From contig CAZCLW010000001.1 in the NCBI GenBank assembly GCA_964499685.1, positions 28,278 to 92,277 on the forward strand: a stretch of 64,000 bases of DNA. The letters are read 5' to 3'. The position numbers were made by a program, and so were the translations under genes. The DNA is from an uncultured Planctomycetales bacterium. Its GTDB lineage: Bacteria > Omnitrophota > Gorgyraeia > Zapsychrales > GWA2-47-8. How positions within the stretch are numbered: position 1 is the first letter of the stretch; each line of letters opens with the position of its first letter. The notes under the pieces were generated by a model that did not search any database, was not told where the DNA came from, and saw only the letters and a list, made by a program, of their open reading frames with translations. Positions 1-64,000 of the stretch are shown piece by piece.

Positions 1-1
1 G

Positions 2-3000
2 ACGGTCCTCGGGTACACCAATCCTTTGGTCCAAACGGTCAATTTCCACAATATTCCTTTAGCTCCTAACGAAACGCTGGTTCCTCAGAATGGGCATATT
101 TATCAGTTGGACCAGCCTTTGACCTCAGCGGCCGACCTCGACCGGATCGTGGCCAATCAAGCTCCGGTCAAAGTCGCCTTTGCCCACCGGAATGAAGCTA
201 CCGGCAAGATCGAACACAAGGTGGCCCCTGTCCATAATGGTAAATTTGTCCATACCGAAGCGCGCGCCGCGACCGTCAACGGCAGAAAGACACAGTTCAA
301 TATTGCCCACACTATGGTCGCGGACAAGAATAATGGTTTCCATGAACGTGAAGATTCCCGTTTAGCGGAGGATGTTGATTTCGGCGGAACAAAATTTGCC
401 AAAGGTACGATCCTGAAGAGTTCCATTCAACCCGGCGTTACATTGTTCGTCGACAAGGATAATCGTCAGCAGATCTTGGGCGCTTATCGCGGGGATCAAG
501 TCTATACTCCCGATGCCGAAAATCGTATCATCTTCTCTGATAAGATTCAGATCGATGGACAAAAAGGTTCATTCGGCCTGCAAAGAGAATATCTGGCGGC
601 CGGTAAAGACCTCATTCTGACAAAGGCCGGGTTCTTGAAAGACCAGCAGCCGGTCATGATCAACGGTCAGTCCATCAATGACCTGCCGATGGACAGCGAA
701 GGTGCCTTCCGTAACGCGCAGGGCGAAATCGTTGCTGTGTATAAAGAAGACAAGAACGAGAAAAATGAAGATATCAAAAAAGTATATGCTGTTAACGACC
801 GACGCTATTTGGCGGAAGAAGAAACAGTCAAGATCATGAGTCCTGCCGATCCCAAGAGAGAGATTAAAGTCAAGGCCCGTCCAAATCTTTACGTTTATGA
901 TCGCGAGAATTCCTCTGCGCCCTATATTGTCTCGGAAGATGTTAAAGAGGCCGGTGTAAAGGCCGGTGATGAGATTTTCCTGAGCCAAACGTATGATGTC
1001 CGGGTTGTGCGCAGCAAGGAAAATGGAAGCTTAAAAGGGTTTATCGGCAAAGATAACCGTTTCCACACTTTTGCCACTGATGAAGATCAATTCATCATTC
1101 CTCCGCCGAAGCACAGCGCAGATGGTTTCCAGACGGCTTCCAAAAAGGAAATCCAGCAAGAAATGGTCTATCAGGATGCGTTGGCGCTTCAGCGTAATTT
1201 AATGGTCGGCAATAGGATATTTGCCAGCGAGGGGAAGGCCGAAGAAAAAGAACGCGAAATTACCGCCTTGCATCAAAAGGTCGAACAACTGACCCGGGAG
1301 TTGGGCGGAAATTGGCAGTTCGAGCGGCAAGGCACATCCTTGTCCATGACCTTACAGTCTACTCCTGAGGAAGTTGCTCAGTTGGCAAAGGAAAGCCAGG
1401 CGTTTGCCAGATTCGTTCTGCGTATACAGGACAAGAGCCAATATACAGATGAACCTATCCGTATTTTATTTGATCCCATGCTCCAGGCGGAATCAGGCAA
1501 TGGGAGACCGGGCGAGGTCGCCGGCAGCAAGTATTGGAAGATGGGAACGGATGCCTTTATAAGCACGGCCTTCGGTTATGCGACAACGCACGGTACGGGT
1601 ATCGGTAGAGAACATGAATACTATCATTTGGCCGACAATATTTCACCTTTGACCGGGAATGTCCGCTGGGGCGCGACCACAATTGTCAGCAACGGTTCCC
1701 GTTTGCTGCCTATTAATTTAGGTATTTACAACGGAGAGCGGAAAGGATTATTGATCGCGCTCGGCGAAATCGGTGCCCATGTACGCGAAGCCAAGGGGAA
1801 ACTCAAAACAATGCTGCAGGCCAAAGAAAAAGGCAATACGGCCCGTTTTGAAGAATATAGACGGCGTTCTCTGGAGCCGTTGACCCGTGCCCGCAATATC
1901 GCTTTTGCCAGCGAAAAGGCTCTTACAGTGACCCTGGCTTCTTTAGAGACAGGTACAGCCCAAGTTGAAATCGTTCCTGATCAGCATAACTCTGCCATCA
2001 AGGTCGCCCAAATTTTATCCAAAACGCCTAGCGGTGAAGTGCTCCCCATATCTCAGCCGCTGCCTGTCGGAGAAGAAGGTTATCTGACGGAAAACAACGG
2101 ACGGACTGAGCTCAGCGAGCGCGGGAAAGAATGGGTCCACAAACAATTGACCGTCGCTAAAAACAAGGCTGTAAGGCAGGGACTTTATGCGGAAATCATG
2201 CTCAGCTCAGCCAAGAACCATGCTAAGGACTTTGCCCTGCTCGAAGTTGCCGCCCGCACCTCTTTACCTCGTGCTTTGACATTGCTCAAAGAGGCGCAGG
2301 CCAATGGTGAAGGTAATTTCTCTGATATTGAAACAACCGCTCAAAATGGCCTGCGCTTGATCGCTGAGGCCGTAAGCACTTCGAATGTTGAATTAAGTCC
2401 GGATGGAAAGAAGCGCACGCATTTTAATCCGTTGACCGGCCGCGGTTTTGTCATGGATGTTAAAACGAAACAGATCGAAAAATTCATTTCGAAGGGCGAA
2501 GGAAGATTGGCTTCTTCGGATATTCTGGATCAAAGGACAAAATACAATATCGACGCTGAGATCGAATCAGCCCGTACAGGAAAACCGCTTTCTATCCAGG
2601 GGAATCTGGTCTATGCCAACGATGCGGACAGACAAGCCAATAAGCCGAATATTTTACGCCGCACAGAAGTGGTGGACACAAAAGAAAACGGTGAAGAAAT
2701 CGAAGCCGAAGTCGATTATCAGATCCATTATGAAAACGATCGCAATCCTTATATCGTCCTGAGGGACCAAGAAGATGTCCGGCAAATACGGGAGCTTAAT
2801 ATAGAGGAAGGAACTTTCGGCGAAAAGAGATTCCTTGTGGCCAAGAATGATGACCGGTATGGCCTGAAGGCGGGAGATGAAATTGTCTCTGCCGGCAATA
2901 TCGCCCTCTTCCGTAACGGTATAGGCGGAGAGATTAAGGCGGCTGAAATACCCGGAAAAGGAGTCCGGCCTGTGGTCGATGGCCGGTTGAGCTTTGGGTT

Positions 3001-6000
3001 GGAAGATATTAACATTCCTCTGTCTGACGGAAAGTCGGTACCCGTTCCTAATGAGATGGTGTTTAGTATCGATCCGCAAACCGGTGAGCCCGGAACTTTA
3101 TTTACGCGTTTAATGCCTCAAGCGCCGCTATCGGTTGCCGGCGGCGAATTGGTTATTGAGTCCGGAGACCGGCTGTATGAAGAAATGGGAGTTGTGACCA
3201 GTGCGCAAGGAGAAATCAAAGGATTTGTTCAAGGATCGGAGTGGAAAGCCGAAATGGCACGCCGCGAGATCAGCGGTCCACAGGATATTGTAAGCCGCGA
3301 CATGGAGTCTCCACTTGAGATATCAAAGGTTAAGGGCCGGAATATTTATCATGTTGAGTTTGCGGATATACGTGCTCAGAATCGCGCTTTTGGCCGTGTG
3401 ACGCTTTTTGCGGAATCCAAAGAGCATAAAGGACAGGTAGCGGAAATGTCGGCAGTGTCGGAGTTTGCTATGATCGGCCATGATCTGACCGTCGGTGATA
3501 TGGTGGAGTTCTACAATAGCGCAGAGCAAGGCGGTATAGAGCTTGATATGGCCGAGCAAGTGGTCCGGACCGCTATGATCAAAGAGGGTCTTATCGCCAA
3601 AGAAAATGGACGGTTCGTGACAAAGTCAGATGCGGCCGTCCTTGCCGTTGCCCGCGATGATTCTCGAAGGCTGATACAAGATAATGATCACCGCGCCGAT
3701 CTGGTCGGGCATGAATTTAATCACGGATTGTATTTCACAGATGCCAACTTTAAACAAGGGGTTGAGCAAGTATGGCAAATGCTTGCGCCGCGGGAACAGA
3801 AAGCGGTCAAGGATTTCTTAGTTTCCCAGGATATGTATGATGGAGAAGATGAGGCTTTAGTCATAAGAGAATTTGCCGGTTGGTTCAGGAGTTTGCGGTC
3901 GGTTGACCGCATGGCCGACGGAAAGATATCTGCCTTGCATGATCCCGAGATCAGAAAAACATTTGAGGATGTGGAAGGCATGCTGTTAAGTTTGGAAAAA
4001 GATGTAATGGCCATGACCGCAGAGCCCACCCAGCTTGCCAAACCCGGCCAGACCGGCAGCATTGATATTCCGGACCAGAAAAACGCCGCCATGTTGGGCA
4101 GTGTCGAAGGACAGATCCGTGCGCCGCCGGTTATCGGGACATTGCCGGTTCCTTTTGTTCCTCCCGCACCTGTTCTTCCTCCGGCTATCGGCCTGTTATC
4201 CGCCAGACAGCCGGATTCAGTTGAACTCAGCCAAGAAGCCCTTTTAGCCTCATCGGTCAGCGGCATTTTAGCCCAGCCGCCAAAAAAGACATCTGAAATC
4301 CCGGAAAGACCCGAATTCGTCCGGCGCGTTGAACCTGCTTCCGGCTCATCCGCGGCCAACGATCAACGACAGCGCGGATTTGATCAGCAAAGATCGAATC
4401 CGGCGATGCTGGCCTTGGTGCAGTCCGAACCGCTGTTCGTCGCTCCGTTAGCCAATGCCACGCCTCAGCAGGAGATCGACCGGGCGGCCCGTGTTGTCCG
4501 CAGCGCTGACGATAAAACTTTAACCACGTTATTCACGATTGCCGGTATACCGCCGCAGGAATCCCGGGATTTGATCAATGATATCAAGATCGCCCGCGCG
4601 GAAAACCGGAACGTTACTTTTGATCAACTGCCGCAAGCCCTGCAGGAGCCGCAGGTCATCCAGGTCCTCGCCCGTGGGCCTTTGGAAACGATGCCGATTG
4701 CGAATGAGGATGAACGATTTGAATTCGGGGATGATGCTTCTTTATTATTGACGCGTCACGGACCGTATCTTGAGCTGCAGCCGCACGCTCCGAAACAGGG
4801 ATTAGGAAAATTAATGTATGCCTTCGCGGCCCATAGGGCCCAAGAAAAGGGCCTGCAGTTGCGTTCCGGATTGATCGGTACCGAAGCCTTATCCGCCGAT
4901 GACAAAGCCCGCTGGGAAAACATGGTCGCTGCCGGCCAAGCTGAGATCGTCAACAACCATTATGTGGCCAGACCGGATATAGACATTGTTTTGGCGGGAA
5001 TGGATACAAGAGAATTTTATGATACAAACGCCGCGATGCTCGCTTCTTCCCGGCGTGCTATTCGTCCAACGCAGTCCAATGCCGTTGTCGCGGAAAAACT
5101 GGAGCAATGGGTCGCTGCCCATGATCAAGAACTCCGGCCCATGGCCCGCTTCATCGCCGATAATATCACCCATATTTCGCAAGAGGATTTTGAGAGTGCT
5201 CTGGGTGAATCGGTCGATCAGTTCAACCAGGCGACCCAGGATGAGCCTTATGTGGTCCTTCTGCCGCCCGGCAATAAAAGCAACACCTGGGTCTATCAGC
5301 TTGCGAGAGAAAATAATTTACGCGAACCCGTTGCCGTCCATGTTGTCGGATCCGACTGGCAAGCCGCCCATCCGGACGTAAAGAACGTTGTCCTTATCGA
5401 TGATGCCGCGTATTCCGGCACAAGCACCGTAGGTTCATTATCACGATCAGGCCTCATGGATCCCGATCTTAGCGATGTGAAGGTCCATGTCATTACGCCT
5501 TTCATGACCGATTGGGCCTTGGACCGCGCACAAACCGCCAGAGCCAATGTCAATGTGTACCGGAGCGGCCGTATCAAGACCGTTGACGACATTTTAAGTG
5601 AAGATGAGATAGCCAATGCCGATGGCATCCGTTCAAAGATCCTGAGCCTGAGCGGCGCCACGCCCGGAGAGCTCAGCCGCCAGACGCTGACTTATTTTGA
5701 TCATACGATAGGGGATTCTTTATCGACCCTGTCCTTGAACGGCCACAGCATTTTTGACGGAGCGGTCGTGGATAAATTCGGTTCCAAACAGACCGCTGTT
5801 CCTTTTGTCGAGAAAACAGTCCAGCCTTATCGACAAGGGGCCAACCAAGCGATGCTGTCCTTGCGCTCGATGGACAGCCCGATCTTGTCCAGCCGCAGAG
5901 CTCATCGTTACGCCCAAGCCGTCCAGATGGAACCGTGGAATTGGGAACCGGTCGTTGACAGCATAAGCGAAACCCGGGCCGGGCGGATGTTCGAAAGGGC

Positions 6001-9000
6001 TAAGGATTCTTTAAGAGGCGGTAATTTCCTCAGAGCCAGATTGCAGTTCAACATGGCCAGAATGATGGCGGAAAAGAGCGAACCGCAGCTGGCTGAACGC
6101 GCCAAAGGATTCGCGGACACTATCCGTCGCAGGGATTCAAAGGATCCTCAAACCGAGAGCGCACGTCTCTTGGGATATGAACCGACCGTTTATGATGTTG
6201 CCGATCTTGTTTTAAGCGTAAGACCGGAATTGGCGGTCAAAGTGCTCGAAGAAGATCAGGGGACATTCACTCCGCAGCAATTTGCGGCGACAAGAGATTT
6301 TCTCTTCTCTATTATGCAGCAGCAGGATGAAGAAAGCATCAAACCGCGGTTCGGGCTTGATCATCCGACCCCTGATCCACGCCACATACCGGCTTATGTG
6401 AGCATCTTTATGGCCCAGGTGAGGGATTCCGAAAAGATAGATCCTGAGATCAAACAGCAGGCCTTGGAAGCTTTGGCCGCCATGCCGGAGATCACGCCGC
6501 AATGGTATGCCAAGCACGTTCGCATGGATGCCGAAGTCGAGGAAAGAATGCGCACAGGGCATCGGCCGCTTCTGGCCGCCGGCCGTGGCGTGCCGCAATT
6601 GGCAGGCACTTCCGAACAACCGGCCCGGCCGCCGATTGTTGAAAAGCCGGTCACGGCCTCAGAAAGAGCCGCCGTTACGCAGACAATGTATGACCTGGAA
6701 GACGGCATCAAACAGGTTTCCGATCAAGACAGAGACAGATTATTGATGCAGATGGCTGCCTCTATCGGTCCTGTCAAGGACGAAGAGCCTTCCATCAAAG
6801 AAATGCTGGCCCTGCGCACCATTGCTAAAGTCGCGGAAGGCAAAGATGTCAAACGTCTTTTGCGTGAAGCAAGACAGAACAGTAATGTCGATACTTCTAC
6901 GGTCACGGATGAAAAGATCGAGTGGGTCGCGCAAAGGATCAGCGATGAATTCGGCCCGACATACTCTGTCTGGGGTGCTCCGACGATGATCCAGCAAGCC
7001 CGTAATCAGTTAGGTTTGCCGGACCTTACCAAAATGATTCTTCTTGAGGGCAGGGAAGCGCCTTCTATCGCCGGTAACGCCGCGATGCTGGCTTCAGCCC
7101 GTCAAGCAACGAAAGAACGACTGGTCCGGCTGCAGCAGACCCTGACGAGCGGTGCAAAAGCAGGGCTCGAGTTTGAAGATCGATTGCTTGAAAGCAGCAC
7201 TGGGGATATCACGCCGCCGGCGCATTTGGTCCGCAGGCCTGACGGTTTATATGTGCATATGCACTTGAATGTTCCGGGTGAGGACGGCAACCAAGCTATT
7301 TCTCACGGCATGTTCTTTAAGGTAGAAAAATTATCGCCTGAAGGTGTGGTCTTAAGCGATCCGTTGATGGATGCTTCCGGCGATTTCAATGCTCCGCAGA
7401 TTGTCCGTTTGGAAGATTTCCCTGAATATCAGAAAGAGATCGGCGATGTTGTCCAAGCCGCCGCTCAAACAGTGGGAGGGCGCCTAACTGAGCTCACGCC
7501 TCATTTGCAGAATAACGGCCGCATCTCTTATTTCATGTCGGGCGATGACCTCATGCAAGTCTCCAAAGCCATTCCGCAAAATCTTTCCAAAGGCGCTTTC
7601 TTGACTCCCGACGGAGAGATCAAAGTCGTCGATTTGCCGGCCGGTACGGCGGATGTTCCGTCCATGTTCGGCATCTCGGTCAAAGCGAGCCCCTCGGTTG
7701 ATCAAAACGACGGCCAAAATCGTATGACGATAAACCTGCAGCGTAATGATCCGCAAAAGCCTGAAATGATCTTTTCGAGAGATGTCATTGCGGAAGAACC
7801 GGTCTCGGAGCAGGAAGCCGCTTATGCCGTCTCCATAGCTTTGATGGAATCCATGGCGGAAGAAAAAGAATTACTGGATACAAACACAGCCTATGTCATT
7901 CCGCAATACAGGATCCGCGAAGCCCGTCAGCAGATCGCCTTGGCCACATCCAATGCCGCCATGCTCAGCTGGACGGACCGCAAGGTCAATAACATGGCGG
8001 AAGTGCGTAACACTTTGGCCAAGTCCACGGATCTTTTGGGATTTGAAGCGAATGTTGCGCCGTCTTTGGAGTATCAACAGGCCGTTAATGACCTTATTGA
8101 GTTTTTGAATGAGCAAGGCGTCACACCTCAACGTCTGGAACAAAAATATAAAGAATGGCATGGGCTCCTGGGCGGAACAAAAATCACCGACGCCGGCGAG
8201 TATCAAGAAGATTTTAAGGGCCAGCATCTACAAATTTTTGAGCGGTTGGTCAAAGGTGACCTTAGTCAAAAAATAGACAGTGATCCCGTAGGTGTGGCCG
8301 CGGAAGTTATCGCGGACCTGGTTTACTGGCAGCCTTTCGTGGACGGCAACAGCCGTACCGCTGGTTTACTGGCCAATTATGTCCTGATCAAGGCCGGTCA
8401 CAGGCCGTTTATCCTTGATGAACAAAATATGTCGGTCTACGAGGATATTGTCCGGCTTGAGAGCTTCGGCAGCCTTCGCGGGGAAAAATTGCAGCAGTTC
8501 AAGCAGGCAAAACTCAGGGAATTTCTGGATGAGCAGTTCATTTCTCGTCAGGTCGCCCATCGCGGTTACAGCGTGATCCGTAACGGCGAGAACGGGGGAG
8601 GACAATGGGAGGTCATGCGCGCGCCTGTCAGCATTATCCGCGATCCCGAGGTCCAGCGTTTAATTGAGACAGAATATTTCTCAGAAGATACGGATAGAAT
8701 AGCGGGCGGCGCACTCTTTAGTCCTTCCATTGATGAAGCCAAGGCCCGCGAGATCTTTGGGCAATATAAGGCTTTGCTCGATCACATGTGGAAAACAGGC
8801 AATATCCAGGATGTGACGGTCGATAAATTATTCTTATCGCCGGACGGAAGGGTTTATTATCCCAACTTGGTCACACGCCTTAAGACGGATGTCCACAACC
8901 AGGCCGATCTTTATCCTGCCGTTTTCACGGCGGCTATTCGCAACAAAAACCGGGAGCTTTTAGCGAAAGTTCCGGCATCGGTCCGCCAAGCTTTTGAAAG

Positions 9001-12000
9001 CGAAATGAAAGACTTCCTTACTGGGGATAATTATAAGCGTCTGCGCCAGGGTGGCGCCAACGCCGCGATGCTGGCCTCACTCAACACCAGAGGCCTGGAA
9101 GCTGAACAGATAAAAGAAAAGATTGTGGAACGCAAGCTCGACCGCAAATACGAAGCGGCTGCGCCGGAAATCCCGCTGCAGGATTTGAGAAAATATGCCG
9201 AAGTTTATTTCGGCGAAATGATGGAACCGCAGGAGATGAAGGGCATCCCGGAAGCGGCTGAACAGCTCATTGCCCGCGCCCAGCAGAAGAACAGCGGTAA
9301 TTATAAGAAGACCATTGATGAGGTCATGCACGCCTTTGATCAAGCCATGGACAAAAAACCGGCGGAAGTCACTGCCTTCCTTAATAGTGTCATCACTGAT
9401 GACGATATCAAGCAGTCAAACCGTTTAAGCGCGAGCGCCAAAGCAATTACCGAAAGGGCCATCCGCCGGACTTATGAGGAATTACATCCCGATGTTCAAG
9501 AAAGCATCGTGGCGGTCATCGGCACCGGCAGCGTTGCCCGCGACCGGGCCGTGACCGGCGTTCCGGCTTTGCGCACGACTGCCAGCGATTACGATGTGCG
9601 CGTGGTGGTGAAGGATAAAGAATCGATTGCTTTTGCCGACAGATTTTTTGAATTGCTTCCTCAGAAAATGGAAGCCGAATTGATCGCGGCTGGATTCGAT
9701 AGAAAGCAGATCCGCGCCCAGGACATTTTAGATGTGCAGAAGGTGGATGTGGAAGTTGCTCCTGACAAGAAGGCACTGGGCAAGGTCATCAGAGATATTG
9801 TCCGTTCACAGGTGGCCCAGGAAGGCGTTTCCGCTTACCATGTGGTTGAATTCCGCGAGCAGCCGTCCAATGCCGCGATGCTCTCGGTACCGGCCCGTCT
9901 GTCTTCTTACAGGCCGGTCAATACGTTCGTTCAAAGACCGCTCATTTCGGCCGCGCCCGATCAAATTTTGAAGCAGCAGTGGATCGAGCGTCATCCGGCC
10001 GATATGCGCTCGACCGCCAGGTTTATTGCCGATAATATTCAGCATATTCCTCAGCAGGAATTTGAAAGGAAACTGCAGCGTTCCGTCGCGGCCTTTAACG
10101 AAGAGATCGACCGCCGGCCGTATGTTGCTGTCAGTGAAACCGGCAAGAGTAATGAGTGGGTCTATGAACTTGCCCGCGAACAGGGCTTGAGAGAGCCGCA
10201 GGCCGTGCTGGAACCGGATGAACTTGAGGATTGGCTGAAAGATCATCCGCGCGTGGAAGACATAGCTATTTTCGATGATGCCTCTTATTCCGGAACGCAG
10301 ACTGCCGAGATCGTTAGGACGGCCATTTTGGCTTCGCCGGAAAGGGATGCCCAGGTCCATGTGGTCGTTCCGTTCATGAGCCGCGCCTCGCAGGATATGA
10401 TTATGATCTTTAATCAGAATTCAGACGTCAATTTTTACGATCAACAGATCATACCGACGATTCCGGAGTTGTGGGAAGAGGCTTACGAACAGGCTCAGCT
10501 GGCCAATAATACTCAACGTTTGAAGGAACTGGAAGAAGTCAAGATAGTGTTCGGTGAAGTTTACGGCGTCAATATGGTCCAAGATAAACCGGAGGGTTTG
10601 GCCGGAGCCCCGATGACCTTAACTTATTTTGACCATAAGATACCGGATAATGTTTCCGCGGTCGCCCCGAAGCGCCATGAAAAGAATGTTTTAAATGGTG
10701 TTGTCGTGAACCGTAGCGGTGAAATTACGGCGAACGTTCCGTTCATCCCGGCCGTCAAAGAGCCGTATGCCGGTAAATATATGGCCTGGGTCGAAAAAGA
10801 ACATCCGGAGATTGCCCGGTTTGTCGCATCGGAAGCGCAGAATCGAAGACCGGCCGCCGCTAACGCTGCCATGCTGAGCAACCGGACCCTTGAAGCGATC
10901 GCCGAACGTATTGCGCCGCAGCCGCTCAGCGCCGAGACGCAAAGAGAACTGGCCAAACTGGAACAGACCCTTGTCCATTCGCCGCATTTGGTCAGGTTCA
11001 GCGGATTGACCGTCGCTCTGCCGGAAACAACGGAAGGCCGGACAATACAATATACCGAGAATGACCTCAAGGCGTTAAAGCGGAATTACTACATCAATGC
11101 CATCCAGAAGGAAGCCCGCAGCCAGAAAGTTTTGCGCGATGTCGTCCTCAAAAGGGTCGATGCCTTGACTCCTGTTGTGGATGTCCTCTCCAAGGAATTT
11201 GCGACCAATGACTTGTTAAAAGAAGAAATTGAAATAGCCGATCCCGAGATCCTCTGGGTCGGGTTAAAGGGAAGCGCCTTGTGGGGCGTTAAAGGAAAGA
11301 AGAAAGAGGACATCGATCTTGTCGTCATGGTCAAAGGTGATTTCACCAACCGCCGTTTCTTTACGATCCCTTCGGCCAATTTCGGACAAGAGGTCATCGA
11401 TCATTTGAGAGAGAACTACGGCGAAGATATTACGGATACCAAGATCCAGATCAACATCATTTCCGACAAATATTTGACCGATCCCGGGTTTGTCGCCGGG
11501 ACCGACAAGCCTTCCCGTAAACGCGTCCAGGAACGGTTGATATTCTTGAGTTCCGTCGCCGATACCACCCTGCCGATCTACAGCAAATTTGAGCAAAATC
11601 CTTTTGATGATATCGAGCTCCATCCCTGGTTACTCTTGGCCCAGGCCGAAAGCCTGATCCATGATGCTCAGCGCTACTTGCAATCAAACGACCATGACCC
11701 GCGTTATGCCGAGCTCAAAGTCGATAAACGGTTGATCGAGGCGGAATTGGCCATTAATTCCATTATGGCCCAGGCCGAGAATCAGGGGATACGGTACAAC
11801 GGTGAGGTCGGCATCGTTCAGCACATGAAAGGCGTTTCACCTCTGAAGCAAAGATTGATCAATCTTCAGCGCAAGGTCAATTTTGTTAAGACGAAATTAC
11901 CCGAATTGGTCAAAGAGCGCGAGGCCTTGTTTGAAAGCGAGGCCAAGACGATCATCGGCCGCGATACATCTATATTGGCTGCTCGTCCGTTGGCATCCAC

Positions 12001-15000
12001 CGAAGGATTTGGTCACGATAACTGGAACAGCCATTTTGACATTGCCGCCAAGGATGAAGGCCGGCGGGTCATCACAGAATTTTTAGATAACGACCGTCAT
12101 GCCTATGTCGGTTTTGGGGATATGTCCAAGATCTCGGCCATGGACAAGGGCTCTGTTTCCCGCCTGGTCGATATTCTTGTTCCTTTCGAAGTCAGGTTCA
12201 TGGATGAAGAATTGAAGAAATACGGCGGCCGGGCCGTGCGTCTGATGTCCGATGAGATCGTCCCGATCTTGCCGTCGAACCTGTCTCCGGGGAAAGTCAA
12301 TGAGATCCGTATGGATGTCCAAAAGAAAGTTTCCGGCCTGATCGCCAACCGTTTCGGCCAGGCGCTGGTCAAGGGTGTGACCGAAGAGAATGTTGAGGAC
12401 ATCCGCCGGGCCGTTCAGGATAACCTCGGAGAGGCCATCTTTGTGGATCTTTATAAAGATGAAGACGGCTATCATATCGTTTTTGACCGTCAGGGTGAGG
12501 ACCTTGAGACGGCGTTTGAGAACAGTTTGACACTTGTTAACGCCGGTCTTGCCGTTCAAGGCCGGGCTGATCTGGAATTAAGTCGCACCGACGCTAAACC
12601 CGTGAGCATGCTGTATAACGGCCGGCAGGTGCAGGTTGATCTGAGCCGTCCCATGCCGGTCTATTCTCCCAAGATTGCTTTTGGCTTTGACAAGGCCGCT
12701 GAGGTCACAAGTGCGCAAGACGGTGCTGAACCGAAATATGATGCTCAAAAGTCTTTTGACCGTGTGGTCAAGCGCGCCGAGTATATTTTGAACCGTTCCA
12801 AAGAAGAGGACAGGGCCGGTGGCATGTACACGGATTTTGCCGATGAACTGGATGAATTCAGCGCCGGAAAAACAGCGACGTTGCCGGCGCTCGACGTGGA
12901 AGAAAAGTCATCCATGGTCCGTCGTCTGGCGGCCGCCGATATCCGCCTGGCCCCGAACATGATTGAAGATTATCTGCCGGTCTTCAAGCGCACCGAATTG
13001 GGTTCCATCTTAAGACAGTTGATCGGCCACGGCGGCGTGACATTGATGAAGGCCGATATCCGTTATATTCCGCAAGGAAAGACGGCTGCCAAGGTCCAGG
13101 AATTATTGACCCCTGACCCGCAGACCGGTAAGGCCAAATTCACTTTGGATACGTTGCGCGGAAAGCAGAACAGCGACGGAAGCGTTGATTTCGGGTTCAA
13201 GATGTGGAATGAGACCAAAGACCACGGTGACGCCAATAAGACCCTCTTGGGTATCGTCAACAGCATTAATGAAGGCTTGAAAGAAGAAGGCGTGCGTGTG
13301 GCCTTGACCAGCCGCGGCCCGCCGGATGAGATATATATCGCCTTTCCTGCCCATCTCCAGAGATTTAATGAAGAAGATTATGTCCGCATCATCGACCGTA
13401 TACAGAAAGAGATCAATGAGGCCCTGGCCGGAGAAGCCGCGGTCAGGATCAATGCCGCCGTTGTTGAGAGCCGTACGGTCGGCACCAACGTTTCCGATAT
13501 CATCACCACGGCGGATAAACTGACCAAGATCGAAAATGCCATTGCCCCCACCGTTACTCCTCAAGGCAACAACATAAGGACATTCAGCATAGAGCCGGCT
13601 TCCCGTGACGCTTATAAGGATGAAGTCGCTGCTTTGCGCGCCTTCAACCGCGCCAAGGCCCGGCTGATCCTGGCGGAAAATTATGGTAACGGCGAAGAGA
13701 TCATCCAGACCAATGCCGCGATGTTGGCCGCCCGTCCTGAGCTGCAGATCCGTACTGTCAATAACTTCACGACACAAGGCGAATTACGTTCTTACGCCCG
13801 CGAGTTGATTGATTCCGGCGAGCAGCGTCCGGTGTATGTCTATGACCCGAACAACGGCAAACCGGTCCTGCGCGTTGCTGATACCCTGCAGATGAAGATG
13901 CCGGATTTCGTCGAGAAAGACGCGATCGTTCTAGCACCGGTCGGCCGTGTCGATGCCTTTGCCGGACCTGAAATGCGTTCTCTTATTCAGCGCGCTGACA
14001 TTGATGAGCGCGCGACTACGTTGGCCAGCTTGGGTATTGTCCGCAGCAATCAGCCCATACATTCGGTCGTGATCGAAGGCCGCGACCTGGTCGTTCTTCA
14101 TCCGGCCCAGTTCACTGACCGGCAAAAAGGATTTATCCAGGCCTTGATCGAGGCGCAAAAAGCCAAAGGTGTCGCCGTTGACATGGTCGCCTTTGTGGCT
14201 GAAGAAAGCCCGGTGCTGATCGATGGCAAGGCCAATATGTACGCGACCAGCGACGGTCAAGAAGCAGGAAAGAGCGTTCTGTTCATCACGCCTGAGTTCG
14301 TCGAAGAACAGGTCAGTTATTTACACAGATTTACCTATAATCAGGGTCCGCAGTGGGCCCGGGATATCGCCAGACCCGACATGCCGTTCGGTCTGGATAT
14401 TTTCAGCGGTCAAAACGCCAATAAGGTCAAAGAAGAGATCGGCAAGATCAAGATCCCGTTGACGAAGGTTGATTTAACCACCGAAGAGATCCTGGCCAAG
14501 GCTTATCCGTCAACTCAAGAGACCCGCATTGTCTCGCGTGATATAGTTGATCTTCCGACGGTGGAATTAAAGACGCCGGAACTTCCGCTCATGCCGGCAA
14601 TCGAACCGGCCGCGCCTATGCCGGTGCAAATGCCGGCGCCGGTTACCATGCCGGGCCTGGTTTCAGCCCAGAGAACGAATGCTTTTGAACGGCCGTCTAC
14701 GATCGCACGGCCTCCGGCAGAACCGCTCCAGATTTCTTTAAGAGAACCGTTTGATTGGGTTCAATACAGAAAAACTTCCAATGATCCGAGCTTTGGCGCC
14801 TCCACCTACGCGGGTTCACGTGTCATCCGCGAATTAAGCCGCGGATTTGTGACGACCCTGGAAGACCGGTCGAACCGTGCCATGCTTTCCATTCCGGCCC
14901 AGGTGCGGCCGCTGCCTCCGGATGCTATAAAGAATTTCATTTCCGCTGTGTTCAACGAACGCCGCGTGCCCGGTCTCTTGCGCATTTATGTGGCCCGCAC

Positions 15001-18000
15001 CACGGCGGATGAGAAGGCGAGCGCAGAAGAAGGCCGCATTGTCCTGCGCGCCAAGACCGAAGAAGAGTTGCCGCAGGCGACGTTAGCCATGATCTCCGCC
15101 GGTCTGGACAAAGGCTTATTCAAGCCGAACCAAGTCAGTGAGCTTATCACCGAAGATGATTACCGTGCCGCTGCCGAGGAGATCGGCCTGCATCCGGACG
15201 ATGCGCTTGAGTTCTTCCTGAAAACAGACCATCTGGCCGTTGTGTATGAAAAGACCGGTCCGGATATCGGCACTTACCTTAAATATGTCGCCAAAACAGA
15301 CAGCGGCCGTGAAACAGTTGCCCAGGCTTTAGCTGAAACTCTGGCGGAATTCCATCAGGACGGCATCGTCGGTCAAGGAAACTTGAAGCAGTTTGTGGTC
15401 TTGGATACAGAAGCAAAAGATATCGCGGTATTGCGCATCGGTTTCGATCGGGAGGAAGGATTAACAGCCGAACAGGAGATCGCCGCTCTTCGCGTGGAAT
15501 TACAAGAATATCCGCTGGCCCTGGTTAAGTTCAATGATAGCTATACTGTTGCGATCGCCAGACAAGCAGTACCTCTTAATAACTTCTTCGCAGGAAGAAT
15601 GCCGACCGCTTCTGTCTTCACCGCGATCGAACCGGGCATCCTGCCGGTCCAGCCGATCCTTCCTGTACAGCCGCCATTGATGGCGCCTATAGGCATTATG
15701 CCTATGGTTGAAGCCGGTTCCGCTGCCAACAGCGCCATGCTGGCGAATGTAAAATCCGGACTTGAAGAGGTCATCGCTAAAATTGAGAGCGATCAGCATC
15801 TTTTAGGTAAGCCTAAGTTTGAAGTTCGCGACATCCAGCGCCGCTTGGCCGAAAGTTTGATCACCGGCAAGATCGGTATTGCCCAGAATGCGGCGGGTAA
15901 GACCTTGGCCATATTCCTGACAGCTTTGGAGAAAGCGAAATTTGGAAATAAAAATGTCACCATCCTTACGTTGGATGAAACGTTCTCAGGTGAAGTTGCG
16001 TCTTCCAAGATCCCCGGCGGCTTGGCCCAGTCGTATCCGGATATGGTCGCCGGTGTTATCGAAGGCGGCCGGCTGGTCGACCTCGATAGGATGGTCAATG
16101 AATTCGATGATCTGCGCAGCAAGGGCGAGAATGCGCAAGCCGCCCGTGTCGCCCAGGAGATCGCCCAGGCCCTGCTCGATAAGAAGGCGATCAAGATCGT
16201 TTCGCTCAATACCCGCGGCCATATGCCGAATAAATTCACCGAATTCCCGCAGGTCTTGCTGGGTCTCAAGGCGATCAAATCACAGAACGGTGTCACCATC
16301 CTCGACGAGGTGGACGATGCGTTAAACCGCGAGGTTACCTACATCGTTTCTCTGGATGCGGAGATCTCCAAGAGCCCGGCCCTGCAGAAGGAAGTCGCCC
16401 AGGCCGAGCAATTGTTCCAGATGCTCAATCTGGAAGGCATTGCCGAATTGCAAGGCACAAGTCATCAGCCGCGCGGTGCCCTGATCAAGCGCGCCAGGAC
16501 CTTGGCAGATTTTGAAAGATTAAGCGCTGGAGGGGAACCCGCGTACTGGATCGGATTGCAGGGTAACAGTATTTTGACCGGACAGAGGGAATTCCTTTTG
16601 AGTGATGCCGTCTTCAGGACCTATAAAGATTTTGATCAGCGTTTGATCAATGATATCGCCCGCGGTATCGCGACCGAGATCGGTACTGAACTCGACGTGG
16701 ATAACAGCCTGTACCCGACCCAGCTCGTGCCGGTCTTCAAGGGCGGCGAAGTCCAGCCGGACATGCTTTCCAACAGTCTGGCCTTTAAAGTGGCCCAGAC
16801 GCTTAAATACAATGTCATTCATAAGGGCGAAGGCCGGCCGCTTAAAGTCGAAGCGATCCGCCTGTCCAAACGGCTGATCCGTGAGAACCCGATCCAGGAA
16901 ATGTTCACCGGTGATCATGAGATCATCGGTGTTTCCGCGACCGATGCGGGCGCGCGCAGCATTATCCAGGTCAAGACCGGTGCCAAGGACATTGTCCGGG
17001 CGGATGAAGGAAGCGACTTCTTCACACAATTGACCCAGGCCAAAGGAACGCGTAAGGCCATTGATATGCTGCCGCAAGAGGCCGATGTTGTGGCCCAAGC
17101 CGTCGGCCTTATTAAGGAAGCGTTTGAGAATGCAGACGGCGAGCGCGGTGTTTTGATTATCACTAATAATCCGAATGATCAGCAAAAGATATTCAAGGCT
17201 TTAGCCGCTTCCGATGAATTCAAGAAAGCCGTGGAAGAGTTGGGTGCCCGGTTGGGCGTTCAGCTGACCGTCGCCGAGGTCTTGCGTGAAATAACCGGAA
17301 GCACCAGCAAAGAAGAGATAAGCGGCAATGAAGAAAAAGGCATCAAGGGCCTGGTCAAGCTGACCGGCGTCAACAAGGACAATGCCATTCCGCACGTCGT
17401 GGTGGCCGTGCCGCGCGTGGCCAAGCAGTTCAGCTTCGAAGGTGATCTGGATGTCGTTATTGTCGGCGCTGAAGGGTTCACCCGCGACTTCCTGACCCAC
17501 GCCGTCAACCGCAATACCCGTGCCGAAGAGGATCAGGGCCGCAAGATCGTTCTGGTCAATGAAACGAGATTACAGGAAAATCTGCAAGTGGCCAATGATG
17601 CCCGCGAGGACCTCAGGGACCTTGGGGATGCCGAAGATATGCGCAAATTGGCGCAGGAGCTTGCCAAATTCAACGACGAGTATAAGAGATATACAGATGA
17701 TGAAAGACAGGCGAAAACAACCGAGATCCTGACGAGACAATTGGCCCTGAATGCCGATTTCCTCCAGTTGAACCAGACATCGGCCACGCATAAAAATACG
17801 ATCCTCACTGTCTTCAGGAATACCCGCATGACCACACCGTTGCAGGCCCTTTTGGACAGCGGTGAATTGAGCGCCACCGATCGTGCGGTCATCGAAAAGA
17901 TCAAAGGTCAGGAAGAAAGCGGCAAGTATCTGCCTCTGCAGCGATTATTGGATGCGCCGGTCGCCGGGAACGAATTTGTCCGCATGGCTTCACAGGAACT

Positions 18001-21000
18001 CTGGCAGTCGGCCATTGCCATGTTCAATGAATTGTTAGGTCCGGTCATTGTCGAACAGGAAGGTAAGGAAACGAAAGTCGCGTTAAGCGATAAGGGGCGT
18101 TACAAGGTCCAGGCGCTTTTGGATGTTGCGACCTCGCGCATGGTGGCGGAGAACGCCGAGTTCGATGTAGCCAAGACTTCCCGCGACGGGTTGAATCAGA
18201 CCCTGCAGGACCTGGAGCTCAATTCTTTTGATGTGGCGACCGGAAGAGACGCCGCCCAAGCCGACCGTATCGCCCAGGAAGGTCTGGATAACCACCGTAA
18301 AGTTTTGGAAGTCGCCAAGTATTTAGGGCAGGAGATCTTGCCCAGCCGTATCAGCCCGTCCTTTACTCATTCGAACCCGGTGGCCCGCTGGTCGGATAAG
18401 CATTCCACTATCGCCCAAACCGCCGCCGCCAAGGTCGGTGATATTGCCGGTATCCTGCCCGGCTTGACTGCCGAACAGCAAATAGCTTTATTGAATATCT
18501 TCAGCGAAGACGAACGCGGCCTCTCCGTCGGAGAAGGACAGGTCCTGACCAACCGCGGCCGTCAGGTCATCGAGATGGTGCAGGCCATGAGCCGCGATGG
18601 TTCCATTCCGCGCGACGGTGTTTATGCCTTGCAGGTCTTGACCGGTTTTGACCGTTCACGCGAAGAGATCGCTTCCGCCGATCAGGAACAATTGACGAGG
18701 ATCGCCTTTGATATCGCTTTGCGTTTGGTCGATGTCGGTTTGGCGGATCTTGCGCAAGCCAGGCAACTGGCCGCCATGGTCACATTCTGGCAAGAACGTC
18801 ATGTCGGTTCAGATCAGCGTCCGGCCCAGGAACGTTTGGCCGCCTTGAGCAAGATCGCCATTGAGCACAGTTTGAAACCGTATCGCCTTTCTCTGGCGGT
18901 TGCCGACTTTATCGGTGTCCCGGCGAACGATCCTGCGTATAACGGTATCCTGAACATGATCGCCAAGGGCGATCTTGACCGGTTGAATGAAGAATTGCGC
19001 ATACAATCCGTCCAATTGAGCGAGCTCGAAAACGGTTGGCAAATATTGTGGCACAACTTCTTCGGTATCGGCCGCGACTTTAGGAAAACCAGCAAGGAAT
19101 TTGCAAAAATAAGTAACCCCACTAACGCCGATATGGCAAAATTGCATCAGGAAATATTTGCGGGTGATCCCAATGCGCCGGAGTTACTGGAGTTTGTGCG
19201 CATTGCCGGGATTGATTCGTCCATTCCTGTTCTTGGGCTTAGTTCCGGCGTGGATAGTATAAAAAACATTGAGCGGGCCCAGCATACTTTGAATATCCTG
19301 CAAACCAATGTTCCCGAATGGCTGGTCGAACAGAAACTGGATCAGTTGGCCGCTGCTCTAGATGACCCGAGATTTTTGCCTGTCTTCCTGCCGGATCTCA
19401 AGAAATTTTATAAGAAGAAACCCAATGATCTTATTGAGACGCTGACGGTGCTGGATAAAGTGATCATGGCCGGCCTTACCGATAAGATGGTAAGCAAGGT
19501 TTATAAGGATTCCGGCGCCCGGCAGACCTTCCGTCAGACACCGAGGATCAATTTAGGCATCAATGAATTTATTGAACATGTCCGCAAGGAGCTTTCTTCG
19601 CCTGAAAAGCAAGCGATCGCCTGGCAGATCGCGGCCGGCCGCGCAATTTCGGAAGCGCAGATCGAGGAGATCAAAACATCTTTAAGCGTCTTGCCGACGG
19701 AGGTAAATAAGGGATTATCTTTGGCCGATGCCATTGAGGCGATCGATGACTTAAAGAAATTGTCAGCCATCGTAGGTAAGTTTAAAGAAAAGAAGCCCGA
19801 AGAAATTACGGACCGCGAACAGTACGCGGATTATGTTGCCCGTCGGGAATTGGGCGAAAGATTGGGCTGGGAATTGACCATGGCCCGCTTGAACGAGATC
19901 GGGCTTTCTATTCCGGGACGTTCTCCTGTCCAGAGCCTCCGTGTCTTTGCTTCCGAAGAAGAGAATTCACCGCTCGCCCAGATTACCAGAGAACTTAAGT
20001 CCGGCCGTATTATGGCCGAAGGCGGCCGCATGGTCAGCATATCAACTTCCGATGATAAAGAAGGCATCGAGAATATTTTGGCCGTAAGGCAATTGGTCCA
20101 TAAAGGGCAGTGGCCGCGCCATATCAGTCAGGTTACCGTGACAAAAGACGGCGGCTTCTTCAAGGTTATCCGCAATAGCGAAACCGGTGAAGTCCAAAGC
20201 ATCCAATTAAGTCCGGCCGCGCTCAAACATTTTGAAGGTTTAGCGAGTGTTGTTGCCGTGGCCACCGAAGCCAAAGAGAAACCGGCATCTCAGCAGGCGC
20301 TTGTTTTGGCCCAGGCCGTGCGTAAGTTAATGACAACGGAAGAAAGCCTGCCCGAAGATATTAAAGAGATTGCGGCCGTTGCCAATGCCTTTGAAACCGC
20401 CCAAGCCGGTCAAGAACATGTTAAGGCCGCTGAAAAGGCTCTGGAGATCGTTGCCGGCATTAATAATAGAGAAGCCGGTTCGATTACGGCTGAAGAAAAA
20501 GATTTGGCAGCCCGGACCATCAAGCGCGTTGTCATGGATCCGGAAGAAGGAAGAGAGTTGGCTAAAGCGGAAGAGATTGCTGCGAGCGAAGCAGATAAGG
20601 ATGACGATAGCGACATTCAACCCCCGCAAGCCAAGCGTTCCGGCTTTGGCCGCTTCTTCGCGAAGTATTTTGGTATGTTAACTTTGGCGGCGCTCTTAGC
20701 AGGAAGTCCTCGTGCCGTTGCCAAAAACGTGGCCGCGGCGGAAGCGAAGCTGGTTCAACAGGAAGCTGCCCTAGCCGCTTATGAAGCCACAGCTCCGCCG
20801 GCCCGATTGGCCGAGTCGATCAAGCCTCCTCTGCCTGAAGAAGATTTGACTGAAAGCCTTATCACGCCTCTGGCGCCGAATGTGCCGATCGAGATCCAGA
20901 TACCTCCGGCCATCATGCCGCCGGCTGTATTGCCGGCTCCGATCCTCAATTTGGGTGCTATCGGACCGCTTAGCAAGGCGGAAGTACCTCTAAATACCAC

Positions 21001-24000
21001 TCCTATAGGACAAAGCGAGCAAGACCATAAGAACCGGGCTGTTCCGCTGCCTGCACCGATCACTTTAGCCAGTTTACCGGCCCCTGACGGCGGCACAGGT
21101 GGCAGTGGCGGCGGCTCAGGCGGTTCAGGCGGTTCGGATCCTGGTGCCAGCCCGGCCGGACCCAGCGGAAAAGCCAAAGCCCCGAGTGCTTATGTAGAAT
21201 ATGCCCGGGCCAAGGCGGTCTCTGCTCAGGATATTTTGAATTTAGTCTCTGTTAAACCCAATACCACCCGATTTGACGTAGTTAGACAGTCAGACAAGGA
21301 TCACCGTACCAACTTCAGTAGAAGTGGTACCAGCCCAACAATTATCCGCGCTGTCGCCCTCTCCGCAGAGGGTCAGACAGGGCAAAATGCAGTAAGCGCG
21401 GAAAGCAGCATACGTACTGTAACAGAAACAGATGCAAATAACGTCAATGTAGCTAAGTCATTGAGATCCATCAGCTTAGGCGAAATGGGTCAAAGTGACG
21501 GAGTTTCAGGTTCGAGTAGTACGCCTCAAGAAGCAGATGCAAACGTTGTAGAAGTTGCTTCAAATACTGTAAAAGTTGTGGGTGTAGAAGTTCGCTCTTT
21601 GGATCAAGCTGGTAATAAGTTCGGCCGTGCGCCGTATGCCATGATCTTGCCTTCGGCTATTATAGAGAAAGCAGGGGAAAGCGTGCTCCGCGTGGTTGAG
21701 GCTGCTACCGGTGCGATTCAGGCTGTACCTAGTACAAATGCAGTAGAAGTAGTTGTGGGTAGTGGTATCGTTTCAGCCCAGACCGGTGCTGGCAACAGTG
21801 CCGCCAGGACTGAAAAACAAGCGTTACCTAAGGTTCAAGAAGTACGTCCAGTTGCAGAAGCAGAACGTAATAGAAACAGATCCAGACTTGTCAAGGATGC
21901 TCTCAAGCAATTGAGAGGTACCGCTGAGCAAGTCAACCGTATTGTAAAGGCTGCACGCAGTAAGCAGTATCGCTCTGTCAGTGGACATCGTGAAGTCACC
22001 ACAGCTGCTGCCGATAACTCCGGAGACGGAGAAGTTGGCGGGGATGCTGAAGATGCAAAACGTGCTTCCCGAGCTGTCGCTGATACTAACGTAGAAAGTA
22101 TCTCTGACAAAGGTACATATCAGATTCTCGGAGTGCGCGCTGAAGAAACAAGCAAGCAAGCCGAGATCAAGTTCTTGAAGTCTGCGAGCTCTACCGGAAG
22201 TGAAATAGAAGGTAGAGATTCTGTCTTAGGTTCGAGGACTGTTACCAATGTCGGATTAAATAATAGAGACGAAGTAAAGATCCAAATCGCTGACGCAAGA
22301 TCAGCTGAAATTCTCGGAGTGCGCGGAAGTGAAGAACGCGAAACTGCCGGGAATCGAGTTTTAGGAAGTGTGTCCGGAAGCCGCAGTAATCCTGCCAAGA
22401 AGCTCATCCGCTTCTTCAATTCCATTGTTGCGTCCCTCAATCAAGAAGTAGCCCGTAACCTGATCGCGTTCATCATCGCCATCAGCGTTGTTCTGTCTTT
22501 ATTGAAGCACGTTCAGCAAGGTCGTGCCCCGAACGTCGTTGTCCGTACGATCCGCATGGTTGTTTCTACAAAAGACCTGGTTGGCAAAGCTTTGGCTTTC
22601 GCCGGCCAGGTCTTCTTATTTAACCAAGCCGAACAAAATTCAAAAGGAGGTACCATACTATGGTTACCGTCAATACGCTCCAAGCAACAGAAAGCTACAA
22701 CAGCCTCAGTTTCCGTTACCTCGTTGAAGTCCCAAAGTCAGAATGCTTCTTTGGCTCAGCCAGAGACCAGCAAGGCAAAAGCCACCTCTTCCTTATCTTT
22801 AACGACGGCCGCACGTACGCTCGAAACGGCCTTCGAAGCACGTGGGAAGAGATCACGCAAACAGCCGATTACGACAGGATCCGCGGACTTGTCAGCAACG
22901 CCATTGCCAACAAGACAGTCCCGCTTTATTCAACAAATCGGCTCAGGCTTAACTAAAGTAACTAAGGCCACTGTAAAGAGCATCCTATCTACCGTGGCGG
23001 GTATCGGAGCTCGTACAGTGGTTATGGCAGGAGCAGTTCTATTCCTGGCTGCTCCTGCCTTTGCGCAAGCTCAGCAACCGTCAGCGCTGATTGCTGCCAG
23101 CTTCCTTGGCTTATCCACCAATACCTGGCTGGTTGTCGGGGGAGTTCTGGTGGCCTTTGGCGCGATTTTAGCGGCCATTAAGTTGTTCAAATACTTCCGT
23201 AACTTAAGCGACAAAAAGAAGCTTTGGACCAACAGTGTTCTTATTACGCTTCTCCTTGCCCTGATTACAGGCATGTTTGCAGGAGCCATGCCGCCAAATA
23301 TGTCGTCGTCTCATCCGGCTATAGTTCCAGTTAATCATCAGGCTGTCCAAGAACAAGCGGCCTTGAACAATGTTGCCCAAGAAGTTCAGTTGAAGTACTT
23401 CGAGCTCATCAACGCCGCCATCAATGATCCGGCAAGAGTCGCTCAATTAAGAGCCGAATTCGAACAAAAAGCTGCGGCGATCCAAACTTTGTCCGGTACG
23501 CTAGGCGGAAACTTAACTGTGAATATGGCTCTCCTGGATGAACAGCTCCAAAACATCCAGAATGTCAGAGATAGACGAGCCGCGGTCCAGGCTGCCCAGG
23601 AAGAAGCTGAAAGGATCGTGGAACTCAACAGACAAGCTGCCGCGGACGCCGTCCGTATCGCTGAAGAACAAAGGATCAACCGGACATTCGGCGGCAATGC
23701 TGATACCGTTCCGACGCCGGATCTTCGCGAGGCGGTCTACAGCACCTTCTTCTATGATTACAACCGCCGTCAATTATTAGAGAAATATTTCGGCAACGCT
23801 ATCAGCTATGAACGCGCCGTCCTGACCATGGCCAGACGGTTAAGCGCTCTGAGCCCGTATGTTGTCTTAGAAGACGGCCGCAGCGGTTTGATGGCCATCC
23901 CGGCCAACGTTTGGGAAGAAGTCATCGCCGGTCAAACCATCCGCACGGGACGCAACGCGACACCGGTTGTTTGGACCTATCAAGACAGATTTGACGTTAA

Positions 24001-27000
24001 TAAGAATGTCGCCGTCTTCACCGCTTACTTTGAATCCAAGATCAGAGCGGTCGAAACCGCGCATCCGGAATTAAATAAAGAAGAGGTCCTGAAAGAAGCC
24101 TTGCGCTTGGTCCAAGCGGCCTTTGCCGAGATCAATATCGAAGAAGCGATCGCCGCGGCCCAGAACAACAGATTGCTGGTCGAGATCCCGCGTGAGACCA
24201 GAAAAGCCAGAGAACTTAATTTAAATTACAATGCCCAGACCGCTCAGGAGCACTTAGAGCAGGTCCGTGTTATCGAAGAATTCACCCGCGATCCGGCGGC
24301 TCGCATGGCCGAAGTCATCACTGAATACCACACGCGCACCGATAAAAATATCCACCTGGTACTGGATGTCGTCGAAACCGCTCAATACGAACAAGGCCTC
24401 TTAGGTGTCACCGAACCGGCCGCTTATCTGGTCTACCGTGAACAGATCGAAAGCGGCAAGTTCAAATATAACGTTATCACCTTCGACGGTTCGGTCAAAG
24501 AAGTCCCGGCTTCCGAACAGGCCGAGATCGAAGCTGTCTTCAACCGCATTGCCGTGAATGCCGAACGTAAAGTCGGCGAAAGAGATTTCGTCCTGGTCGC
24601 TTCCCGCGAAGATCTGCTCAATTTAAGAAGCACAGAAGTCCAGAAGAAGCTCAACAAGCTCTTCATGCAGTTCAATGCCCAATTGGGCTTGAACGCGGCT
24701 GAGAACATCCTTGTCTATTTCGCCGAATATCCGATGTACCACTTCGTCGAAGGCCGTGAATTCGAGGCCCGCCGCTTCTTCGATTCGAACGCCGTCAACG
24801 ATCTGCTCAGAGAAGACACCTCCGCGGTCAACGGATATAAGGAAGAAGCCGATATCTATGACGGCCTGATCGGCTACCGCTATACTGTTCCGGAAAATAC
24901 GCCTGTCTACGCGCCGACAACCGGTATCGTGGTCAAGGCCGAATTGGATCACTTGAACAATTATGTCATCACCATCCGCACGATTGGATTCATGTTCACC
25001 ACGATCGATCACACCTTCGCCCATTTAGGCGCGTTGAACATCAAGGTCGGCGATGCGGTCAGACAAGGCAACCTGATCGGCGTTGCCGCCAAAGAACAAA
25101 CCGGCACAAACAGTTCTTACTTCTACGCCCAGCAGATCATCACCAGGGACGGTGCTAAGACCGTGGATCCGGCTGAGGCCATCCACTTGTTCGGCCCGAA
25201 CCCGTACACAGTCGTTTCTCAAGATTTCGTCAGGAACGCCGGTCTAACCCAGATCGCCAGGGATGAAGAGCAGACCTTCGCCACGAGACTGCAGGAATTG
25301 GCCGAAGCCCGGGCCCAATTGGAACAAGACCGTAGCGACGCTATTGAAGAAGTGAAGGAATATTTTGAAAGTGCCTTATCGGCCGCCATGGATGCGAACG
25401 ATGTCCGCGATCTGGAAGAAAAATTAAGAGTCTACTTAACGGCCTTAAATGCTCCGGCCGGTGCCGCCGAAGAAGTCATCGCTGCTGCCGCCACAAGACG
25501 CGAAGAAACAAGAGTCCAGCGTCATGAAGAACAGATCAACGTCGCCCACGGTGTGGTCGCGGCTCTGGCTGATGCCCGCAATTTGGCGGTCGACAGCATT
25601 GTGGAAAGCATCTTAAGACGTTATGCCGAGGCCCATCCGGAAGAGTATCAGAAAGCCACCCTGAAATTCCAGGCCGGATACAATTCCAACCCGGCCGGCG
25701 GTATCCCTGGATTATTCTTAGGCAGCCCGACCGGCTTCGGTGCCGGTATCTATCTCGATCATGAATTCGCCCAGTATATGGAACTCATGGATATGGCCTT
25801 CGGTATTGATGATCTGGCCAGCGCCTCCGCGCTCAATCAGGCGATCGGCTGGGCCTTCTACGCCCGCGCCGTTGCTAACACCATCAACGCCATCAGAGCT
25901 TCCGGTGTTGCGGTTCCCGAATACGGCGGCTTCTATATCAATTCACAGAAATCGTTCCTGGATCCGTCCAGAATATTGGTCGATCTTTCCAGCAGCATGA
26001 TCGGTAATCCGTATATCGCGGTCAAAGACGGCGAAGGCAATATCGTGGATATGCGCGATGCCACCATGATCAAATTGACCATTCCGAACCTGTTTGTTGA
26101 TCTTCAAAACTGGATCCAGACCAATGTTCTTGGCCGCATCCCGATCGTCGGACCGCTCTTCGGCGATCCGGACAAAGATCAATATTACACCTGGACACGT
26201 CCGGAATTCCCGGTCGTGTATGTGCCGGGCAAACGCGACCTGCAGTTCATGCAGATGGTCATGAACGAGACCGATTTTGAGAATTTCCAATATAGAGTTC
26301 GCCGCGGTGCTGAAAATGAAGTCTTCGTCATCGACGGCAAAGAATATCCGGCCAAATATTTCGTGTTCGGTTACCGCTATGACCTGCGGAGATTAGAAGA
26401 AACCAACGGCAGAGAAGGTAAGTACCTCTATACCATCTCCGCCCGCTACTTTGAAGAGAATGAACAAGAAGGCCCGATCGCCGGGGAATTCCTGAACCAT
26501 CCGACCAACGCCATCTGGAGAATGGAACCGGGTCAAGAAACCGTTCTCCTGCCGCCGCAGCAGATCTTCGAGCAGGTCATGAAATTGGCCATGGTCCGCC
26601 GCGGTGTCGATGCTCAAGGACGCACCATCCTGGCCGGCTTGCAGCATCCGACGACCGGCGACATCTTCGAAGTCCATTACAATCAGTTGCCGCGCACTGA
26701 AAATGTCCAAGGCTTCCGCAGCTCACAAGACGGTTTGAGCCGCTTTACCTCCGAAGCCAAGGTGAGAATACCGGTCGATCCGACAGCCCGCTTCGGCGAG
26801 AACCCCAACGGCGAATCGGTCTTCGCTAATGTCGTCTACAGCGTCCCGGCCCTGCAGCAGGCCTACTTCTTTAACAACAGGACCGCTGCCAACGAAACCG
26901 CCCATATCCTGAAATATCAATTCAAGGGCCGCGATGCTCAAGGCAACGATGTCTATGAATTCATCGGTGCCCAGCCCATCACGGTCGATCCTAAGACCAT

Positions 27001-30000
27001 TAGGCAGACAGGGCTTGTTTATGACGAAACAGTCAGAAATAACCGCACGACCGAATATCCGGTCGTTGTCACCATGCCGGTCTTCAGGCAAGAAGCTCAG
27101 CAAACGACCGACACGATCAGATTGCCGGAAGGCATGCCGGTCATCAAGAATAACGAATTGCTCGGCGGCGCTGATCTGGGCATCATGATCGTCAAGCCGG
27201 AACGCGTGCCGGTCGCCCGCGCGGTCCTTTCGAACTATGTTGTTTACCTCTATGACATCAATGATGTGAACAAGCTCCTGACCCGCGATCTGCCGGAAGG
27301 CACACGTGTTGAACTCGAATGGGTCGTGGAAGAAGGGGAGATCGACCGGGTCGTCTTCACCTCTTCACGGCCGATCGCCGAGGGTGCTCGCGTCATCCTC
27401 AATGCCGAAGGATTGTATAAAGATCAGATCGGTGTTCTCGAATACAGCGTCAACTTCCCGAACACCTTTAAAGAAGCGATCGACAACCGCATCCTGGCCA
27501 CACGTCAATTAAACAGCGGCAGGATCGAACAGCTGACCGCTGAAACAGGCCTGCCGTTCACGCAAGTCTTAAGAGATCTCCGCGCCCAGCCGTCACGCGG
27601 CATCAATCCGGAGATCTTGGCCCATGCCCGCCGTGCTTCGACCGACAACATCGCCGACTTCTTAAGGGCCGCCGGTATCGATATCACGACCAACGAAACG
27701 GTTGAAGCCTTAAAGGCCGCCTTGGAAGAAGCCAATACAGCCGCGGCCCAAACCGCTGTTCAGGCTGAAAAAGCCCGTTTGGACCTCGTTCAGGTCAGCG
27801 AAAGATTGAAGCTCCTGCAGGAAAGAATGAATAACAATCCGGCCGGATTCATTGCTGAGGCCAACGCTATCCATCAGATCCTGCAAGGCTTGGCCGAACA
27901 GGATGTCAAAGATATCAGCGGTATTGCCCTCGAGCGCTTCTTCGCCATGGTCGCTTTGGCCGAAGGCAAGACCGTCGAACAAGTCAAGGCTGAGTTGAGG
28001 GCCCAGGGCGATGCTTATGAAGCTCTCAAGAAGAAGATCAATGAATTCTTCAGCCTGCCGACCTTTATCCAGGGCGCGGATATTGCCGATCTGGAAAAAC
28101 GTGTTCAGGGTATTCTGGAAGCTTTGGAATACCTTGAAACGATCCAGCAGCCGGGAGCCCTGGAAGTTCCGCTCGCCAAGATCTACTTCGAGATCATTGA
28201 AAACGGTCAGGTTATTCAAGACGCCCAAATCTTGATCGAAAAGGCCACCCAGGCCATCGCCGAAGCTCAAGAAGATCTGGAAAATGTTGACGACAATCCG
28301 CCGTCCATGCAGCAGATCGATGCGGCCTTATACTATTTGGATCAGGATGATGAGATCATTGTGGTCGATTTGGGTAACGGCGAAGTCGAGCTCAAGGAGC
28401 CGCCGTTCCGCATCTATGAAACGAAGATGGGCCGGTTGAACCGCTTCAACGCTTCTCTTGAAGACGGTGGCATCTTTGCCCTCTGGAACAAGGCTGTTGC
28501 CCTCTCACAAGGAAATCCGGAATGGAACAGTTTCGCTCAAGCTGAGCTGGCTAACAGCCAGGCCTGGTACGCCCTCGAGCAAGAACGTAAATTATTCAAT
28601 CAGTTGATGAAGTCCTATATTCTGCAAGGCCAAGGCCAGGGCGCGATCTTCTATGGACCGGGTGAAATTCAGCAAGAAAAAATACGGTTCCTGACCACCA
28701 GTATTGAGCTCTTCGAAACCGACATCGAGCTTCTGAAGTCCTCTTTGAAGACCATGATCCCTGATTTCAGCGAACTGCCGCTCATCCCGATCGAGTCCGA
28801 TGATCCCGATGTCATCACGATCGCCGAAGCCCGCGCCTTCATCAATGCCCGCTTAGGCCTGGGCACGTTGGCCGGGGTCAAGAGCATCCAGGAAGATCTC
28901 GCTTATCTCGACCTGGTCCTTAAGAACGAAAATATCACCGAAGAAGCCAAGAAGTGGTTCGCTCTGTTACAAGTCAATCTTCAGGCTGAACGTGATTATT
29001 ATCTCATCCCCGGACACGGCGGAATGGCCGAAGTCGACAAAGATGAATTATTCCAGATCCAGAGCAACAATGGCGAACCTACGACCGAATCCATCCAGGA
29101 TATCATCAAACGCAAGATCTTGACCCGCAACGCCGAACTGGTCGTCTTCGGCGAAGGTACACCGGACAATCCCGGCCGCTTGACCATTATCCGTAGATTA
29201 TTCGATCTTGGCTCTCTGAACCTGCTCTTCACCGATGAGTTCACTGATGACCTGGAAGCCGCGCTCTTTGAGAAGCAGATCGCCCTCCAGGCTCTCGAAA
29301 ACGTGAACAATCGTATCGGTCCGGATAAAGCCCCGTTAAGCCAGATCTTAAGATCTTTAGGCAGCTATCTGCAGGCCGGCAGGACCCAAATGGATGAAAA
29401 GAGGGTCATGCATGAAACCACGGCGGCCCATGAAGAAGCCAGAAGGCTGGCCATTGAGCTCTTCAAGGCCCGCGGCGAAACGGTCATTGCTTACAACAAG
29501 GCCCTCGAAGAACTGCGTAAAGAAGTTATGGTCATCCTCAACCAGAGATTGGCCCGCGGCGAGATCGACCGGCACACCATCATCGCGGTTGAATCGTACT
29601 TTGCCAGATTGGAAAGAGCCCAACCGATCCAGGTGCTTGATAATACACTTTATGGCTTCTTCTCACCGAAACAATTGGCCGCCTTCAATACCCAGACCCG
29701 CGTGGATGTGGCCCAGGTGGGCGTTTCGAAGGTCGAGGCGGTGGACGGCTCGAGCGAGATCGTCCCGACCTTCCAGCAGATCGCCATTAAAGATCTCTTC
29801 CCGGGTGCCAACGTCTATGTCGGCCGCGTCAAAGCCGCTGCGCCGGGCGCACCGGATAATCAATACCTCTTTATCTCCACGGATTTGAGCAACCCGGATA
29901 CCTATTGGATGTTCCATAATTTAGGTGTCGGTTATATCCAAGCCTCGCAATTCCAGCAGAATAATCCTACGGATCCGACTCAAGGCACCACCTACCGCGA

Positions 30001-33000
30001 GAACGCGGTGTTGATCATCGACAGCATCGGCGTTCAGCCGAATGAAAAGCTCTTCTTCGGTGTTGTCGGTTTGATCAAGGTCAACACAAGCGGCGATGAG
30101 GCCGTGACCAAGGCCATTGAAGGTATTTTGAACTATGAGATCAATCCGAGAAGCCGTATCATCCTCGAAGCCGGTTACGCCGACAGCAGCCGCTCACGCG
30201 AAGTGACCGCGACCGCGGTCGATCCGTTCACCGGTATCCGTCAAGACAGGAACCTGCTGGTCAATGTTCGCGACAATTATGACTTCCAGAAGATCACCTT
30301 CCAGCACCAGTTCATCCAGAATACGGATCCGGATGCCTTGCTCAAGAGCTTCACCGTCGATGTCTCCGGTGTCCGCGAGAACGAAGGCCCGTACCTGGAT
30401 GTCTTCGAACGCCGTGAAGAAATGTTCGCCGCTCTCGGCGCCAATGTCGGTTTAGGCCCGGTCGTGTTCCGCGCCGAACAGGCGATCGGTTCCGACAGAA
30501 ATGCCTTAAGCGTCTCGGCCTACGGCTTCAGCGCCTACTATCGTCAGATCGCCGGTGATCAGGCTTACGGTGCGGGTTACAACTTCGGCAATATCGGCGT
30601 ATATGTTGAACAAGATCTCGCCGGCACACAGACATTGCGCATCAACGGCCATGTCGTCGAAGGTACCCAGGTCGGGGCCGGGTTCGGCAGCAACGGCAAT
30701 GTAAGCGGCGGCGTCAGCGTCAACCTGTTGAGCATCGATGATATCTTCAACGGCCTGGCCAATAAACCGGTCTCCGGCGATATCAAGCCGAACGACGCCA
30801 AAGAGGTCACCCTCTACAGAGACCGCACGCTGGTCATCAGCGCCAACGGCAAGATCCTCCGGTTCTCCCTGAACGACAGCGGCATCGTATATACAGAAAA
30901 TAAGGAAGAAAAGAAACTCGAAGTCGGCCAGGTCATTACCGACGGCAATTATGAGATCAAGGCCGTTGCCGCCGATCAGGTCCATATCCGCAACATCGCG
31001 ACAGACAAGGATGTTGTGATCTCGCTCCACGAAGAAGAGGTCCTGCCGTTCATCAATGTTCCTTACACCGCTATCGATGCCGAAACTGTTCCGTATGGCT
31101 TAAGCGCCACACCGGAATGGACAACTTTACGTCAGCGGTTCGTCAATGCCGAGACCGGTGCAACCGACAACCGCAAGTGGGAAGAATTATACAGATTCGC
31201 CCGTGTCAATCTCGATCTGAACGGAAATATTTTAAGCTTCACACCGGAACTGGCCAAGCAGCGTAACGATATCCTCTTCGGCACCGAATTCACCGGCTTG
31301 GCGACACCGGTCGACAATGCCTCGCCGATCGGATTGAAACTTGCCGATTACCTCTTAGGTCAACCGGTCCGCGATCTGACACCGGAAGAAAGAAGAGAAG
31401 CCGGTATCATGGTCAATGCCAGGGGCGAATTCATCATCAACGTCACCTATGCCGGCCAAGTCCGCTCCATCAATTTGGGCGACGGCCGCATCATAGTCAT
31501 CCTGGCGAAGAATTTCGGTAAATTGAGCGAAGAAGTCAGGACCGCCGCCGGCAACATCAGAAATCCGATCATTGTCGAAGCCACCATGGCCACGATTGCC
31601 CAGGAAGTTGAATACTTCGAAGGTCATGGTGTTATCCGCCATCCGAACGGCAACGTCGCCTTGACCGCCGATATGATCAGAGACCTCGTTTTCGGCAGCA
31701 ATAACCGTATCCGCGAAGAAGCGACCGGCATGGTCGACAGCAACTTTGAACCGATCCGCAAGATGATCGTGGTCAGCAACGATCCTTCTCTTAACGGCGG
31801 CATTATCGAGTTGGGCCGCTTAGGCAAACCGTTGATGGATGAACTGACCGCGGCTATCGAAAGCGAATACGGATTTGCCCATAGCCCGAACGGTTCTGTG
31901 GCCGTGACCGAAGATCTGAAGAACAGACTGCTTGATCAGGATCCGGCCAACGGCTTCATCGAATTCATCCCGACCGGCCGCACCAATGCCGAAGGCAAGG
32001 CGATCGTCACCAAGAGGATCGTCGGCATCGCCGGTCTTGAAGATGCCTTCCTCGAGTTCACCAAAGACAGCAAGATGGATACACTGGTCGAAGAATTCTT
32101 CCTCGCCAACTATTATGTCATCCCGACACCGCAAGGCGGCCGTGTCATGACCAAGGCTGAATTCGAAGCGGCGACCGACCTGCCGGCCGGCCTCGATTAC
32201 CGTCAGGATCGCAGTGAAGGCAAATATTCCCGCTATCTCCTGTCGGTCCCGGCCTTCGAAGGCGCCACAGAGACCTTCACCGACCGCCAGGGTGAAGAAC
32301 GCGTCGCGGTCCAGGTGCCGGAGATCAATGTCGAAGATATCGAGAACAAATTCCTGGTCATCTACACCAACAAGAGAACAGAATTCGTTACCCTGGATGA
32401 ACTCAAGACAAAACTGGAAACGCAAGCGGTCTTCATCACCATTGACCGTATCATCCAGGTCAATGAAGACGGCGATCTTTTGGCCCGTGTTTATCCGAAG
32501 GCCCTGCCGTGGTGGCATGAGATCGAAAGGTTCGATCCGGCCAACGAGAACGAAACGGTCATCTACGCCTTGGGCAGCGAACAAGTTGTCGCCCGCACCC
32601 GGCAGCTGGATGAAGTGGTCGTTGACGGCGTCAAAGCGGTCGTCATTCAAAGAGATGACCTCAACGAAGACGGCAGCCTCAAAGCCACCCATGTCCTGAC
32701 CATCGACGGTGCCGGCCGTACCTTGATCCATGAAACCGGTAACGAAAAAGTCGTCTATACCTATAACGGTCCGTTCGGCGCCTTAGGCTTTGCCGATAGC
32801 TCCATGAAGTGGGTCACGATCAAAGGTCAGCAGGTCCTGGCCTTCACCAGCCGCACGGTCGATGTGGATGCCAACGGGGTCGCCACCATCCAGATCACCA
32901 ACGAAGTGTTAAATACGACCTGGCAAGAGCTCTTCAACAAGTTCGGCCCGACCGGCAAGAAGTTCGACGGCTATGTGGATGCAACCGGCACGTTCGTGCG

Positions 33001-36000
33001 TACGACCCTCACCGTCGAGTACGAAGGTATCACGTATCTTTATGATGCCACCAAGCCGGAAGGTAAAGGCGCCATCCTGCGACAATCACCGATCACGCCT
33101 GATTTCGATGTCACCAAACCGTACATCGTCCGCATCGAAGACCGCTTGAGCGGCCTGGTCTGGGAAGAAGAACGGTTAAGAGAAAGAGATCAGGTCCTGG
33201 TCATGGCCAAGTTCGAAGGGCGCATGATCGACGGCCAGTTTGTCCGGGAAAATGTCACCCGCTACGTGTTTGACGGTTATAAGTCGATCGGCGTTGCCCA
33301 ATCTTCCAGCACCTTCATCATCAACGGCGGAAGCGAAGAAACTGTTCCGTTCAAGACATCCGTCACGACCGACATCAGAGACCATAGGGTTTATATTGAT
33401 CTCACCAACAATATCACCGGTGTCAAATGGGCCGAGGTCAGAGACGGTTATGGCCGCGTGATCGAAAAGGTCGAAGGCCAGTTCGTGACCAGACTGACGT
33501 ATGAAGGTATTTCCGGCACCATCAATGTGGCCAGCGCCTCCAAGACCTATCTGGTCAACGCCGACGGCACCGAAGTCCTGATCGATGAGAGCCGTCTGTT
33601 GACCGCTAAGGGCCATGAGATCACGGCCGCGACCACGGCCGCGGAGTTGTTCAACGACATCAAGAAGCTCCGCTACCAGGGTATCCGTTACCATGACGGT
33701 CAGCAGATCGTTTACCAGGAGATCCGCGACGCCAAGGGTAATGTCCTCGAGACACACTTCGGCTTTATCAACCAGCTCGGCCAATTCATCGCGACCTTCA
33801 AGATCTACAGCTTCTATGAGACGGGTGTGGATGAGGACGGTAACTTGAGGGGTGGCATTTATGACATACCGACAAAGACAGTGTTGACTGTTGTCAGAGG
33901 AGACAGGGAAGAAGTTGATTCTTATTCCAATAATACCAGGGTCGAAAGCGGCATTATCCACTATAAATCCAAGAGAGGCTTTGCTACGGTCGAATTTAAC
34001 AATGCCCTGAACAATGAACAGAATAGAAATGACCGCTATGCCTTCTTAAGAGCTGAAATTATGGGTGATGGCATTCCGTTCCGCTATGTGGCCGAATCCC
34101 GTGAAGAAAGAAGAAACGGCAAAGGTCAACTGATCATCACTTTGAACGGTTCCCGTGAATTCGATCAAGTGGGCTTCCCGGCTCAGGATAGTGCTAAATT
34201 CATCACATTCTTGAGCTATCCGGAATCAGGAGATAACCGCTTGTCCCATGAAAGCCGTACTTATGAGTATGTGAAGGGCCATGAAAATATTGAATTCTAC
34301 CAAGATCGTGAACCGATTGTTGTCAGCGATAACTTCAGGATCCTGACCGCTCAAGATGTCAACGGTCAACCGGTCAACGTCATCGTCTATGACACGGAAG
34401 ATACCCGTAGAGCCAAGCAAAGCATTACCGGACGCGCCTTCCGCTTGGATGACGGCCGTCTGTTCGCCGAATATCATACCGGCAAATTGGTCAAGGATGC
34501 TGAATTGGTCGTCTTCTTCAATGAAAACGGATATCCTGTCGCGACAAAAGAACTGGATGTTTCTATCGCAGAAATTCTAAGCCAAGGCAGATCGGAGATC
34601 TTTAACAGAGGATTGACAGACAGCAGTATCCGCCAGGATTACCGGAGACATTACATCGCGCTCCTTAGAGATCGTAACGGTGAATATTTTGTCTTTGATG
34701 AAGATGTAAGAGAAGGTACGCGCTTCGACAGGCTTACCCAGAACGACTTCGTTCAGGGCGAAGAGATCACATCGGCCAGATTCAATGCCCACCGCGCCGG
34801 ACAGCCGGCCGTGCAGATGGACTTCTTTACTTTCGAAGAAGCCGTTGGCTTGGCTGAAAGAGAAGGCACATTCTACAATCAAGACGTCGCCATCTATAAA
34901 ATAAAGAACAGATTTATTCCGGTCGAATGGCAGGATTACAAAGCCGAAGGCTTCCTCGAATCTCTGGTCGAATACTACACTGTCCAGCTGGAAGAGGACA
35001 AACATTATCAGAATAACCTCATCTCCAATGCCAAAGAACTGATCGGTAGAGGCCTGTTGGCTCCGACCATAGTTGTTATCGTTTCTGCCTTCGCTATCTT
35101 TACGATCACTATACCGCTTCTGCTCTTGGCGGTAACTGCCCTGATCTCGCGTGTGTTCATGAGAAAAGTGGGCGGCCGCAGGACCGATACACGCTCAACG
35201 GTCGTTGCCGGTTCCCGCCGCCGCACCGACATTGCGAGAGGCGAGTTTAAAGCGCCGAACCCGATCGATCCGAAGATTTACTTCCGCTTAGGTGTTATCT
35301 TGGGCGGCTTCTCCACGATCGGTCAATTTACCGAATACCTTAACAAACTCTATATCGAAGGCGGTTTCTTAGAGACAGATCCAGCCGTTAAACAAGCTAA
35401 AGAACAAGCCTTGATCGCCCGCTTCTATCCGGGAGTTGTCGAACCTGTCCGCGACGAAGCCACTGTCTGGGCTGGCTATAAAGATCAATTCGGCATTGAA
35501 TTGACCAATATCGAGAAATTGGTCATTGAACCGGTGGCGATATTCTTCTTAATGGCTATCGCCCAGGATTCACGCCGTTTGGACAGCATGACCGGAAGTA
35601 AATTCGCCGAATTCAAGTCATTTAAAGAATTCTATGCTAAATATAAACTCTTCGTCAGCGACCGGGATTTCAGACGCTACTTAGAATATACGATCGAAGA
35701 AGACAAGGTTGATCCATTTACCGGAGAGGCATTGATTGCCGCGGGGCGGACAAATGGTTCTTTGGATTTCCGTGGCCTATTGATCAGATCGATTGAGAAG
35801 AAATTAACGGCTGCCGATCGCGATAATTTAGTGCTTAATCCGATCCGTGAATATTTAATGAAGAAATATGAAGAGCATAAGCTCCAGGGATCTGTGTTGC
35901 CGAAATGGATATCGAGCTTGTTCAGAAAGATCGGCTTAGGCAAGCTCATTGATCTTATTAGCGAAAGACGTTACGCTTTCCCGCAACCGTTCGCTCCGAA

Positions 36001-39000
36001 ATCGATCAGCCGCAAGATCCTGGTGGTATCCGTCGTGATCGGAGCGGTCGGTTTATTGACCTATATCAAGCTGACCTTCGCCATGTCGCTGATCCCGTTT
36101 GTCGGTTTGGCATTGACCGTTGCCTTGCTGGGCTGGCAGATCATCGAAATGGTCTCAATGGCGAGATTCTTTACGCTGTATAAAATCGGCGGTTTGATCG
36201 ATATCTGGAGATCTTCAAGACATTATAAGGGTATTGAGACAGAGCAGATCAAATTGGCCAAATCGTTCTGGAGACGCCTGTTTGCCGCATGGGTTGGTAC
36301 CAGCGCCTTATTGGCGGTTGTTTCCTTCTACTATGCGGCGGGTGCAATGCCGTTCTGGATCCTGACCATATTCGGCGGCATCACTTTTGCCTTCAATACA
36401 GTCGTCGCGCTGCGTACATGGTGGGCATTCTTTATCGAGGCTGTCGCCAAATCCCTGGAAGACAATGGGCGATGGGGTGCGATCATCCACTATGAACGCA
36501 TTCCGCAGGAATTGATTTCTATGGTGAACCGCGATACTTATCTTAAGGATGTCTTTGCCGAGATCATTGTCAACGAAACCTTACTGAAATACTTCCTGGC
36601 TACACCGCAGGAAGCCGAAGCCCTTCTGCAGGCGGTAGCTGCGGGGGAACCGTTACCGGCTTTGACCAATAGGCGCGCCAAAGAAGTCATCGTTCAATTC
36701 TTCAATAACTTGACCCATTACAGTCCTCAGGAATTGGATGAGATCAAGAGATTCATCCGTGCCAATCCGGGCGAATACCTAAAACTCTTTACTAAGATTA
36801 CGACCAACAACCAGTTGGGCGTGGTCACCCGCCAGAGCGTGGATGATGAGAAGAAGGCGGACATCAAGACACCGTTTAGGATCATGAAAGAAGCCTTTGC
36901 CGGCGACTGGAAGGTTTATTTGATGCACATCACGGAAGGCATCGCCGAACCGGTGAGATCTCAATTGATTGCCAAATATAGTAATCCGAGAGTGACCTTC
37001 GAGGAAACCCTTAAAGGCCTGCTTGGTGGAGGCATTAATCCGGAAGGGTATGATCCGGCCTTCGATAAAGAAGCCACTACCGCCGTTTTAACCGCCATCT
37101 TAAAGCTTATGCCTTTGCAAGATTTGGTTAAATTAGCCGATAAGAATGGAATCAAGACGATTACAGTTGATGGCGCTTCCACTGAAATTAAAGCCAAGAT
37201 CGGTGAAATTAAGGCCATGAAGGGTGCCCCGATCAAGATCAGCAAGGCTTATTGGGCACTTGAACAACAGATTCGCGATCTCATTGTCGGTCATGTAGCT
37301 TCTGATATGGTAACGGTCGAAAAAGCCCGTAATATTCTCAGAGAAGAAATGTTGGCTATGCAGATCATGAACCAATGGATCATCTTCCGCGCCGACAATG
37401 CTTTAAAGACCATTCAAACATCCACACAGTCTTCTTTGGCGGCCTATAAGATATTTTTAAGGCATGTTTTGGATCGTGAACCGACTGAAGGCGACATCCG
37501 TGAATACCACCGTGGATTAGTGAATTATAACATTGTCAATCCTAATGCCGGTTCCAATAACTGGAGTGTGGTCATGGAACAACTCCGGATATTTGGTTGG
37601 GAAAAGATCGGCTGGATCAACGGTGAACCGACCGAGCCTTTATTAGGGATTGCCACCAATGAAGCCAGCGAGGCTGCCGGCATGGGTGTTTCTAATTGGG
37701 GTTATAAGATCGATAACTGGACGCATGCGGTTCGCGTTCTCAGGGAACAAGACGGTGTCATCTTCAACACAGACTGGGAACACACCATCCTGCCGGTTGA
37801 TGTCTGGTTATTGCCGTTCGTGGCTTATGAATATACTTTGCGCAAAGATTTAGGCGTTACCACGACCCACTTGCGCGATGCGGACCGCGGCATGACCCCG
37901 ATCGCCAAGAACCAGGAAGTTGCCGAAGATGTCTGGAATACCCGCGTCATGCCGGCTGAAACCCGTATCGGTGCCGTGGCCCTCTACGGTCCGGGTATTG
38001 TCCGCTTGCCGATCATGCGCAGCTTCGGCGCTCCGGTCAGCAAGATCGAAGACTCTGCGACCGCTCAGGAAGCCTTAAAGCAGGGATACAAAGTCGACTA
38101 TGCGCCGGGCATCACCATGACCCGCGGCCGTGAAAAGACCCAGGGCGGCATGCCGGCCTTCGTCAACCGTTTCGGCGGTTTGACCGTTGATAATACGCTG
38201 ACACCTCATTACCGTCAACTTATGAAGAGCGATCGCGTCCATTGGACGGCCAAGATGGCCCTTATGATGAACGATGATCATTACATTAACCAAGTCTTTA
38301 TTCCGCGTTATAACTTGATCATCTTCCTGTTCGCGTTCTTCGTTTCCTTTACACCGTTCGCGTATTTGGCCTTCCCGGCGTTCTTCATCGGACTGCAGAA
38401 CATCTTTGCTCAGGCCATTACCGCCGGCGGTGTCCGCAAATTCATCAAGGATTATGGATTCCTGGCCGGTTATGGCAGATATTTGACCAAATTCTGGTCT
38501 TTGGTCTTCACCTTCTTGTCTTTGGCACCGAACGATGCTTACAAGACAACTTATGCCTTAAGCGGTGAATCGGGCATATTCGCGGGTGGCGAAAAAGATG
38601 TGAAGCATTCTTCCGAAAGCTTCAAGAGCCTGTACGGGAAATATCGTGAATCCATTAAGTGGGGCGTTATCTTGCTCGCCATCGTTGTGTTTGCGCCATT
38701 CCATCCTGTGGGTGTGGCCGCTCAGTTGTTCTTCTATGTGTTGCCGTTCGCCTTCATCTTCGGGCCGTTCTTGGCAAACGGTTTAGGTATTGTTGATTCC
38801 TTCAAGAGATCGCGCAAACAATACCGTGATAAGAAGGAAGGCAAGAAAAAGGCAGAGGGAGAAAACAAAAAGAAGAAAACAGAGCCGAGTATCTCAGAAA
38901 AAATCAAAGAACAGCGTCGTAGATATGTTGCGGGTGTCGCGGCAAACTTGTCTAAAGAGGAATTAGGCAAGATTAGAGCTGAATTGAAAGAATCAGGAGA

Positions 39001-42000
39001 AAAATTGGATAAAGCCTGGGAGTCCGGCAGCTTCTTTACTAATAGAGAAGATTTAATATCCGGAAATTATAAGGATGAAAAAGCTAAGAAAGAGCTGGAA
39101 GAATCATTAAGAAAGAATTTGGGAGTTTTTGTCCGCGCATGGCTCGAATTCTTACCGTTGTCTCTTATTAACTTACTTAATAAACGAGTCTTCTTGAATA
39201 CATCTGGCTTGAAGACTTTCATTAATGGTGTCTTTGCTATTCCGTTCTTCTTGTTTGATATCTTTATGGTCACACCGATAGAGAAGATAGCTATCGCATT
39301 GTTTGGTAAAAGATATGTGACAAAAATTAATGGTATTGCCGCTCAAGGACCGACCGTAGCTCAGACTCCGCGGAGCGGAAACAACACAAGAAATGGCTTC
39401 ATTCTCACACCGATGTTAGGCGTGCTGGCGACTGGATTTACAGGAATTGTGGCCTTAACTGCAATCGGAAAAGTAACGATTGCGGTAGGAGTTATCGTAG
39501 TGATTGGAATCGTTATGGCAATTGTTTCCAGTATTTTAGACAGAATGCATCCTGAACGAGTTATTCTGCGGAAACAAAGAGCATTAGAACAAGAGGCAGA
39601 GAGGAAACTCAGCAAAGAGGTGAAAGCAAAAATATTATCTAAAATTGAAGCTAAGACAAGTGAAAAAGGTTACAAAATTTCAAGAGCTCACGTTTCTAAA
39701 GCCATTGACTTATTCAAAAGAGATGGTGATTTCAAGGTTGCGGTGAATATTGAATATGAAGAAATTAGGAATCCTCAATATTATGAAGAGTTCAGTGGCC
39801 CATTTGAGCCAGAAACAATTTCTCAATTAAAGCAAATTTCTATAAGCATAGAACCTATTGAACCTGACAAATCCGACACCACCCGCCGTTTACCGGGTGA
39901 GAAGATGATGAACGAAAGAGTCATTAAAGCCCAGATCACCAAGAACGGCGGTATCAATGCTTATACGGCCCTGACGACCGAGAGCGAAGAAGCTAAATTG
40001 GCCCGCGAAGTTGTCCGCAGGATCTTCGGCGAACAAGCGCCTGTCCAGTTAGAAGCGATGATCGCAGCCGGCTTATTAAGGGCCGGTCCGCTGGCCGGTG
40101 CGATCGCTGCCAATGTCACCATTAATAGAAAACGTACCATCATTCTCGGTACGACATATCCTGCCTATAACAATCTGACCCAGCGCGTTATCAGCATTGT
40201 TCATGAATTCGGCGCTTTGCGTGGCTTGTCCGATGCTGAAAACGAAGCCAAAGAAGTCGAAGCCCGCAAGATCTTAAGCGAGATCAGTGAAAAAGATTTC
40301 ATCGCCATCAATGATCTGACCAAGACCTTCGAAATGCTCAAACATAAAGAAGAAGTCACGGTCGGCTTCGTGAAGGGCAACAAAGTCGAACACGAAGTCA
40401 AAATGGCTGTTCCGGCCGCCCGCGGCAACGAAATCAAAGATGTCGCTGAATATATCGCCGTCCGCATCGCCGGTACCTTGTCCAAGATCGGCGCCGAAGG
40501 CATTATCATCCATACCAAGAGCGATGAATTATTCGCGGCTGTTGAACAGTTATTCAAAGGTAAATACGGCCGCGTTCCGAGCTACTTCAGCACGATCTAC
40601 GAAACCAAATTCAGAACTGTCCGCGCTGCTTCCACGAAAGAAACCAGAGCCGCTAAAGTTGCCGAAACCAAAGCCGCCGAAGCCATCGATTACAGCAAAG
40701 GCCGCGTGGTCGGTATCGACGTGGGTGCGAGCGACGTGAAAGTCATCAGCTTCGTCAACGGTAAAGTCGTCTACGGTAAAGAAATCAACTGGAAATCGGT
40801 CGAGTTCCGCCGCTCCGAAATGCATTTAAGATATTACGTCCTGATGGCCCAGATCGCCGAAGTCGCTATCTGGCTGTACGAAGATCGCGATGCCAAGTTC
40901 GATGCCTTAAGAGAAGAATTGAAACACTTAGGACATGATGCCAACAGCCCGCTCGACAAAATCGAAGCTTTCATCAATAAAGTTAAAGAATCCGGTATCC
41001 AGAGAAGCACGCTAGATGCGATCGGTTTAAGCACGGCCGGCGCGGTCGTCAATGGCCGTATCGTCCAGGAAGGCGCCCGCGTCTATCAGGGTATCGAAGC
41101 CGAAGAATTCTGGACCAAGGTCGCTCCGATGGCCCGCCGCATTTCCGAATCCATGAACGGTGTTGTGGTCGGCTTATTGAACGACGGTGACGCCGGTGCC
41201 GTCTCCGTCGCCGGAACGTTAGGATTAAAGAAGACGTTAGCCCTGAGCTTGGGTACCGGTTTGGCCGGTGGTTATGTTGACGGCAACGGTCTGGTCACCG
41301 AAAATCTCGGAGAAATCGGTAAAGTCAGTATCGATGTTTCCGCTCACAGCGGCAAGAAAGGTTATGTCCATGAAGGTCTCATGATCCCGGGTGCGTTACA
41401 GCAATATACTTCACAACGCGGTGTCCTGCGTCTGGCCCGCCAAGTCTGGCCGAACATGGACCGTGAATTCGAAGAAAAGAAGGCCCGCGAATTCGTCGTC
41501 AAATACAGTGTTCAGTTGGTCGAAGGTGAAGACGTGGTCGCCCAAGTCATGGCCGGTTTAACCGGTGATAAGCTCGAAGAATTCAAGAAAGCTATCGGCG
41601 ACAGGCCGAAACTGAAATATGTTCAGAGCAAATTGGCTTCGACGAATGCGGTTGAACAAGAACAGGCCCGCTGGATCTTCAGAAAGATCGGCGAATACCT
41701 GGCCGTCGCTGTGGATGTCACGGCCGAAGATCTCGATATCGAAACCGTCGTTCTCTTTGGTGCCGTTACCGCCGGTGAAGCCGGAAGATTACTCGTCGAA
41801 AGCACCCAGTCCAAATTAAACGAAGCTGGATTAAGCATCCAGGTGAAGCTGGCTTCTGAAGAAGATTACGCCGCTAAATTCGGTCAGGAAATCAGCGATG
41901 AATTCGGCAAACAATTCGCTTCCAGATTCGGTCAGGCGGTCGGTGCCGTCTATATGGGCTTACAGGAAAAGGTCAGCCCGAAGACAGGCGAACCGATCAG

Positions 42001-45000
42001 CGATGAAGAAGTCGCCCGCCGCTTCGCCGGTACACCGGAATACGGTATTCATCTCCAGCGCGTGAGACTCGAGCGCGGTTTGGCCGATGCCCGCAACTAT
42101 CATGATGTGGTTGTCTTATTGGTGAAGGGCGACAGCTTGAAGTACGCGGCCGAAGCGATCGAAAACGCCAAGGGCCGTATCATTCCGGAAGCCAGTAACG
42201 TCATCCAGATTCCGGTCACGATGAGCGTGGAAGAAGCCGCTGCTCAGATCCGCGCCATGATGGAAAAACGTCGCACAAGCGGTGAGGTCGCCGTCATCCT
42301 CGATGTTGTTGAAGAAGATATCAGTGGAAACTTATCCGCCGTATTAAGAACCGCCCGTAAACTGGTTGCCGGCGGCGTCAATCTCAATACGGATCGCATC
42401 GCCATGATTCTCGCCGGTGGCGATGGAAAGCGTAACTATCCGATTACTTTGGCCGAAGGTTATGGTAATAAAGGCTTGGTCAGCTCCTTAAACGGCGAAC
42501 CGAACATCTATCAGGCTATCAAACAGAGCTTACAGATCATCGGTGAAGGTAACGTCGGCATGGTCAGCTTGTCCACCGACCGCATCTTCGGTATTACCCA
42601 GCCGTTAGCCAACTTAGGCAAACAGGGTATTCAGTTGTTAGGCAGCGAAATCGCAAAAGATCATCCGGAATGGGATTATTACGGTAAAGTCGAAGCTGAC
42701 GCGGAAGGCCGCTTGGTTGCTCTCCACAAGAGAAAATCCGAACCCGAAGCCGCCTACTTAGGCCGCGATCTAAGCAGAAAATACTTCCCAGCCAACAATT
42801 TGACTATCTACTATTTCAATGCTCACGTCATCAACGAATTCATCAAAGAGGGCGGCATTGAAAATGGTCCGGATATCGCCCGCAAAGATCAGGATCTCAA
42901 CCAGGTCTTAGGTAAAGGTCTCGCGACTCTTCAGGCCGCCGGCATCGATCTCGGCTTCGTCTCCACCGGTGCCGATACCTATATCACCGATCTCGGCACC
43001 AATGACCGCTACTATGTCGGTTATCAAGCCTTGTTCACAGATGCCATTTTAAGACAGCTCGTCGGCTATTCCTTCATGGAGCCGAAGGTGATCGTCAGCG
43101 CCGATGTCCGCTTGGGCAAGGCTGTCAAGATTGAGAATGGCGCCATCATCTTAGGCAAAGGTTCGATCGAAGCTGGACTCATTGAGAAGGGTGCGGTGGT
43201 GATCAATACAACGGCTAAAGAGGTCGAAGCCAAAAACGGTAGCTTGATCGTGGGCGGTTTTGCTCCGGAAGGAAAGATCATCGGCATCGGCGGAGAAGTT
43301 TTGAGCGATGTTGCTATCAATGCGGAGGGCAAGAAAGTCAACGTCCGCGTCACGATCGATGTTAACGCCGATCCGAAAGAAAAATGGAACGAAAAGCAAT
43401 TCGGCGGATACAGCTACAGCGATCTAAAGAAATATCTCGATTACGAAGAGATGCACAGGCGTCATAGCGGTGTTGAGCTCTTGGGCTACGGCACCGGCCC
43501 CGTCCAAAAGGTCGGTTACGATGAAGTAAGAGCCGGTTACGCCGACAAGTACCAGGTCGAAGCCGACTTAAGAAGAGGCGAATTCTACGCTCATGGCACG
43601 GCCTCCAAAGAATTAGCCGAGATGTTGAAGAATGCCTACGGCCGCCTGCGCGAGCTGGTCAAGGCCGATAGCAGCCTGGAAGCCTACTTCAACGAGATCA
43701 TCAACCGCAAGGATAACGCAGTCAGCACGACCATCCATGTCTCAAGTAAACTCCCGATCGACTCGGTAAGACGCTTCTCCTATCAGAGAGAGTGGCTGAT
43801 GATCATCTTCAACCAGGCCTTCATCGAGTTCCTCTTAAAGCACTATAAGGATCCGTCCAATAAAGAAGCCGTTGAGTACCTCCTGGCCGAGAGACTCTTC
43901 CATGAGTTGGGCCACACCAATAACGTCACCTATGTCAGAGGCGCCATCCGCGAAGAGTTGGGCCTGATCAAAAGAGACGTTCAATTGATCCGCGTGGAGG
44001 CCCAGACCGAAGCCGCCGCCAAGATCGCCGCCTTTAAGGCCCTGGTCGCCTCAGCGGGTCAAGAAGACCTGGCCGCTGAGACCTTCTACCGCGGTAAACT
44101 CGAAGAATTCGGCCGCATGACCGACAAGGCCCAGGAAGAGGCCATCCGCAATTATCTGATGGAATACCATATCGACGGTGAGTATGAGATCGCCGGCCAC
44201 AGGGAATGGATCGTCTTAAGGAACAAAAAGGCCCTAGAATCTATCGCCAAGGCGGTCAAGAAAGACCTTAAGGCCATGCTCGCCCAGGTTGCCAAGGAAA
44301 CCGGCAAAACAGAAACCGAGATATTAGCCGGTACTTTAGCCAGCAAAGAGGTCATGGCAATGACCGCTTCCAGAGTCGATGAAGAAAGAAAAAGATATTT
44401 CCAAGAGCACAATATCAAGAAGGTGGTCGTTGTCATAGGCGGTAACGGTTCCCTCTCGGTCAACGCCCCGGCCCTGCAGAACCAGGAAGATACCGCTATC
44501 GTCCTGGTCCAGGCCATCACCGATAACGGCGGAAGAACAGGTGAACAGGAGATCGAATTAAGGCCGGGCAAAGGACGCACCATCGGCTTAGGCGACCAGG
44601 CGGCCGCCGTTGCCAGCGGCTTGCTGACGGATGCCTTCTTGAACAGAAAGATGTACTCGAACTTCAGCGCGGATAAAGACGATGCCGAGACACCCGGTAC
44701 CCTGGAAGGTGTTGTCATCTATGCCATCAAGAGCAAGTTCCCTGAAATGATCGAAAAAGAATTCGGCATCATCGAATTCATCGTCGAACAGCTCAACATG
44801 GCCAGGATCATCGATGGGGAGTTCGGCGGATTCGACTACAGCGACAAGGCCAAGGCCTATGAGAAGAAGTTCCGCTTCCAAGGAAAGAGCATCCGTAACT
44901 TGCATATGCTGGCCCTCTGGCATGAGATGGGCGCCTTCCGGGACCTCAGGGACGGCGGCGGGGTCGACGAAGAAAGGGCCAAAGTGGCCATGTACATGAT

Positions 45001-48000
45001 GGAACGCGCCTGGGGCGTTGAAGGCCGCTTCCATGTCGTCCCGGTCGCCCTGGAACCGGCGACCTTAAAGGCCGTGTATGCTCAGCCTATCGCCGAGAAG
45101 ATGCTGGGTAAATTACGTAAATTAGACACCGATGCCATGCTCAACTTCGACACCAAGTATGTCGTCCGTAACGAGCAAGGCGAGATCATCGGCGTCTACG
45201 GCCAGAAGTTCATGGATCAGCTCAAAGGCAACAAGCTTGTTGAGTATAGGCTGGTCAAGAGCGAAGAAGATGAGAACGCTCAGCTCCCGTCCATGAACCC
45301 TGAGGTCGGGGAATGGCTCCAGAGAGCCGATGCCATCATCTTCGGACCTGGCAGCCTGTATTCGAGCATCCTCTCGCAGCTGACCGTTCCGGGCCTGGCG
45401 GTGGCGGTAAGGAATGCCAAGGCTGCCCGCAAGATCTGGTTCTTCAACCATGTCAACATGGAAGAGACCAGCAACTACACCTTCATGGATTATGTCAACG
45501 CGATCGAACGTGTCTTGAGCACCCGGGAAGTTGCCATGGCCGGCAATATGATCCAGGTCATTAGAGTAAGCCGCGATCACGGCACAGCCCGCTATATTGA
45601 AGATGCCGACCATGTTTATAAGGATGAACAGGGCAACAACTATGTCAAGATAGGCGACCTGGTCAATACCGTCTTGAGCAACAATCCGTACGGGGCAGCC
45701 GTGGATGCTTACATTCAGCAGCATGGATTGAACCAATACGGTGAACCGCAAGAAACAGCTTACACCAACGGTAGCCCGCTGCTCGATGAACAAAAGAGAC
45801 TTAAATTCGTCGGCCGAGATGGCACCATCTATGCCGGCATGGAAGATAATAACGTCCTTCAGCGCTCTAAAGTCGAAGTCCCAGCTGAAAAGGGCGTCTA
45901 TGAGTTCTATCCGATCTTGGTTGCGGAGGATGGAAGGATTATCCGCGTCTCCAAAGACGATCTCGTCCAGGTCGAGATCCGTCCCGGCGTCTATGGCTAC
46001 ATGAGCCCGTATGTGTATGTCAACAGACATGTCTATGCGGTCCTGAAGAACCCGGCATTGATGAGAGAGTTAGGTATCGACCTGACCAGTGACGAAGGCC
46101 TCAAGGTCCTCTGGCTCTTAAGCTGGTCCGAACAAGACGGCAAGCTCTATCACAGCCGTTCGGAAGCCGGCAAATGGGAAAAACTGGTCTACGCCGCCGA
46201 TAGTGACGTTACCGAATTAGAGACCAGAGGCATCAAGAAAGACAATGTCTTAAGAGAGCGTATCGTCAACGTCGCCCGCAAGGACTTGAAGGCCGCCGTG
46301 GGTGAAGCGGTCATCGAGACCATGGGCGGTACGGACGCCACCTCCGTGGGCAAGGTGTTCGAGGCGATGGACCTGTTGGGGAGAGATATAACCCGCCGCT
46401 TACCTGGTGAAAAAATGCTCAGTGAAAAATCCGTTAAGACCCAGATTGCTGAAAACGGCGGTATTCAGGCTTATGCGAGTATTGCCGCAAACAGCCAAGA
46501 AGCCAGATTAGCCGCGGCCATTATTAAGAAAATGCTGGGAGAAAGAGCCGCATCTCAATTAAAGAATATCGTGGATGGCGGAATGTTAAGGGCCGGTCCG
46601 TTAACGGGTGCCGTTGCTGCAAATATAATCATTGATGGAAAACGCATTATCATCCTCAGCACCACATATCCCGCCTATAACAATCTCATTGAAAGAATCA
46701 TCAGTATAGTTCACGAAATCGGCGCTATCCAAGGCTTAAGCGATGCCGCTAACGGAGAGCTTGAGGCTAAAGTTCTTATTTTATTAGAGAAGTTTACGGA
46801 AGCTATTGAAGATATTTTCCGGCTCACGGCTGCCTTTGAACGCAAAACCCTCCGGACCCGAGAGAGCATCATTGACTTCTTGATCGGCTGGTTGGAAAGC
46901 GGTGAGAATTTTGCTTATGAGAAATTGGACATCATCAAGATCCGTAAAGGCAAAGAGATCGTTGCAGGAAGCTTAAATGCCCGCTTAGCTCACGACTTAG
47001 GATTCCGTCACAGATCAGCCAATGCCTTTGTGGTCGCGCCGGATGGCAAAGTGGTCTTCCAAAGACGTGCTCATCATAAACGGGCAGCGCCTTGGCAGAT
47101 ATCCATCTACGGCGGCCATGTCAAGGCCGGTCATTCTTATGAGCATACGATCCTTCATGAAGAGTTACCTGAAGAGTTGGAAATCACCAAGCAATTGAAA
47201 GGACGTTTAGTGCGCGTCGGCAAGGAAGGCGCTTTCCGGTGGGATTCAAAGGGTAATAGAGATGTCAGCACCTTATACGTTTATTTCTTAACAGAAGAAG
47301 AGTATGAGGCTATTCGCGAACATGCCTTCCAGCTGGAAGAAATGAAATCAAGGATGACCGAAGATGAATTCAAGGCATGGCTCGAACAGCAGGCCAAACA
47401 GCATCCCGGCCATTACGAAGTCTATAAGATCATTTTCGAAAATATCGAACGTCTGGCCGGACGCCGTTCCTTCCTCGTTACCGAGAGCTACAACGATAAG
47501 ACTGTGACTGAAGATGTGGCGTTCACTAAAGACGTCATGTCGACCTTGATGAATGATGCGGCATTAATGGAGGAAATCAAGGGTATCATCGATCAAGAAT
47601 TAGGCGAAGTCGACATGCTCGGCTACGGCACCGGCCCCGTCCAAAAGGTCGGTTACGATGAAGTAAGAGCCGGTTACGCCGACAAGTACCAGGTCGAAGC
47701 CGACTTAAGAAGAGGCGAATTCTACGCTCATGGCACGGCCTCCAAAGAATTAGCCGAGATGTTGAAGAATGCCTACGGCCGCCTGCGCGAGCTGGTCAAG
47801 GCCGATAGCAGCCTGGAAGCCTACTTCAACGAGATCATCAACCGCAAGGATAACGCAGTCAGCACGACCATCCATGTCTCAAGTAAACTCCCGATCGACT
47901 CGGTAAGACGCTTCTCCTATCAGAGAGAGTGGCTGATGATCATCTTCAACCAGGCCTTCATCGAGTTCCTCTTAAAGCACTATAAGGATCCGTCCAATAA

Positions 48001-51000
48001 AGAAGCCGTTGAGTACCTCCTGGCCGAGAGACTCTTCCATGAGTTGGGCCACACCAATAACGTCACCTATGTCAGAGGCGCCATCCGCGAAGAGTTGGGC
48101 CTGATCAAAAGAGACGTTCAATTGATCCGCGTGGAGGCCCAGACCGAAGCCGCCGCCAAGATCGCCGCCTTTAAGGCCCTGGTCGCCTCAGCGGGTCAAG
48201 AAGACCTGGCCGCTGAGACCTTCTACCGCGGTAAACTCGAAGAATTCGGCCGCATGACCGACAAGGCCCAGGAAGAGGCCATCCGCAATTATCTGATGGA
48301 ATACCATATCGACGGTGAGTATGAGATCGCCGGCCACAGGGAATGGATCGTCTTAAGGAACAAAAAGGCCCTAGAATCTATCGCCAAGGCGGTCAAGAAA
48401 GACCTTAAGGCCATGCTCGCCCAGGTTGCCAAGGAAACCGGCAAAACAGAAACCGAGATATTAGCCGGTACTTTAGCCAGCAAAGAGGTCATGGCAATGA
48501 CCGCTTCCAGAGTCGATGAAGAAAGAAAAAGATATTTCCAAGAGCACAATATCAAGAAGGTGGTCGTTGTCATAGGCGGTAACGGTTCCCTCTCGGTCAA
48601 CGCCCCGGCCCTGCAGAACCAGGAAGATACCGCTATCGTCCTGGTCCAGGCCATCACCGATAACGGCGGAAGAACAGGTGAACAGGAGATCGAATTAAGG
48701 CCGGGCAAAGGACGCACCATCGGCTTAGGCGACCAGGCGGCCGCCGTTGCCAGCGGCTTGCTGACGGATGCCTTCTTGAACAGAAAGATGTACTCGAACT
48801 TCAGCGCGGATAAAGACGATGCCGAGACACCCGGTACCCTGGAAGGTGTTGTCATCTATGCCATCAAGAGCAAGTTCCCTGAAATGATCGAAAAAGAATT
48901 CGGCATCATCGAATTCATCGTCGAACAGCTCAACATGGCCAGGATCATCGATGGGGAGTTCGGCGGATTCGACTACAGCGACAAGGCCAAGGCCTATGAG
49001 AAGAAGTTCCGCTTCCAAGGAAAGAGCATCCGTAACTTGCATATGCTGGCCCTCTGGCATGAGATGGGCGCCTTCCGGGACCTCAGGGACGGCGGCGGGG
49101 TCGACGAAGAAAGGGCCAAAGTGGCCATGTACATGATGGAACGCGCCTGGGGCGTTGAAGGCCGCTTCCATGTCGTCCCGGTCGCCCTGGAACCGGCGAC
49201 CTTAAAGGCCGTGTATGCTCAGCCTATCGCCGAGAAGATGCTGGGTAAATTACGTAAATTAGACACCGATGCCATGCTCAACTTCGACACCAAGTATGTC
49301 GTCCGTAACGAGCAAGGCGAGATCATCGGCGTCTACGGCCAGAAGTTCATGGATCAGCTCAAAGGCAACAAGCTTGTTGAGTATAGGCTGGTCAAGAGCG
49401 AAGAAGATGAGAACGCTCAGCTCCCGTCCATGAACCCTGAGGTCGGGGAATGGCTCCAGAGAGCCGATGCCATCATCTTCGGACCTGGCAGCCTGTATTC
49501 GAGCATCCTCTCGCAGCTGACCGTTCCGGGCCTGGCGGTGGCGGTAAGGAATGCCAAGGCTGCCCGCAAGATCTGGTTCTTCAACCATGTCAACATGGAA
49601 GAGACCAGCAACTACACCTTCATGGATTATGTCAACGCGATCGAACGTGTCTTGAGCACCCGGGAAGTTGCCATGGCCGGCAATATGATCCAGGTCATTA
49701 GAGTAAGCCGCGATCACGGCACAGCCCGCTATATTGAAGATGCCGACCATGTTTATAAGGATGAACAGGGCAACAACTATGTCAAGATAGGCGACCTGGT
49801 CAATACCGTCTTGAGCAACAATCCGTACGGGGCAGCCGTGGATGCTTACATTCAGCAGCATGGATTGAACCAATACGGTGAACCGCAAGAAACAGCTTAC
49901 ACCAACGGTAGCCCGCTGCTCGATGAACAAAAGAGACTTAAATTCGTCGGCCGAGATGGCACCATCTATGCCGGCATGGAAGATAATAACGTCCTTCAGC
50001 GCTCTAAAGTCGAAGTCCCAGCTGAAAAGGGCGTCTATGAGTTCTATCCGATCTTGGTTGCGGAGGATGGAAGGATTATCCGCGTCTCCAAAGACGATCT
50101 CGTCCAGGTCGAGATCCGTCCCGGCGTCTATGGCTACATGAGCCCGTATGTGTATGTCAACAGACATGTCTATGCGGTCCTGAAGAACCCGGCATTGATG
50201 AGAGAGTTAGGTATCGACCTGACCAGTGACGAAGGCCTCAAGGTCCTCTGGCTCTTAAGCTGGTCCGAACAAGACGGCAAGCTCTATCACAGCCGTTCGG
50301 AAGCCGGCAAATGGGAAAAACTGGTCTACGCCGCCGATAGTGACGTTACCGAATTAGAGACCAGAGGCATCAAGAAAGACAATGTCTTAAGAGAGCGTAT
50401 CGTCAACGTCGCCCGCAAGGACTTGAAGGCCGCCGTGGGTGAAGCGGTCATCGAGACCATGGGCGGTACGGACGCCACCTCCGTGGGCAAGGTGTTCGAG
50501 GCGATGGACCTGTTGGGGAAAAAGCCGGTCCAGCCGGCCAAACAGATCTTAGATCAAGAATTTGTCTCCATTACCGATACACAAAAAGCCTATGAAGCTT
50601 TAGAACGTAAAGAAGAAGTAAGAGTCGGATATTTGCGGGGCGGAAAAGTTTATCATGAAGTGGTCATGACCGTTCCGGTAGCCAGAGCTGAAGAAGAGAT
50701 TGCAACGGTTGCTGAGTATGTGACTTTAAGGATTGCCGGAACATTATCCAGGGTCGGCGCTGAAGGCATCGTTATCTATACTCCGGCCAAGAAGGTCTAT
50801 CAGCAGATTGAAGCGTTATTGACCCAGAAATATGGCCGTGTCCCGAGCTATTTCAGCGGTATTTATGAGACCAGATTCGGAATAAAGAGAGCCAAAAGAT
50901 CGTGGGAAACAAAAGTCAAAGCCTCAGCCGCCGAAGCCATCGCTAAAGAAATTAAATATGATCAAGGTCGTGTGGTCGGCATCGATGTGGGGGCCAGCGA

Positions 51001-54000
51001 CGTTAAAGTCATCAGTTTTGTGGATGGAAAGGTTGTCTATGCTAAGGAAGTCAATTGGTATTCCGTCAGCTTCAGAAGCTCAGATATCCATTTAAGATAT
51101 TATGTGACCATGGCAAGATTGGCGCAGATCGCTATTTCGATCAAAGAAAGCACCAGTTTGGATGTACGCGGGTTTGAGGAAGAATTAAAAGAGTTAGCGC
51201 ATGATGCCAACAGCCCGCTCGATAAGATCGAAGATTTCATCAGGAGAGTTGAAGAAACCGGAATAAGGGTTATTCAATTAGATGCTGTCGGCCTGAGCAC
51301 CGCCGGTGCGGTCGTCGAAGGTCGTATCGTCCAGGAAGGTGCTCGCGTCTATCAAGGCGTTGAAGCCGAAGAATTCTGGACCAAGGTCGCTCCGATGGCC
51401 CGCCGGATTTCTGAGGCCTTGGACGGGGTCGTGGTTGGCGTGTTGAATGACGGCGATGCCGGGGCTATTTCGGTTGCCGGAACGCTCGGATTAAAGAAAA
51501 CATTGGCCTTAAGTTTAGGAACAGGTCTGGCCGGCGGATACGTTGATGAACAAGGCATGGTCACCAATAACTTAGGTGAAGTCGGTAAGGTTTCGATCGA
51601 CATTTCAGCCCGCTCAGGCCAGGAAGGATTTATCCACGAAGGCTTGAGATTGCCGGGTGCCCTCCAGCAATATACCTCACAGCGCGGTGTCTTGAGATTA
51701 GCCGACCAGGCCTGGCCGGGATTAGACAGAGAATTCAAGGAAAAGGTCGCCAAAGAATTTGCCGCTAAGCATAGCATCGACTTAAAGGATGTCCAAGACA
51801 TCATTAAGGCAGTCGGAGAAAAATTAAGCGGCACAGCCAAAGAAGAATATGAAAAAGCCATCGGGGCCCGACCGAAACTCAAATACATCCAGAAGAAGCT
51901 GACTTCGGATAACGAAGAAGAACGGAAAACAGCCGAAGCCATCTTCCGTACGATCGGATATTATTTGGCGGTCGTCGTTGAATCAAGTATTGAAGATCTC
52001 AAGATCGAAAATGTTGTCCTCTTCGGCGCGGTCACCAGCGGTAAGGCCGGTGAATTGATCGTTTCATCCACCATGGAAAACCTGAAGAATAAGGGCATTG
52101 CGGGGGTCAAAGTGCTGTTGGCTTCCGAAGAAAATTATGCCGCTAAGTTCGGAATAGAGATCAGCAAGGAATTCGGCTATCAATTTGCTGCACGCTTTGG
52201 ACAAGCCGTCGGGGCTGTTTATATGGGGTTACAAAGAAAAGTCAATCCTGAGATCGCCAAGGCTGAGCCTATCAGCGATGCAGAAGTCAAAAGAAGATTC
52301 GAAGGAACGGCTGAATATGGCATCCATCTACAACGCGTGAGATTAGAGCGCGGTTTAGCCGATCCAAGAAAGTATCATGATGCGGTTGTCCTGTTAGTAA
52401 AAGGCGATAGCTTAACGTATACGAAAGATGCTCTTGAACTGGCCAAGGGCAAGGTCATTCCGTCAGCCAGTAACATTATCGAGATACCGGCAACCATGAG
52501 CCTGGAAGAAGCGGGCCGCAAGATCGCCGAAGTCATGCAGAGAAGAAGAGATCACGGCGAAACAGCCATTATTCTGGATGTGGTTGAGGAAGATATCGAA
52601 GGTAACTTATCTGCCGTTCTCCGCACCTTTAGAAAGCTCGTCTTAGGCGGCATCAAATTCAAACAAGAACGCGTGCTGATGGTCCTCGCCGGCGGCGATG
52701 GAAAGAGAAATTATCCGATCACGCCTGCCGAAGGGTTCGGGAATAAGGGTCTGGTCAGCTCATTGAACGGCGAGCCGAATATTTATCAGGCGATCAGGCA
52801 GGGCTTGCAGATCTTCGGAGAAGGCAATACCGGTTTAGTCAGCTTGTCCACCGACCGCATCTTCGGCATTACCAAAGCCCTGACCGATTTAGGCAAGCAG
52901 GGCGTTCAATTATTAGGCAGCGAGATCCGTAAAGACCATCCGGAATGGGATTATTACGGTAAGGTCGAGGCCGATTTGGAAGGCCGTCTGGTGGCTTTGC
53001 ACAAGAGAAATTCTCCTGCTGAAGCTGAATACTTAAATCGTGATGCGGGCCGTAAATATTATCCAGCTAACAACTTAACGATTTATTATTTCGGCGATGA
53101 AATGATCAGAAGGTTCATCATGGAGGGCGGAATTGAACATGGGCCTGATATCGCCAGAAAAGACCAGGACCTCAATCAGGTCCTCGGTAAGAACGCACAG
53201 CTGTTGCAGGGTGCAGGTGTCGAGGTCGGATTTGTTTCAACCGGTGAAGATACTTATATAACCGATTTGGGCAGCAACGACAGATATTATGTCGGATATC
53301 AATCATTGTTTACAGATGCCATCTTAAGACAGTTGGTCGGGTACTCATTCATGAAGCCGAAGAAAATTGTGGGTAAGGACATGAAATTAGCTAAGGGAGT
53401 AAAAGTTGAAGACGGTGCCGTTGTTTTGGGTCGCGGTGAAATTAAGGAAGGTATCATTGAAGCTGGCGCCGTTGTCGTGAACACAACAGCTCAAAGAATT
53501 GTTGCCAGGAAAGGAACCCTGGTGATGGCTGGATACGATCCGCAAGGTGAAATAACGGGTGAAGCCGGTCAAGTCTTGAGCGATGTGGCTCTGAATGTTG
53601 AAGGCCAAAAGGTCAATGTCCGCGTAACGGCGCCAATCGAGGCTGATCCGAAAGCGACCTGGAAAGATAAGCAGTTCAGCGGATACAGCTACGCGGATCT
53701 GAAGAAATATTTGGATTATGAGGAAGTGAAAAGAAGGCTTCAAGGTGCTGACTCCACCCAACCCTTCACCGAGATCCCGGTGGCCTTAAGCGGTGAAGAT
53801 GAAGTTTCCGCCGTTGTGAAGGCTGTTCTGAAGAACGATCAAGCGATCCTCGAAGTGACGGAAGGCGCCCTCCAGCCCGGACAGGAAGAGCTATTGAAGG
53901 AAACGCTGACCAAATTATCCATGCTGGTCCGCGGGCCGCCGGTTATCTTGACCATCCGCTTGACCACCCGCCGCACTGATCTTACGATCGGTTCTTCCGC

Positions 54001-57000
54001 TTACATTGCGACCGCCAACCTCACCACCCAGGAAGTCAACGTTCATCCGCAGTACTTCACGTTGGAACCTGTTAAACAATTCGAAATTCTTTACCACGAG
54101 ATCGTCAGCCATATCGTCAATAAAGAGGCCGATGAAACGGCAGCCATGGCCGATACGAAGCGCCTTATGGTTCTTTATGAGATCTTCGACGGTAAGATCG
54201 TGGCTTTAAGCCAGTACATCGAAAGGGCCATTAAGGCCAAGAATTCTTCACTCTCAGCTGTTGTCCGGGGCGCCTTCCATGAAGCCGATAAATTGCAGAC
54301 CCGCGAAACGGCCAAAGCCCATACCGCCAAAGAACAAAAAGACCAGGTGCTTTCCTTCGGCGGCGGCAGCGGCATGCTGGTCATCCTGAAGGCCTTAAAA
54401 CAATTGACCGATCATGACTTAAATATCTTCGCGGTCCAAAGCTCGATCGACGACGGCGGCTCCACCTACAAGCTGGTCACTTCCCTGATGGAGGCCGGTT
54501 TCGGAAAGATCGTTTCCATCGGCGACCTGGTCAACGCTCTGTTCAAAGGGTTTGGTTCGACCGACAAACTCTATAAGCTTCTGGATGATCAAGGCCGTGT
54601 CAGCTTGACCACCAAGGCTGATTTAAAGAAAGATATGCCGGCTTTGGATAAAGAAGGCCGTGTATTCAAGGAAGGCAAGATCATCTTCTTTGATGAAGAC
54701 GGCGGCGTTGTTTACGTGGATTCCCTTAAGGAATTGGTCATCCGCCTCTTAAAGCGTAATGTGGAATATACAGTCGGGAACGGTGCGGGCATCGGTTATC
54801 TGGAACGGGAAAAGACCTCCACCTTAAGCCATGATTTTGTCTATTTTGCCGCCAGCCTCCTGAACCTGATCGATATTGTCGAACCGTATTTCACCCGCAA
54901 TATCATCCCGCTCAAAGGGGCCAGCATCCGCAATCTTCTGTTCGTGGCCGTCTTAGAATACCTCGGCTTGATCAACATCGACGCGCCGAAATATACGCCC
55001 GGCTCCCAGGCTTCCACTTTAAGCGACGAGAATATGAAGGAGATGGAAGCCGGCCTGGGCCTACTGGGCTCCATGGCCGGTATCTCCAAAGGACATGTTT
55101 TATTGTCACATAACCACCCGGCCACGGTTTATGCCGTGTATGAGGGCTATGTCATCCTGATCGAAGAACCGGAAAGCGACACTGAAGACAATAAACATTT
55201 TATCGTGGTCAATCTCAATAAAGAAATGCGCGAGGCGGTGGTTAAGGTCTACCGTGTCGCCCAGGAAAACGGACATGCAAAATTGATCAGCACTTCCCAT
55301 CCGGTGAATTATGCCGCCGCCAACAAAGTGGTCACCATCAGGATCGCGAACGGAAGGATATTGATCCGGATGATGGTCGATCATTTTGGGACCTTTAAGT
55401 TCGATGCGGTCCGCAGGGCCGACAAGACAGATGCGTTTGATTATATTGAGATCCATGAAGAAGCGGATCATATGGAAGAAAACTTCGTGGTCTATCAGGG
55501 CGGCGAACACCGCCTGTCCCAGGACGGCACGGGTATGGTCCGCTTCACTGCCGAGCAAGCCGGCGCTTACGAATACCGTCCGCTCAACGCGAACGGATTG
55601 AATATCTATGTCCGCAACCGTCTGGTCGCCATGCAGACCAATATCACCGAAACGGCCAATTATTCCAAGATCGTTGATTTCGGTATCGCCCAGGAAGCCG
55701 GCGAAGAACTGGTCAAAGAGGCCAAGGGCGTTTCCAAGCGCACGGTTTATGCGCCGAGCCCGAACAAACGCCTGAAGGCCAATGACGCCGTCATCGAAAG
55801 AATATTATCGCCCAAGACCAAAGCGATCACCTTCGGTCCCGGCTCACCGTTTACCAGTACACTGATCCATCTTTTGGTCAGCGATGTCCCCGAAGCCCTG
55901 GCCAAACGCAAGGCCAAAGGCGATATCCGCATTGTCTTTTTGGCCAATCCGACCGTGGACAATGAAAGCGCCGGTTACAGCCTGGAAGGCATGATGGACT
56001 TTATCGAGCAGAAGACCGGTTACCGCTTTGACGATCTCTTCACCGACGTCAATCTGACCGAGTTCGATACGACCAAATTAGAGAACTATCAGCAGATCAG
56101 TGAGGCCAACCGGCCGATGGATGCCTCCTGGTACGTCGATGAGGTTCTGAATAATTTTGAGATCCTGAATCAACTTGGCCTGGTTTATCTCCGCCTGCTT
56201 TATCGCGAAGAAAAAGAGATGGAAGAAGAGGTACGGCGCCAATACATGATCAAGGATGTCGCCGCGCTCCTGAAAGCCCTGTATCAAATCCCCACAGCTG
56301 AGATCAGGACCGATCCGGGCCAGAGCTCCAAAGAGGCCAAGAAATCCCGCGGCCCGCTGGTTGTGGACGCGTTCGAGCTTTCTCGCATCAAGCAAAAATA
56401 TACCGAGCTGCGCATTCACCGCGGGTATTTCGTTGTGGGTATGGAATACAGAGCGCCGCGCGAACCCGGCCGCGGGTTGACCGCCGGCATCGGCTTCCTT
56501 CCGGATTATACACAGTACGCGTTGGGCGACATTTTAGGTATCCGCTATTTCGACCGCGAGATCGCCGAGGCCTACATGAAAGTTTCTTCCGGCCTTAATG
56601 CAGGCGATATTGATACCTTCGAATTTATTTTCCTCCGCCCGGCCTTGAAGACCCGTATTATCGAGCAGCTCAGTCCCGAAGCCAGGGTCTATTTCGGTCA
56701 ATTATCTTTGAACCAGTTCAAGCGCCGCGTTCGGGAAGTCCTGGTAAGAGATAACCTGCGCAAAGACCGCCGCGGAGGTTTGGGTATTGCCCTGACGGCC
56801 CAATTGAGATATGCGGACCATGAAGAGCAGGGAGAATTGAATGACCTTTTGACCCGGCTGACCGGGCGCATACGCTTGATCAGCGATAACCGCGCGGTAT
56901 TGGAATACGGGGAAGCTCCTGCGGACTTTTTGCGCGTGACCATTTCCTCCATTGTGCGCACGATCTTCTTCGATCCTAAACAGCCAGCCACATTCAATGC

Positions 57001-60000
57001 CGCCAAGACCGAGCTGGCGGGTAAAACCACGCATTTACAGGAATTGAGCCAAAGCATGGTCGTCAACGGAAAAGTTGTCCGCGGTCTGGAGAAGGGCCTT
57101 GTCCGCATCGCTGAGCAAAGCGCGCCATTTACCGTAAGGATCAAAGGTGTCGGTTATAACCGCCTGCATGGTGATATCTATCTGGAACTGGAAGCGACCA
57201 GCGAAATCGTTGAAGAAGACGGGCAAAAAATCCCGGCCTTGCAGAGCCGGCAGAAGGGATTGCAGCAGCTGCCTATCGAAATAAATCCTGTCCATGCCAG
57301 CATTCCTCTTCACGTTTCTCTCGGGAAAGTGACCGAACCTATGGATGAACAGCAATCGCGCGATATCGAACAATTAAGCCAGTTAGTGACCGAAGCGCAA
57401 TTGCCTGAGTTCCATGTCGGCCGGATAGCGGTCATTTTCTACGGTCACCGTCTGCACCGGAGCATTATCCATCAGCATGATCTGCTTTTAGGTCAGGAAA
57501 ACGGTGCTTTCGCCCTGGAAGATTTTATCGCCAAGGCGGATAAAGCTTATCGTCTTGAACCGGAAGAAAAAGACGCAGAGGCCCCGGCCGTCCGCGAAGG
57601 ATTATTGGAGGGCAATGAAAAGATCGAGAAATTGATCAACTCCATTGTGTACCGTTGGCAGGAGATCGTTGAACGCGGGGCGTTCGTCTTCGACGTGGAC
57701 GGCACCTTATTGCCCAAGGGTAAAACACTGCGTGCCTTTACACAATTGGCCAATCTGCTCGTTGAATTGCTGCGGGCCAATGTCAGGATCGCCATTATCT
57801 CCGGCAACGCGGAGGCGGCCCAAAGGGAAAATATCGTCCAGCCATTAATGGAAAAATTAGGCCCGAACAAACATCTCTTGCAAGGTTTGACCATGTACGT
57901 CAACGGCGGGGCCACCAAGATCGGCTTCAACGAAGAAGGAGAAGAGTTCTACAACCTTGAGTACAACCGCCGCCATGTGATGGAATCGGCCGATCTGGCT
58001 TACTTTATCACGGTTTTAAGGGAGATGGCGCTGCGCGGGTTCAATTTAAACGACCAAGAACAGACGGAAGTGTTTGAGGCCTGGAAGTCGTTCGCTTCAA
58101 CGGATGAGTACCGTAATATCCAGTTCGATTTCAGCTGGATGACCGGCAATGCGGATTGGACGCCGAGCATTATTTCCGCCGAAGACCTGTTGAAGATGAA
58201 ACGCGAAGGCGGTTCCATAACCTGGCCGTGGGTGGAGCTCAGAGGTCAATTCGAAGAAGGGAAAATGGCCAGCTTTACGATCCGGCCTCTTTTAAGGACG
58301 CCGCATGATGTCCGGCCGGCTGTCATTGCCGCCGTCACCGACAAATTAAAGGAAAAAGCCTCTCAATACGGCATCCGTCTGGCAGGGTTATCTTCCATCG
58401 ACGTCACGCAATTAAGGGCCAATAAGGTCCAAGCCTTGACCGACTTTATTTCTGCTCAAAACCTGGATGGCGCTAGGACATTCTATTTTGGCGATGAATT
58501 CTTCCATCAAGTGATCGAAGGCTTCGAGAATGTTATCGATGAAGGTAACGATGAGCCCATCGCCCGGGATAAAGCGCTACGCAAGAAAGGCGTGGTCACC
58601 TTAAGTGTGTATGCCCATGAACAAAGCGGCTCAAAGGCCAGCTTATGGATCGGCCGCGGCCCGAAAGCGGTTACGGAATTTTTGGGCAAGGTCGTTAAGC
58701 GCCTTGAAACCCTGCCGCGCGAAAACAATGTCCAAGAGAAAATTATTTTCGAACATACGTTCATCCTGGAACCGCGGCACTTTATTGATTCCTCCGAAAG
58801 GGCCATGTTAAGAAAATCGATCAAGAGCATGATCAAAATAGAATGGTCGCGCGCGCCGCATGCGGATGATGTAGCCTCGGCCGAGGCGCTTATCCAGAAT
58901 GTGATCAGATCAAGACAAGATGTGTACCGTCAGGAGTATGCCTCGATGCCCGGGGATGAATTCTTCCGTGAATCAACGCTCGGCAAAAGCTTTGATTTTG
59001 CTTTGGAAGAGATCCTCAAGAACGCCTTCGATGCCTATGTGGCCAAGAATGCCATCGGCCCGATTCTTATACAGGTTAAAGAACAAGGCCATGCTTATGT
59101 CATCGAAGTCTCAGAAGACGGTATCGGTATCGAGTTCAGTTTGACCCGGCATGATCCTGAAAACGGCTGGCAGATCATCCGGCGGACCGGCAACGGCAAA
59201 TCACTGGCGGTCCGGGAAGGCGGCGACGGAATGGGATCACTGTGGGCGGAACTGTTAATGGAAGTCTACGGCGGATCGCTCGATTATGTGCCGGCCACCC
59301 GTCCCGGATTTGTCACCACCGCCCGGATGACCTTACCGAAGGATGCCATAACGGTCACTGTCCTTCCCAATCACATCCGCAAGGAAGCGGCCGGACAAAA
59401 TCATCCGGCGGCGAAGAATGCCAAGCGGTTGAAATTCGGGACCAGCGGCCTAAGAGGGCTGGTGGCTGAACTGACTGACATGGAAGTCTACATTAACGTT
59501 AAAGGTTTCTTGTATTATCTGATCGCCGGTAACCGCATTCAATTCGGTGATACCGTGGCGCTTGGTGAGGACTTGCGTAAGAGTTCGCCTGATATCGCCC
59601 GTGCGGTCGCCAAGGCCATGCAAGACAGCCTGATGCAGGTCATGAATGCCGGACAAGTGCCTTCCCCGGCCCTGGCCCATTATGCTCTGACCCACGCTGT
59701 GGCCGGCATCATGGTGACCGGAAGCCACATCCCCGATGACCGTAACGGCATCAAGTTCATTAAACCTGACGGGGAAGTATTGAAAGAAGATGAAGCCGCC
59801 ATCTTGAAATGGGTTGAAACGATCCGCATCGAAGAATACGCCAAGACTCTTGGACAATCTTTATTTGATGAGAACGGCAAGTTCAAGGCTGTGCCGGAAA
59901 AAATCGCGGCTACGCCGGATGTCCGCCAAGCCTACATCGACCGCTATCTGAGCCTCTTGCCTCAGGATATCTTGAGCGGTAAAAAGGTCGTTGTTTATCA

Positions 60001-63000
60001 GCATTCTTCCGTGGGCCGTGACATTCTGGCCGAGGTCCTGGCCGGTTTGGGCGCTGAGGTCGTGCCCGTCGACCGCAGCGATGAATTTGTTGCCATCGAT
60101 ACAGAACATGTCACGGAAGAAGACCGTATCTATTTCGCCGATCTCGCCCGCCAGCACTCCGATGCCTTTGCCATAGTGTCCATGGACGGCGATGCAGACC
60201 GGCCGTTTGTGATCGATGAGGCCGGGACCTTCCACCGCGGGGACGTTCTGGGGATCATCGTCGCTGTTTATCTTAAGGCCAAGTTTGCCGCGCTTCCGGT
60301 CAGCTCCAATGATGCCGCTGAAGAAGAGCTCTCTAAATATGGTATTGCGCTCAAGAAGACCAGGATCGGCTCGCCTTTTGTCATCAAAGCCATGAACGAA
60401 GCTATCGCCGGCGGGAACAACCATGTGGTCAGCTGGGAAGTCAACGGCGGGTTCCTCACGGGTACGGATTTCGCGTTCGGTCAAGGTATCCTCAAAGCCC
60501 TTCCGACAAGGGATGCGGTCCTGCCTATCCTTACGGTCATGCTGGCCGCCATTGAACAAAGGCTTTCTCTGTCTCAATTGTTCGCCCGCTTGCCCGGTCG
60601 CTATACCCAGGCCGGCCTGCTGGATAACTTCCCGATGGAAACCTCCAAGCGTGTCATTGCCGCCCTTTCGCCGGTCACGGAAGTCCAAATCGAACAGATC
60701 GAGTTCAACATCAATCATATTACCGTCCAGCTGGCCGACGGCACGAGAAATATCGTCATGCCGAACGAACCGTTCAGTCATGAACTGTGGAAGATAGCGA
60801 CCTTGATCACGGAACACTTCAGCCCCAAACAAGGCTTTGGAAGGATCATCAGTATTAATTATATCGACGGCGTACGCATCACGTTTGACCATAGAGATAT
60901 TGTTCATTTCCGTCCCTCAGGCAATGCGCCGCAGTTCCGCATTTATGCGGTCAGCCAGTCGCAGGCGCGGGCCGATGAGATCGTCGCCTTAGGCCTGGCG
61001 GAACCGGACGGTATCCTGCGTAAATTCGAACAGGAATTTGCGTCAGCCTCTGCTGCGGTCGCTCCTTCGCCGGAAAAAGTGATCGTTGAGGAAAGATTGA
61101 CCTTCGCCGAAACGGATTTCGAGAATGCCATGTCCAGGACCGGCAAGCGGTATGACCTGCTCAAGAAACTCGGTTTAGCGTGGGGCCGCACGCCGGATCC
61201 GGCGCTTATCGAACAGGCCAAGCCATTGATAGACGATCTCGTTCGCCGCCGCTTACGATGGCATCAGGATGAAGGTATTTATGAGCTCTATGACGGCACG
61301 GCCATTACGGAAGAACATCTGCGTGAAGGCGTTGTTAACAATACACTGCACTTCGTTGCCGACGAAATATTAAAGAACGCCTTCGATGCCTATGTCCGGG
61401 CTAACGCGACCGGTCCGATCCTGTTCCGGATCATTGAAAAGGACGAAAAGGTCATTATCGAGATCTCCGATAACGGTATCGGCGTCGATTTCAAATATTC
61501 ACGCAAGGATCCGCGCGGCTTCTGGTCGGTCTATTCACAAGGCCGCAAAACCTCTGAGATATCGAAGGGCGAAGTGGAGGGCGGGTTAGGCATCGGTATC
61601 CATTGGAGCCAGGTCTTGGCCATGATCCATGGCGGAGGCATGGAATTCCTCGCCGATCAATATCCGGGATATAAGACAACGGTCCGGATAACCTTACCGC
61701 TCGGTGCCGTGCGCATCAATCAGAAATCGGAGCAAGATCCTAAAGGAAAGCCTCAAGGACCGGCCGATCCCGGTGCTACCACAACGCATTCCTTTGAACC
61801 GCATACAATCTTAGGTATGTTGGCCGGTTTCTTAGTGATCCGTAACGCTTATCCGGTCGTTGCTATTGCATTAGAGATCATTGCGGTTGGCATTCTTTCG
61901 GTCATCGCCTACCGCAAATGGGTTGCGCTCAAGCAAGCCTTAGCTAAACAGCAAACTCATATCATATTGGAAAATAACTTTAGGCCGTTGCGCAGCGATT
62001 CCAACCTACCGTGGCGGGTTGTTCGGGATCTTGCAAGCGCAGCGGCCTCTTTATTTAGGCTGTTGTCCAAAGGTTCTAACCTACCGTGGCGGGTTGTTAG
62101 GAATCTTAGTGAGCGATCACTGGCAACAGCCTTTAGCTTTGTTTGGCCGTCTAGGCCGCTGTCCGTCGGCACATTCCCAATCTCCCGTGGCGGGTTGAAA
62201 GGAATTCTTGCTGTGGCAGCGGCCTTACTTGTCACCGATTCGGTTTATGCGGGCAATAATACTCCGGCAGTTTTTGCGACGAACCTGTCTGTTAATGTGC
62301 TGATCGTTCTGGCCGTGTTAGCGGGTATCGGGACGGTTGTTTCCTTGATCATATTCCTGAAGGTCCGCCGGCTTACTGCCGATTCGCTGCTGAAGAGATT
62401 CCGGTTGGCGGTCAGAAAAACCGTGTGGCTCGGGCTTACGACCCTTTACTTCGGCGTCTTTACTTTCCTGGCCGTTAAGCTTCATTTCGCCGTCAATTCT
62501 CAGGATACGGTGAAGATCGCCGAAATACAGCCAATTGTTCCTGAACAAAAAGCCCCATCACTCGAGCAATATTTCCGTGAATACGCCCGGGCCGCTCAAG
62601 TTTATCTTGATCGTCCGACGTTCCGCGGCACACCGTTGACCGGCGCAATGCTCGCCGAGGGCGCCAAAAAAGCCTTCCTTAAGACAGGCATTATCGTTCC
62701 GGTCGAGTTGGCGTTGGCCCAGGCGCAGATAGAAAGCTCCATGGCGAGAGAAGGGCGCAACCCGGCCACAAATCCGTTCAATGTCGGCGAATTCGATGCC
62801 GGAACGCGTATCCGCTTTAGCGGCATTCAAGCCGGCGTCGATGTTTACTTTACTCTTATGACGGAAAATTATCTGAATGCCCGCGGCCTGGATGAATTAT
62901 TGCGTAACTTCGTCAACAAAGATGGTTACCGGTATGCCTCCAACCGGAATTACGAACGCATGCTCAGCGGACAGGTCCAGACCATCCGAAAATATATCAA

Positions 63001-64000
63001 GGCCCAGACCAGCACCGGCACGACTGTCCGCATGGTCGAGCCGCTTTCACTCATTGCCGGTCTAATTGCCCTGCGCAACATCCATCCGATCGTGAATATT
63101 GTTATCGATCTCCTTATCCTTTTAGCGATCGTTATGATGGTCCGGAATATCCGCAAGCTGGCCAAAGCTCGTCCGGCTGAACAAAAAGCCGGCGGCTACG
63201 CCGGCATGAGCCACGGTCAAGCCGAGCAGCAACTGGAAGCCTATCAGTCTTCGGGTATCCATATTGATTTAGCCGCCAGCAGCGATATCTTGTTTGGCTA
63301 CCAGTTGGCCTTGATCTACATGGGCAAGCGGAATAAATTGAACCAAAACCGCGCTCCGCCACTGGTCTTCATCGTTGAAAATCGACAAACAAGATTTGGG
63401 GCGGTGTTCATTGAGGAAGAAAACCACATTTATTTTGAGCGTTCCCTCTTTGTTCAATTAAGCACTTCTCCGGCAGCTCTGCGTAAATTTGCCCGCGTTT
63501 TTGTCTTTATCTTAAACAACCATCCGAGTCATCTTCATAATCGTTTGGTGGAATACCGTTACGTCGCCCAATTGATCATTGTCCCCGCTGTTCAGTGGGG
63601 CCGCAATATCAAGACTTGGCTGCTCAGTTACCGCAAGGTCTGGGTCAATCGCAACGTCATGGCAGGGGCAGGGCTTTTCAGCATTGAAGAACTCAAGGCG
63701 GCCAAGGCCATTATCGACCGGTATTTATCTCCGACACCGCTGATATATTCCCATAGCTTAAGCGAGATCATTGGAGCGAATGTTTGGCTTAAATTCAATA
63801 CGCGCCATAAATTGAACGGAACGACGATCGAAACGCATTCCTATAAGATCCGCGGTGTTCTCTATAAGATCCTTGAAGCCATACAAGGAAAGACCCCTGA
63901 GCAGATAGCACAGATATCGTTTGTGGCTGCTTCCGCCGGCAATCTTGCTGAAGCCGTGGCCGCTGCGGCCAAGCTCGTGGGCGCCAAGGGCGTGATCTAC
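2..64000 (+). CDS. Internal fragment of a giant multidomain protein gene, partial at both ends. 21,333 consecutive sense codons in phase 2, with no start or stop in the window.
   Basis: Manual codon-by-codon read of the frame starting at nt 2 found no TAA/TAG/TGA through nt 64000. The ORF track has no + strand ORF in this phase, and the other five frames are fragmented into ORFs under 350 aa. Codon bias is consistent along the frame, and many recognisable protein motifs are all in this one frame. Confidence 0.93.
4960..5640 (+). other. Repeated module copy 1, containing a phosphoribosyltransferase-like PRPP-loop motif (VVLIDDAAYSGTST, nt 5386-5430), preceded by a NAAML motif
   Basis: Translation ...FIADNITHISQEDFESALGESVDQFNQ...YVVLLPPGNKSNTWVYQLARENNLREPVAVHVV...VVLIDDAAYSGTSTVGS. 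Type I PRTase motif: hydrophobic stretch, acidic DD, then SGT. Confidence 0.4.
8100..8500 (+). other. Fic/Fido-like segment with a substituted core motif QPFVDGNSRTAG (nt 8330-8365). Canonical HxFx[DE]GNGRxxR with the catalytic His replaced by Gln.
   Basis: Translation ...VGVAAEVIADLVYWQPFVDGNSRTAGLLANYVLIKAGHRPF. Spacing and flanking hydrophobics match Fic motif geometry. Confidence 0.4.
9500..9620 (+). other. Minimal nucleotidyltransferase (pol-beta superfamily) motif GS-x-DxD: IGTGSVARDRAVTG...SDYDVRVVV
   Basis: hG[GS] followed about 20 residues later by DhDh, as in MNT-fold nucleotidyltransferases. Confidence 0.35.
9940..10420 (+). other. Repeated module copy 2, a diverged paralogue of 4960-5640, with PRTase-like motif IAIFDDASYSGTQT (nt 10262-10300)
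   Basis: ...ARFIADNIQHIPQQEFERKLQRSVAAFNEE...YVAVSETGKSNEWVYELAREQGLREPQAV...IAIFDDASYSGTQTAEIV aligns position by position with copy 1, at roughly 45-50% amino-acid identity by eye. Confidence 0.4.
11240..11420 (+). other. Second minimal nucleotidyltransferase motif: LKGSALWGVKGKKKEDIDLVVMV (nt 11262-11335)
   Basis: Classic GS...[DE]hDh signature of pol-beta-type nucleotidyltransferases. Confidence 0.4.
15830..17560 (+). other. SecA-like / SF2 DEAD-motor ATPase domain. Motif I IAQNAAGKTLAIFLTAL (15881-15905); ILTLDETF; motif II ILDEVDDALNREVTYIVS (16299-16350); motif III GVSATDAG (16928-16950); motif VI-like HAVNRNTRAEEDQGRK (17497-17545).
   Basis: Order and spacing are Walker A, about 135 aa, DEVD, about 210 aa, SAT, about 190 aa, arginine-rich motif VI. 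This mirrors the SecA layout NBD1-insert-NBD2. Compare SecA MKTGEGKTL...VHVVTVNDYLA...DEVDSILIDEARTPLIIS. Confidence 0.6.
20790..21180 (+). other. Pro-rich then Gly/Ser-rich flexible linker (PPLPEEDL...IQIPPAIMPPAVLPAPILNLG...GGTGGSGGGSGGSGGSDPGASPAGPSG)
   Basis: Low-complexity translation; GGSGG repeats at 21087-21140. Confidence 0.7.
21200..22440 (+). other. Ser/Thr/Ala/Val-rich low-complexity region with atypical, A/T-richer codon usage (gta, agt, aca, tca, gtt)
   Basis: Local codon preference visibly differs from the GCC/CCG/ATC-dominated remainder. Contains the short internal repeat ILGVRAEET / ILGVRGSEE (16-nt DNA repeat attctcggagtgcgcg, 192 nt apart). Confidence 0.5.
22440..23310 (+). 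other. Cluster of about four predicted transmembrane helices (LIAFIIAISVVLSLL; ILSTVAGIGARTVVMAGAVLFLAAPAFA; LIAASFLGLSTNTWLVVGGVLVAFGAILAAIKLF; VLITLLLALITGMFAGAM)
   Basis: Hydrophobic 18-30 residue stretches flanked by charged residues (RNLSDKKK). Confidence 0.6.
24840..25200 (+). other. M23 (LytM)-like segment lacking the Zn-ligand histidines: GYRYTVPENTPVYAPTTGIVVKA...NYVITIRT...AHLGALNIKVGDAVRQGNLIGVAAKEQTGTNSSYFY
   Basis: Matches the M23 pattern GTPV.A...G.V....NYV.I.H.....Y.HL....V..G..V..G..IG..G.TG, but lacks the HxxxD and HxH Zn ligands (no HLHFE). This resembles the variant LytM domains of EnvC/NlpD. Confidence 0.4.
32700..34560 (+). other. YD/RHS-like beta-repeat region (recurring G..xYxYD/G motifs: VYTYNGPFG, TYLYDATKPEG, TRYVFDGYKS, RLTYEGISG, RYHDGQQIV, TYEYVKGHEN, AEYHTGKLV)
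   Basis: Tyr/Asp/Gly-punctuated repeats of about 20 aa period, typical of YD-repeat shells; by eye only. Confidence 0.35.
35030..36450 (+). other. Transmembrane helix cluster (LLAPTIVVIVSAFAIFTITIPLLLLAVTALISRVF; ILVVSVVIGAVGLLTYIKLTFAMSLIPFVGLALTVALLGWQII; FAAWVGTSALLAVVSFYYAAGAMPFWILTIFGGITFAFNTVVAL)
   Basis: Long hydrophobic stretches in the translated frame. Confidence 0.6.
38290..39560 (+). other. Transmembrane helix clusters (38290-38790 and 39170-39560) separated by a Lys/Glu-rich charged, AT-richer segment (38790-39170: KKEGKKKAEGENKKKKTE...)
   Basis: Hydrophobic stretches IIFLFAFFVSFTPFAYLAFPAFFIGL, WGVILLAIVVFAPFHPVGVAAQLFFYVLPFAFIFGPFLANGLGIV, FILTPMLGVLATGFTGIVALTAIGKVTIAVGVIVVIGIVMAIVSSIL. 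The charged region shows a local codon and composition shift. Confidence 0.6.
40690..41800 (+). other. ROK/ASKHA-family sugar-kinase-like domain, copy 1 (GIDVGASDVKV; VVVGLLNDGDAGAVSVAG; LSLGTGLAGGYV)
   Basis: Phosphate-1 loop hhGIDhG..., the ND(A/G)NAAA catalytic-Asp motif and the GTGhGGG adenosine motif, in the order typical of ROK/glucokinase/GlcNAc kinases. No CxCGxxGC zinc motif. Confidence 0.6.
42390..43390 (+). other. Sugar-1-phosphate nucleotidyltransferase-like domain (MILAGGDGKRNYPIT, nt 42404-42450) followed by a left-handed beta-helix / hexapeptide-repeat region (43080-43340), copy 1. The arrangement is GlmU/MurU-like.
   Basis: ILAGGxGxRhxPhT signature, followed by ...NKGLVSSLNGEPNIYQAIKQ. 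The C-terminal VIVSADVRLGKAVKIENGAIILGKGSIEAGLIEKGAVVINTTAKEV... shows hexad periodicity. Confidence 0.6.
43901..43915 (+). other. HExxH zincin-like motif (LLAERLFHELGHTNN) inside unit B; also at 48038-48052 in copy 2
   Basis: Short motif only; no downstream third ligand identified. Confidence 0.2.
44400..45560 (+). other. YvcK/CofD (UPF0052)-like domain, copy 1 (VVVVIGGNGSLS; ITDNGGRTGEQ; LGDQ; ADAIIFGPGSLYSSILSQLTVPGLAVAV...KIWFFNHVNMEETSNYTFMDYVNAIERVL)
   Basis: Matches the family hallmarks GGGxG, DDGGSSGRL, PPGDhRN and ADhIVhGPGSLYTSIhPNLLVPGI...NLMTQPGET..YT..DH in the correct order. Confidence 0.65.
46383..47620 (+). other. Spacer between the two exact repeat copies. The N-terminal part is a diverged copy of 39880-40280 (RRLPGEKM...TTYPAYNNL...). 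A Nudix-like segment with substituted box residues follows at about 47000-47190 (AFVVAPDGKVVFQRRAHHKRAAPWQISIYGGHVKAGHSYEHTILHEELPEELEI).
   Basis: Side-by-side comparison of the translations. Nudix box GX5EX7REUXEEXGU is only approximately satisfied (HEELPEELEI). Confidence 0.35.
47621..50519 (+). repeat. Copy 2 of the 2,899-bp exact direct repeat (unit B), including the YvcK/CofD-like domain copy 2 at about 48537-49697
   Basis: See copy 1. Confidence 0.85.
50950..52060 (+). other. ROK/ASKHA sugar-kinase-like domain, copy 2 (diverged paralogue of 40690-41800; GIDVGASDVKV; VVVGVLNDGDAGAISVAG; LSLGTGLAGGYV)
   Basis: Aligns with copy 1 throughout, at roughly 60-70% amino-acid identity by eye. 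Confidence 0.6.
52660..53690 (+). other. Sugar-1-phosphate nucleotidyltransferase-like (MVLAGGDGKRNYPIT, 52675-52725) plus left-handed beta-helix region, copy 2
   Basis: Diverged paralogue of 42390-43390. Confidence 0.6.
54340..55960 (+). other. Third YvcK/CofD (UPF0052)-like domain (LSFGGGSGMLVILKALK; SIDDGGSTYKL; SIGDLVNAL; ITFGPGSPFTSTLIHLLVSDVPEAL)
   Basis: Best match of the three to the family signatures GGGTGLSxLLRGLK, DDGGSSGRLR, PPGDIRN, GPGSLYTSILPNLLVPGI. Confidence 0.7.
57670..58620 (+). other. HAD-superfamily phosphatase-like domain (motif I FVFDVDGTLL at 57685-57712; motif IV-like YFGDEF at 58484-58500), probably with a cap domain in between
   Basis: DxDGT nucleophile motif with both aspartates present; a distal GDxx acidic motif about 265 aa downstream. 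Confidence 0.55.
58960..59350 (+). other. GHKL / histidine-kinase-like ATPase (HATPase_c) domain 1 (N-box EEILKNAFDA; G1 SEDGIGI; G2 GGDGMGSLWAELLMEVYGGSL; ...ARMTLP)
   Basis: Bergerat-fold motifs in canonical order. Confidence 0.55.
59420..60990 (+). other. Alpha-D-phosphohexomutase (PGM/PMM/GlmM-like) domain with all four signature loops: KFGTSGLRG (59434-59457), TGSHIPDDRNGIK (59717-59755), DGDADR (60185-60202), HFRPSGNAPQFRIY (60904-60945)
   Basis: The loops appear in the canonical order of the four PGM/PMM subdomains: N-terminal GxSGhRG, the phosphoserine loop TASHNP (here TGSHIP, Ser retained), the metal loop DGDGDR, and the sugar-phosphate loop (G)RPSGTEP..R.Y. Confidence 0.75.
61340..61700 (+). 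other. GHKL / HATPase_c-like domain 2 (DEILKNAFDA; SDNGIGV; GGLGIGIHWSQVLAMIHGGGMEF; ...VRITLP), paralogous to domain 1
   Basis: Same motif set as 58960-59350. The two flank the phosphohexomutase domain. Confidence 0.55.
61790..63150 (+). other. Transmembrane helix cluster (ILGMLAGFLVIRNAYPVVAIALEIIAVGILSVIAY; VNVLIVLAVLAGIGTVVSLIIFL; VWLGLTTLYFGVFTFLAV; LIAGLIALRNIHPIVNIVIDLLILLAIVMMV)
   Basis: Hydrophobic stretches in frame. Confidence 0.6.
61999..62110 (+). repeat. Short direct repeat: ttc(c/t)aacctaccgtggcgggttgtt(c/a)gg(g/a)atctt, two copies 75 nt apart, encoding SNLPWRVVR(D/N)L. A partial third copy ccgtggcgggttg lies at 62185.
   Basis: Direct base comparison. Confidence 0.7.
63700..64000 (+). 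other. N-terminal part of a PLP-dependent fold-type-II (tryptophan-synthase-beta-like) domain, truncated by the window end: TPL...LKFNTRHKLNGTTIETHSYKIRGVLYKILEA...ISFVAASAGNLAEAVAAAAKLVGAKGVIY
   Basis: Matches T.L......V.LK.E..NPTGSFK.RG (PLP-binding Lys) followed by V.AASSGNHG.A.A.AA..G of threonine dehydratase / cysteine synthase / threonine synthase. Only about 100 aa are visible. Confidence 0.5.

Follow-up and report, generated by a model that had tools for sequence, protein, structure and literature searches.

The window, i.e., the whole stretch of 64,000 nucleotides (64 kb) that was analyzed, very probably represents an internal fragment of one genuine Omnitrophota-like giant gene, whose product, of more than 21,333 amino acids and of the Archaeovorin or “multi-enzyme metabolic cluster” class, would combine many enzyme modules in a chain that is anchored in the membrane and lies largely outside the cytoplasm. 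Giant proteins have been catalogued in the tiny predatory or symbiotic bacteria of the Omnitrophota. The protein encoded here is of this known kind; its lack of cysteine, a motif at the junctions of its modules and an exact internal repeat find no mention in the cited literature on Omnitrophota giant proteins.

A Single Open Reading Frame

The reading frame is the following:

2..64000, + strand: single open reading frame of 21,333 codons, product with zero cysteine (stop count, codon usage, translation)

Counting stops in each frame revealed no TAA, TAG or TGA in the + frame from nucleotide 2 to 64,000, whereas the remaining five frames contain 494–1,272 stops each and stay open for at most 351 codons. 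At the rate of the least stop-rich of these other frames, the probability of encountering zero stops is about 1e-217. A leave-one-out codon-usage likelihood, in which the six frames were compared in windows of 900 nt, favored the same frame in 71 of 71 windows with a minimum margin of 0.18 nat per codon, and the GC content at codon positions 1/2/3 is 0.57/0.38/0.60. Pfam domains lie in-frame from amino acid 1701 through the last residue of the window. Neither a start nor a stop of the giant frame is present within the 64 kb, and since the window breaks off within a PALP domain, the gene runs past it. Antisense open reading frames reach at most 348 amino acids, and no embedded tRNA or Rfam family was found in the window.

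The original prediction that the whole window is one open reading frame with a coherent codon bias, that the other frames are chopped into short ones and that the real gene is longer than the window is borne out by these data; its reading as a fragment of a giant gene also agrees with domains and transmembrane (TM) segments distributed along the full length. The dozens of recognizable protein motifs mentioned there are an overstatement, since only about 11% of the residues lie in Pfam-detectable domains.

Internal Repeats and the Integrity of the Frame

The frame contains a recent and an older duplication:

40341..43449, + strand: older duplicate Y, 69% nucleotide identity to Y' (sequence comparison)
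43484..46382, + strand: exact repeat copy 1, 2,899 bp, CofD/YvcK-like module (100% identity, 0 gaps)
47621..50519, + strand: exact repeat copy 2, 100% identical to copy 1
50604..53724, + strand: older duplicate Y' (sequence comparison)

The Pfam domain CofD was detected inside copy 1 at nucleotides 44975–45580 and in copy 2 at 48563–49714 (E 1.4e-51). The two copies are offset by 4,137 nt, i.e., 1,379 codons, and are thus in frame. Beyond three trivial 2-copy arrays, TRF detected nothing in the window. Recent identical repeats have been described as uncommon in Omnitrophota long proteins (10.64898/2026.06.07.730766).

Such a repeat raises the question of an assembly artefact, either a chimera or an over-expanded repeat, in which the 2,899 bp would have been created or homogenized by the assembler or by polishing and the actual gene would be shorter or split. 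The perfect identity with abrupt edges next to paralogous segments of only about 69% identity would fit this, as would the absence of an independent copy: an exact 50-nt probe taken at the start of the window had no match in genome, metagenome or viral contigs. However, the frame remains open and the codon usage uniform in all 71 windows, both repeat junctions included, and the repeat offset is divisible by three, whereas mis-joining at random would shift the frame in two cases out of three and soon run into stops. Furthermore, the two copies are separated by unique coding sequence, and the older duplicates of this region, by now diverged, show that the gene is truly prone to duplication. Even after removal of one repeat copy more than 20,000 codons would stay open, which altogether makes an artefact very unlikely. 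An altered genetic code, under which several genes would be read through rather than one, has the unusual length in its favor and nothing else. A reassigned stop codon would persist in the frame; TAA, TAG and TGA are all missing from it, so that stop-codon reassignment is ruled out and its probability is practically nil. One genuine giant gene therefore remains the preferred reading.

Enzyme Modules in a Largely Unannotated Protein

About 89% of the 21,333 residues have no Pfam match. The remainder comprises 10 distinct domain types from 13 Pfam families (E≤1e-3), with a maximum copy number of two. Besides CofD, these are:

5102..5560, + strand: PRTase-CE copy 1, in the module of amino acids 1681–1947 (Pfam E 1.2e-15)
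8258..8479, + strand: Fic-like domain (Pfam E 2.2e-6; FICD match E 1e-5)
9866..10768, + strand: PRTase-CE paralog copy 2, 35% identical to copy 1 (sequence comparison)
24872..25108, + strand: peptidase M23 (LytM)-like domain (Pfam E 5e-9)
47006..47398, + strand: NUDIX domain (Pfam E 1e-5)
57683..58498, + strand: HAD-like hydrolase, Hydrolase_3 (Pfam E 1.8e-4)
59000..59344, + strand: HATPase_c copy 1 (Pfam)
59423..60991, + strand: PGM/PMM module with complete domains I–IV, amino acids 19808–20330 (Pfam)
61343..61702, + strand: HATPase_c copy 2, 33% identical to copy 1 (Pfam, sequence comparison)
63722..64000, + strand: PALP (PLP-dependent enzyme), N-terminal part, cut by the window end (Pfam E 3.3e-12)

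The first PRTase-CE copy displays a type-I phosphoribosyltransferase fold with a PRPP-loop-like VLIDDAAYSG segment. Its AF2 model reached a pLDDT of 90.4 and matched XGPRT, UPRT and HGXPRT in Foldseek; a single-sequence AF2 model of amino acids 1636–2040 (pLDDT 40) was discarded. In the PGM/PMM module, which is devoid of cysteine, the motifs TGSH, DGDADR and RPSGNAPQ are intact. The PALP match covers profile positions 4–84 of 295. The Fic, M23 and NUDIX domains look catalytically degenerate: the Fic-like active site reads QPFVDGNSRTAG as opposed to HxFx[D/E]GNGRxxR, and by eye the zinc-ligand motifs of the M23-like domain as well as the Nudix box look degenerate. Searches against PDB sequences and NCBIfam contributed the FICD and M23 matches only.

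Homologs and Affiliation

The only long collinear homolog is MDO8580684.1 (P0002), a fragment of an Omnitrophota giant gene annotated as Candidatus Omnitrophota, with 31% identity over about 1,950 amino acids (E 1.7e-227). The best multi-module homologs, MBF0522532.1 (P0003; 1245 bits) and MBF0522531.1 (P0004; 605 bits), and P0007, which is among the best homologs of the module array described below, carry the same annotation. The likening to the giant proteins of Omnitrophota in the original prediction is therefore apt. Some PRTase-CE matches belong to Elusimicrobiota. Homologs of the PGM module also occur inside further giant open frames, namely L028 (5,023 codons open), L022, which is an Omnitrophota MAG, and L001, but the module of the window has its nearest relatives among stand-alone enzymes from many phyla and is hence uninformative for taxonomy. 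Since the 64 kb also contain no phylogenetic marker genes, the assignment to Omnitrophota rests on three to four homologs. Word-based protein searches gave no match for amino acids 1–5000 and one PGM-containing protein of 5.6 kaa for amino acids 16334–21333. The P0002 alignment had no match when it was scanned against metagenome and viral sequences, the metagenome scan using weak peptide patterns.

Membrane Segments and Cysteine Exclusion

A crude hydropathy scan, from which the topology was derived, revealed 18 segments at KD≥1.8 and 30 at KD≥1.5, arranged in three clusters. About 18–20 segments are present, corresponding to approximately 1.7–2% of the residues.

22448..23290, + strand: TM cluster 1, about 4–5 segments, amino acids 7483–7763 (hydropathy)
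33239..39001, + strand: region collinear with P0002, including conserved TM helices (alignment)
35069..39535, + strand: TM cluster 2, about 10 segments, amino acids 11690–13178 (hydropathy)
61817..63142, + strand: TM cluster 3, about 4–5 segments (hydropathy)

Signal-peptide-like segments are located inside cluster 1 (...AVLFLAAPAFA/QAQ) and cluster 3 (...AAALLVTDSVYA/GNN).

None of the 21,333 residues of the product is a cysteine, and the same holds for the 1,959 residues of P0002. The open frame of L028 contains two in 5,023, and P0003 and P0004 together three in 7,218, i.e., 0.04% compared to 1.68% in their neighboring genes. Among PGM homologs that stand alone, the median number of cysteines is six; the copy in the window and both copies in L028 have none. 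There is strong selection against cysteine in this protein and in its relatives. S-layer proteins and substrates of type I secretion are likewise known to lack cysteine (PMC3034196, PMC5425405). A consequence of the composition is that no cysteine protease is encoded within the window.

Taken together with the TM anchors, the signal-peptide-like segments inside clusters 1 and 3 and the M23-like domain, the avoidance of cysteine indicates export of most of the polypeptide, whose place of action would be the cell surface or the predator-prey interface. Counter to export, enzymes using PRPP, ATP or sugar phosphates would be without their substrates outside the cell.

A Module Array Bounded by a Junction Motif

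The N-proximal part of the protein is organized as an array:

4082..15745, + strand: module array, amino acids 1361–5248, with 12 junction motifs N-x-A-M-L-[A/S/G]

The motifs are located at amino acids 1361, 1466, 1676, 1948, 2359, 2651, 3020, 3290, 3621, 4571, 4958 and 5243 and bound 11 modules of 105–950 amino acids. In shuffled sequence 0.17 occurrences are expected (maximum two), and all 12 observed are confined to the array. Within the motif of the window, the leucine is always followed by alanine, serine or glycine. Its synonymous codons vary, selection on it acting at the peptide level. A related motif of the form D-x-A-M-[ATV]-T marks the module boundaries in P0003 (13 junctions) and P0004 (11) as well as in P0022 and P0012, and the methionine is invariant in all 36 junctions examined. 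In the AF2 model, the junction sits just outside the confidently folded core of the PRTase; the lower pLDDT at the junctions may only reflect a shallow alignment there.

As [D/N]-x-A-M also bounds modules in related secreted proteins of Omnitrophota, it is perhaps a processing site, and the conserved motif can, with less confidence, be regarded as a candidate site of proteolytic processing or recognition. An Rce1-like/CPBP protease adjoins P0003 but is absent beside P0022 and P0012, and is therefore not supported as the junction protease. It is conceivable, though still rather doubtful, that part of the frame encodes a secreted cysteine-free polyprotein which is cut at [D/N]-x-A-M, the export route requiring the exclusion of cysteine.

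Two other explanations bear on localization and on the junctions. The protein might be a mainly cytoplasmic, membrane-tethered “metabolon,” channeling sugar-phosphate and nucleotide metabolism at the inner face of the membrane, where the avoidance of cysteine would reflect economy or redox robustness in a protein of great abundance and length. PGM/PMM with its intact catalytic motifs, CofD/YvcK, NUDIX, HAD, PRTase, HATPase_c and PALP indeed use substrates of the cytoplasmic type, and 46% of the Omnitrophota long proteins were predicted to be TM-only with their bulk on the cytoplasmic side (10.64898/2026.06.07.730766). However, the cysteines in the stand-alone cytoplasmic PGM homologs imply that this fold tolerates cysteine in the cytoplasm, and a cysteine-free composition is a recognized trait of surface and secreted proteins. 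Furthermore, the closest modular relatives P0003, P0004 and P0022 begin with signal peptides, and the window itself contains internal signal-peptide-like segments and an M23/LytM-like domain, so that this localization appears rather unlikely. The methionines of the junctions, on the other hand, might serve as functional start codons within the frame or be remnants of earlier gene boundaries, the array then being a row of genes that have lost their stops and were, or still are, translated independently, as opposed to a polyprotein processed by a protease. Their invariance would fit such an origin, two of them in P0004 directly precede signal-peptide-like segments as at a normal N-terminus, and on the related L001 contig enzyme domains of these kinds are encoded by separate large genes. 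Against this stands that a sequence resembling a Shine-Dalgarno (SD) element lies upstream of only one of the 12 junctions in the window and that none is consistent in P0003; internal translation starts were therefore rejected, 11 of the 12 lacking such a signal. In addition, [D/N]-x-A before the methionine is equally conserved, which a start codon would not need, and stops between the modules as well as intergenic spacers like those of L001 (25–152 nt) are absent, leaving this origin improbable. The preferred reading remains that of one exported, membrane-anchored protein.

Relation to Known Giant and Modular Proteins

Genes of this size had been called extremely rare in prokaryotes and restricted to a handful of lineages, which is outdated. 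In Omnitrophota, 46 genes larger than 90 kb with open reading frames of up to 85,804 amino acids were described (10.1101/2023.11.21.568195), and a further survey lists 5,761 proteins of at least 10,000 amino acids with a maximum of 147,155 (10.64898/2026.06.07.730766). A size of 21 kaa is therefore mid-range for the phylum. Of the latter catalogue, 94% have TM helices or a signal peptide, at a TM density of about 2% and a median of 16 helices (10.64898/2026.06.07.730766). The window agrees with these giants in its single frame of tens of kb and in its TM segments.

The type of Archaeovorin is a 39,678-amino-acid protein of Velamenicoccus archaeovorus LiM (10.1101/2023.11.21.568195; PMC10066038). 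Glycosyltransferases, methyltransferases, glycosyl hydrolases, peptidases and NUDIX hydrolases are consistently present in this type; divergent SecA DEAD/preprotein-binding domains, an N-terminal C39 or S8 peptidase and embedded glycolysis or sugar-phosphate domains such as PGM/PMM have also been described (10.1101/2023.11.21.568195). Compared by published description, the window resembles it in a frame of tens of kb, numerous TM helices, a sequence largely lacking annotation, dispersed NUDIX, peptidase and PGM/PMM-type domains and homologs in Omnitrophota. In contrast, the 21,333-residue fragment has no Pfam match to SecA_DEAD, C39/S8 peptidase or HEAT/TPR, and none to glycosyltransferases, methyltransferases or glycosyl hydrolases at E≤0.01; SecA and C39/S8 domains may lie in the parts of the gene beyond the window. 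Conversely, that paper's list of modules does not include the Fic-like, PRTase-CE, CofD and PALP types, and the paper reports neither an absence of cysteine nor a junction motif (10.1101/2023.11.21.568195). The “multi-enzyme metabolic cluster” of Gorgyraeia (Nielsen & Lui 2026, 10.64898/2026.06.07.730766) shares with the window many distinct Pfam families of which none dominates, HATPase_c, HAD, PGM/PMM and NUDIX modules, a TM density of about 2% and a unique sequence with almost no close homologs; the exact 2.9-kb internal repeat sets the window apart.

P0003, P0004, P0022 and P0012 likewise combine PRTase-CE with other modules, [D/N]-x-A-M junctions and near-total avoidance of cysteine. These relatives, however, are stand-alone proteins of 2.8–4 kaa that start with a signal peptide and contain a conserved N-domain as well as a conserved C-terminal domain, whereas the array of the window is embedded in a far larger TM-anchored frame, has N-x-A-M-L-[ASG] in place of their D-x-A-M-[ATV]-T, and is homologous to them at BLAST level in the PRTase-CE module only. 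MARTX toxins are arrays of effectors which are freed by autoprocessing after a leucine that precedes alanine, serine or glycine. Here, the likeness is an analogy of organization only, consisting of unrelated enzyme modules lined up in a large, probably exported protein, a short repeated site and leucine followed by A, S or G; homology is lacking, and the fragment has no Pfam match to the CPD (C80) or to RTX-type repeats. S-layer and type-I-secreted RTX proteins (PMC3034196; PMC5425405) are similarly cysteine-free, acidic and surface-exposed, but the window shares no homology with them, has neither RTX nonapeptide repeats nor S-layer domains, and its protein is apparently TM-anchored, neither released nor lattice-forming. 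The fragment also differs from dockerin-type and tandem-repeat scaffold giants, having no Pfam match to dockerin, TSP3, NHL, WD or similar repeats.

Concluding Remarks

Mechanistically, the three clusters of TM helices would anchor a polypeptide in which enzyme-type modules are scattered through the unannotated sequence, and the exported bulk might act as a scaffold for sugar-phosphate- and nucleotide-handling modules, as has been proposed for V. archaeovorus. The array of amino acids 1361–5248 would then be a string of cargo modules separated by [D/N]-x-A-M, and cleavage or recognition at this motif could let part of the giant protein release its modules like a polyprotein.

The giant genes of Omnitrophota pose an unsolved problem, to which the window adds one more sequence-unique member of modest value alone. 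The junction motif, present here and in smaller secreted proteins of Omnitrophota, is a candidate processing site that can be tested cheaply. The near-absolute exclusion of cysteine, which is common to the relatives and not found in neighboring genes or stand-alone homologs, provides a signature by which such proteins may be recognized, binned and classified, and it constrains their localization and export mechanism. If the polyprotein reading is true, [D/N]-x-A-M would be the long-sought site at which Omnitrophota giants are cut into PRTase, Fic-like and other modules, this cutting would take place at the predator-prey interface, and the export route of these proteins would demand that cysteine be excluded altogether.

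Coding Signal of the Giant Frame

None of TAA, TAG and TGA occurs among the 21,333 codons of the + frame starting at nt 2, while the other five frames are interrupted by 494–1,272 stops, with a longest open run of 351 codons. Given the stop density of the other frame with the fewest stops, such a stop-free frame has a probability of ~1e-217. Stop-codon reassignment as its cause is ruled out, since all three stop codons are missing. By leave-one-out codon-usage likelihood, this frame is the best of six in 71/71 consecutive 900-nt windows, showing that the coding signal is continuous and not patchy; GC at codon positions 1, 2 and 3 is 0.57, 0.38 and 0.60. Neither tRNA nor Rfam families were found within the window, and no antisense ORF exceeds 348 aa. 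The coding frame is real, selected and uninterrupted. Furthermore, a PLP-dependent-enzyme domain is cut at the window end, from which it follows that the gene runs past it. Thus, the original prediction of a giant-gene fragment with a coherent codon bias, fragmented alternative frames and an extent beyond the window is upheld. The extreme rarity which it assumed no longer holds, since giant genes are now well documented in Omnitrophota.

Between 34001 and 40000 the GC content is 44–49% vs. 52% overall, coinciding with a TM-rich region. Here, the codon-usage likelihood remains in frame, and the dip fits the AT-rich codons of hydrophobic residues rather than a foreign origin.

Relatives and Class

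The window sequence itself, sought with an exact 50-nt probe from its start, does not occur in the genome, metagenome and viral contig collections, the protein is absent from a collection of 5.8-billion clusters, and its relatives are very few. The TM-rich part at aa ~11080–13000 is collinear, TM helices included, with MDO8580684.1 (31% identity, E 1.7e-227), a 1,959-aa fragment from a Candidatus Omnitrophota MAG, where it takes up a whole 5.9-kb contig. When aa 1455–2654 were searched exhaustively with phmmer, 422 matches resulted, ranked first by MBF0522532.1 (P0003; 4,003 aa) and MBF0522531.1 (P0004; 3,535 aa), the products of adjoining genes in another Omnitrophota MAG. Most other matches, in proteins that reach 7,727 aa, share the PRTase-CE module only; several of these proteins are annotated as Omnitrophota or Elusimicrobiota.

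The PGM module was rejected as a lineage marker, since its best matches (45–51%) are ordinary stand-alone enzymes spread over many phyla. Other very long open frames also contain related copies, at the contig loci L028, L022 (from an Omnitrophota MAG), L058 and L001. L028 (CAZSAP010000028.1, 'uncultured bacterium binchicken_co269_236') is open across all 15,071 nt as a single frame (2–15070; 5,023 codons) with two PGM/PMM copies, 46–47% identical to that of the window; this unclassified locus is a further fragment of a giant gene and the one that most resembles the window in character. In L001 (JGI 3300009538, Ga0129287_10000390) the 5,568-aa protein P0001 lies within a row of large proteins (2–2392, 2954–19660, 19800–21170, 21322–25773) with PFK, PGM, glucosamine-isomerase and phosphorylase domains. 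Three of the four whose start lies in the locus begin with a signal-peptide-like segment. A similar tail is found at each of the four complete C-termini (…LMAA, …DVAA, …ERAA and …LQSA, each directly before the stop), and may be a shared targeting or processing signal.

Two published classes are relevant here. 'Archaeovorin' giants combine NUDIX, peptidase and PGM/PMM-type domains with many TM helices (West-Roberts et al., 10.1101/2023.11.21.568195). HATPase_c, HAD, PGM/PMM and NUDIX abound in the 'multi-enzyme metabolic cluster' class, whose members are overwhelmingly sequence-unique and have ~2% of their residues in TM helices (Nielsen & Lui, 10.64898/2026.06.07.730766). Since these descriptions fit well, the window is placed in a known class of Omnitrophota giant proteins. 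Judged indirectly, by its homologs, the gene likely comes from this phylum. Hallmark domains such as SecA_DEAD, C39/S8, GT or HEAT were not detected in this 21,333-aa fragment of the gene.

Cysteine Exclusion

The 21,333-aa translation (frame +2, 2–64000) contains no cysteine: TGT/TGC are absent in frame, with 986 and 478 in the other two + frames. Even at a cysteine frequency of 0.2%, the probability of this would be ~1e-18. MDO8580684.1 likewise has 0/1,959, although it is only 31% identical and differs in GC content; L028 has 2/5,023 and L058 3/2,660. P0003 and P0004 together have 3/7,218 (0.04%) vs. 1.68% in eleven ordinary neighbors on the same contig, and their relative P0022 has 0.03% vs. 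1.25% in neighboring genes. Stand-alone PGM homologs carry a median of six cysteines (n = 74, one without any), and the copies in the window (one) and L028 (both) carry none. Among PRTase-CE-containing homologs the median falls from ~0.7% (<1,500 aa) to 0.23% (>=3,000 aa). The absence of cysteine is a family property and not due to chance, and in the literature examined cysteine is not mentioned in descriptions of Omnitrophota giant proteins. In this respect the window protein resembles S-layer and type-I-secreted proteins, for which a cysteine-free composition is a recognized trait (PMC3034196, PMC5425405). Read from this exclusion, most of the polypeptide would be exported or surface-exposed.

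Domains, Membrane Segments and Internal Duplication

Pfam-detectable domains cover ~11% of the residues; PDB sequence and NCBIfam searches gave no matches beyond FICD and M23.

Features of the window frame (+ strand)
aa 1701–1853 and about 3289–3589: two PRTase-CE modules, Pfam-detectable
aa 2753–2826, nt 8258–8479: Fic-like domain, active-site motif QPFVDGNSRTAG
nt ~22990–23070, aa 7665–7690: internal signal-peptide-like segment, …AVLFLAAPAFA/QAQ
aa 8291–8369, nt 24872–25108: M23/LytM-like domain, zinc-ligand motifs HxxxD / HxH apparently lost (by eye)
one per copy of the 2,899-bp repeat: two CofD/YvcK-like modules
nt 47006–47398: NUDIX domain, Nudix box degenerate-looking (by eye)
nt ~62200–62280, aa 20733–20760: internal signal-peptide-like segment, …AAALLVTDSVYA/GNN
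in frame: one HAD hydrolase, Pfam-detectable
in frame: two HATPase_c domains, Pfam-detectable
in frame: PGM/PMM, all four domains; phosphoserine, metal and phosphate-binding loops intact
window end: PALP domain, only its start present

As the Fic-like motif reads QPFVDGNSRTAG, the catalytic His of HxFxDGNGR is replaced (H to Q). By eye, the Fic, M23 and NUDIX domains look catalytically degenerate, while the catalytic loops of PGM/PMM are intact. Active enzymes and binding-only pseudo-enzymes may stand side by side in the giant protein. A hydropathy scan revealed 18 strong and about 30 possible hydrophobic segments, clustering at aa 7483–7763, 11690–13178 and 20606–21047. Two of these resemble internal signal peptides with A-x-A-type ends, deep within the ORF.

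A direct repeat (nt 43484–46382 vs. 47621–50519) is 100% identical over 2,899 bp. The copies, each encoding a CofD-like module, are in frame, since their offset of 4,137 nt equals 1,379 codons. Older duplicates surround it (40341–43449 vs. 50604–53724, 69% identity; 39881–40247 vs. 46391–46757, 68%). This points to several rounds of segmental duplication within the gene, of which the last was either very recent or a gene conversion. The exact repeat is the one place in the window where an assembly artefact is conceivable; with one copy removed, the main conclusion would still stand.

The Junction Motif

The motif N-x-A-M-L-[A/S/G] occurs 12 times vs. 0.17 expected by shuffling (maximum 2). All copies lie within aa 1361–5248 (4082–15745), delimiting 11 modules of 105–950 aa, which include both PRTase-CE paralogs and the Fic-like domain. 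At aa 1333–1339, 22 aa ahead of the first junction, stands D-V-M-A-M-T-A, which may be a variant of the motif. In an alignment-based AlphaFold model of aa 1660–1965 (mean pLDDT 90.4), the fold matches type-I phosphoribosyltransferases; the folded core spans ~aa 1687–1944 and both junction motifs lie in lower-confidence flanks.

Nearly all module boundaries in P0003 and P0004 carry a related motif, D-x-A-M-[A/V/T]-T (13 and 11 sites, against ~0.1 expected for its strict form), and the D-x-A-M junction recurs in P0022 and P0012. Around the [D/N]-x-A-M junctions the flanks are highly variable (about 3.3 bits entropy), and positions -1, +4 and +5 relative to [D/N], which played no part in site selection, hold small or aliphatic residues only. 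These modular proteins share a signal peptide, a conserved ~380-aa N-terminal domain (…LP.PG.MV..S..F.P..LKG.K..P.NPL…KYFSGG…) and a conserved C-terminal domain (…GGID.NP..M.LQ……GF.PVII.I.P…) around otherwise unrelated modules, an arrangement which, by analogy, would resemble a carrier system bracketing variable cargo. The window differs in that BLAST found neither terminal domain within it.

The motif codons vary synonymously among the junctions, so that the constraint acts on the peptide. Tentatively, a proteolytic processing or recognition site is the likeliest meaning of the motif. Vestigial or functional internal starts are an alternative; however, an SD-like sequence precedes only 1/12 sites. 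A purely structural linker element is a further alternative. MARTX processing sites carry Leu followed by A/S/G, and the window junction resembles them by analogy only; in contrast to MARTX, no cysteine protease can be encoded in the window. Genes for an RsmB-like methyltransferase, a secretin and an Rce1-like (CPBP) intramembrane protease follow directly downstream of P0004/P0003 (L083, GCA_015233405.1 JADFXT010000007.1, 22299–25745), and their products may be partners in processing and export. This arrangement is not repeated beside P0022 or P0012. No candidate for the junction protease was established; the Rce1-like gene adjoins P0003 but neither of these.

Localization and Significance

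The protein combines TM clusters, enzyme-type modules, Omnitrophota homologs, cysteine exclusion and a junction array. Probably, it would be membrane-anchored with its bulk exported, acting at the cell surface or prey interface, in line with proposals for V. archaeovorus, in which giant-protein peptides increase in attached cells (PMC10066038). The main rival is a cytoplasmic, membrane-tethered metabolon, which would suit the substrates used by these enzymes; however, cytoplasmic homologs differ in carrying cysteine, and the nearest modular relatives have signal peptides, both of which argue against it. For the exported protein, cleavage of the N-proximal array at the junctions into separate modules is a more doubtful step, which might occur.

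The gene is a sequence-unique addition to the documented Omnitrophota giant proteins and not a new type. What it adds is a cysteine-free signature, a conserved module-junction motif and an exact in-frame repeat; descriptions of these proteins in the literature examined mention none of the three, and all can be tested directly.

Follow-up and report, generated by a model that had tools for sequence, protein, structure and literature searches.

Are bacterial proteins of 20,000 to 147,000 residues single chains, or are they cut into many? Among the giants of the Omnitrophota, 'Archaeovorin' and Dockerin types (West-Roberts et al., 2023) and a 'multi-enzyme metabolic cluster' class (Nielsen and Lui, 2026) have been described. 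Both studies raise the processing of such proteins as an open question, and in the former, absent cleavage-point information prevented structural analysis. A punctuating motif is mentioned in neither, and we found no description of border punctuation in the searchable literature. The question is addressed by a short motif that recurs in a 64,000-nt stretch of DNA, referred to in the following as the window. Together with the border motifs of its relatives, it suggests that such giants are cut into separate proteins; if this is true, the motif would be the first map of their cut points.

A giant reading frame and its recurrent motif

The window is occupied by one open reading frame (nt 2–64000, forward strand) of 21,333 codons, free of stops and with no cysteine codon. 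As the frame extends past both ends, the protein is at least 21,333 aa long. Pfam scans identified PRTase-CE, Fic, M23, NUDIX, CofD, HAD, HATPase_c, PGM/PMM I–IV and PALP families along it, so that the window matches the definition of the Omnitrophota multi-enzyme giant class, which takes in open reading frames of 10,000 aa or more covered by many different enzyme families. No collection searched contained a close orthologue. The best relatives (MBF0522532.1, MBF0522531.1 and two further loci) all come from Candidatus Omnitrophota genomes, and the giant protein probably belongs to this phylum. Phage and plasmid collections yielded neither DNA nor protein matches, and matches to PHROG were weak and concerned Fic, M23 and PGM-like families.

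The motif, N-x-A-M-L-[A/S/G] or, more widely, [small]-N-x-A-M-L-[A/S/G], occurs twelve times between aa 1361 and 5243 at spacings of 105–950 aa (Table 1). A first-pass annotation had listed ten copies spaced about 270–950 aa apart; all ten are present within a few nucleotides of where it placed them, their Asn codons starting at the first nucleotide given in Table 1, while NPAMLA (aa 1466, nt 4397) and NQAMLS (aa 1948, nt 5843) had been overlooked.

Table 1. Coordinates of the reading frame, motif copies and modules in the window
Feature	Residues (aa)	Position (nt)	Strand	Remark
Single reading frame, giant multi-module motif-bearing protein		2..64000	+	ORF and domain matches
HExxH…E domain, conserved, unannotated	1094-1334	3281..4003	+	invariant H1237-E1238-x-x-H1241 and E1290
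Motif 1, NAAMLG	1361-1366	4082..4099	+	in low-confidence tail behind folded domain
Proline-rich spacer, ~100 aa		4100..4396	+	motif 1 to motif 2
Motif 2, NPAMLA	1466-1471	4397..4414	+	
Motif 3, NAAMLA	1676-1681	5027..5044	+	
PRTase-CE module 1	1685-1945	5054..5836	+	fills motif 3 to motif 4 segment
Motif 4, NQAMLS	1948-1953	5843..5860	+	
Motif 5, NAAMLA	2359-2364	7076..7093	+	
Motif 6, NAAMLS	2651-2656	7952..7969	+	
Fic/FICD-like core	2753-2827	8258..8482	+	within 369-aa motif 6 to motif 7 segment
Motif 7, NAAMLA	3020-3025	9059..9076	+	
Motif 8, NAAMLS	3290-3295	9869..9886	+	
PRTase-CE module 2	3307-3591	9920..10774	+	motif 8 to motif 9
Motif 9, NAAMLS	3621-3626	10862..10879	+	
Motif 10, NAAMLA	4571-4576	13712..13729	+	
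Motif 11, NRAMLS	4958-4963	14873..14890	+	
Motif 12, NSAMLA	5243-5248	15728..15745	+	final copy in window
First predicted transmembrane helix cluster	7483-7763	22448..23290	+	context only

These counts far exceed expectation. NAAML was observed 8 times against 0.015 expected by chance, and N.AML 12 times against 0.15 (Poisson P about 1e-19); N.AML never occurred more than 4 times in 500 shuffles of the whole protein, nor more than twice in 100 first-order Markov simulations. It is the sole strongly enriched gapped 4-mer across the whole protein. With a position weight matrix, the 12 sites score 25–30 bits and all other positions 7 bits or less, and the whole protein contains no degenerate copies. 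All sites lie within 18% of the protein, and the entire array is N-terminal to the first transmembrane helix cluster. As noted in the first pass for the sequence after 16 kb, no copy follows nt 15745 up to the window end; across three quarters of the window, complete metabolic enzymes included, the scan for enriched gapped 4-mers revealed no punctuation.

All 12 copies have the Met and, behind it, a Leu that precedes A, S or G, but the codons of the motif vary synonymously (Asn AAC/AAT; GCC/GCG; Leu TTG/CTG/CTC/CTT), and selection therefore acts at the amino-acid level. The flanks are unconserved and, on a sequence-based disorder scale, not unusually disordered. Only the two PRTase-CE modules represent an internal repeat in this region; each starts at a motif, as had been noticed, and they are 35% identical to each other. 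The motif is, as previously argued, not merely the signature of a repeated domain.

Module borders in the window and in relatives

The motif is protein-level punctuation at the borders of protein-sized, independently folding modules, one of the roles initially considered for it. None of the four domain matches in and ahead of the array (HExxH…E, Fic and both PRTase-CE; Table 1) spans a site, and inter-motif segments correspond to whole stand-alone proteins. Free-standing, complete PRTase-CE proteins of 277–290 aa, beginning with Met, project onto aa 1668–1951 and 3298–3594, with their Met-1 aligned to the first motif residue. Likewise, the projected ends of stand-alone homologs of the HExxH…E domain fall at aa 1323–1369, and site 1 is at 1361. 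AlphaFold2 models, of a kind proposed at first as a check on how the motif is exposed, were informative in part: with an alignment, the HExxH…E domain folds confidently (pLDDT about 90 over aa 1089–1339) and site 1 lies in the tail just behind it at pLDDT below 50, whereas a single-sequence model of aa 2340–3539 (mean pLDDT 38) was uninformative.

Absence from orthologues had been proposed as a test of the motif's significance. The exact NxAML string is indeed absent from distant relatives, the closest of which come from Candidatus Omnitrophota genomes, but in these the same borders are marked by motifs that differ from it and are particular to each lineage: GARL[AST] in 22–24 copies (P0028), RSExR in nine (P0025), RxELR in nine (P0136), QxDGG in six (P0085) and DxAM (P0001, P0002 and P0012). 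Their spacing of 200–800 aa resembles that in the window, and their counts were never reached in 2,000 shuffles. In five lineages, PRTase-CE modules have the motif of their own lineage at either end, and P0024, with [DN]xAM[LTA][AS], bridges the window motif and the DxAM type. In one Omnitrophota genome, two adjacent giant genes have a motif in common, which points to a genome-wide reader.

Some relatives also have signal-peptide-like segments at these borders. Three twin-arginine signal peptides of canonical form (e.g. NRRLFLKNVLGAAFLAASAG) begin 6–19 aa past GARL sites in P0028, as do three further segments that are Sec- or TM-like, and four of the protein's five RRxFL strings lie at most 30 aa downstream of such a site (0.48 expected). 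P0002 has two signal-peptide-like starts behind DxAM, and in DxAM relatives the residues after the Met can resemble signal peptides (MLAGKMFRKFLWFF…, MMTWSVKSLAALG…). Tat and Sec signal peptides directly behind the motif need a free new N-terminus there. Since none of the 12 modules in the window starts with a signal peptide, the strongest argument for processing comes from the relatives rather than from the window itself.

Processing and its alternatives

From the indirect evidence of these signal peptides, we infer that cleavage is the best-supported mechanism for the motif, and we lean slightly towards the view that a chromosomal polyprotein is processed endoproteolytically at the motifs, and that the protease which reads them co-evolves with the lineage. 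This protease would cut at or within the motif, plausibly after the Leu and ahead of the small residue, given that the motifs share a core of A-x-(L/M) with a small residue behind it. Such cuts would set free, as individual proteins, two PRTase-CE enzymes, one Fic enzyme and at least eight modules that have no annotation. The candidate cutter is the HExxH…E domain that immediately precedes site 1; otherwise, an enzyme acting in trans would cut.

The HExxH…E domain, with its gluzincin-like signature, ends about 27 aa ahead of the first motif and is a candidate cis-acting processing protease. The relative P0074, which is of the GARL type, has the domain at 1809–2050 and sites at 2089, 2165 and 2208 (0.05–0.2 expected), so that the first sites follow the domain in two lineages (in the window at 1361 and 1466). 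Searches of Pfam, NCBIfam, PDB sequences and Foldseek matched it to no known peptidase, it is absent from most punctuated relatives, and its stand-alone homologs are found in ordinary chromosomal contexts. A recognizable protease was not found within the window, and a Cys protease (C80, C39, papain) cannot be encoded inside it because it contains no cysteine. The analysis thereby flags an uncharacterized HExxH…E family as a candidate processing enzyme.

A rather unlikely alternative is that the chain stays intact and each motif is a docking or recognition peptide, by which a common partner, be it a chaperone, an assembly scaffold or machinery for translocation or secretion, binds each module. 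A short, strictly conserved motif in otherwise unconserved surroundings would suit this role, as would its A, M and L behind an Asn/Ser cap, which favour a short helix; such a helix is modelled by AlphaFold2 with low confidence (model residues 363–365). The lineage-specific variation fits co-evolution with a binding partner as well, and the searches revealed no protease. However, an intact chain does not offer the free N-terminus that the Tat and Sec signal peptides of the relatives require, docking gives no reason for placement at borders only or for the bracketing of a 100-aa proline-rich spacer, and stand-alone homologs start and stop exactly at the motif borders.

The exclusive location between modules could also reflect a structural linker (a helix cap or hinge) or an evolutionary scar from cassettes that were inserted or duplicated, without any reader. 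In polymorphic-toxin systems, for instance, short pre-toxin motifs (VENN and similar) mark cassette junctions. We consider this very improbable: the synonymous codon diversity speaks against a recent DNA scar, and 15–18 nt are too short for homologous recombination, while a purely structural role does not explain why four residues are strictly kept with no tolerated variants. Nor does such a role account for the different, equally strict motifs of other lineages, common to different genes of one genome.

Alternatively, the invariant ATG could be an internal start codon for each module, with the nearby residues as initiation signal. The constant Met fits this, as do the residues behind the Met in DxAM relatives, which look like natural N-termini, signal peptides included, and the stand-alone homologs, whose Met-1 aligns inside the motif. 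Yet the post-Met Leu and the Asn are kept across their synonymous codons, and Shine-Dalgarno-like sequences are absent upstream of the motifs. A fixed start codon is missing from GARL sites, several of which encode Leu by CTA, TTA or CTC and which use five codons for Arg, and the variable position of RSExR is GCG or GTG; both motifs nonetheless occupy the same borders. Internal starts are accordingly very improbable. Chance or a compositional artefact, for which only a moderately high Ala and Leu content speaks, is virtually impossible given the counts above and was rejected.

A broader version of the processing model, for which we see somewhat less than an even chance, is that the giant genes of the Omnitrophota and their kin are stop-less operons, whose chain may be cut at lineage-specific punctuation by a co-evolving protease, with products sorted individually, some via Tat or Sec signal peptides that they themselves carry. 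The sequences suggest a gene organization with many enzymes in one frame and separation at the protein level, hitherto linked to viruses and not to cellular chromosomes. In practice, a sharp, lineage-variable border motif offers concrete candidate cut sites that are open to testing: it predicts specific neo-N-termini for proteomics and allows giants to be split into units for annotation and structure prediction. The punctuation set across lineages comprises NxAML[AS], DxAM, GARL[AST], RSExR and QxDGG.

Comparison with known systems

In viral polyproteins, an encoded protease (3C and 3C-like proteases, birnavirus VP4) cuts family-specific consensus sites. The window resembles them in its short sites at the borders of protein-sized units, which vary between lineages and have flanks that are free to vary. 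By contrast, its gene is cellular and chromosomal, the search for a protease yielded only a candidate domain, and its punctuation is confined to the first quarter.

MARTX toxins are a second parallel. In these multifunctional autoprocessing RTX toxins, a cysteine protease domain cleaves unstructured inter-effector linkers behind a Leu, at a small-Leu-small consensus (PMC2900308). Like them, the window encodes a very large protein with several unrelated enzymes in a row, effector-type ones (Fic, PRTase) among them; the Leu of its motif precedes A, S or G. The residue preceding the Leu, however, is Met in 12 of 12 sites and small in MARTX, and the window also fixes the upstream Asn and Ala. There are 12 sites in more than 21,000 aa, compared to 3–5 in about 5,000 aa. 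The inositol-hexakisphosphate-activated C80 domain of MARTX, with its Cys-His dyad, has no Pfam match in the cysteine-free window, although it could lie beyond the window ends; the glycine-rich RTX repeats that flank MARTX effectors are also without counterpart, as a Pfam scan of the whole window gave no RTX or hemolysin-type repeat match. Finally, the relatives of the window are chromosomal Omnitrophota genes, unlike MARTX.

Polyvalent proteins, known from phages and from conjugative elements, likewise unite many unrelated enzymatic domains, PRTase domains among them, in a single polypeptide, and release of these domains by an embedded zincin-like metallopeptidase has been proposed (Iyer et al., 2017, PMC5512222). 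They comprise 2–15 domains, reside on mobile elements and have no described cleavage consensus (PMC5512222). The window has no Pfam match to MPTase-PolyVal and instead carries the distinct, unannotated HExxH…E domain; it also lacks matches in phage and plasmid collections, and its relative P0028 sits among housekeeping genes (aconitase, DnaJ and OGG). The likeness to the giants of the Omnitrophota extends to a length of at least 21 kAA, tiling by enzymes (PGM/PMM, NUDIX, HATPase_c, HAD and CofD) and clusters of transmembrane helices.

Motif statistics and the giant frame

A single frame, open at both ends, runs through nt 2-64000 of the + strand (21,333 codons), and its clearly biased codon usage indicates that it is coding. 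It lacks TGT and TGC, the only codons for cysteine, as well as every stop codon, although the cysteine codons are frequent in the two other frames of the window. The first-pass annotation had listed ten copies of a recurrent peptide in the encoded protein. All ten are present, but two had been overlooked, NPAMLA at aa 1466 and NQAMLS at aa 1948, so that [S/A/T/G/K]-N-x-A-M-L-[A/S/G] occurs 12 times in total. The test against shuffled sequence that the annotation had called for showed enrichment: N.AML is seen 12 times against 0.15 predicted by composition and NAAML eight times against 0.015, and since shuffles and first-order Markov simulations reached at most four copies, chance is excluded. 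In their own weight matrix, the sites reach 25-30 bits and the runner-up position of the protein 6.7 bits, with no decayed copies in between; neither the matrix nor relaxed patterns revealed degenerate copies in the window protein. When all its gapped four-residue patterns are compared, N.AML alone stands out. The other ~16,000 aa yielded no second punctuation motif, and the borders of the embedded phosphoglucomutase/phosphomannomutase and PLP-dependent enzyme carry no NxAML-type motif; punctuation could not be detected in this metabolic part of the giant.

The motif is encoded by AAC or AAT for Asn, by GCC, GCG or GCT for Ala, and by four codons from two codon boxes for Leu. This synonymous variation shows that selection maintains the peptide rather than any nucleotide signal or recent repeat, and it contradicts an origin of the copies by duplication, as a DNA-level repeat or as a recombination scar, which we reject. 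The flanks lack conservation, as had been noted at first pass, and the exception named there also holds: the two PRTase-CE modules represent the sole internal similarity in the region (35% identity). Around the sites, disorder propensity did not stand out significantly. Proline-rich low-complexity stretches (e.g. PPVIGTLPVPFVPPAPVLPPAIG, ILPVQPILPVQPPLMAPIGIMPMV) adjoin some of the motifs.

Features of the window protein (window positions in nt, protein positions in aa)
Feature	Window (nt)	Protein (aa)	Strand	Remarks
HExxH…E domain	3281-4003	1094-1334		upstream of site 1
Motif copies 1-12	4082-15745	1361-5243
Proline-rich stretch	4100-4396			adjoins motifs 1-2; ~100-aa spacer, one motif either side
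PRTase-CE, first		1668-1951		Pfam; projected span; motifs at aa 1676, 1948
PRTase-CE, second		3298-3594		Pfam; projected span; motifs at aa 3290, 3621
Proline-rich stretch	15600-15727			adjoins motif 12
Transmembrane clusters, predicted		7483-7763, 11690-13178, 20082-21047
Peptidase M23	24872-25108			Pfam; peptidoglycan endopeptidase-type; directly behind first transmembrane cluster
Older copy pair		13292-14511, 16821-17937		45-74% identical
Near-identical tandem duplication	43472-46435, 47609-50566	14491-15478, 15870-16855		94-100% identical; period 1,379 aa (4,137 nt)
Phosphoglucomutase/phosphomannomutase	59429-60985		+	Pfam; complete, four domains
PLP-dependent enzyme	63722-64000		+	Pfam; start only
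Fic				Pfam
NUDIX				Pfam
CofD				Pfam; three stretches
HAD hydrolase				Pfam
HATPase_c x2				Pfam

Module borders and the motifs of relatives

With aa 1100-2299 as the query, an exhaustive HMMER search of 1.84 billion representative proteins returned 1,049 matches. Complete stand-alone PRTase-CE proteins (277-290 aa, Met start) project onto both PRTase-CE modules of the window protein; in the multiple alignment, their initiator Met shares a column with the first motif residue, and their C-termini lie just short of the next motif. Given this coincidence of termini and motif borders, the inter-motif segments are the equivalents of whole proteins. Each recognisable domain lies wholly within one such segment, which establishes the motif as a module-boundary signature, one of the roles that the first-pass annotation had considered. 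Segment-by-segment scans with Pfam, NCBIfam, PADLOC and PHROGs gave weak matches only (e.g. DUF294 nucleotidyltransferase, E = 0.02; MTase_II, E = 0.04), and a single-sequence AF2 prediction of aa 2340-3539 was uninformative (mean pLDDT 38).

No close relatives emerged from megablast and tblastn against phages and plasmids, from word-seeded protein searches (queries aa 1340-2700 and 1000-1360) or when genome, viral and metagenome contigs were scanned for peptide patterns; relatives were recovered by the exhaustive HMMER search only. The best matches are proteins of 2,000-7,700 aa. The top two, P0001 and P0002, are encoded by neighbouring genes in one Candidatus Omnitrophota genome; other genomes of Omnitrophota contributed further loci. 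Exact NxAML occurs just twice, incidentally, in 166,702 aa of these relatives. Unbiased motif discovery showed that they have motifs of their own, which are likewise short and strongly enriched, with unrelated flanks and a spacing of 200-800 aa: G-A-R-L-[A/S/T] in the 7,022-aa Omnitrophota protein P0028 (22-24 copies, 0.24 expected), D-x-A-M-[T/A] in P0002, P0001 and P0012 (11, 13 and 7 copies, 0.3-0.5 expected), R-S-E-x-R in P0025 (9 copies, 0.06 expected) and at locus L009 (7 copies), R-x-E-L-R in P0136 (9 copies, 0.14 expected) and Q-x-D-G-G in P0085 (6 copies, 0.04 expected). The observed counts were never attained in 2,000 shuffles per relative. In five lineages, the lineage's own motif stands on both sides of the PRTase-CE module, and the P0024 motif, [D/N]-x-A-M-[L/T/A]-[A/S], is intermediate between the window motif and the DxAM type. 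The Leu of GARL is encoded by CTG, CTA, TTG, TTA or CTC and its Arg by five codons, a pattern that again shows conservation at the amino-acid level. Aligned by us, the motif types suggest a shared core of A-x-(L/M) with a small residue behind it (A-M-L before A, A-R-L before A, A-A-M before A/T).

The DxAM-type relatives P0001, P0002, P0012 and P0024 share a conserved ~370-aa N-terminal domain behind a signal peptide and a conserved ~70-aa C-terminal domain (…GGIDLN…M.LQ…NAPGF.PVII.I.P…), with the motif between each of them and the variable modules; the layout suggests a shared carrier frame into which exchangeable modules are set. More distant PRTase-CE homologues (loci L006-L011) stem from MAGs labelled Chlamydia, Planctomycetia, Candidatus Berkiella, Bdellovibrionales and Candidatus Woesebacteria. 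Host association, predation or an epibiotic life is found in several such groups, a hint that the PRTase family may serve as an effector.

Putative new N-termini and the case for cleavage

Evidence for new N-termini at the motif is strongest in P0028 (L005/L013), a complete chromosomal gene with housekeeping genes on either side. In its product, canonical twin-arginine signal peptides at aa 1758, 2178 and 3569 (TSRRRFLANAAKLLAGGAFA, NRRLFLKNVLGAAFLAASAG, GRRRLLQTGLILGGGLLL) follow three GARLA motifs at a distance of 9-16 residues, and Sec- or TM-like hydrophobic segments lie behind three more GARL sites. Four of its five RRxFL-like strings fall within 30 residues past a site (0.48 expected), and P0002 has two signal-peptide-like starts directly behind DxAM. 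Tat and Sec signals function at a free N-terminus and would serve no purpose within an uncut chain of 7,000 residues, so their position behind the motif speaks for a cut there, or for separate synthesis. None of the 12 window modules begins with a signal peptide, and the argument therefore transfers to the window only through the shared architecture.

Proteolytic processing at the motif is the best-supported mechanism, and we lean slightly towards it. A docking peptide that is not cleaved is possible, but would leave unexplained both the signal peptides and the exact coincidence with the termini of stand-alone proteins. Free N-termini could also arise if translation started internally at the invariant ATG; however, such starts explain neither the conserved Asn nor a Leu conserved across codon boxes, and a fixed start codon is lacking from the GARL and RSExR sites at the equivalent positions. 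We also reject a signal-peptidase I site, as the conserved positions violate the -3/-1 small-residue rule, and a lipobox, which would require Cys.

A candidate protease and known systems

With no cysteine in 21,333 residues, a Cys protease (C80, C39, papain-like) within the window is ruled out. The HExxH…E domain directly upstream of site 1 has more than 100 stand-alone homologues, and its invariant H1237, E1238, H1241 and E1290 show the spacing of the gluzincin signature. The family is widespread and apparently uncharacterised; its stand-alone members (P0007, P0014, P0020, P0140 and others) measure ~250-450 aa, with the Glu ~49 residues past HExxH and conserved GHD[YF] and YFT motifs. In an alignment-based AF2 model, pLDDT is ~90 for aa 1089-1339 and below 50 from aa 1353, a collapse that would place site 1 (aa 1361-1366) in a flexible tail. 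The arrangement recurs in the GARL-type relative P0074, where the domain (aa 1809-2050) precedes GARL-type sites at aa 2089, 2165 and 2208 (0.05-0.2 expected); the spacers between these sites are proline-rich, similar to the window's.

The domain had no match in Pfam or NCBIfam, none in a profile search against PDB sequences, and none for its model in a Foldseek search of the PDB (best E-value 0.37); against viral structures, Foldseek found an uncharacterised Megaviridae protein (E = 2.5e-4). It is absent from P0028, P0025, P0136, P0085, P0012, P0001 and P0002. One stand-alone gene adjoins a cytochrome oxidase operon, and neither its neighbourhood nor those of P0002, P0074 and P0028 contain a linked protease. 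The domain is thus only a candidate for the enzyme that processes the motif sites, and one acting in trans across the genome, compatible with a motif common to two genes of one genome, fits equally well.

In mechanism, the putative system most resembles MARTX toxins and viral polyproteins. In MARTX toxins, the linkers are cut behind Leu at a small-Leu-small consensus, which frees the effectors (PMC2900308). The window protein does not belong to the MARTX family: it has no C80 domain, RTX repeats or cysteine. Nor is it a polyvalent protein as defined by Iyer et al. (2017), since the relatives described here do not reside on mobile elements and the window has no MPTase-PolyVal domain. Among the giant proteins of Omnitrophota, of which Nielsen and Lui (2026) count 5,761 with at least 10 kAA, it is the 'multi-enzyme' class that the window protein matches. 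The papers on these giants left their processing unresolved and report neither cleavage points nor a punctuating motif (West-Roberts et al., 2023; Nielsen and Lui, 2026). Full-text literature searches on the motif and on bacterial giant polyproteins found nothing relevant ('NAAML' returned irrelevant papers only), and none was found on 'PRTase-CE' by name. We consider it a little more probable than its opposite that these giant genes, which are cellular, encode polyproteins processed at sites specific to each lineage, and an open question on giant bacterial proteins thereby becomes a set of specific, testable predictions.

A role in degrading cell walls has been proposed for the Omnitrophota giants, and the M23 domain agrees with it; a connection between this domain and the motif is improbable. 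The unit of the tandem duplication holds a HELGH string and a CofD domain. Cysteine is also absent from the punctuated relatives P0025, P0074, P0097 and L009 and makes up at most 0.07% of P0001, P0002, P0012 and P0024, with up to 0.6-1.9% in other large relatives; as guesses, its absence might reflect export in an unfolded state or serve to keep disulfides out of a very long chain.

Follow-up and report, generated by a model that had tools for sequence, protein, structure and literature searches.

A candidate SecA-type ATPase core, very divergent, within an Omnitrophota giant protein

SecA-like domains within giant bacterial proteins have been reported before. West-Roberts et al. (bioRxiv 2023; 10.1101/2023.11.21.568195) reported that most giant proteins of Omnitrophota contain divergent SecA domains, with neither scaffold nor wing, and that some actinobacterial giant proteins have SecA-like domains as well; an architecture cluster of PF07517 is found in a 2026 preprint (10.64898/2026.06.07.730766). 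Because of the 2023 report, we file the module analysed here under the already described SecA-like domains of giant proteins, as a further and very divergent family of them. The first-pass annotation of this DNA had regarded such a motor as unusual in a giant protein, which does not apply to Omnitrophota, given that SecA DEAD domains were found in most of their giant proteins. A motor tethered to its own chain is the one concrete clue to the insertion or export of polypeptides of 20,000 to 150,000 residues, an idea that has already been published. New here are a candidate motor family so divergent that Pfam misses it, the definition of the catalytic residues, and the constant pairing with a conserved helical domain of ~600 residues that replaces the SecY-contacting parts of SecA. 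Since Pfam misses the family, domain surveys may under-count such motors.

The module lies in a window of 64 kb (the whole stretch of DNA that was analysed), where an ORF scan found no stop in any of the 21,333 codons of + strand frame 2 (nt 2 to 64000). Pfam domains are scattered along the entire ORF, and the host protein (>21,333 aa) contains many enzyme domains and membrane-like clusters. They include Peptidase_M23 (aa 8291-8369) and the conflict-type domains PRTase-CE and Fic; with NUDIX and peptidases the host matches the domains listed for the 'Archaeovorin' type. The Walker A pattern occurs only twice along all 21,333 aa. The 21,333-residue host has 0 cysteine codons. The large-scale features, all on the + strand, are:

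2..64000, + strand: host ORF, uninterrupted over 21,333 codons and cut by both window ends.
15713..19390 (aa 5238-6463), + strand: whole conserved module, the SecA-like candidate motor with its family-specific helical extension (phmmer, host against relatives).
22448..23290 (aa 7483-7763), + strand: first cluster of four transmembrane-like segments (Kyte-Doolittle scan; flank charges).

Exhaustive phmmer searching of 1.84 billion representatives gave 17 relatives (best E-value 6e-97), and a locus scan with a three-sequence alignment led to one genome locus carrying a further copy, in Candidatus Zapsychrus exili. The module is kept in 19 other large proteins, those with a named source being almost all from Candidatus Omnitrophota; the source name was Candidatus Omnitrophota or Omnitrophica for 7 of the 10 relatives looked up. 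A word-indexed homologue search found 0 relatives with either the single sequence or the family alignment as query, two metagenome scans gave no further copies, and single-sequence searches (Pfam, NCBIfam, PDB phmmer, phage tblastn) gave nothing useful. The conserved unit spans roughly aa 5238-6315, reaching 6463 in the closest relatives (phmmer spans on the host: P0001, aa 5238-6198; P0002, 5280-6313; P0003, 5255-6315; L002p, 5248-6463; P0005, up to aa 6465). The first-pass annotation had placed the motor at nt 15830-17560, which fits the ATPase core; the conserved unit is longer (15713-19390). A chance cluster of motifs was considered and rejected, given the 17 relatives (E to 6e-97) and the catalytic positions kept in 14 copies.

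The elements of the core, in order, are:

15713..15859, + strand: N-terminal helix with the invariant Gln (FEVRDIQRRLAESL), aligned with the SecA F-D-V-Q-L segment before the P-loop.
15881..15928, + strand: motif I (Walker A), AQNAAGKTLAIFLTAL (Lys5300; aa 5294-5309), G and K invariant and T/S conserved in 14/14 copies.
15956..15985, + strand: motif Ia-like strand VTILTLDETF (SecA: VHVVTVNDYLA), from the alignment to SecA.
16190..16237, + strand: IKIVSLNTRGHMPNKF with an invariant Ser (S164), paired with SecA ITYGTNNEYGFDYLRDN (hhalign, conservation).
16298..16351, + strand: motif II (Walker B) ILDEVDDAL with strand TYIVS, ILDEVDDALNREVTYIVS (SecA: VDEVDSILIDEARTPLIIS), from the alignment.
16349..16882, + strand: inserted alpha/beta domain of ~180 aa (aa 5450-5627) in lobe 1 (model residues 213-390; conservation).
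16880..16951, + strand: return strand RENPIQEMF (SecA: ITFQNYF) and motif III IIGVSAT (SecA: GMTGTA), from the alignment.
16991..17560, + strand: RecA-like lobe 2 (aa 5664-5853; model strands and helices, residues 427-616).
17144-17170, + strand: RGVLIITNN, within lobe 2.
17393-17443, + strand: motif V HVVVAVPRVAKQFSFEG, with RGxD replaced (motif table).
17489-17560, + strand: motif VI THAVNRNTR...GRKIVLV (FLTHAVNRNTRAEEDQGRKIVLVN; Arg5837, Arg5840; motif table).

The SF2 ATPase motif set is intact at aa 5277-5853 (Q, Walker A GKT, DEVD, SAT and RNTR), and these data support, as the core of the module, a two-lobe ATPase of SF2 type whose catalytic motifs are intact. Each element of the SecA-like motif set that had been listed on first reading is present in the translation, and the insertion of roughly 200 aa between motifs II and III counts 210 residues (Asp5435 to Ser5645; ~180 in E. 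coli SecA). The other spacings are 135 aa from Lys5300 to Asp5435 (~101 in E. coli SecA) and 192 aa from Ser5645 to Arg5837 (~185). The N-terminal segment, a helix at residues 3-30 of the predicted model, is paired with E. coli SecA residues 79-100 by both BLASTP and hhalign, and its Q42 is invariant in the family alignment. In motif II (Asp5435, Glu5436) the alignment positions D198, E199 and D201 show little or no variation; the TYIVS strand that follows leads into the inserted domain, whose conserved cores are LLSxAVYxxF, LVPVxxGGEVQ and KVAQTLKYN. Motif III reads IIGVSATDAG at nt 16922-16951. Across 14 aligned copies the Q, GK[ST], DE, [ST]A[TN] and RNxR positions are retained, which settles in the affirmative the check on Walker B and arginine conservation proposed with the annotation, D-E and RNxR being conserved across these copies. 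The RGxD of motif V is lost in most family members.

The AlphaFold2 model of the ATPase core (pLDDT 79.4, pTM 0.76) has SecA as its closest solved fold in the PDB. Foldseek ranks 1-11 were all SecA, with E from 4e-12 to 5e-9 (1tf2, E 4e-12; 6itc_A, SecA engaged with SecY, TM 0.55; 5eul_A, rmsd 6.7 Å), so that the predicted fold came out on the side of SecA in the structural comparison. The first match other than SecA was DinG (7e-9), followed by UvrB (1e-6), and the margin of SecA over DinG was only about three orders of magnitude. The hhalign global score of the family profile against SecA was 35-39 (P ~1e-6), the SecA profile being nearly single-sequence because the indexed search with E. 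coli SecA gave nothing below 89% identity. The alignment runs end to end, through Q, P-loop, DEVD-TPLIIS, TFQNYF, GMTGTA, lobe 2, motif V and motif VI. The E. coli SF2 controls (UvrB, RhlE, DinG, Mfd, RecG and RecQ) reached global scores of at most 3.8, and the nulls (reversed, shuffled, domain-permuted and PPXD-deleted SecA) at most 8; SecA was the only one of the seven SF2 proteins tested to align with the family profile end to end, and the only one whose motif order and large insertion past motif II agree with the family.

These comparisons bear on an alternative explanation, that the module is an SF2 nucleic-acid helicase or translocase with an accessory domain in lobe 1, as in XPD/DinG (Arch) or UvrB, and acts on DNA or RNA; a possible variant would make it one of many effectors that a multi-enzyme protein directs against prey cells. 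We consider a helicase unlikely. DinG (7e-9) and UvrB (1e-6) are indeed close behind SecA in Foldseek, and the top BFVD matches come from giant viruses and phages and are helicase-like; however, every helicase ranked below SecA in the fold search, 0/6 helicase controls were collinear with the family profile, and the Walker B shares DEVD with SecA, in place of DEAH or DEAD. The family also has a degenerate motif V, the element by which nucleic-acid binding is coupled to hydrolysis, and the iron-sulfur domain of XPD/DinG is impossible in a protein without cysteines. The same protein in the Zapsychrus relative has a second DEAD/ResIII domain, clearly of helicase type, and this, together with the conflict-type PRTase-CE and Fic domains of the host, would suit a helicase; families of defence-system and phage helicases, however, gave no match (PADLOC, PHROGs). 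Were the module a helicase, the idea that giant proteins export themselves would lose its main support.

The helicase explanation also draws on local sequence signals. Lobe by lobe, the likeness is that of a generic SF2 ATPase, without SecA specificity, as judged by profile comparison: for lobe 1 RecG scored 42.4 and SecA 41.2, for lobe 2 Mfd scored 39.6 and SecA 23.1, and locally Mfd, RecG and RecQ score like SecA. The best PDB profile match overall was Mfd (5.5e-5, both lobes weakly matched); the family profile matches Mfd lobe 2 and is collinear with SecA lobe 2. M. tuberculosis SecA2 (4uaq) was matched at E 3e-4. No Pfam SecA model was above threshold on the window copy, any relative or the family consensus. 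The window copy matched DEAD only, over the P-loop (E 0.03-0.05; 13.9-14.4 bits, cut-off 26). SecA_DEAD (PF07517), the sole specific Pfam family seen in relatives, occurred in 2/12 of them below threshold (best E 0.0037; in P0010 16.2 bits, short of the cut-off of 24.6, and confined to the P-loop) and was not recovered with the family consensus, which weakly matched Cas3-like_C_2 (4e-4) and Helicase_C_2 (0.013). SecA_PP_bind (n=12 members), Helicase_C and SecA_SW had no match in Pfam searches of the window copy and relatives, the lack of any Helicase_C match speaking against a helicase. The search with SecA_DEAD, SecA_PP_bind, DEAD and Helicase_C that the first-pass annotation had proposed thus brought out no SecA model above threshold, and the SecA-like identity it had suggested is upheld in part, by fold rank and collinearity but not by Pfam SecA models or by lobe-wise sequence, which is generic SF2.

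Two narrower helicase assignments were also tried and rejected. For a DEAD-box helicase (PF00270 with PF00271), the DEAD match was below the cut-off, Helicase_C was unmatched, and motifs II and III lie 210 aa apart instead of ~30. For an iron-sulfur XPD/DinG helicase, the Walker B is DEVD and not DEAH, the module has 0 cysteines, and the global alignment with DinG fails.

The inserted domain sits exactly at the position of the SecA PPXD (PF01043) in both hhalign and the model, so its placement at the preprotein cross-linking site, as first suggested, is sustained, but likeness to PPXD in sequence is not: hhalign gave 18.4 against a null of 15.6, and the inserted-domain profile found no SecA in the PDB, only a chance match to myomesin. 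The core is followed by an extension, on the + strand:

17561..19390, + strand: all-helical, conserved C-terminal extension (aa 5854-6463; family alignments, model).
17780-17845, + strand: motif S-x-SHKxTILTxFRNTRxTxPxQ on a long predicted helix of the extension (alignments).

The model of the extension has a pLDDT of 59 overall and 70-89 for residues 40-270. With this model (pLDDT 59), Foldseek found no match to SecA scaffold, wing or two-helix finger (PF07516), the best hits (E 0.23) being unrelated proteins; hhalign of the extension against the SecA C-domain gave 18.1 with a null of 17.3, and a PDB profile search of the extension returned no SecA, only weak TALE-repeat matches that look spurious. 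In the absence of likeness to the SecA C-domain, no counterpart was found of the SecA region that touches SecY and drives the chain forward. The Cys-rich zinc-binding tail (SEC-C motif, PF02810) that many SecAs carry is absent as well, with 0 cysteines in 21,333 residues. The natural candidate for a coupling device of the motor is this extension of ~600 residues.

The replacement of the membrane- and channel-contact domains of SecA, undetected here, by a different conserved helical domain could also mean that the module descends from SecA but was re-purposed as an ATP-driven switch or unfoldase, working on its own giant protein or on partners of it with no membrane transfer, for example by setting the order in which the >21,000-residue chain is folded, assembled or proteolytically processed. 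The nearest membrane segment in this host is ~1,020 residues away, which would fit such a role, as would the remarks of West-Roberts et al. on a role other than that of canonical SecA and on possible cleavage of giant proteins by their C39 and S8 peptidase domains. Positive evidence for any particular non-translocating role is lacking, however, and in the Zapsychrus and P0005 relatives hydrophobic segments start directly where the module ends, which fits a membrane-linked task; we regard a switch or unfoldase as quite unlikely.

Our best reading, to which we give an even chance, is a highly diverged motor of SecA type that forms part of an Omnitrophota giant protein and may help to export it, the segment being the ATPase core of this motor. 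The motor would consist of two RecA-like lobes, with a domain of ~180 residues inserted in lobe 1 just past motif II and the family-specific helical domain of ~600 residues in the place of SecA scaffold, wing and two-helix finger. ATP would be bound between the lobes by Lys5300 and Thr5301 (P-loop), Asp5435 and Glu5436 (DEVD), Ser5645 and Thr5647 (motif III) and Arg5837 and Arg5840 (motif VI), and the hydrolysis cycle would open and close the lobes and shift the inserted domain, the three together forming a clamp on unfolded polypeptide. As the motor is covalently tethered, its likeliest substrate would be the giant protein itself. Acting in cis from the cytoplasmic side, it may feed the downstream membrane segments and the following M23-bearing stretch into or across the cytoplasmic membrane, probably through the SecYEG channel of the cell. 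Self-export of the giant protein is the leading candidate for the function: SecA moves large periplasmic loops of membrane proteins (PMC9192764), and the same export role was proposed by West-Roberts et al. for the SecA-like domains of giant proteins (10.1101/2023.11.21.568195).

The arrangement of the host is consistent with such a function. A Kyte-Doolittle scan found no transmembrane-like segments in aa 1-7482, and the first membrane cluster begins ~1,020 aa downstream of the module. The intervening link shows no significant conservation by phmmer, with marginal matches only (aa 7050-7381). By the positive-inside rule the stretch after this cluster, which bears Peptidase_M23, is placed outside; the positive-inside reading of the first cluster alone does not suffice to make the first 7,482 residues cytoplasmic, and isoelectric points gave no discrimination. 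Cysteines are nearly absent from the relatives too, with 0 in the module itself and likewise in 11 of 12 relatives. The absence of cysteine is a trait of proteins exported unfolded, and zero cysteine in the host thus fits unfolded export.

The same observations could be read differently: the whole cysteine-free giant protein might be delivered out of the cell and its ATPase use the ATP of the prey, for instance in pulling the effector chain into it. The 0 cysteines in 21,333 residues, with almost none in relatives, and a positive-inside reading that permits an outside location of the N-terminal part would allow for this; Fic and PRTase-CE are typical of delivered effectors, and the Aravind group sees giant proteins as effector batteries against prey (PMC12419801). 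Delivery is nevertheless pure inference, the topology prediction is crude (West-Roberts et al. call such predictions unreliable for these proteins), and no delivery apparatus is visible in the 64 kb window, which makes this explanation very improbable in our view. Returning to a SecA-type motor, a bolder proposal, which we find doubtful, is that the module and its 600-residue helical partner constitute a new SecA-derived class of motor that acts in cis, uses a different coupling domain instead of SecA scaffold, wing and finger, and threads its own cysteine-free chain of >21,000 residues into or through a membrane. If so, this would be a protein carrying its own export engine.

Among known systems, DinG/XPD (6fwr, 9ii8) share the SF2 core and a large insertion (Arch) in lobe 1 between motifs II and III, and DinG is the second-best fold class for the module (E 7e-9). 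They differ, however, in a DEAH Walker B and an iron-sulfur or equivalent second insertion; DinG is not collinear (hhalign global 0.9), and the module has no cysteine. Mfd, the best PDB profile match (5.5e-5), and RecG, the best local match for lobe 1, have no insertion past motif II, are not collinear (global 3.5 and 1.8) and are absent among the 50 Foldseek PDB matches listed. SecA2 of mycobacteria is a reduced SecA without the helical wing domain and with a special substrate set. It is the best SecA sequence match of the family profile (4uaq, E 3e-4), but is a free protein that retains scaffold and two-helix finger and is readily found by SecA models. SecA itself (1tf2, 6itc, 5eul, 1nkt; E. 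coli b0098) shares with the module the two RecA-like lobes, the Gln before the P-loop, GKT, the DEVD Walker B, the strand into a large lobe 1 insertion, the return strand, motif III, the double-Arg motif VI and similar spacings, and gives the best fold match and the sole end-to-end profile alignment. The module, in contrast, has only ~13% identity to it and lies under every Pfam SecA threshold, with an inserted domain not recognisable as PPXD by sequence. Scaffold, wing, two-helix finger and zinc-binding tail, the last impossible without cysteine, are undetected in the module, which has ~600 aa of other helical domain instead, and it is embedded in a chain of >21,000 aa, whereas SecA is a free protein of 100 kDa. 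The domains of West-Roberts et al. are likewise internal modules of giant, multi-enzyme, membrane-spanning proteins with relatives in Omnitrophota, far diverged from cellular SecA and without scaffold or wing. They were, however, found through Pfam SecA_DEAD and SecA_PP_bind, while the family reported here lies under both models, and its conserved helical extension is described neither there nor in the 2026 preprint.

The forward-strand frame beginning at nt 2 runs stop-free for 21,333 codons and continues past both ends of the window. The segment at nt 15830-17560, for which the first-pass annotation had proposed a SecA-like motor or, equally, a generic helicase-like ATPase of superfamily 2 (SF2), lies in the same frame (aa 5277-5853), and its translation reproduces the peptides quoted there, confirming the whole motif set (P-loop, VTILTLDETF, DEVD, SAT and an arginine-rich motif VI):

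aa 5294-5309, + strand: Walker A, AQNAAGKTLAIFLTAL
aa 5319-5328, + strand: VTILTLDETF
aa 5433-5450, + strand: DEVD-region peptide, ILDEVDDALNREVTYIVS
aa 5641-5650, + strand: IIGVSATDAG
aa 5830-5853, + strand: motif VI peptide, FLTHAVNRNTRAEEDQGRKIVLVN

The entire 21,333-aa protein has just two Walker A patterns. DEVD and SAT are 210 residues apart, compared with about 180 in E. coli SecA, in line with the roughly 200-aa insertion noted between motifs II and III. In a 12-sequence alignment (A1), a Gln upstream of the P-loop, the P-loop Gly-Lys, the Ser of IKIVS-x-NTRGH and the Asp-Glu-x-Asp of DEVD are invariant or nearly so. In a table of 14 copies, motif III reads [ST]A[TN] and motif VI R-N-x-R, so the Walker B and motif VI arginine positions singled out for checking are both kept; motif V RGxD is lost in most members.

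Searched as a single sequence, the window copy had no match in NCBIfam, PDB (phmmer), phage sequences (tblastn) or a word-indexed protein search. Exhaustive phmmer against 1.84 billion representatives, however, found 17 relatives (E 6e-97 to 2e-4), 11 of them longer than 1,000 aa (up to 7,198 aa) and the remainder short fragments. Source names looked up for ten gave seven Candidatus Omnitrophota/Omnitrophica, one 'bacterium' and two without a taxon name; seven of the eight named are marked partial. Candidatus Zapsychrus exili has an additional copy, in an ORF fragment of 6,959 aa. The module, together with two marginal stretches, is all that the relatives have in common with the window protein. 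The common stretch spans aa 5238-6315, extended to aa 6463 in the closest relatives, which gives a unit of about 1,225 residues, roughly double the segment originally marked. The Zapsychrus ORF (JAVCCJ010000121.1, 2-20878) ends about 3,000 aa past the module, has Peptidase_M23 and an SLT lytic transglycosylase in its C-terminal region, and, about 2,000 aa ahead of the module, at aa 1304-1440, contains another SF2 domain that is clearly of helicase type (DEAD 4e-9, ResIII 1.5e-6).

Modelled with AlphaFold2 from A1, aa 5238-5900 gave a reasonably confident structure (pLDDT 79.4, pTM 0.76): two alpha/beta lobes and, past the strand that comes after DEVD, an inserted alpha/beta domain of about 180 residues. 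SecA was the best PDB match of this model: Foldseek ranks 1-11 were all SecA (E 4e-12 to 5e-9), with the highest TM, 0.55, for SecA engaged by SecY (6itc_A), followed by DinG (7e-9), UvrB (1e-6) and RIG-I. In a viral structure library, the closest folds to the model of nt 15713-17701 came from giant-virus proteins with a DUF3638 domain (Hokovirus, Megaviridae; E 5e-9, TM 0.43-0.47), which are large uncharacterised P-loop proteins. The family profile matched M. tuberculosis SecA2 in PDB at E 3e-4, and with hhalign it aligned end to end with SecA.

Segments paired by hhalign (family, then SecA)
Q and P-loop: Q and P-loop
IKIVS-NTRGH: YGTNNEYGF
DEVD..TYIVS: DEVD..TPLIIS
ENPIQEMF: TFQNYF
GVSAT: GMTGTA
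RGVLI: GQPVLV
VAVPRVAKQ: IATNMAGRG
NRNTR: GRSGR

The global score was 35-39 for SecA (P about 1e-6), compared with at most 8 for reversed, shuffled, domain-permuted or PPXD-deleted SecA (PPXD, the preprotein cross-linking domain) and at most 3.8 for E. coli UvrB, RhlE, DinG, Mfd, RecG and RecQ.

Against this, no SecA Pfam model scored above threshold on the window copy, the relatives or the family consensus. Two of 12 relatives gave a SecA_DEAD match below threshold (best E 0.0037), the sole one inspected covering the P-loop only; SecA_PP_bind gave no match, and DEAD, the only Pfam match to the window copy, reached just E 0.03-0.05, confined to the P-loop. The best PDB match of the family profile was Mfd (5.5e-5). 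RecG and SecA scored about equally on lobe 1, and Mfd scored above SecA on lobe 2; lobe by lobe, the similarity is, at this level, that of a generic SF2 ATPase. Sequence similarity between the inserted domain and PPXD was undetectable in profile comparisons. The fold and the collinear alignment speak for SecA, whereas the sub-threshold Pfam scores and generic lobes speak against it. In architecture and predicted fold the module is thus SecA-like, and membership of the SecA family is not established by sequence criteria. A nucleic-acid helicase with an inserted domain is unlikely: the generic SF2 signals, weak matches of the family consensus to helicase C-terminal models, the DinG and UvrB runner-up folds and the presence of a true DEAD/ResIII domain in another part of the Zapsychrus protein would suit it, but collinear alignment to helicase controls failed, Walker B is a DEVD box, cysteines for an iron-sulfur domain are absent, and PADLOC and PHROGs gave no match.

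Lobe 2 leads directly into an extension of about 600 residues that is conserved and all-helical, and whose best-conserved motif, S-x-SHKxTILTxFRNTRxTxPxQ, lies on a 47-residue predicted helix. Confidence in the model of this extension is only partial (pLDDT 59 overall, 70-89 over residues 40-270). No link to the SecA scaffold, wing or two-helix finger was found by Foldseek with this model (best E 0.23, unrelated proteins), by hhalign (18.1, null 17.3) or by PDB profile search, in agreement with West-Roberts et al. (10.1101/2023.11.21.568195), who describe scaffold and wing as missing from the SecA-like domains of giant proteins. The SecA zinc-binding tail is also absent, being excluded by the lack of cysteine.

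The remainder of the ORF alternates between domains and membrane-like clusters, suggesting a chain that passes through the membrane block by block (all + strand; clusters from a hydropathy scan, domains from Pfam):

aa 1701-1853, nt 5102-5560: PRTase-CE (E 1e-15)
aa 2753-2795, nt 8258-8386: Fic/DOC (E 1.8e-6)
aa 7483-7763, nt 22448-23290: membrane-like cluster 1, four segments
aa 8291-8369, nt 24872-25108: Peptidase_M23, between clusters 1 and 2
aa 11690-13180: membrane-like cluster 2
within nt 34502-64000, after cluster 2: NTP_transferase
same interval: CofD, three copies
same interval: NUDIX
same interval: HAD
same interval: PGM/PMM I-IV
same interval: HATPase_c
aa 20082-21035: membrane-like cluster 3
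window end, truncated by it: PALP

PRTase-CE and Fic/DOC, typical of inter-organismal conflict effectors, both lie in the N-terminal part, where the scan found no membrane-like segment (aa 1-7482). The enzymes after cluster 2 form a long series of nucleotide-sugar and signalling types. This region holds a recent tandem duplication of 1,379 residues (period 4137 nt; aa 14522-15478 and 15901-16855, nt 43565-46435 and 47702-50566, + strand), the copies being 98.4% identical over 957 aligned residues and each containing a CofD domain; older copies, diverged to 45-62% identity, are present at aa 13292-13493 and 17726-17937.

By the positive-inside rule, the flank charges of cluster 1 put two loops (aa 7503-7660 and 7728-7744) on the inner side and the polypeptide past aa 7763, M23 peptidase included, outside the membrane; for the N-terminal part they are ambiguous. 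If the first segment is a real membrane helix, the N-terminal 7,482 residues, with the ATPase, would lie outside. Two relatives, the Zapsychrus ORF and P0005, have hydrophobic segments that begin where the module ends. Between module and cluster 1, aa 7050-7381 (nt 21149-22144, + strand) is marginally conserved, matching relative P0002 (aa 4007-4141, iE 6e-4) and the Zapsychrus ORF (aa 4895-5213, iE 1.4e-3), matches that a repeat phmmer run did not recover; the stretch could serve the motor as a membrane-proximal partner.

TGT and TGC codons are absent from the ORF; the other two + frames contain 986 and 478 of them. Cysteine makes up 0 to 0.1% of module-bearing proteins: none in P0001, P0003 and P0018, 1/6959 in the Zapsychrus ORF, 3/4551 in P0002, 2/4890 in P0004 and 7/7198 in P0007. 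Strong counter-selection of cysteine is typical of proteins exported unfolded. Neither preprint on Omnitrophota giant proteins (West-Roberts et al.; 10.64898/2026.06.07.730766) mentions cysteine.

The evidence best supports an ATPase derived from SecA and tethered in cis that handles unfolded polypeptide, a substrate that we infer. The main weakness of this reading is that no SecY-contacting domain was detected. A non-translocating unfoldase or switch appears quite improbable, and an effector active in prey cells very improbable indeed. As a tethered motor, the module would most likely aid insertion or export of downstream parts of its own giant protein. SecA is known to translocate the large periplasmic loops of membrane proteins (PMC9192764), and West-Roberts et al. 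suggested that SecA-like domains serve export of the giant protein itself; our reading agrees with both. Since that proposal and a 20-protein PF07517 architecture cluster in Omnitrophota long proteins (10.64898/2026.06.07.730766) have appeared, the self-export idea is already published. West-Roberts et al. also describe divergent SecA DEAD domains in most Omnitrophota giant proteins, and in this lineage such a module is not the rarity it was first taken for. Two modest points may be new: a module family that falls below Pfam detection, and a conserved helical partner domain described in neither preprint. The NUDIX, peptidase and sugar-enzyme domains of the giant ORF are in keeping with the 'Archaeovorin' type described by West-Roberts et al.

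Follow-up and report, generated by a model that had tools for sequence, protein, structure and literature searches.

An exact 2.9-kb in-frame repeat among old, diverged modules of an Omnitrophota-type giant gene

Concerted evolution by gene conversion is known for duplicated bacterial tuf genes, rRNA operons, and the repeat domains of Gram-positive surface proteins. Conversion tracts normally end within homology. Giant genes of Omnitrophota have been described as 'Archaeovorins' (West-Roberts et al., bioRxiv 10.1101/2023.11.21.568195) and as 'multi-enzyme metabolic cluster' giants (bioRxiv 10.64898/2026.06.07.730766). In this literature, repeated Pfam domains within a polypeptide are the rule, and recent expansion is not the source of the repeat architecture according to the 2026 survey.

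The stretch of DNA analysed here (64,000 nucleotides, hereafter the window) is covered by one reading frame of 21,333 codons without a stop, with codons starting at 3a-1 in a window-wide frame scan (Table 1). Stop-free runs of at least 400 codons were absent from the other frames of the window. The Pfam domains of the gene comprise PRTase-CE (two), Fic, Peptidase_M23, NTP_transferase, CofD (three), NUDIX, HAD, HATPase_c (two), PGM_PMM I-III, and PALP. Its named relatives are proteins of Candidatus Omnitrophica/Omnitrophota MAGs, which identify it as a member of the Omnitrophota multi-enzyme giant genes. Like the described giants, it is one ORF exceeding 64 kb and has transmembrane clusters, Omnitrophota MAG relatives, and a mixture of enzyme domains (NUDIX, peptidase, HAD, HATPase_c, PGM/PMM, and ROK) that those papers name. 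The ends of the gene, and hence its full length and any SecA-like domain, fall outside the window. The window differs from the giants of the 2026 survey by an exact repeat of 2 × 2.9 kb, amounting to 9% of its length. This repeat is exact but dispersed, so that a scan like that of the survey would miss it.

Table 1. Coordinates of the giant reading frame and of its modules in the window.
Feature	Position	Strand	Description
ORF	2..64000	+	Uninterrupted; runs off both window ends; part of an Omnitrophota-type multi-enzyme giant gene
Transmembrane-like hydrophobic cluster	35039..39550	+	aa ~11680-13183, directly upstream of X; Kyte-Doolittle (19-residue window, >1.8; approximate)
X, unit 1	39875..40249	+	Discrete module of ~125 aa (aa 13292-13416)
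A1	40250..43483	+	N-terminal region, ROK-family sugar kinase, middle region, sugar-phosphate nucleotidyltransferase, possible LbH-like tail
A1 ROK-family sugar kinase	~40703-41971	+	6-sequence profile matches 2qm1 glucokinase, E=1.1e-22
A1 sugar-phosphate nucleotidyltransferase	~42332-43100	+	Pfam NTP_transferase, 25.8 bits (cut-off 21.2)
B1, exact copy 1	43484..46382	+	B_N (HExxH) and B_C (CofD/YvcK-like)
B_N of B1	~aa 14495-14760	+	Uncharacterised HExxH domain; HELGH at 43901-43915
B_C of B1	~aa 14761-15460	+	CofD/YvcK-like domain with C-terminal extension
X' and linker	46383..46918	+	Unit 2 copy of X at ~46383-46757
U, Nudix-like domain	46919..47620	+	Pfam NUDIX, E=9.3e-8, 32.6 bits; non-canonical Nudix box
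B2, exact copy 2	47621..50519	+	Second copy of B_N and B_C
A2	50520..53752	+	A1 paralogue (ROK kinase and nucleotidyltransferase); directly after B2, without X
Third, very diverged CofD-like domain	54251..56026	+	aa ~18084-18675, after A2; Pfam CofD, E=6.6e-16

The modules of the region follow the order X-A1-B1, then X'-U(Nudix)-B2, then A2 and a third diverged CofD-like domain, which may be read as three cassette-like units. The layout X-A1-B1-X'-B2-A2 of the first-pass annotation was retained with amendments to the map: X is discrete, A2 starts without X, and the third CofD-like domain follows A2. B is a two-domain enzyme module of 966 codons. As the same annotation had claimed, its two copies form an exact in-frame repeat, with 0 mismatches over 2899 nt, an offset of 4137 nt corresponding to 1379 codons, and a frame that stays open across the window. 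Identity could not be extended by a single base on either side. With no difference seen, the 95% upper limits on divergence are 0.10% per site and approximately 0.005 for dS. After this pair, the longest exact direct repeats of the window measure 44, 29, and 26 nt and all match A1 to A2, and no tandem array was found in the region by TRF.

The flanking modules have diverged extensively. A1 and A2, aligned over 40223-43534 and 50462-53812, were 67.5% identical in amino acids and 67.2% in nucleotides over 1067 codons (66-69% aa across comparisons), in agreement with the 60-70% first estimated for the proteins. Synonymous sites were saturated (pS 0.68, dS ~1.7) and dN/dS was 0.155. X and X' (39875-40480 versus 46385-46999) displayed 55-57% aa identity, with pS 0.675, dS ~1.7, and dN/dS 0.20. 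The side-by-side occurrence of a recent event and much older duplications is thus supported, but the B pair is probably not a new module. A1 and A2 lie at equal distances from P0152 (53/54% identity), P0001 (38/37%), and L001 (39/40%), as do X and X' from the X modules of P0152, P0045, and P0004 (25-32%), indicating that the amplification was lineage-specific. The A duplication, initially termed ancient, is therefore old but specific to this lineage.

Single-copy arrangements and conserved adjacencies were found in relatives. L001 is an ortholog collinear with window aa 11420-20020, containing one A, one Nudix, and one B, followed by the third CofD-like domain. The U-to-B_N adjacency is kept in L001, P0042, and P0045, the last being collinear with X'-U-B2 over 620 aa (X-Nudix-B order). 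The spacer had been described as a diverged copy of the 39.9-40.3 kb segment fused to a Nudix domain; the divergence of X' from X supports the first part, whereas an accidental fusion is contradicted by the X'-Nudix-B order of P0045. The order of membrane segments, X, and A in P0152 is that found upstream of A1. The A-to-B adjacency is present in P0001, where the joint retains a Nudix tail that unit 1 of the window lacks. B1 is directly adjoined by X', which looks like the joint to be expected if a unit running from X to B was duplicated in tandem long ago. Together, the B1-X' joint and the conserved Nudix-to-B adjacency suggest that both B sites probably pre-existed, a conclusion drawn from parsimony and from few short fragments of distant relatives (27-57% identity).

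The explanation that we favour, giving it an even chance, is that the identity of B1 and B2 results from recent conversion between two pre-existing sites, following lineage-specific amplification of cassettes. A cassette of ~7 kb (X-A-U-B) would have been amplified within the giant gene, and differential loss of modules would have left X-A-B in unit 1, X-U-B in unit 2, and A in unit 3, the latter abutting the older CofD-like domain. The X and A copies would then have diverged under purifying selection, and one B would recently have overwritten the other by non-reciprocal homologous recombination (gene conversion), perhaps as the latest round of a long-running concerted evolution of the B pair. 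We infer conversion rather than re-duplication, as well as the order of the module losses. The recent event would have added no module, and the identical pair would be ordinary biology in an unusual gene.

The limits of the identical tract bear on this explanation. The tract begins at position 6 of the B_N profile and ends 17 aa past the end of the B_C profile, and thus covers all of the homologous block, with sequence lacking homology on either side. Immediately upstream of its first residues, GYGTGP, B1 reads GVELL, B2 EVDML, and P0001 SLLL. The proteins are alike at this edge, yet only 5 of 12 bases are identical, which looks like old, diverged homology just beyond a conversion tract. On the right, homology is lost abruptly. 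GC3 is higher in B (0.70) than anywhere else in the window (mean 0.60, SD 0.054) and is not elevated in the single-copy B ortholog of L001 (0.42-0.435 versus a gene mean of 0.455). The raised value is compatible with GC-biased conversion and at most hints at it; the 29-31 kb region also reaches 0.69, though unrepeated.

The locus resembles tuf genes and rRNA operons in that two direct copies with zero divergence lie beside synonymously saturated paralogues, identity is confined to the homologous block, and GC3 may be elevated. It differs in that the repeat is a two-domain module within one ORF rather than a separate gene or a short repeat, and that identity extends to the limits of the homologous block (the right end, and within ~4-5 codons of the left one) instead of ending within it, which argues against conversion. 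A RecA-type event covering the whole 2.9 kb would also be very unlikely if B had diverged like A1 and A2 (67% nt). Since conversion needs high identity, B must never have escaped homogenisation, unlike the equally long A pair of the same gene, and constant homogenisation of B but not of A is left unexplained by the model. In addition, the exact identity could partly reflect assembly.

A precedent was found in L002 (JGI Ga0268276_1000353, 3731 aa), which belongs to the same gene class and shares the B_N HExxH domain with the window gene (27% identity). Two of its paralogous modules lie in frame at a spacing of 1701 nt; they share 57.5% identity over 2381-2731, match at 570 of 575 positions at 2771-3345, and are diverged thereafter. 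This near-identical tract is a clear, textbook gene conversion patch. The L002 tract is ~0.6 kb long with diverged homology on both sides, the classical signature, whereas the tract of the window is 2.9 kb long and fills the entire homologous block.

A recent dispersed duplication, in which one B would be a new in-frame copy placed 1.2 kb away from its source, is a possible but doubtful alternative. Template switching in replication or illegitimate recombination could have converted, for example, X-A1-X'-U-B-A2 into X-A1-B-X'-U-B-A2, which would make one module a very recent gain of the giant gene. Perfect identity up to both block ends and the abrupt right-hand loss of homology are the outcome of a copy-paste event. 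The unit 1 A-to-B joint, lacking the Nudix tail of P0001, need not be inherited, and by our own tally from module maps a four-event history starting from a single U-linked B is about as parsimonious as a history with two old B modules. On the other hand, both breakpoints must hit domain boundaries in frame, the left one must recreate a P0001-like A-to-B_N joint, and the B1-X' joint requires a separate origin. The VELL/VDML similarity upstream of the tract would be mere coincidence, and neither target-site duplication nor microhomology is present at either candidate insertion site of B.

An assembly artefact is less probable still. A single B edge of the graph could have been walked twice (loop B-spacer-B), similar copies could have been collapsed or polished, or loops could have been miscounted. 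Short reads cannot resolve exact 2.9-kb repeats, and walking a loop gives just this B-S-B pattern, in which the copies cannot differ. Two public assemblies of one related gene do disagree: L002 and L003/P0005 (ENA MEGAHIT, 3164 aa) are 99.9% identical in DNA but differ by exactly one 567-aa repeat unit, the join falling inside the near-identical tract. Against an artefact, the four junctions A1-B, B-X', U-B, and B-A2 are distinct and all hold the 64-kb frame open; homologues give direct support to U-B and A-B and partial support to B-A (P0004); and the flanks on both sides are collinear with L001. Since the spacer joins only a B end to a B start, any linear molecule that contains it must carry the B ends twice or more, the sole alternative being a 4.1-kb circle. 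Assembly could not have merged copies as different as the flanks (67%); the two are therefore truly near-identical, whether or not the match is exact.

The first-pass annotation proposed that the gene is still expanding through unequal crossing-over, which is very improbable. In its favour, the two copies lie close together as direct repeats in one frame, and the L002/L003 difference, if real, means that one-unit gain or loss may occur in this gene class. Such an exchange, between misaligned B copies or their neighbours, would however copy the entire 4137-nt period, of which only 1.70 are present with X'-U in single copy. Between two older B copies it would yield hybrid B copies and three copies in total instead of two identical ones, and it could not make a first identical pair out of diverged ones. 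It is this single spacer that led us to prefer homogenisation to expansion.

The domain assignments first proposed were confirmed for the most part. In A, the ROK-like and nucleotidyltransferase labels stood (Table 1), whereas the left-handed beta-helix (LbH) label has weak matches only (E 0.6-0.8) and a visible hexapeptide pattern. X carries the motif LRAGP...YPAYN...VHE(F/I)GA and matched no family of Pfam or NCBIfam. The Nudix-like segment is, as claimed, unique with an altered box: its profile found a single copy in the window, its ortholog is L001 aa 3095-3323, and the core Arg of REUxEE is not conserved (window '...ILHEELPEELEI' versus L001 '...IAREIKEELLRI').

In F420 synthesis, the CofC nucleotidyltransferase activates the substrate and a CofD-type enzyme uses the nucleotide-linked product; YvcK-type relatives of CofD bind UDP-sugars. 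B_C belongs to this superfamily (Pfam CofD, 74.5 bits; NCBIfam YvcK-type CofD_related, E=3.9e-18; PDB UPF0052 2hzb, E=2e-14) and adjoins a nucleotidyltransferase domain in this gene and in its relatives, an arrangement that parallels the CofC/CofD pairing. It differs by a C-terminal extension of ~250 aa, by its fusion to the HExxH domain, and by scores far under the equivalog cut-offs (12 versus 257 bits for F420_cofD; 66 versus 196 bits for the YvcK subfamily). The B_N profile matched only the B1 and B2 sites in the window. The B_C profile additionally matched the third CofD-like domain (E=6e-23 and 2.5e-15) and L001 at 5053-5361 (E=1.9e-19); the presence of this domain in L001 indicates that it predates the amplification of A and X.

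Bases 2 to 64000 of the window form a single stop-free frame of 21,333 codons that is open at both window ends, and none of the other frames contains a stop-free run of 400 codons or more. Thus, the repeat region lies deep within one giant gene. The modules B1 and B2 were found to be identical over 2899 nt, with no mismatch, and the bases directly outside the block differ on both sides. Their offset is 4137 nt, or 1379 codons, and the frame is open throughout the window. The first-pass annotation, made from the sequence alone, had reported an exact in-frame repeat, and this was borne out. The next longest exact direct repeats of the window (44, 29, and 26 nt) all match A1 with A2, the two copies of a kinase and nucleotidyltransferase module, ruling out chance as the origin of the B identity. 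No tandem array was detected in the repeat region by TRF, Rfam had no match at 39-55 kb, and the antisense ORFs located inside B (302 and 188 aa) matched no family.

Modules of the repeat region, with positions in the reading frame and in the window.
Module	Amino acids	Nucleotides	Content
X	13292-13416	39875-40249	125-aa module, function unassigned
A1	13417-14494	40250-43483	ROK kinase and nucleotidyltransferase
B1	14495-15460	43484-46382	HExxH domain and CofD-like domain
X' and linker	15461-15639	46383-46918	copy of X
U	15640-15873	46919-47620	Nudix
B2	15874-16839	47621-50519	identical to B1
A2	16840-17917	50520-53752	paralogue of A1
Third CofD-like domain	~18084-18675	54251-56026	~160 aa after A2

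The module map was refined from junction sequences, profile searches, and alignments. Self-comparison of the protein, performed in chunks, matched 39875-40480 with 46385-46999 and 40223-43534 with 50462-53812. The start of the spacer between the B copies is therefore a diverged copy of the region near 39.9-40.3 kb, as had been proposed. A2 starts at the beginning of A, directly behind the end of B2, without an X module in between. Extension of the BLAST match to position 53812 suggested a B-like remnant behind A2. This candidate was rejected since the profile of B_N, the N-terminal half of B, had no match there, and only a domain resembling B_C, the C-terminal half, was present about 160 aa further on. 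The B_N profile detected exactly two copies in the window. The third CofD/YvcK-like domain is very diverged and has a counterpart (aa 5053-5361) in the ortholog stretch L001, indicating that it is older than the amplification of the cassette.

The ROK kinase of module A was detected by a six-sequence profile, which matched glucokinase 2qm1 over its full length (300 residues; E=1.1e-22) and ManNAc kinases at about 1e-15 (4e-15), a single A sequence being below the Pfam thresholds for ROK. The module contains the motifs DVGASDVK, LNDGDAGA, and GTGLAGGY, to be compared with the ASKHA patterns DxGxT/S, NDxxAxA, and GTGxGGG. The nucleotidyltransferase of A matched Pfam NTP_transferase (25.8 bits for a cut-off of 21.2), and its left-handed beta-helix tail gave weak matches alone (E 0.6-0.8). 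U, present in one copy in the window, matched Pfam NUDIX (PF00293) with 32.6 bits for a cut-off of 21.1 (E=9e-8). Measured against the box GX5EX7REUXEEXGU, the window has another residue in place of the Arg, and neither the window nor L001 has the first Glu.

The two halves of B occur apart from each other in many large proteins. B_C belongs to the CofD/YvcK superfamily and carries a long C-terminal extension; it matched Pfam CofD (PF01933; 74.5 bits for a cut-off of 30), an NCBIfam YvcK-type model (E=3.9e-18), and UPF0052 in the PDB (E=2e-14), an assignment that holds at the superfamily level only since the NCBIfam scores are below the subfamily and equivalog cut-offs. B_N (nt 43484-44281 and 47621-48418) comprises about 200-260 aa with an invariant HExxH motif (ERLFHELGH). 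It matched no family in Pfam, NCBIfam, or the PDB, apart from one weak, HExxH protease-like match (E=0.023) and a match to 8vd6 that covers 32 residues and is uninformative. B_N might serve polyenzyme proteins as a processing domain or a metalloprotease-like one. Dozens of large multi-domain proteins contain it, some of them in two copies, and there it usually starts with 'xFAP...Y(S/A)DLEGxFxD', the version of the window reading 'GYGTGP'. An AlphaFold2 model of B obtained from a 3-sequence alignment had a pLDDT of 45 and was judged unusable. Together, the kinase, phosphomutase, nucleotidyltransferase, Nudix, and CofD/YvcK-like domains suggest that the protein may make, use, and hydrolyze a nucleotide-activated sugar or phospho-compound.

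The A modules had been put at about 60-70% protein identity. Alignment of 1067 codons of A1 and A2 gave 67.5% amino acid and 67.2% nucleotide identity, with a pS of 0.68, a dS of about 1.7, which is effectively saturated, and a dN/dS of 0.155. For X and X' (150 codons, 63% nucleotide identity), pS was 0.675 and dN/dS was 0.20. Saturated synonymous sites combined with low dN/dS indicate that both are old pairs of which both copies were kept under purifying selection. For the B pair, the 95% upper bounds were 0.10% for all sites and about 0.5% for the approximately 632 synonymous sites. The event responsible for the B identity is thus estimated to be at least a few hundred-fold younger than the A and X pairs, and the coexistence of very recent and much older duplications, also claimed by the first-pass annotation, was recovered. 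Two further internal pairs, 5024-5830 versus 9866-10768 (39% protein identity) and 58736-59356 versus 61073-61717 (36%), are older, so that at least three very different duplication ages are present in one ORF. The latter two pairs overlap Pfam matches to PRTase-CE and HATPase_c.

Close relatives of the locus are very rare. An exhaustive profile search across 1.84 billion representatives returned just 25 matches at E<=1e-30, the search of genome contigs returned only L001 (42% identity), and the search of metagenome contigs returned only L002 (27% identity, N-domain alone). The viral contig search gave no match, and no independent copy of the locus was found in the genome, metagenome, and viral contig collections searched. 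A query spanning the end of B, X', U, and the start of B had no match at E<=1e-3. L001 covers 22.8 kb of a MAG contig of 364 kb, and this stretch likewise consists of one continuous ORF. It is collinear with aa 11420-20020 of the window and displays a single A followed by a Nudix module and B, with the third CofD-like domain further on; no X was detected in this stretch. Among the relative proteins, P0152 (50% identity) displays membrane segments followed by X and A, P0045 displays X, Nudix, and B_N and is collinear with X'-U-B2 across 620 aa, and P0042 displays Nudix followed by B_N. P0001, the nearest relative of B (55-57%), displays A followed by B after a linker of about 45 aa with similarity to the end of the Nudix module, and P0004 displays X, B_C, and the second half of A. 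A1 and A2 (66-69% identical) are equidistant from P0152 (53/54%), P0001 (38/37%), and L001 (39/40%), and X and X' are equidistant from their outgroups. These distances indicate that the A and X duplications arose inside the lineage of the window, after its split from every available relative.

The simplest reading of this history would be that a cassette X-A-U-B was amplified and that its copies then lost modules in a complementary way. Unit 1 (X-A1-B1) would have lost U, unit 2 (X'-U-B2) would have lost A, and a third partial unit would have provided A2 before the older CofD-like domain. X' lies directly behind B1, and this junction between the end of B and the start of X may be regarded as the remnant of a tandem duplication of an X...B unit; X' itself is as old as the divergence of X and X'. 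The B1-X' junction and the conserved adjacency of Nudix (U) and B together suggest that two B sites probably date back to the old amplification; the conserved A-B adjacency, likewise seen in distant relatives only, points in the same direction.

We consider at roughly even chances that the B identity results from the homogenization of these pre-existing sites by gene conversion, which accounts for the contrast between identical B copies and diverged flanks. A near-identical tract indeed lies amid far more diverged paralogues (0/2899 differences in B versus 67% nucleotide identity in A1/A2 and 63% in X/X'). A precedent for conversion in the same gene class is provided by L002 (JGI Ga0268276_1000353), one of two assemblies of a related gene. 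At positions 2381-5046, L002 encodes a pair of paralogous kinase-like modules, in frame with each other at a distance of 1701 nt, which contain a 575-nt tract of 99.1% identity (570/575) between flanks of 57% identity (57.5% over 350 nt on one side). Judging from this mosaic, the tract is a gene-conversion patch. Conversion also fits the extent of the identical block, which coincides with the entire homologous block and is bounded by non-homologous neighbors, and the short, similar but diverged sequence just upstream of the tract. There, on the left, GVELL and EVDML precede GYGTGP (5/12 bases identical; P0001 reads SLLL), so that similarity continues beyond the tract for about 4-5 residues (VELL/VDML), compared with none on the right. 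Unlike those of L002, the mosaic ends of the window tract are not clear. Two difficulties should be considered for conversion: on the right, the tract stops only where the module itself stops, and conversion across 2.9 kb requires B copies that have stayed similar throughout, which the A pair of the same length has not. No convincing high-identity patch left by partial conversion was detected in A1/A2. Their most similar stretch, 41057-41177 versus 51323-51443 (86% nucleotide identity; lowest 40-codon pS of 0.41 versus 0.68 overall), includes the 44-nt exact run (41096/51362) and is located on the most conserved kinase motif. It might at most be a marginal trace of an older, small conversion.

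The main alternative to homogenization, which ranks behind it and which we regard as unlikely, is a new dispersed duplication by which one of the two B copies was recently inserted. A four-event history starting from a single original B, with recent insertion beside A1, is also possible, and there is no unique minimal path.

An assembly artefact could affect the exactness of the copies, if near-identical copies were collapsed, or the number of times a loop was traversed. A warning in this respect comes from L002 (3731 aa) and the second assembly of the same related gene, L003 (ENA ERZ27248937 k141_892476, MEGAHIT; 3164 aa). The two are 99.9% identical in DNA and differ by exactly one unit of 567 aa, joined inside the near-identical tract, L003 harboring a single hybrid copy of the module at 3811-4424. 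This difference may reflect a genuine deletion variant or else a collapse in short-read assembly. In the window, the four junctions are all different and all in frame, and homologues support the U-B and A-B junctions directly and the B-A junction partly. Moreover, the spacer joins only the end of B to the start of B, so that a linear molecule containing the spacer needs two copies of at least the ends of B. No assembler could have merged copies that differ as much as the flanks do. The observation itself is real and was accurately described.

The first-pass annotation had attributed the identical pair to expansion by unequal crossing-over. The architecture of duplicated modules stands as described, whereas this mechanism does not fit: unequal crossing-over copies the whole period, and the X'-U spacer is single, with 1.70 periods of 4137 nt present. 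A crossover between older B copies would, for its part, generate hybrids rather than two identical copies. The interpretation accordingly changes to homogenization of an existing pair, with recent insertion in second place. A mobile element, an intein, or an IS was rejected as the repeated unit since B consists of HExxH and CofD-like domains that keep the same context in relatives, its flanks display no target-site duplication, and the window contains no inverted 25-mers.

The GC content at third codon positions (GC3) of B, 0.70, is the highest of the window (mean 0.60, SD 0.054) and is not raised in the single-copy B ortholog of L001. This elevation fits GC-biased conversion weakly, since another, unrepeated region of the window reaches 0.69. 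GC3 also differed between paralogues (X 0.58 versus X' 0.44; A1 0.60 versus A2 0.49), and both B copies are GC3 islands relative to X', U, and A2. Conversion bias and a different history of units 2 and 3 are both possible origins of these contrasts. As evidence for the direction of transfer, GC3 was set aside as a weak indication, B being nearer to unit 1 than to units 2 and 3 but above both.

We propose as a hypothesis, based on domain content and on the labels of relatives, that the gene belongs to the Omnitrophota giant-gene class, which has already been described. The same basis, domain set and labels of the nearest proteins, would place it with the Archaeovorins (10.1101/2023.11.21.568195) and with the 'multi-enzyme metabolic cluster' giants (10.64898/2026.06.07.730766), the domain lists of both studies having been used for comparison. 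The ORF has at least 21,333 codons and ends outside the window, the threshold for an Omnitrophota giant protein being at least 30,000 aa from a single ORF (West-Roberts et al., 10.1101/2023.11.21.568195). In agreement with the transmembrane-rich character of the class, a crude hydropathy scan placed hydrophobic 19-mers in three clusters, at aa 7482-7765, 11680-13183, and 20082-21051 (nt ~22444-23296, ~35039-39550, and ~60245-63154), one of which ends just upstream of X. The stretch of about 6,900 aa containing the duplicated enzyme modules sits between two of these clusters; its ATP/NTP-using enzymes suggest a putative cytoplasmic location. The mixed enzyme set of the class is present according to Pfam and PDB matches (NUDIX, peptidase, HAD, HATPase_c, sugar-metabolism, ROK, PGM/PMM), the Pfam domains of the window outside the repeat region being PRTase-CE (two copies), Fic, Peptidase_M23, HAD, HATPase_c (two copies), PGM/PMM I-III, and PALP. 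No divergent SecA DEAD helicase domain was found within the window, past both ends of which the gene extends. P0002, P0004, P0042, and P0045, which are MAG proteins, are labelled Candidatus Omnitrophica/Omnitrophota. Conflicting labels are carried by L001 (CAZJFL010000001.1; 'uncultured Planctomycetales') and P0152 ('Candidatus Gastranaerophilales'), and some of these relatives are probably MAG fragments that were wrongly binned or labelled.

Both gene conversion and intragenic duplication are well established, and the locus leaves knowledge of the mechanism of conversion itself unchanged. It bears on how Omnitrophota giant genes grow and change, an open question for which 'elongation by duplication' was left for further study in 2023 (10.1101/2023.11.21.568195). 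According to a 2026 survey, domains repeated inside one protein are the rule in such giants, the repeats are old, and the architecture is not the product of recent expansion; the strict scan of that survey counted back-to-back identical copies alone (10.64898/2026.06.07.730766). The locus contributes an example of a very recent event in a giant gene and, within one ORF, a dated series composed of repeats at 36-39%, a lineage-specific cassette amplification at 55-69%, and a pair at 100%. Together with the conversion patch of L002, this series indicates that internal modules still recombine with one another. It is conceivable, albeit doubtful, that intragenic conversion, possibly with a GC bias, is continuing and maintains the identity of the B pair, and that Omnitrophota giants are remodelled by cassette amplification and complementary loss, with the copy number of such tracts varying in populations. 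On this reading, the giants would still be evolving through recombination among their modules, which conflicts with the view of a wholly ancient repeat architecture. Such tracts are also points at which assemblies of giant genes can gain or lose entire modules, and the discrepancy between L002 and L003 implies that reported lengths and domain counts of giant proteins depend on how the tracts are resolved.

A '(K/P)(S/A)SSAG' motif, found neither in the window nor in L001, occurs between the domains of related multi-enzyme proteins (P0005, P0010, P0019, P0029, and others), several of which have in common a conserved C-terminal region of about 150 aa ending in '...LIAA'.

Follow-up and report, generated by a model that had tools for sequence, protein, structure and literature searches.

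The question raised by this locus is what a set of sugar-nucleotide enzymes would be doing inside a single giant protein. In the window (the whole 64,000-nt stretch of DNA analyzed here), the +2 frame is open from nt 2 to 64000 (+), giving 21,333 codons unclosed at either end. No other stop-free stretch of at least 400 codons occurs in any frame of the window, none of the minus-strand ORFs that were scanned within and near the region of interest had a Pfam match, and Rfam and tRNA scans of the entire window returned no matches. The closest named homologues are encoded by Candidatus Omnitrophica MAGs, and the protein probably belongs to a bacterium of the Omnitrophota. We consider it probable that the region encodes a fused hexose-activation line, carried on a cytoplasm-facing stretch of a membrane-anchored, Archaeovorin-type giant multi-enzyme protein.

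Co-occurrence of the domains in one polypeptide, as claimed in the preliminary description, is borne out: the single +2 frame carries them all (Table 1). Their catalytic motifs are likewise retained, including LAGGDGKR (aa 14137 and aa 17562), DVGAS (aa 13573 and aa 16995), DVDGT (aa 19231), and the Ser and metal loops of the mutase, and the catalytic motifs are unchanged across paralogues and relatives. Pfam searches recovered CofD, NTP_transferase, Hydrolase_3, PGM_PMM I-III and HATPase_c (matched twice), whereas ROK and Hexapep had no match on the window sequence itself. Despite the missing Pfam match, other routes confirm the assignment of the predicted kinase to the ROK-like (ASKHA) sugar kinases. 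Copy 1 retains DVGAS, NDGD, GTGLAGG and FGAVTAG. It lacks the ROK Zn-binding Cys motif, and at two of the sugar-contacting positions the kinase has a residue not typical of ROK (K for H, Q for E). The ROK glucokinase 2qm1 was matched by a four-sequence kinase profile, the top ~40 Foldseek matches of the AlphaFold kinase domain (pLDDT 60-86) were ROK sugar kinases (2qm1, E 3.7e-10), with the N-acetylhexosamine kinases NagK and NanK among the top ones, and standalone relatives of ~460 aa pass PF00480. NCBIfam ROK_glcA_fam matched kinase copy 2 at only E 2e-5. An X/pre-type segment also precedes this second kinase.

The nucleotidyltransferase (NTase) scored 25.8 bits against a cut-off of 21.2 for NTP_transferase (PF00483) in copy 1. 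The AlphaFold models were poor overall (mean pLDDT about 50), including over beta-helix 1, and the NTase/beta-helix (LbH) part was not usefully modeled. The proposed hexapeptide beta-helix was upheld by a 13-sequence NTase plus beta-helix profile, which matched collinearly the UTP-glucose-1-P uridylyltransferase 8x7s (E 4e-6), the GlmU beta-helix (3.6e-4) and ADP-glucose pyrophosphorylase (5.6e-4). The same region aligned with the beta-helices of GlmU, UGPase and GMPP, and its homologous region in relative P0008 has a weak Hexapep match. The nearest solved NTases are glucose-1-P uridylyl- and adenylyl-transferases. Of 17 relatives that bear an NTase, 10 have a small link domain ahead of it, and nearly all relatives with a complete NTase-LbH unit are among these ten. 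The phosphohexomutase is complete, as described previously: all four of its domains align to the phosphomannomutase 4hjh (E 4e-94), PGM_PMM I-III were matched at E 2.5e-23, 7e-11 and 4e-9, and the Ser (TGSHIPDDRNG), metal (DGDADR), sugar (EVNGG) and phosphate (RPSGNAP) loops are present. It is a full-length member, at ~50% identity, of a large, widespread standalone "phosphomannomutase" subfamily, and is bracketed by two GHKL ATPase domains. The HAD phosphatase also stood (Hydrolase_3/HAD-IIB, 25.9 bits vs. 20.9).

Table 1. Features encoded in the region of the giant ORF (window coordinates, nt).
Feature	Position	Strand	Basis
Upstream TM-like hydrophobic helix cluster	38294..39535	+	Kyte-Doolittle scan (crude method)
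X/pre segment, starts cassette 1	39875..40666	+	Sequence repeat
ROK-like ASKHA sugar kinase, copy 1	40679..41986	+	Motifs, profile and fold searches
Small alpha/beta "link" domain, copy 1	41987..42391	+	AlphaFold model, relatives
Sugar-1-phosphate nucleotidyltransferase, copy 1	42392..43066	+	LAGGDGKRNYPIT, NKGL, STDRIF
Hexapeptide-type left-handed beta-helix at the C-terminus of nucleotidyltransferase copy 1	43067..43471	+	Profile alignment
Module B, repeat copy 1 (HExxH helical + YvcK-like + tail)	43484..46382	+	Exact repeat
HExxH helical domain, AERLFHELGH conserved	43484..44371	+	Conserved motif
YvcK/GlmR-like CofD-family domain 1, with insertions	44372..45991	+	GGNGSL, DNGGRTG, GPGSLYSS
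X' segment, paralogue of cassette-opening X	46385..46999	+	51% aa identity to X/pre
NUDIX-fold domain, IDI/YfcD-like type	47006..47401	+	Divergent Nudix box
Module B', repeat copy 2 (HExxH 47621-48508, YvcK-like domain 2 48509-50128)	47621..50519	+	
ROK-like sugar kinase, copy 2	50945..52261	+	68% aa identity to copy 1
Link + nucleotidyltransferase + beta-helix, copy 2	52262..53746	+	71% identity to copy 1
Third module of B type, diverged (helical domain with YHEIVSH, then YvcK-like domain 3)	53810..56221	+	
HAD-IIB phosphatase	57677..58681	+	FDVDGTL, ISGN, GDE...GNDEP
GHKL/HATPase_c ATP-binding domain 1	59000..59344	+	N box EEILKNAFDA, DGIG, GGDGMG
Four-domain alpha-D-phosphohexomutase, "phosphomannomutase" subfamily	59405..61021	+	Four active-site loops retained
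GHKL/HATPase_c ATP-binding domain 2	61343..61702	+	34% identity to domain 1
Downstream TM-like hydrophobic helix cluster	61817..63142	+	Hydrophobicity scan (crude)

The order kinase-link-NTase-LbH-HExxH-YvcK is conserved as a cassette. The window carries two copies, which share 64% aa identity, and a probable orthologous giant ORF, L001, has two as well (57-61% identity). A single copy lies in L003, a 5,034-aa protein from a different MAG that additionally contains PGI, another ROK domain and a Glucosamine_iso/6-phosphogluconolactonase domain. Elsewhere the link-NTase-LbH unit is fused with PGM and CofD (P0005), GT20 trehalose-6-P synthase and uridine kinase (P0009), hexokinase, GT2 and HAD (P0010), adenylate kinase (P0008), or an APH-type kinase (P0018). 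These partners are predicted to produce the substrate, consume the NDP-sugar or regenerate the NTP. The repeated fusion of these domains in further large proteins, where their order is shuffled, supports a logic running from hexose through hexose-6-P and hexose-1-P to NDP-hexose.

From these domains we infer the substrates and the order of the reactions as follows. The ROK-like kinase would use ATP to phosphorylate a free hexose at C6, the phosphomannomutase/phosphoglucomutase domain would move the phosphate from C6 to C1, and the NTase-beta-helix unit would join the hexose-1-phosphate with an NTP to yield an NDP-hexose, in which glucose or mannose is likelier than a hexosamine. Judging from domain identities and from the fusions in relatives, the kinase, mutase and NTase steps would thus be jointly supplied, as the preliminary description proposed. 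NCBIfam scores fall far under every equivalog cut-off, and the sugar and nucleotide specificities proposed here are accordingly tentative. Glycosyltransferases that build glucan, trehalose or envelope glycans at the membrane may then use the product. GT5 (glycogen-synthase-like) and GT1 are the commonest glycosyltransferases among such giant proteins (West-Roberts et al., bioRxiv 10.1101/2023.11.21.568195), whereas domain scans of the whole window detected no glycosyltransferase domains, these two included. The YvcK/GlmR-like domain after each NTase may bind NDP-sugar, as a sensor or an accessory nucleotidyltransferase; GlmR binds UDP-GlcNAc (PMC7525490) and has reported uridylyltransferase activity (PMC10128056). 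The HAD-IIB and NUDIX domains could clear sugar-phosphate or nucleotide-sugar intermediates, and the GHKL ATPase domains near the mutase could be regulatory. The proposed line shares its three chemistries, folds and signature motifs with classical hexose activation, i.e., glucokinase, then phosphoglucomutase/PMM, then an NDP-sugar pyrophosphorylase with a beta-helix (GlgC, 8x7s-type UGPase or GDP-mannose pyrophosphorylase). Unlike in the classical pathway, the three predicted activities are fused in one polypeptide, duplicated and membrane-anchored, and the kinase and NTase have very low similarity to the characterized enzymes.

A hexosamine or cell-wall precursor line, to which the preliminary description also pointed, strikes us as unlikely. 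Here, GlcNAc, GlcN or MurNAc salvaged from peptidoglycan or pseudomurein would be converted to UDP-GlcNAc or UDP-MurNAc by GlmM/GlmU- or MurU-like enzymes, and the YvcK/GlmR-like domains would adjust how much UDP-GlcNAc is supplied. UDP-GlcNAc is indeed central to YvcK/GlmR biology (PMC7525490; PMC10128056), and the Peptidase_M23 domain upstream in the same protein, the Glucosamine_iso domain of L003, and NagK and NanK among the kinase's fold matches would all fit. The layout of mutase plus NTase with beta-helix resembles GlmM/GlmU, and the kinase-NTase pairing follows the logic of AmgK/MurU. Among NCBIfam models, those of archaeal and bacterial GlmM match the mutase best, but its GlmM score is 176 bits against a cut-off of 439; it is not a GlmM equivalog, a standalone "phosphomannomutase" relative scores equally weakly, and the closest solved structure is the phosphomannomutase cited above. 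Similarly, GlmU is among the best PDB matches but is matched over the beta-helix only, and no evidence for the acetyltransferase function of that helix was found for the window's beta-helix; the best full-length collinear NTase match is glucose-1-P uridylyltransferase, followed by ADP-glucose pyrophosphorylase. The trehalose-6-P synthase and hexokinase fused in relatives also argue against hexosamines. AmgK is an APH-type 1-kinase, whereas ROK sugar kinases yield 6-phosphates, and the ROK-like character of the window's kinase further weakens a MurU route. Together, these comparisons lend no specific support to the hexosamine/GlmU/MurU reading, and they favor a line for glucose or mannose.

The three CofD-family domains exceed the PF01933 cut-off of 30 bits (61-71, 71 and 44 bits). 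As the first two modules lie inside an exact repeat, the three copies counted previously amount to two distinct sequences and an identical copy. With YvcK/GlmR (UPF0052 branch) they have in common the N-terminal GGxG, D-GG-G and GPGSLYTS-type motifs; in sequence and in fold they match 2hzb, 2o2z and 2ppv best, they score 63 bits against a TIGR01826 cut-off of 196, and the GlmR UDP-sugar-binding residues Y265 and R301 fall in the unaligned part. Unlike YvcK/GlmR, they are embedded in a giant protein, have an HExxH helical domain ahead (family and fold searches with it gave no match) and carry large insertions, one of ~380 aa splitting domain 3 (aa 18117-18740); no yvcJ/rapZ partner of YvcK was seen. 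In F420 biosynthesis, CofD works as a phosphotransferase whose substrate is NDP-activated, a role also mentioned in PMC7525490. By analogy with CofC/CofD (FbiD/FbiA), the NTase could make an NDP-linked phospho-compound that the CofD-family domain transfers to an acceptor hydroxyl with release of NMP, giving sugar-phosphodiester-linked products. The NTase is indeed followed by a CofD-family domain in all close cassette relatives (twice each in the window and L001, once in L003 and P0003), and fold searches matched FbiA/CofD structures significantly (E 5e-4 to 2e-3). We nevertheless judge such a transfer improbable: sequence and fold matches prefer the YvcK/UPF0052 branch, the NTase is of the sugar-1-P/LbH rather than the CofC/MobA type, no F420-related context is present, and the order is lost in the more distant P0005.

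A soluble stretch of ~7,000-7,400 aa separates the two hydrophobic helix clusters. In a crude Kyte-Doolittle scan, the last upstream helix (aa 13160-13178) has five K/R just downstream and one upstream; these positive charges on the enzyme stretch's side favor the cytoplasmic side, and we infer that the stretch most likely faces the cytoplasm within a membrane-anchored giant protein. The preliminary description had also envisaged an attack on a prey cell's wall. Giant proteins of Omnitrophota have been proposed to act in prey attachment and wall degradation, and PGM-type domains are sometimes predicted by TMHMM to be extracellular (bioRxiv 10.1101/2023.11.21.568195); Fic, PRTase-CE and Peptidase_M23 domains are encoded upstream in the ORF. 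However, an extracellular or delivered effector block that targets a prey or partner cell, from outside or from within, is quite improbable, since the kinase, NTase and GHKL domains require ATP or NTP, which are unavailable extracellularly. No signal or translocation feature adjoins the enzyme stretch, the region has no PADLOC or toxin-type matches, the authors of the 2023 preprint doubt the extracellular call themselves, and a second preprint reads its sugar-metabolism Pfam module as lying on the cytoplasmic face (bioRxiv 10.64898/2026.06.07.730766).

Like the Archaeovorin-type proteins of West-Roberts et al. (bioRxiv 10.1101/2023.11.21.568195) and the "multi-enzyme metabolic cluster" class of the later preprint (bioRxiv 10.64898/2026.06.07.730766), the window has a single ORF of tens of kb with many TM helices and with highly divergent enzyme domains embedded in it, among them PGM/PMM, ROK, HAD, NUDIX and HATPase_c domains and peptidases. 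The earlier view of a novel mega-enzyme arrangement was thus overstated, as sugar-metabolism blocks in Omnitrophota giant proteins are already known from both preprints. What is new is a detail, the conserved kinase-NTase-YvcK cassette, which neither preprint describes; term searches of their main texts found no mention of CofD/YvcK-type or NTP_transferase domains.

Modules B and B' are a direct repeat of 2,899 nt, 100% identical and sharp-edged, which reflects a duplication of very recent date or else an artefact of assembly. Such a repeat can arise from a mis-join or from a contig end that was duplicated, the window itself did not turn up in the public collections scanned, and the NUDIX box and ROK zinc motif are degenerate, but it is very unlikely that the stretch, or its repeat structure, is partly artefactual or its domains inactive relics serving only as scaffold, given the 64-kb open frame, the 4,137-nt repeat offset (a multiple of three) with both junctions in frame, the independent assemblies (L001, L003 and P0001-P0004) with the cassette at 40-63% identity, and the invariant catalytic motifs. 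The preliminary description had overlooked this repeat and also omitted the HExxH helical domain ahead of each CofD-type domain and the NUDIX domain, the box of which is divergent (GH for GE, HE for RE).

The window is a single stop-free reading frame on the + strand (frame 2, nt 2-64000, 21,333 codons), open at both ends. Its other frames contain no stop-free stretch of at least 400 codons, no Rfam family or tRNA was found in it, and the five minus-strand ORFs scanned, which lie within or near the region under study, gave no Pfam match. In a hydrophobicity scan, transmembrane-like helix clusters were located at aa 7483-7763, 11681-13178 and 20606-21047, with no strong transmembrane candidate between aa 13178 and 20606. 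Since the clusters occur only outside these limits, nt 40690-60990 (aa ~13564-20330), described earlier as a sugar-nucleotide toolkit embedded in a giant polypeptide, falls inside one soluble stretch of ~7,400 aa. Pfam and NCBIfam, run on overlapping 1,000-aa pieces of the giant ORF, recovered CofD (three times), NTP_transferase, NUDIX, Hydrolase_3/HAD-IIB, HATPase_c (twice) and PGM_PMM I-III. The proposed domain set is thus present in frame, although its ROK and Hexapep-type domains are recognized by profile, fold and transitive routes because Pfam gave no direct match to them.

Protein self-comparison and alignments revealed a modular plan. Module A consists of an X/pre segment, a ROK-like kinase, a small alpha/beta "link" domain, a sugar-1-phosphate nucleotidyltransferase (NTase) and a left-handed beta-helix (LbH), whereas module B contains a helical domain with an HExxH motif, a YvcK-like domain with insertions, and a tail. 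The protein begins with A, B, X' plus NUDIX, B', A' and B'' (diverged, with a ~380-aa insertion), and continues with ~480 aa, HAD-IIB, HATPase_c, PGM/PMM, HATPase_c and transmembrane helices. A and A' share 64% identity, while B and B' lie within a sharp-edged direct repeat that is 100% identical and in frame. The repeat either arose very recently, by segmental duplication or gene conversion, or is an artefact of assembly. L001, a homologous locus in another assembly and the probable ortholog, has the order X-A-B, NUDIX link, X-A-B, without the extra B copy. Coordinates of these and other features are collected in the table.

Features of the giant ORF in the window
Feature	Position (nt)	Strand	Remarks
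PRTase-CE (PF24390), two copies	~5100-5560, ~10010-10650	+	35%-identical internal repeat, aa 1675-1943 / 3289-3589
Fic/DOC family domain (PF02661)	~8260-8390	+	E 1.4e-7; embedded in the same giant ORF
Peptidase_M23	~24870-25110	+	E 1.6e-9; just after four hydrophobic helices, aa 7483-7763
HExxH helical domain, ~300 aa	43484-44371, 47621-48508, diverged ~53810-54331	+	AERLFHELGH conserved
Direct repeat, 2,899 nt	43484-46382 = 47621-50519		offset 4,137 nt; unique spacer of 1,238 nt
NUDIX domain	47006-47401		PF00293, 30.9 bits vs. 21.1
Segment without detectable family, ~480 aa	56222-57676		aa 18741-19225
GHKL/HATPase_c, two copies	59000-59344, 61343-61702	+	34% identity; N, G1 and G2 boxes intact; bracket phosphomannomutase
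PALP (PF00291), PLP-dependent enzyme domain, start only	63722-64000	+	past downstream transmembrane cluster; cut by window 3' end

Kinases of the ROK family (PF00480) have an ASKHA fold with DxGxT/S, N-D, GTG and adenosine motifs, together with a zinc-binding GH...CxCGxxGCxE motif. The presence of two ROK/ASKHA kinases was borne out by several lines of evidence. The motifs DVGAS (phosphate-1), NDGD (N-D), GTGLAGG (phosphate-2) and FGAVTAG (adenosine) were invariant in four sequences, and a profile made from these four matched the ROK glucokinase 2qm1 with all four motifs aligned. Likewise, the best ~40 Foldseek matches of the AlphaFold model (pLDDT 60-86 in this domain) were ROK sugar kinases, including 2qm1 at E 3.7e-10. 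In the alignment to 2qm1, the zinc-motif position reads GK...HEGLMIPGALQQ and has no cysteines; "ROK-like" is therefore the right term. PF00480 did not match copy 1 even at E<=5 on the excised segment, nor copy 2 at E<=0.01, and the only match of copy 2 was to NCBIfam ROK_glcA_fam (24 bits vs. a cut-off of 260). BcrAD_BadFG was not detected in the window, even at E<=5 on excised copy-1 segments. An exhaustive HMMER search returned 581 relatives at E<=0.001, and the best 150 of them were mostly standalone proteins of ~460 aa; those tested pass PF00480, with P0014, for example, scoring 54.9 bits. Since such standalone relatives exceed the PF00480 threshold and the window copies do not, the homology to ROK is transitive.

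NTases of the PF00483 type carry an N-terminal (L/A)xGGxGxR...P motif, a conserved Lys and a metal-binding Asp. NTase copy 1 contains LAGGDGKRNYPIT, NKGL and STDRIF and matched PF00483 at 25.8 bits (threshold 21.2); copy 2 is 71% identical to it. Pfam Hexapep was absent from the window, even at E<=5 on excised copy-1 segments. A profile of 13 sequences made from relatives was collinear with the NTase core and beta-helix of the UTP-glucose-1-P uridylyltransferase 8x7s (E 4e-6), and also matched the GlmU beta-helix (3.6e-4), ADP-glucose pyrophosphorylase (5.6e-4) and GDP-mannose pyrophosphorylase (5e-3). Its positions 227-291 align to the beta-helices of both GlmU and 8x7s. Taken together, PF00483 (for copy 1) and the profile uphold the suggested pairing of an NTP_transferase with a hexapeptide beta-helix. 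Compared with equivalogs such as GlgC, GlmU and RmlA, the sole NCBIfam match was glgC TIGR02091, at 15 bits vs. 425, and no equivalog was assigned to standalone relatives of the kinase, NTase or mutase. A GlmU-type acetyltransferase function had no specific evidence and was not adopted. AlphaFold2 models built from 4-5 homologues were poor (mean pLDDT 50.8 and 49.1); use was limited to the kinase, link and HExxH domains and some of the YvcK-like domain, and the NTase/LbH model was discarded.

All three predicted YvcK/CofD-family domains, two of them in the exact repeat, scored above the PF01933 threshold of 30 bits (61-71, 71 and 44 bits). They carry the family motifs (GGGxG, DxGGSxG and the GPGSLYTS pattern), and their fold is nearest to UPF0052 structures. 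Their best score against the YvcK subfamily model TIGR01826 was 63 bits, below its cut-off of 196. An identity as CofD proper, for which there was no specific evidence, was not adopted. The C-terminal third does not align with YvcK structures; this region would contain the equivalents of Y265 and R301, the UDP-sugar-binding residues of Bacillus subtilis GlmR, a protein that binds UDP-GlcNAc (PMC7525490) and has been reported as an accessory uridylyltransferase (PMC10128056). Each YvcK-like domain is preceded by one HExxH helical domain, modelled at an AlphaFold confidence of 70-90, which had no Pfam, PDB-sequence or significant Foldseek match. It could be metallopeptidase-like, possibly serving in self-processing of the giant protein.

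As initially described, the alpha-D-phosphohexomutase is complete. All four active-site loops are kept (phosphoserine loop TGSHIP, DxDxDR metal loop DGDADR, sugar loop EVNGG and phosphate-binding loop RPSGNAP), and the protein aligns over four domains with the phosphomannomutase 4hjh (residues 2-403 and 417-469, E 4e-94). Thousands of standalone proteins named phosphomannomutase share ~50% identity with it along the whole length of the mutase. PGM_PMM I-III pass their Pfam thresholds, and domain IV, uncalled in the window, is called in roughly half of the relatives at ~50% identity. The GlmM equivalogs TIGR01455 and TIGR03990 scored 100 and 176 bits, short of their cut-offs of 448 and 439. No HisKA is recognizable by the two GHKL domains. 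They may regulate the mutase or, more speculatively, prime its serine. HAD subfamily IIB is marked by a DxDxT nucleophile motif, a Ser/Thr in motif II, acidic residues in motif IV and a type-IIB cap. The HAD phosphatase with its DVDGTL motif was likewise recovered: Hydrolase_3 reached 25.9 bits vs. 20.9, TIGR01484 32.6 bits (cut-off 41.8), and FDVDGTL, ISGN and GDE...GNDEP are kept, consistent with subfamily IIB. The canonical Nudix box is GX5EX7REUXEEXGU; that of the NUDIX domain is divergent (GGHVKAGHSYEHTILHEELPEELE, with GE replaced by GH and RE by HE), and among NCBIfam models the domain is closest to isopentenyl-diphosphate isomerase and YfcD. Because of these neighbours and the divergent box, the domain may not be a nucleotide-sugar hydrolase.

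Close homologues are scarce and consist of fragments. A word-indexed protein search returned no more than two such fragments for module A and two for module B, and two of the close homologues carry the label Candidatus Omnitrophica. In a scan of species-representative genomes, the cassette, i.e., module A followed by the HExxH and YvcK-like domains, occurred in three loci; metagenome scans with peptide patterns and with an exact 41-mer gave no match. The L001 ORF, open over all 19.5 kb fetched, is 57-61% identical to the window and collinear with it, a match that extends to the transmembrane part upstream. L002 is a short contig encoding the protein P0002. The remaining locus, L003 (5909-21013), is in a MAG labelled Planctomycetia and encodes, between proS and rimP/nusA, a protein of 5,034 aa; besides its one cassette this protein carries PGI, another ROK domain and a Glucosamine_iso/6-phosphogluconolactonase domain. 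This "mini" version may be easier to study. Among more distant relatives, link-NTase-LbH is kept as a block and fused with varying partners: PGM with CofD, GT20 trehalose-6-P synthase with uridine kinase (P0009), eukaryote-type hexokinase with GT2 and HAD (P0010), adenylate kinase (P0008), or an APH-type kinase (P0018). These fusions look like a toolkit for sugar activation whose domains have been shuffled among large proteins.

The domains identified, their motifs, which are kept in both paralogues and in relatives, and the conservation of the cassette are accompanied by recurrent partners that supply sugar phosphates, regenerate NTPs and consume NDP-sugars. In the pathway we propose, the ROK-like kinase would convert hexose to hexose-6-P, the mutase would convert this to hexose-1-P, and NTase-LbH would form NDP-hexose; the YvcK-like domains may bind the NDP-sugar or carry out accessory nucleotidyl transfer, and HAD-IIB and NUDIX may remove intermediates. 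The output would feed glycosyltransferases, of which GT5 and GT1 are the commonest in Omnitrophota giant proteins (10.1101/2023.11.21.568195). A hexosamine salvage line was considered, and glucose or mannose seems the likelier substrate on the sequence comparisons. CofC/CofD-like activate-and-transfer chemistry was also weighed; CofD itself transfers phospholactate. A related joint reading, which we regard as quite improbable, takes the NTase-then-CofD order as a Rosetta-stone fusion that exposes YvcK/GlmR chemistry: the NTase would make NDP-hexose, the YvcK-like domain would move hexose-1-phosphate to a membrane or polymer acceptor, and GHKL would prime the mutase serine. If this is true, phosphodiester-linked glycans would have a new route of synthesis on the inner side of the membrane. 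As for an extracellular or delivered effector, the requirement for ATP/NTP, and the presence of five K/R residues immediately following the last upstream helix, against one preceding it, suggest instead that the soluble stretch of our proposed pathway lies at the cytoplasmic face. Finally, an assembly artefact or inactive scaffold was considered, but independent assemblies carry the same cassette, which as a whole cannot be an artefact.

Archaeovorins are a class of Omnitrophota proteins of tens of thousands of aa with many TM helices in which glycosyltransferase, methyltransferase, glycosyl hydrolase, peptidase and NUDIX domains recur. The window ORF resembles them in its size (>21,333 aa), TM clusters, NUDIX, M23 peptidase, HAD, HATPase_c and PGM domains, and in its nearest named homologues, which come from Omnitrophica MAGs. 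Unlike in the Archaeovorin set, glycosyltransferases, methyltransferases and glycosyl hydrolases were not seen in the window portion of the ORF. Archaeovorins have been reported with PGM/PMM, HAD, NUDIX, HATPase_c and glycolytic enzymes (10.1101/2023.11.21.568195), and a 2026 preprint described a sugar-metabolism Pfam module of starch synthase, GT1, PGM and ROK, arguing for a location at the cytoplasmic face (10.64898/2026.06.07.730766). The preliminary description is confirmed in its observation and partly supported in its interpretation, and its general claim of a novel mega-enzyme arrangement is pre-empted by both preprints. What is new in detail is the cassette with its link to YvcK: the main texts of the two preprints name neither CofD/YvcK nor NTP_transferase domains, and they describe no such cassette. 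Our analysis maps one such sugar-metabolism module of an Omnitrophota-type giant protein down to the residue. Since the module is repeated and conserved, with intact catalytic motifs rather than a random scatter of domains, it supports the view that these giant proteins serve on the cytoplasmic side as metabolic assembly lines anchored in the membrane. By comparison across proteins, the consistent fusion of an NTase and a sugar kinase to a YvcK/GlmR-like domain gives independent evidence that links this debated family to NDP-sugar supply, and the domains are small enough to excise (about 400-550 aa) for biochemistry on organisms mostly beyond culture.

Sequence profiles cannot annotate the greater part of the giant protein within the window; no family is detectable in most of aa 3900-7400 and 8400-13000, or in large parts of nt 1-40000. 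PADLOC found no defence system in the region under study, and a reading of the sugar segment as a defence or toxin island was dropped for that reason. The PRTase-CE region had a weak PADLOC match to PRTase_III-A, and the Peptidase_M23 domain may be a wall-degrading part of the giant protein.
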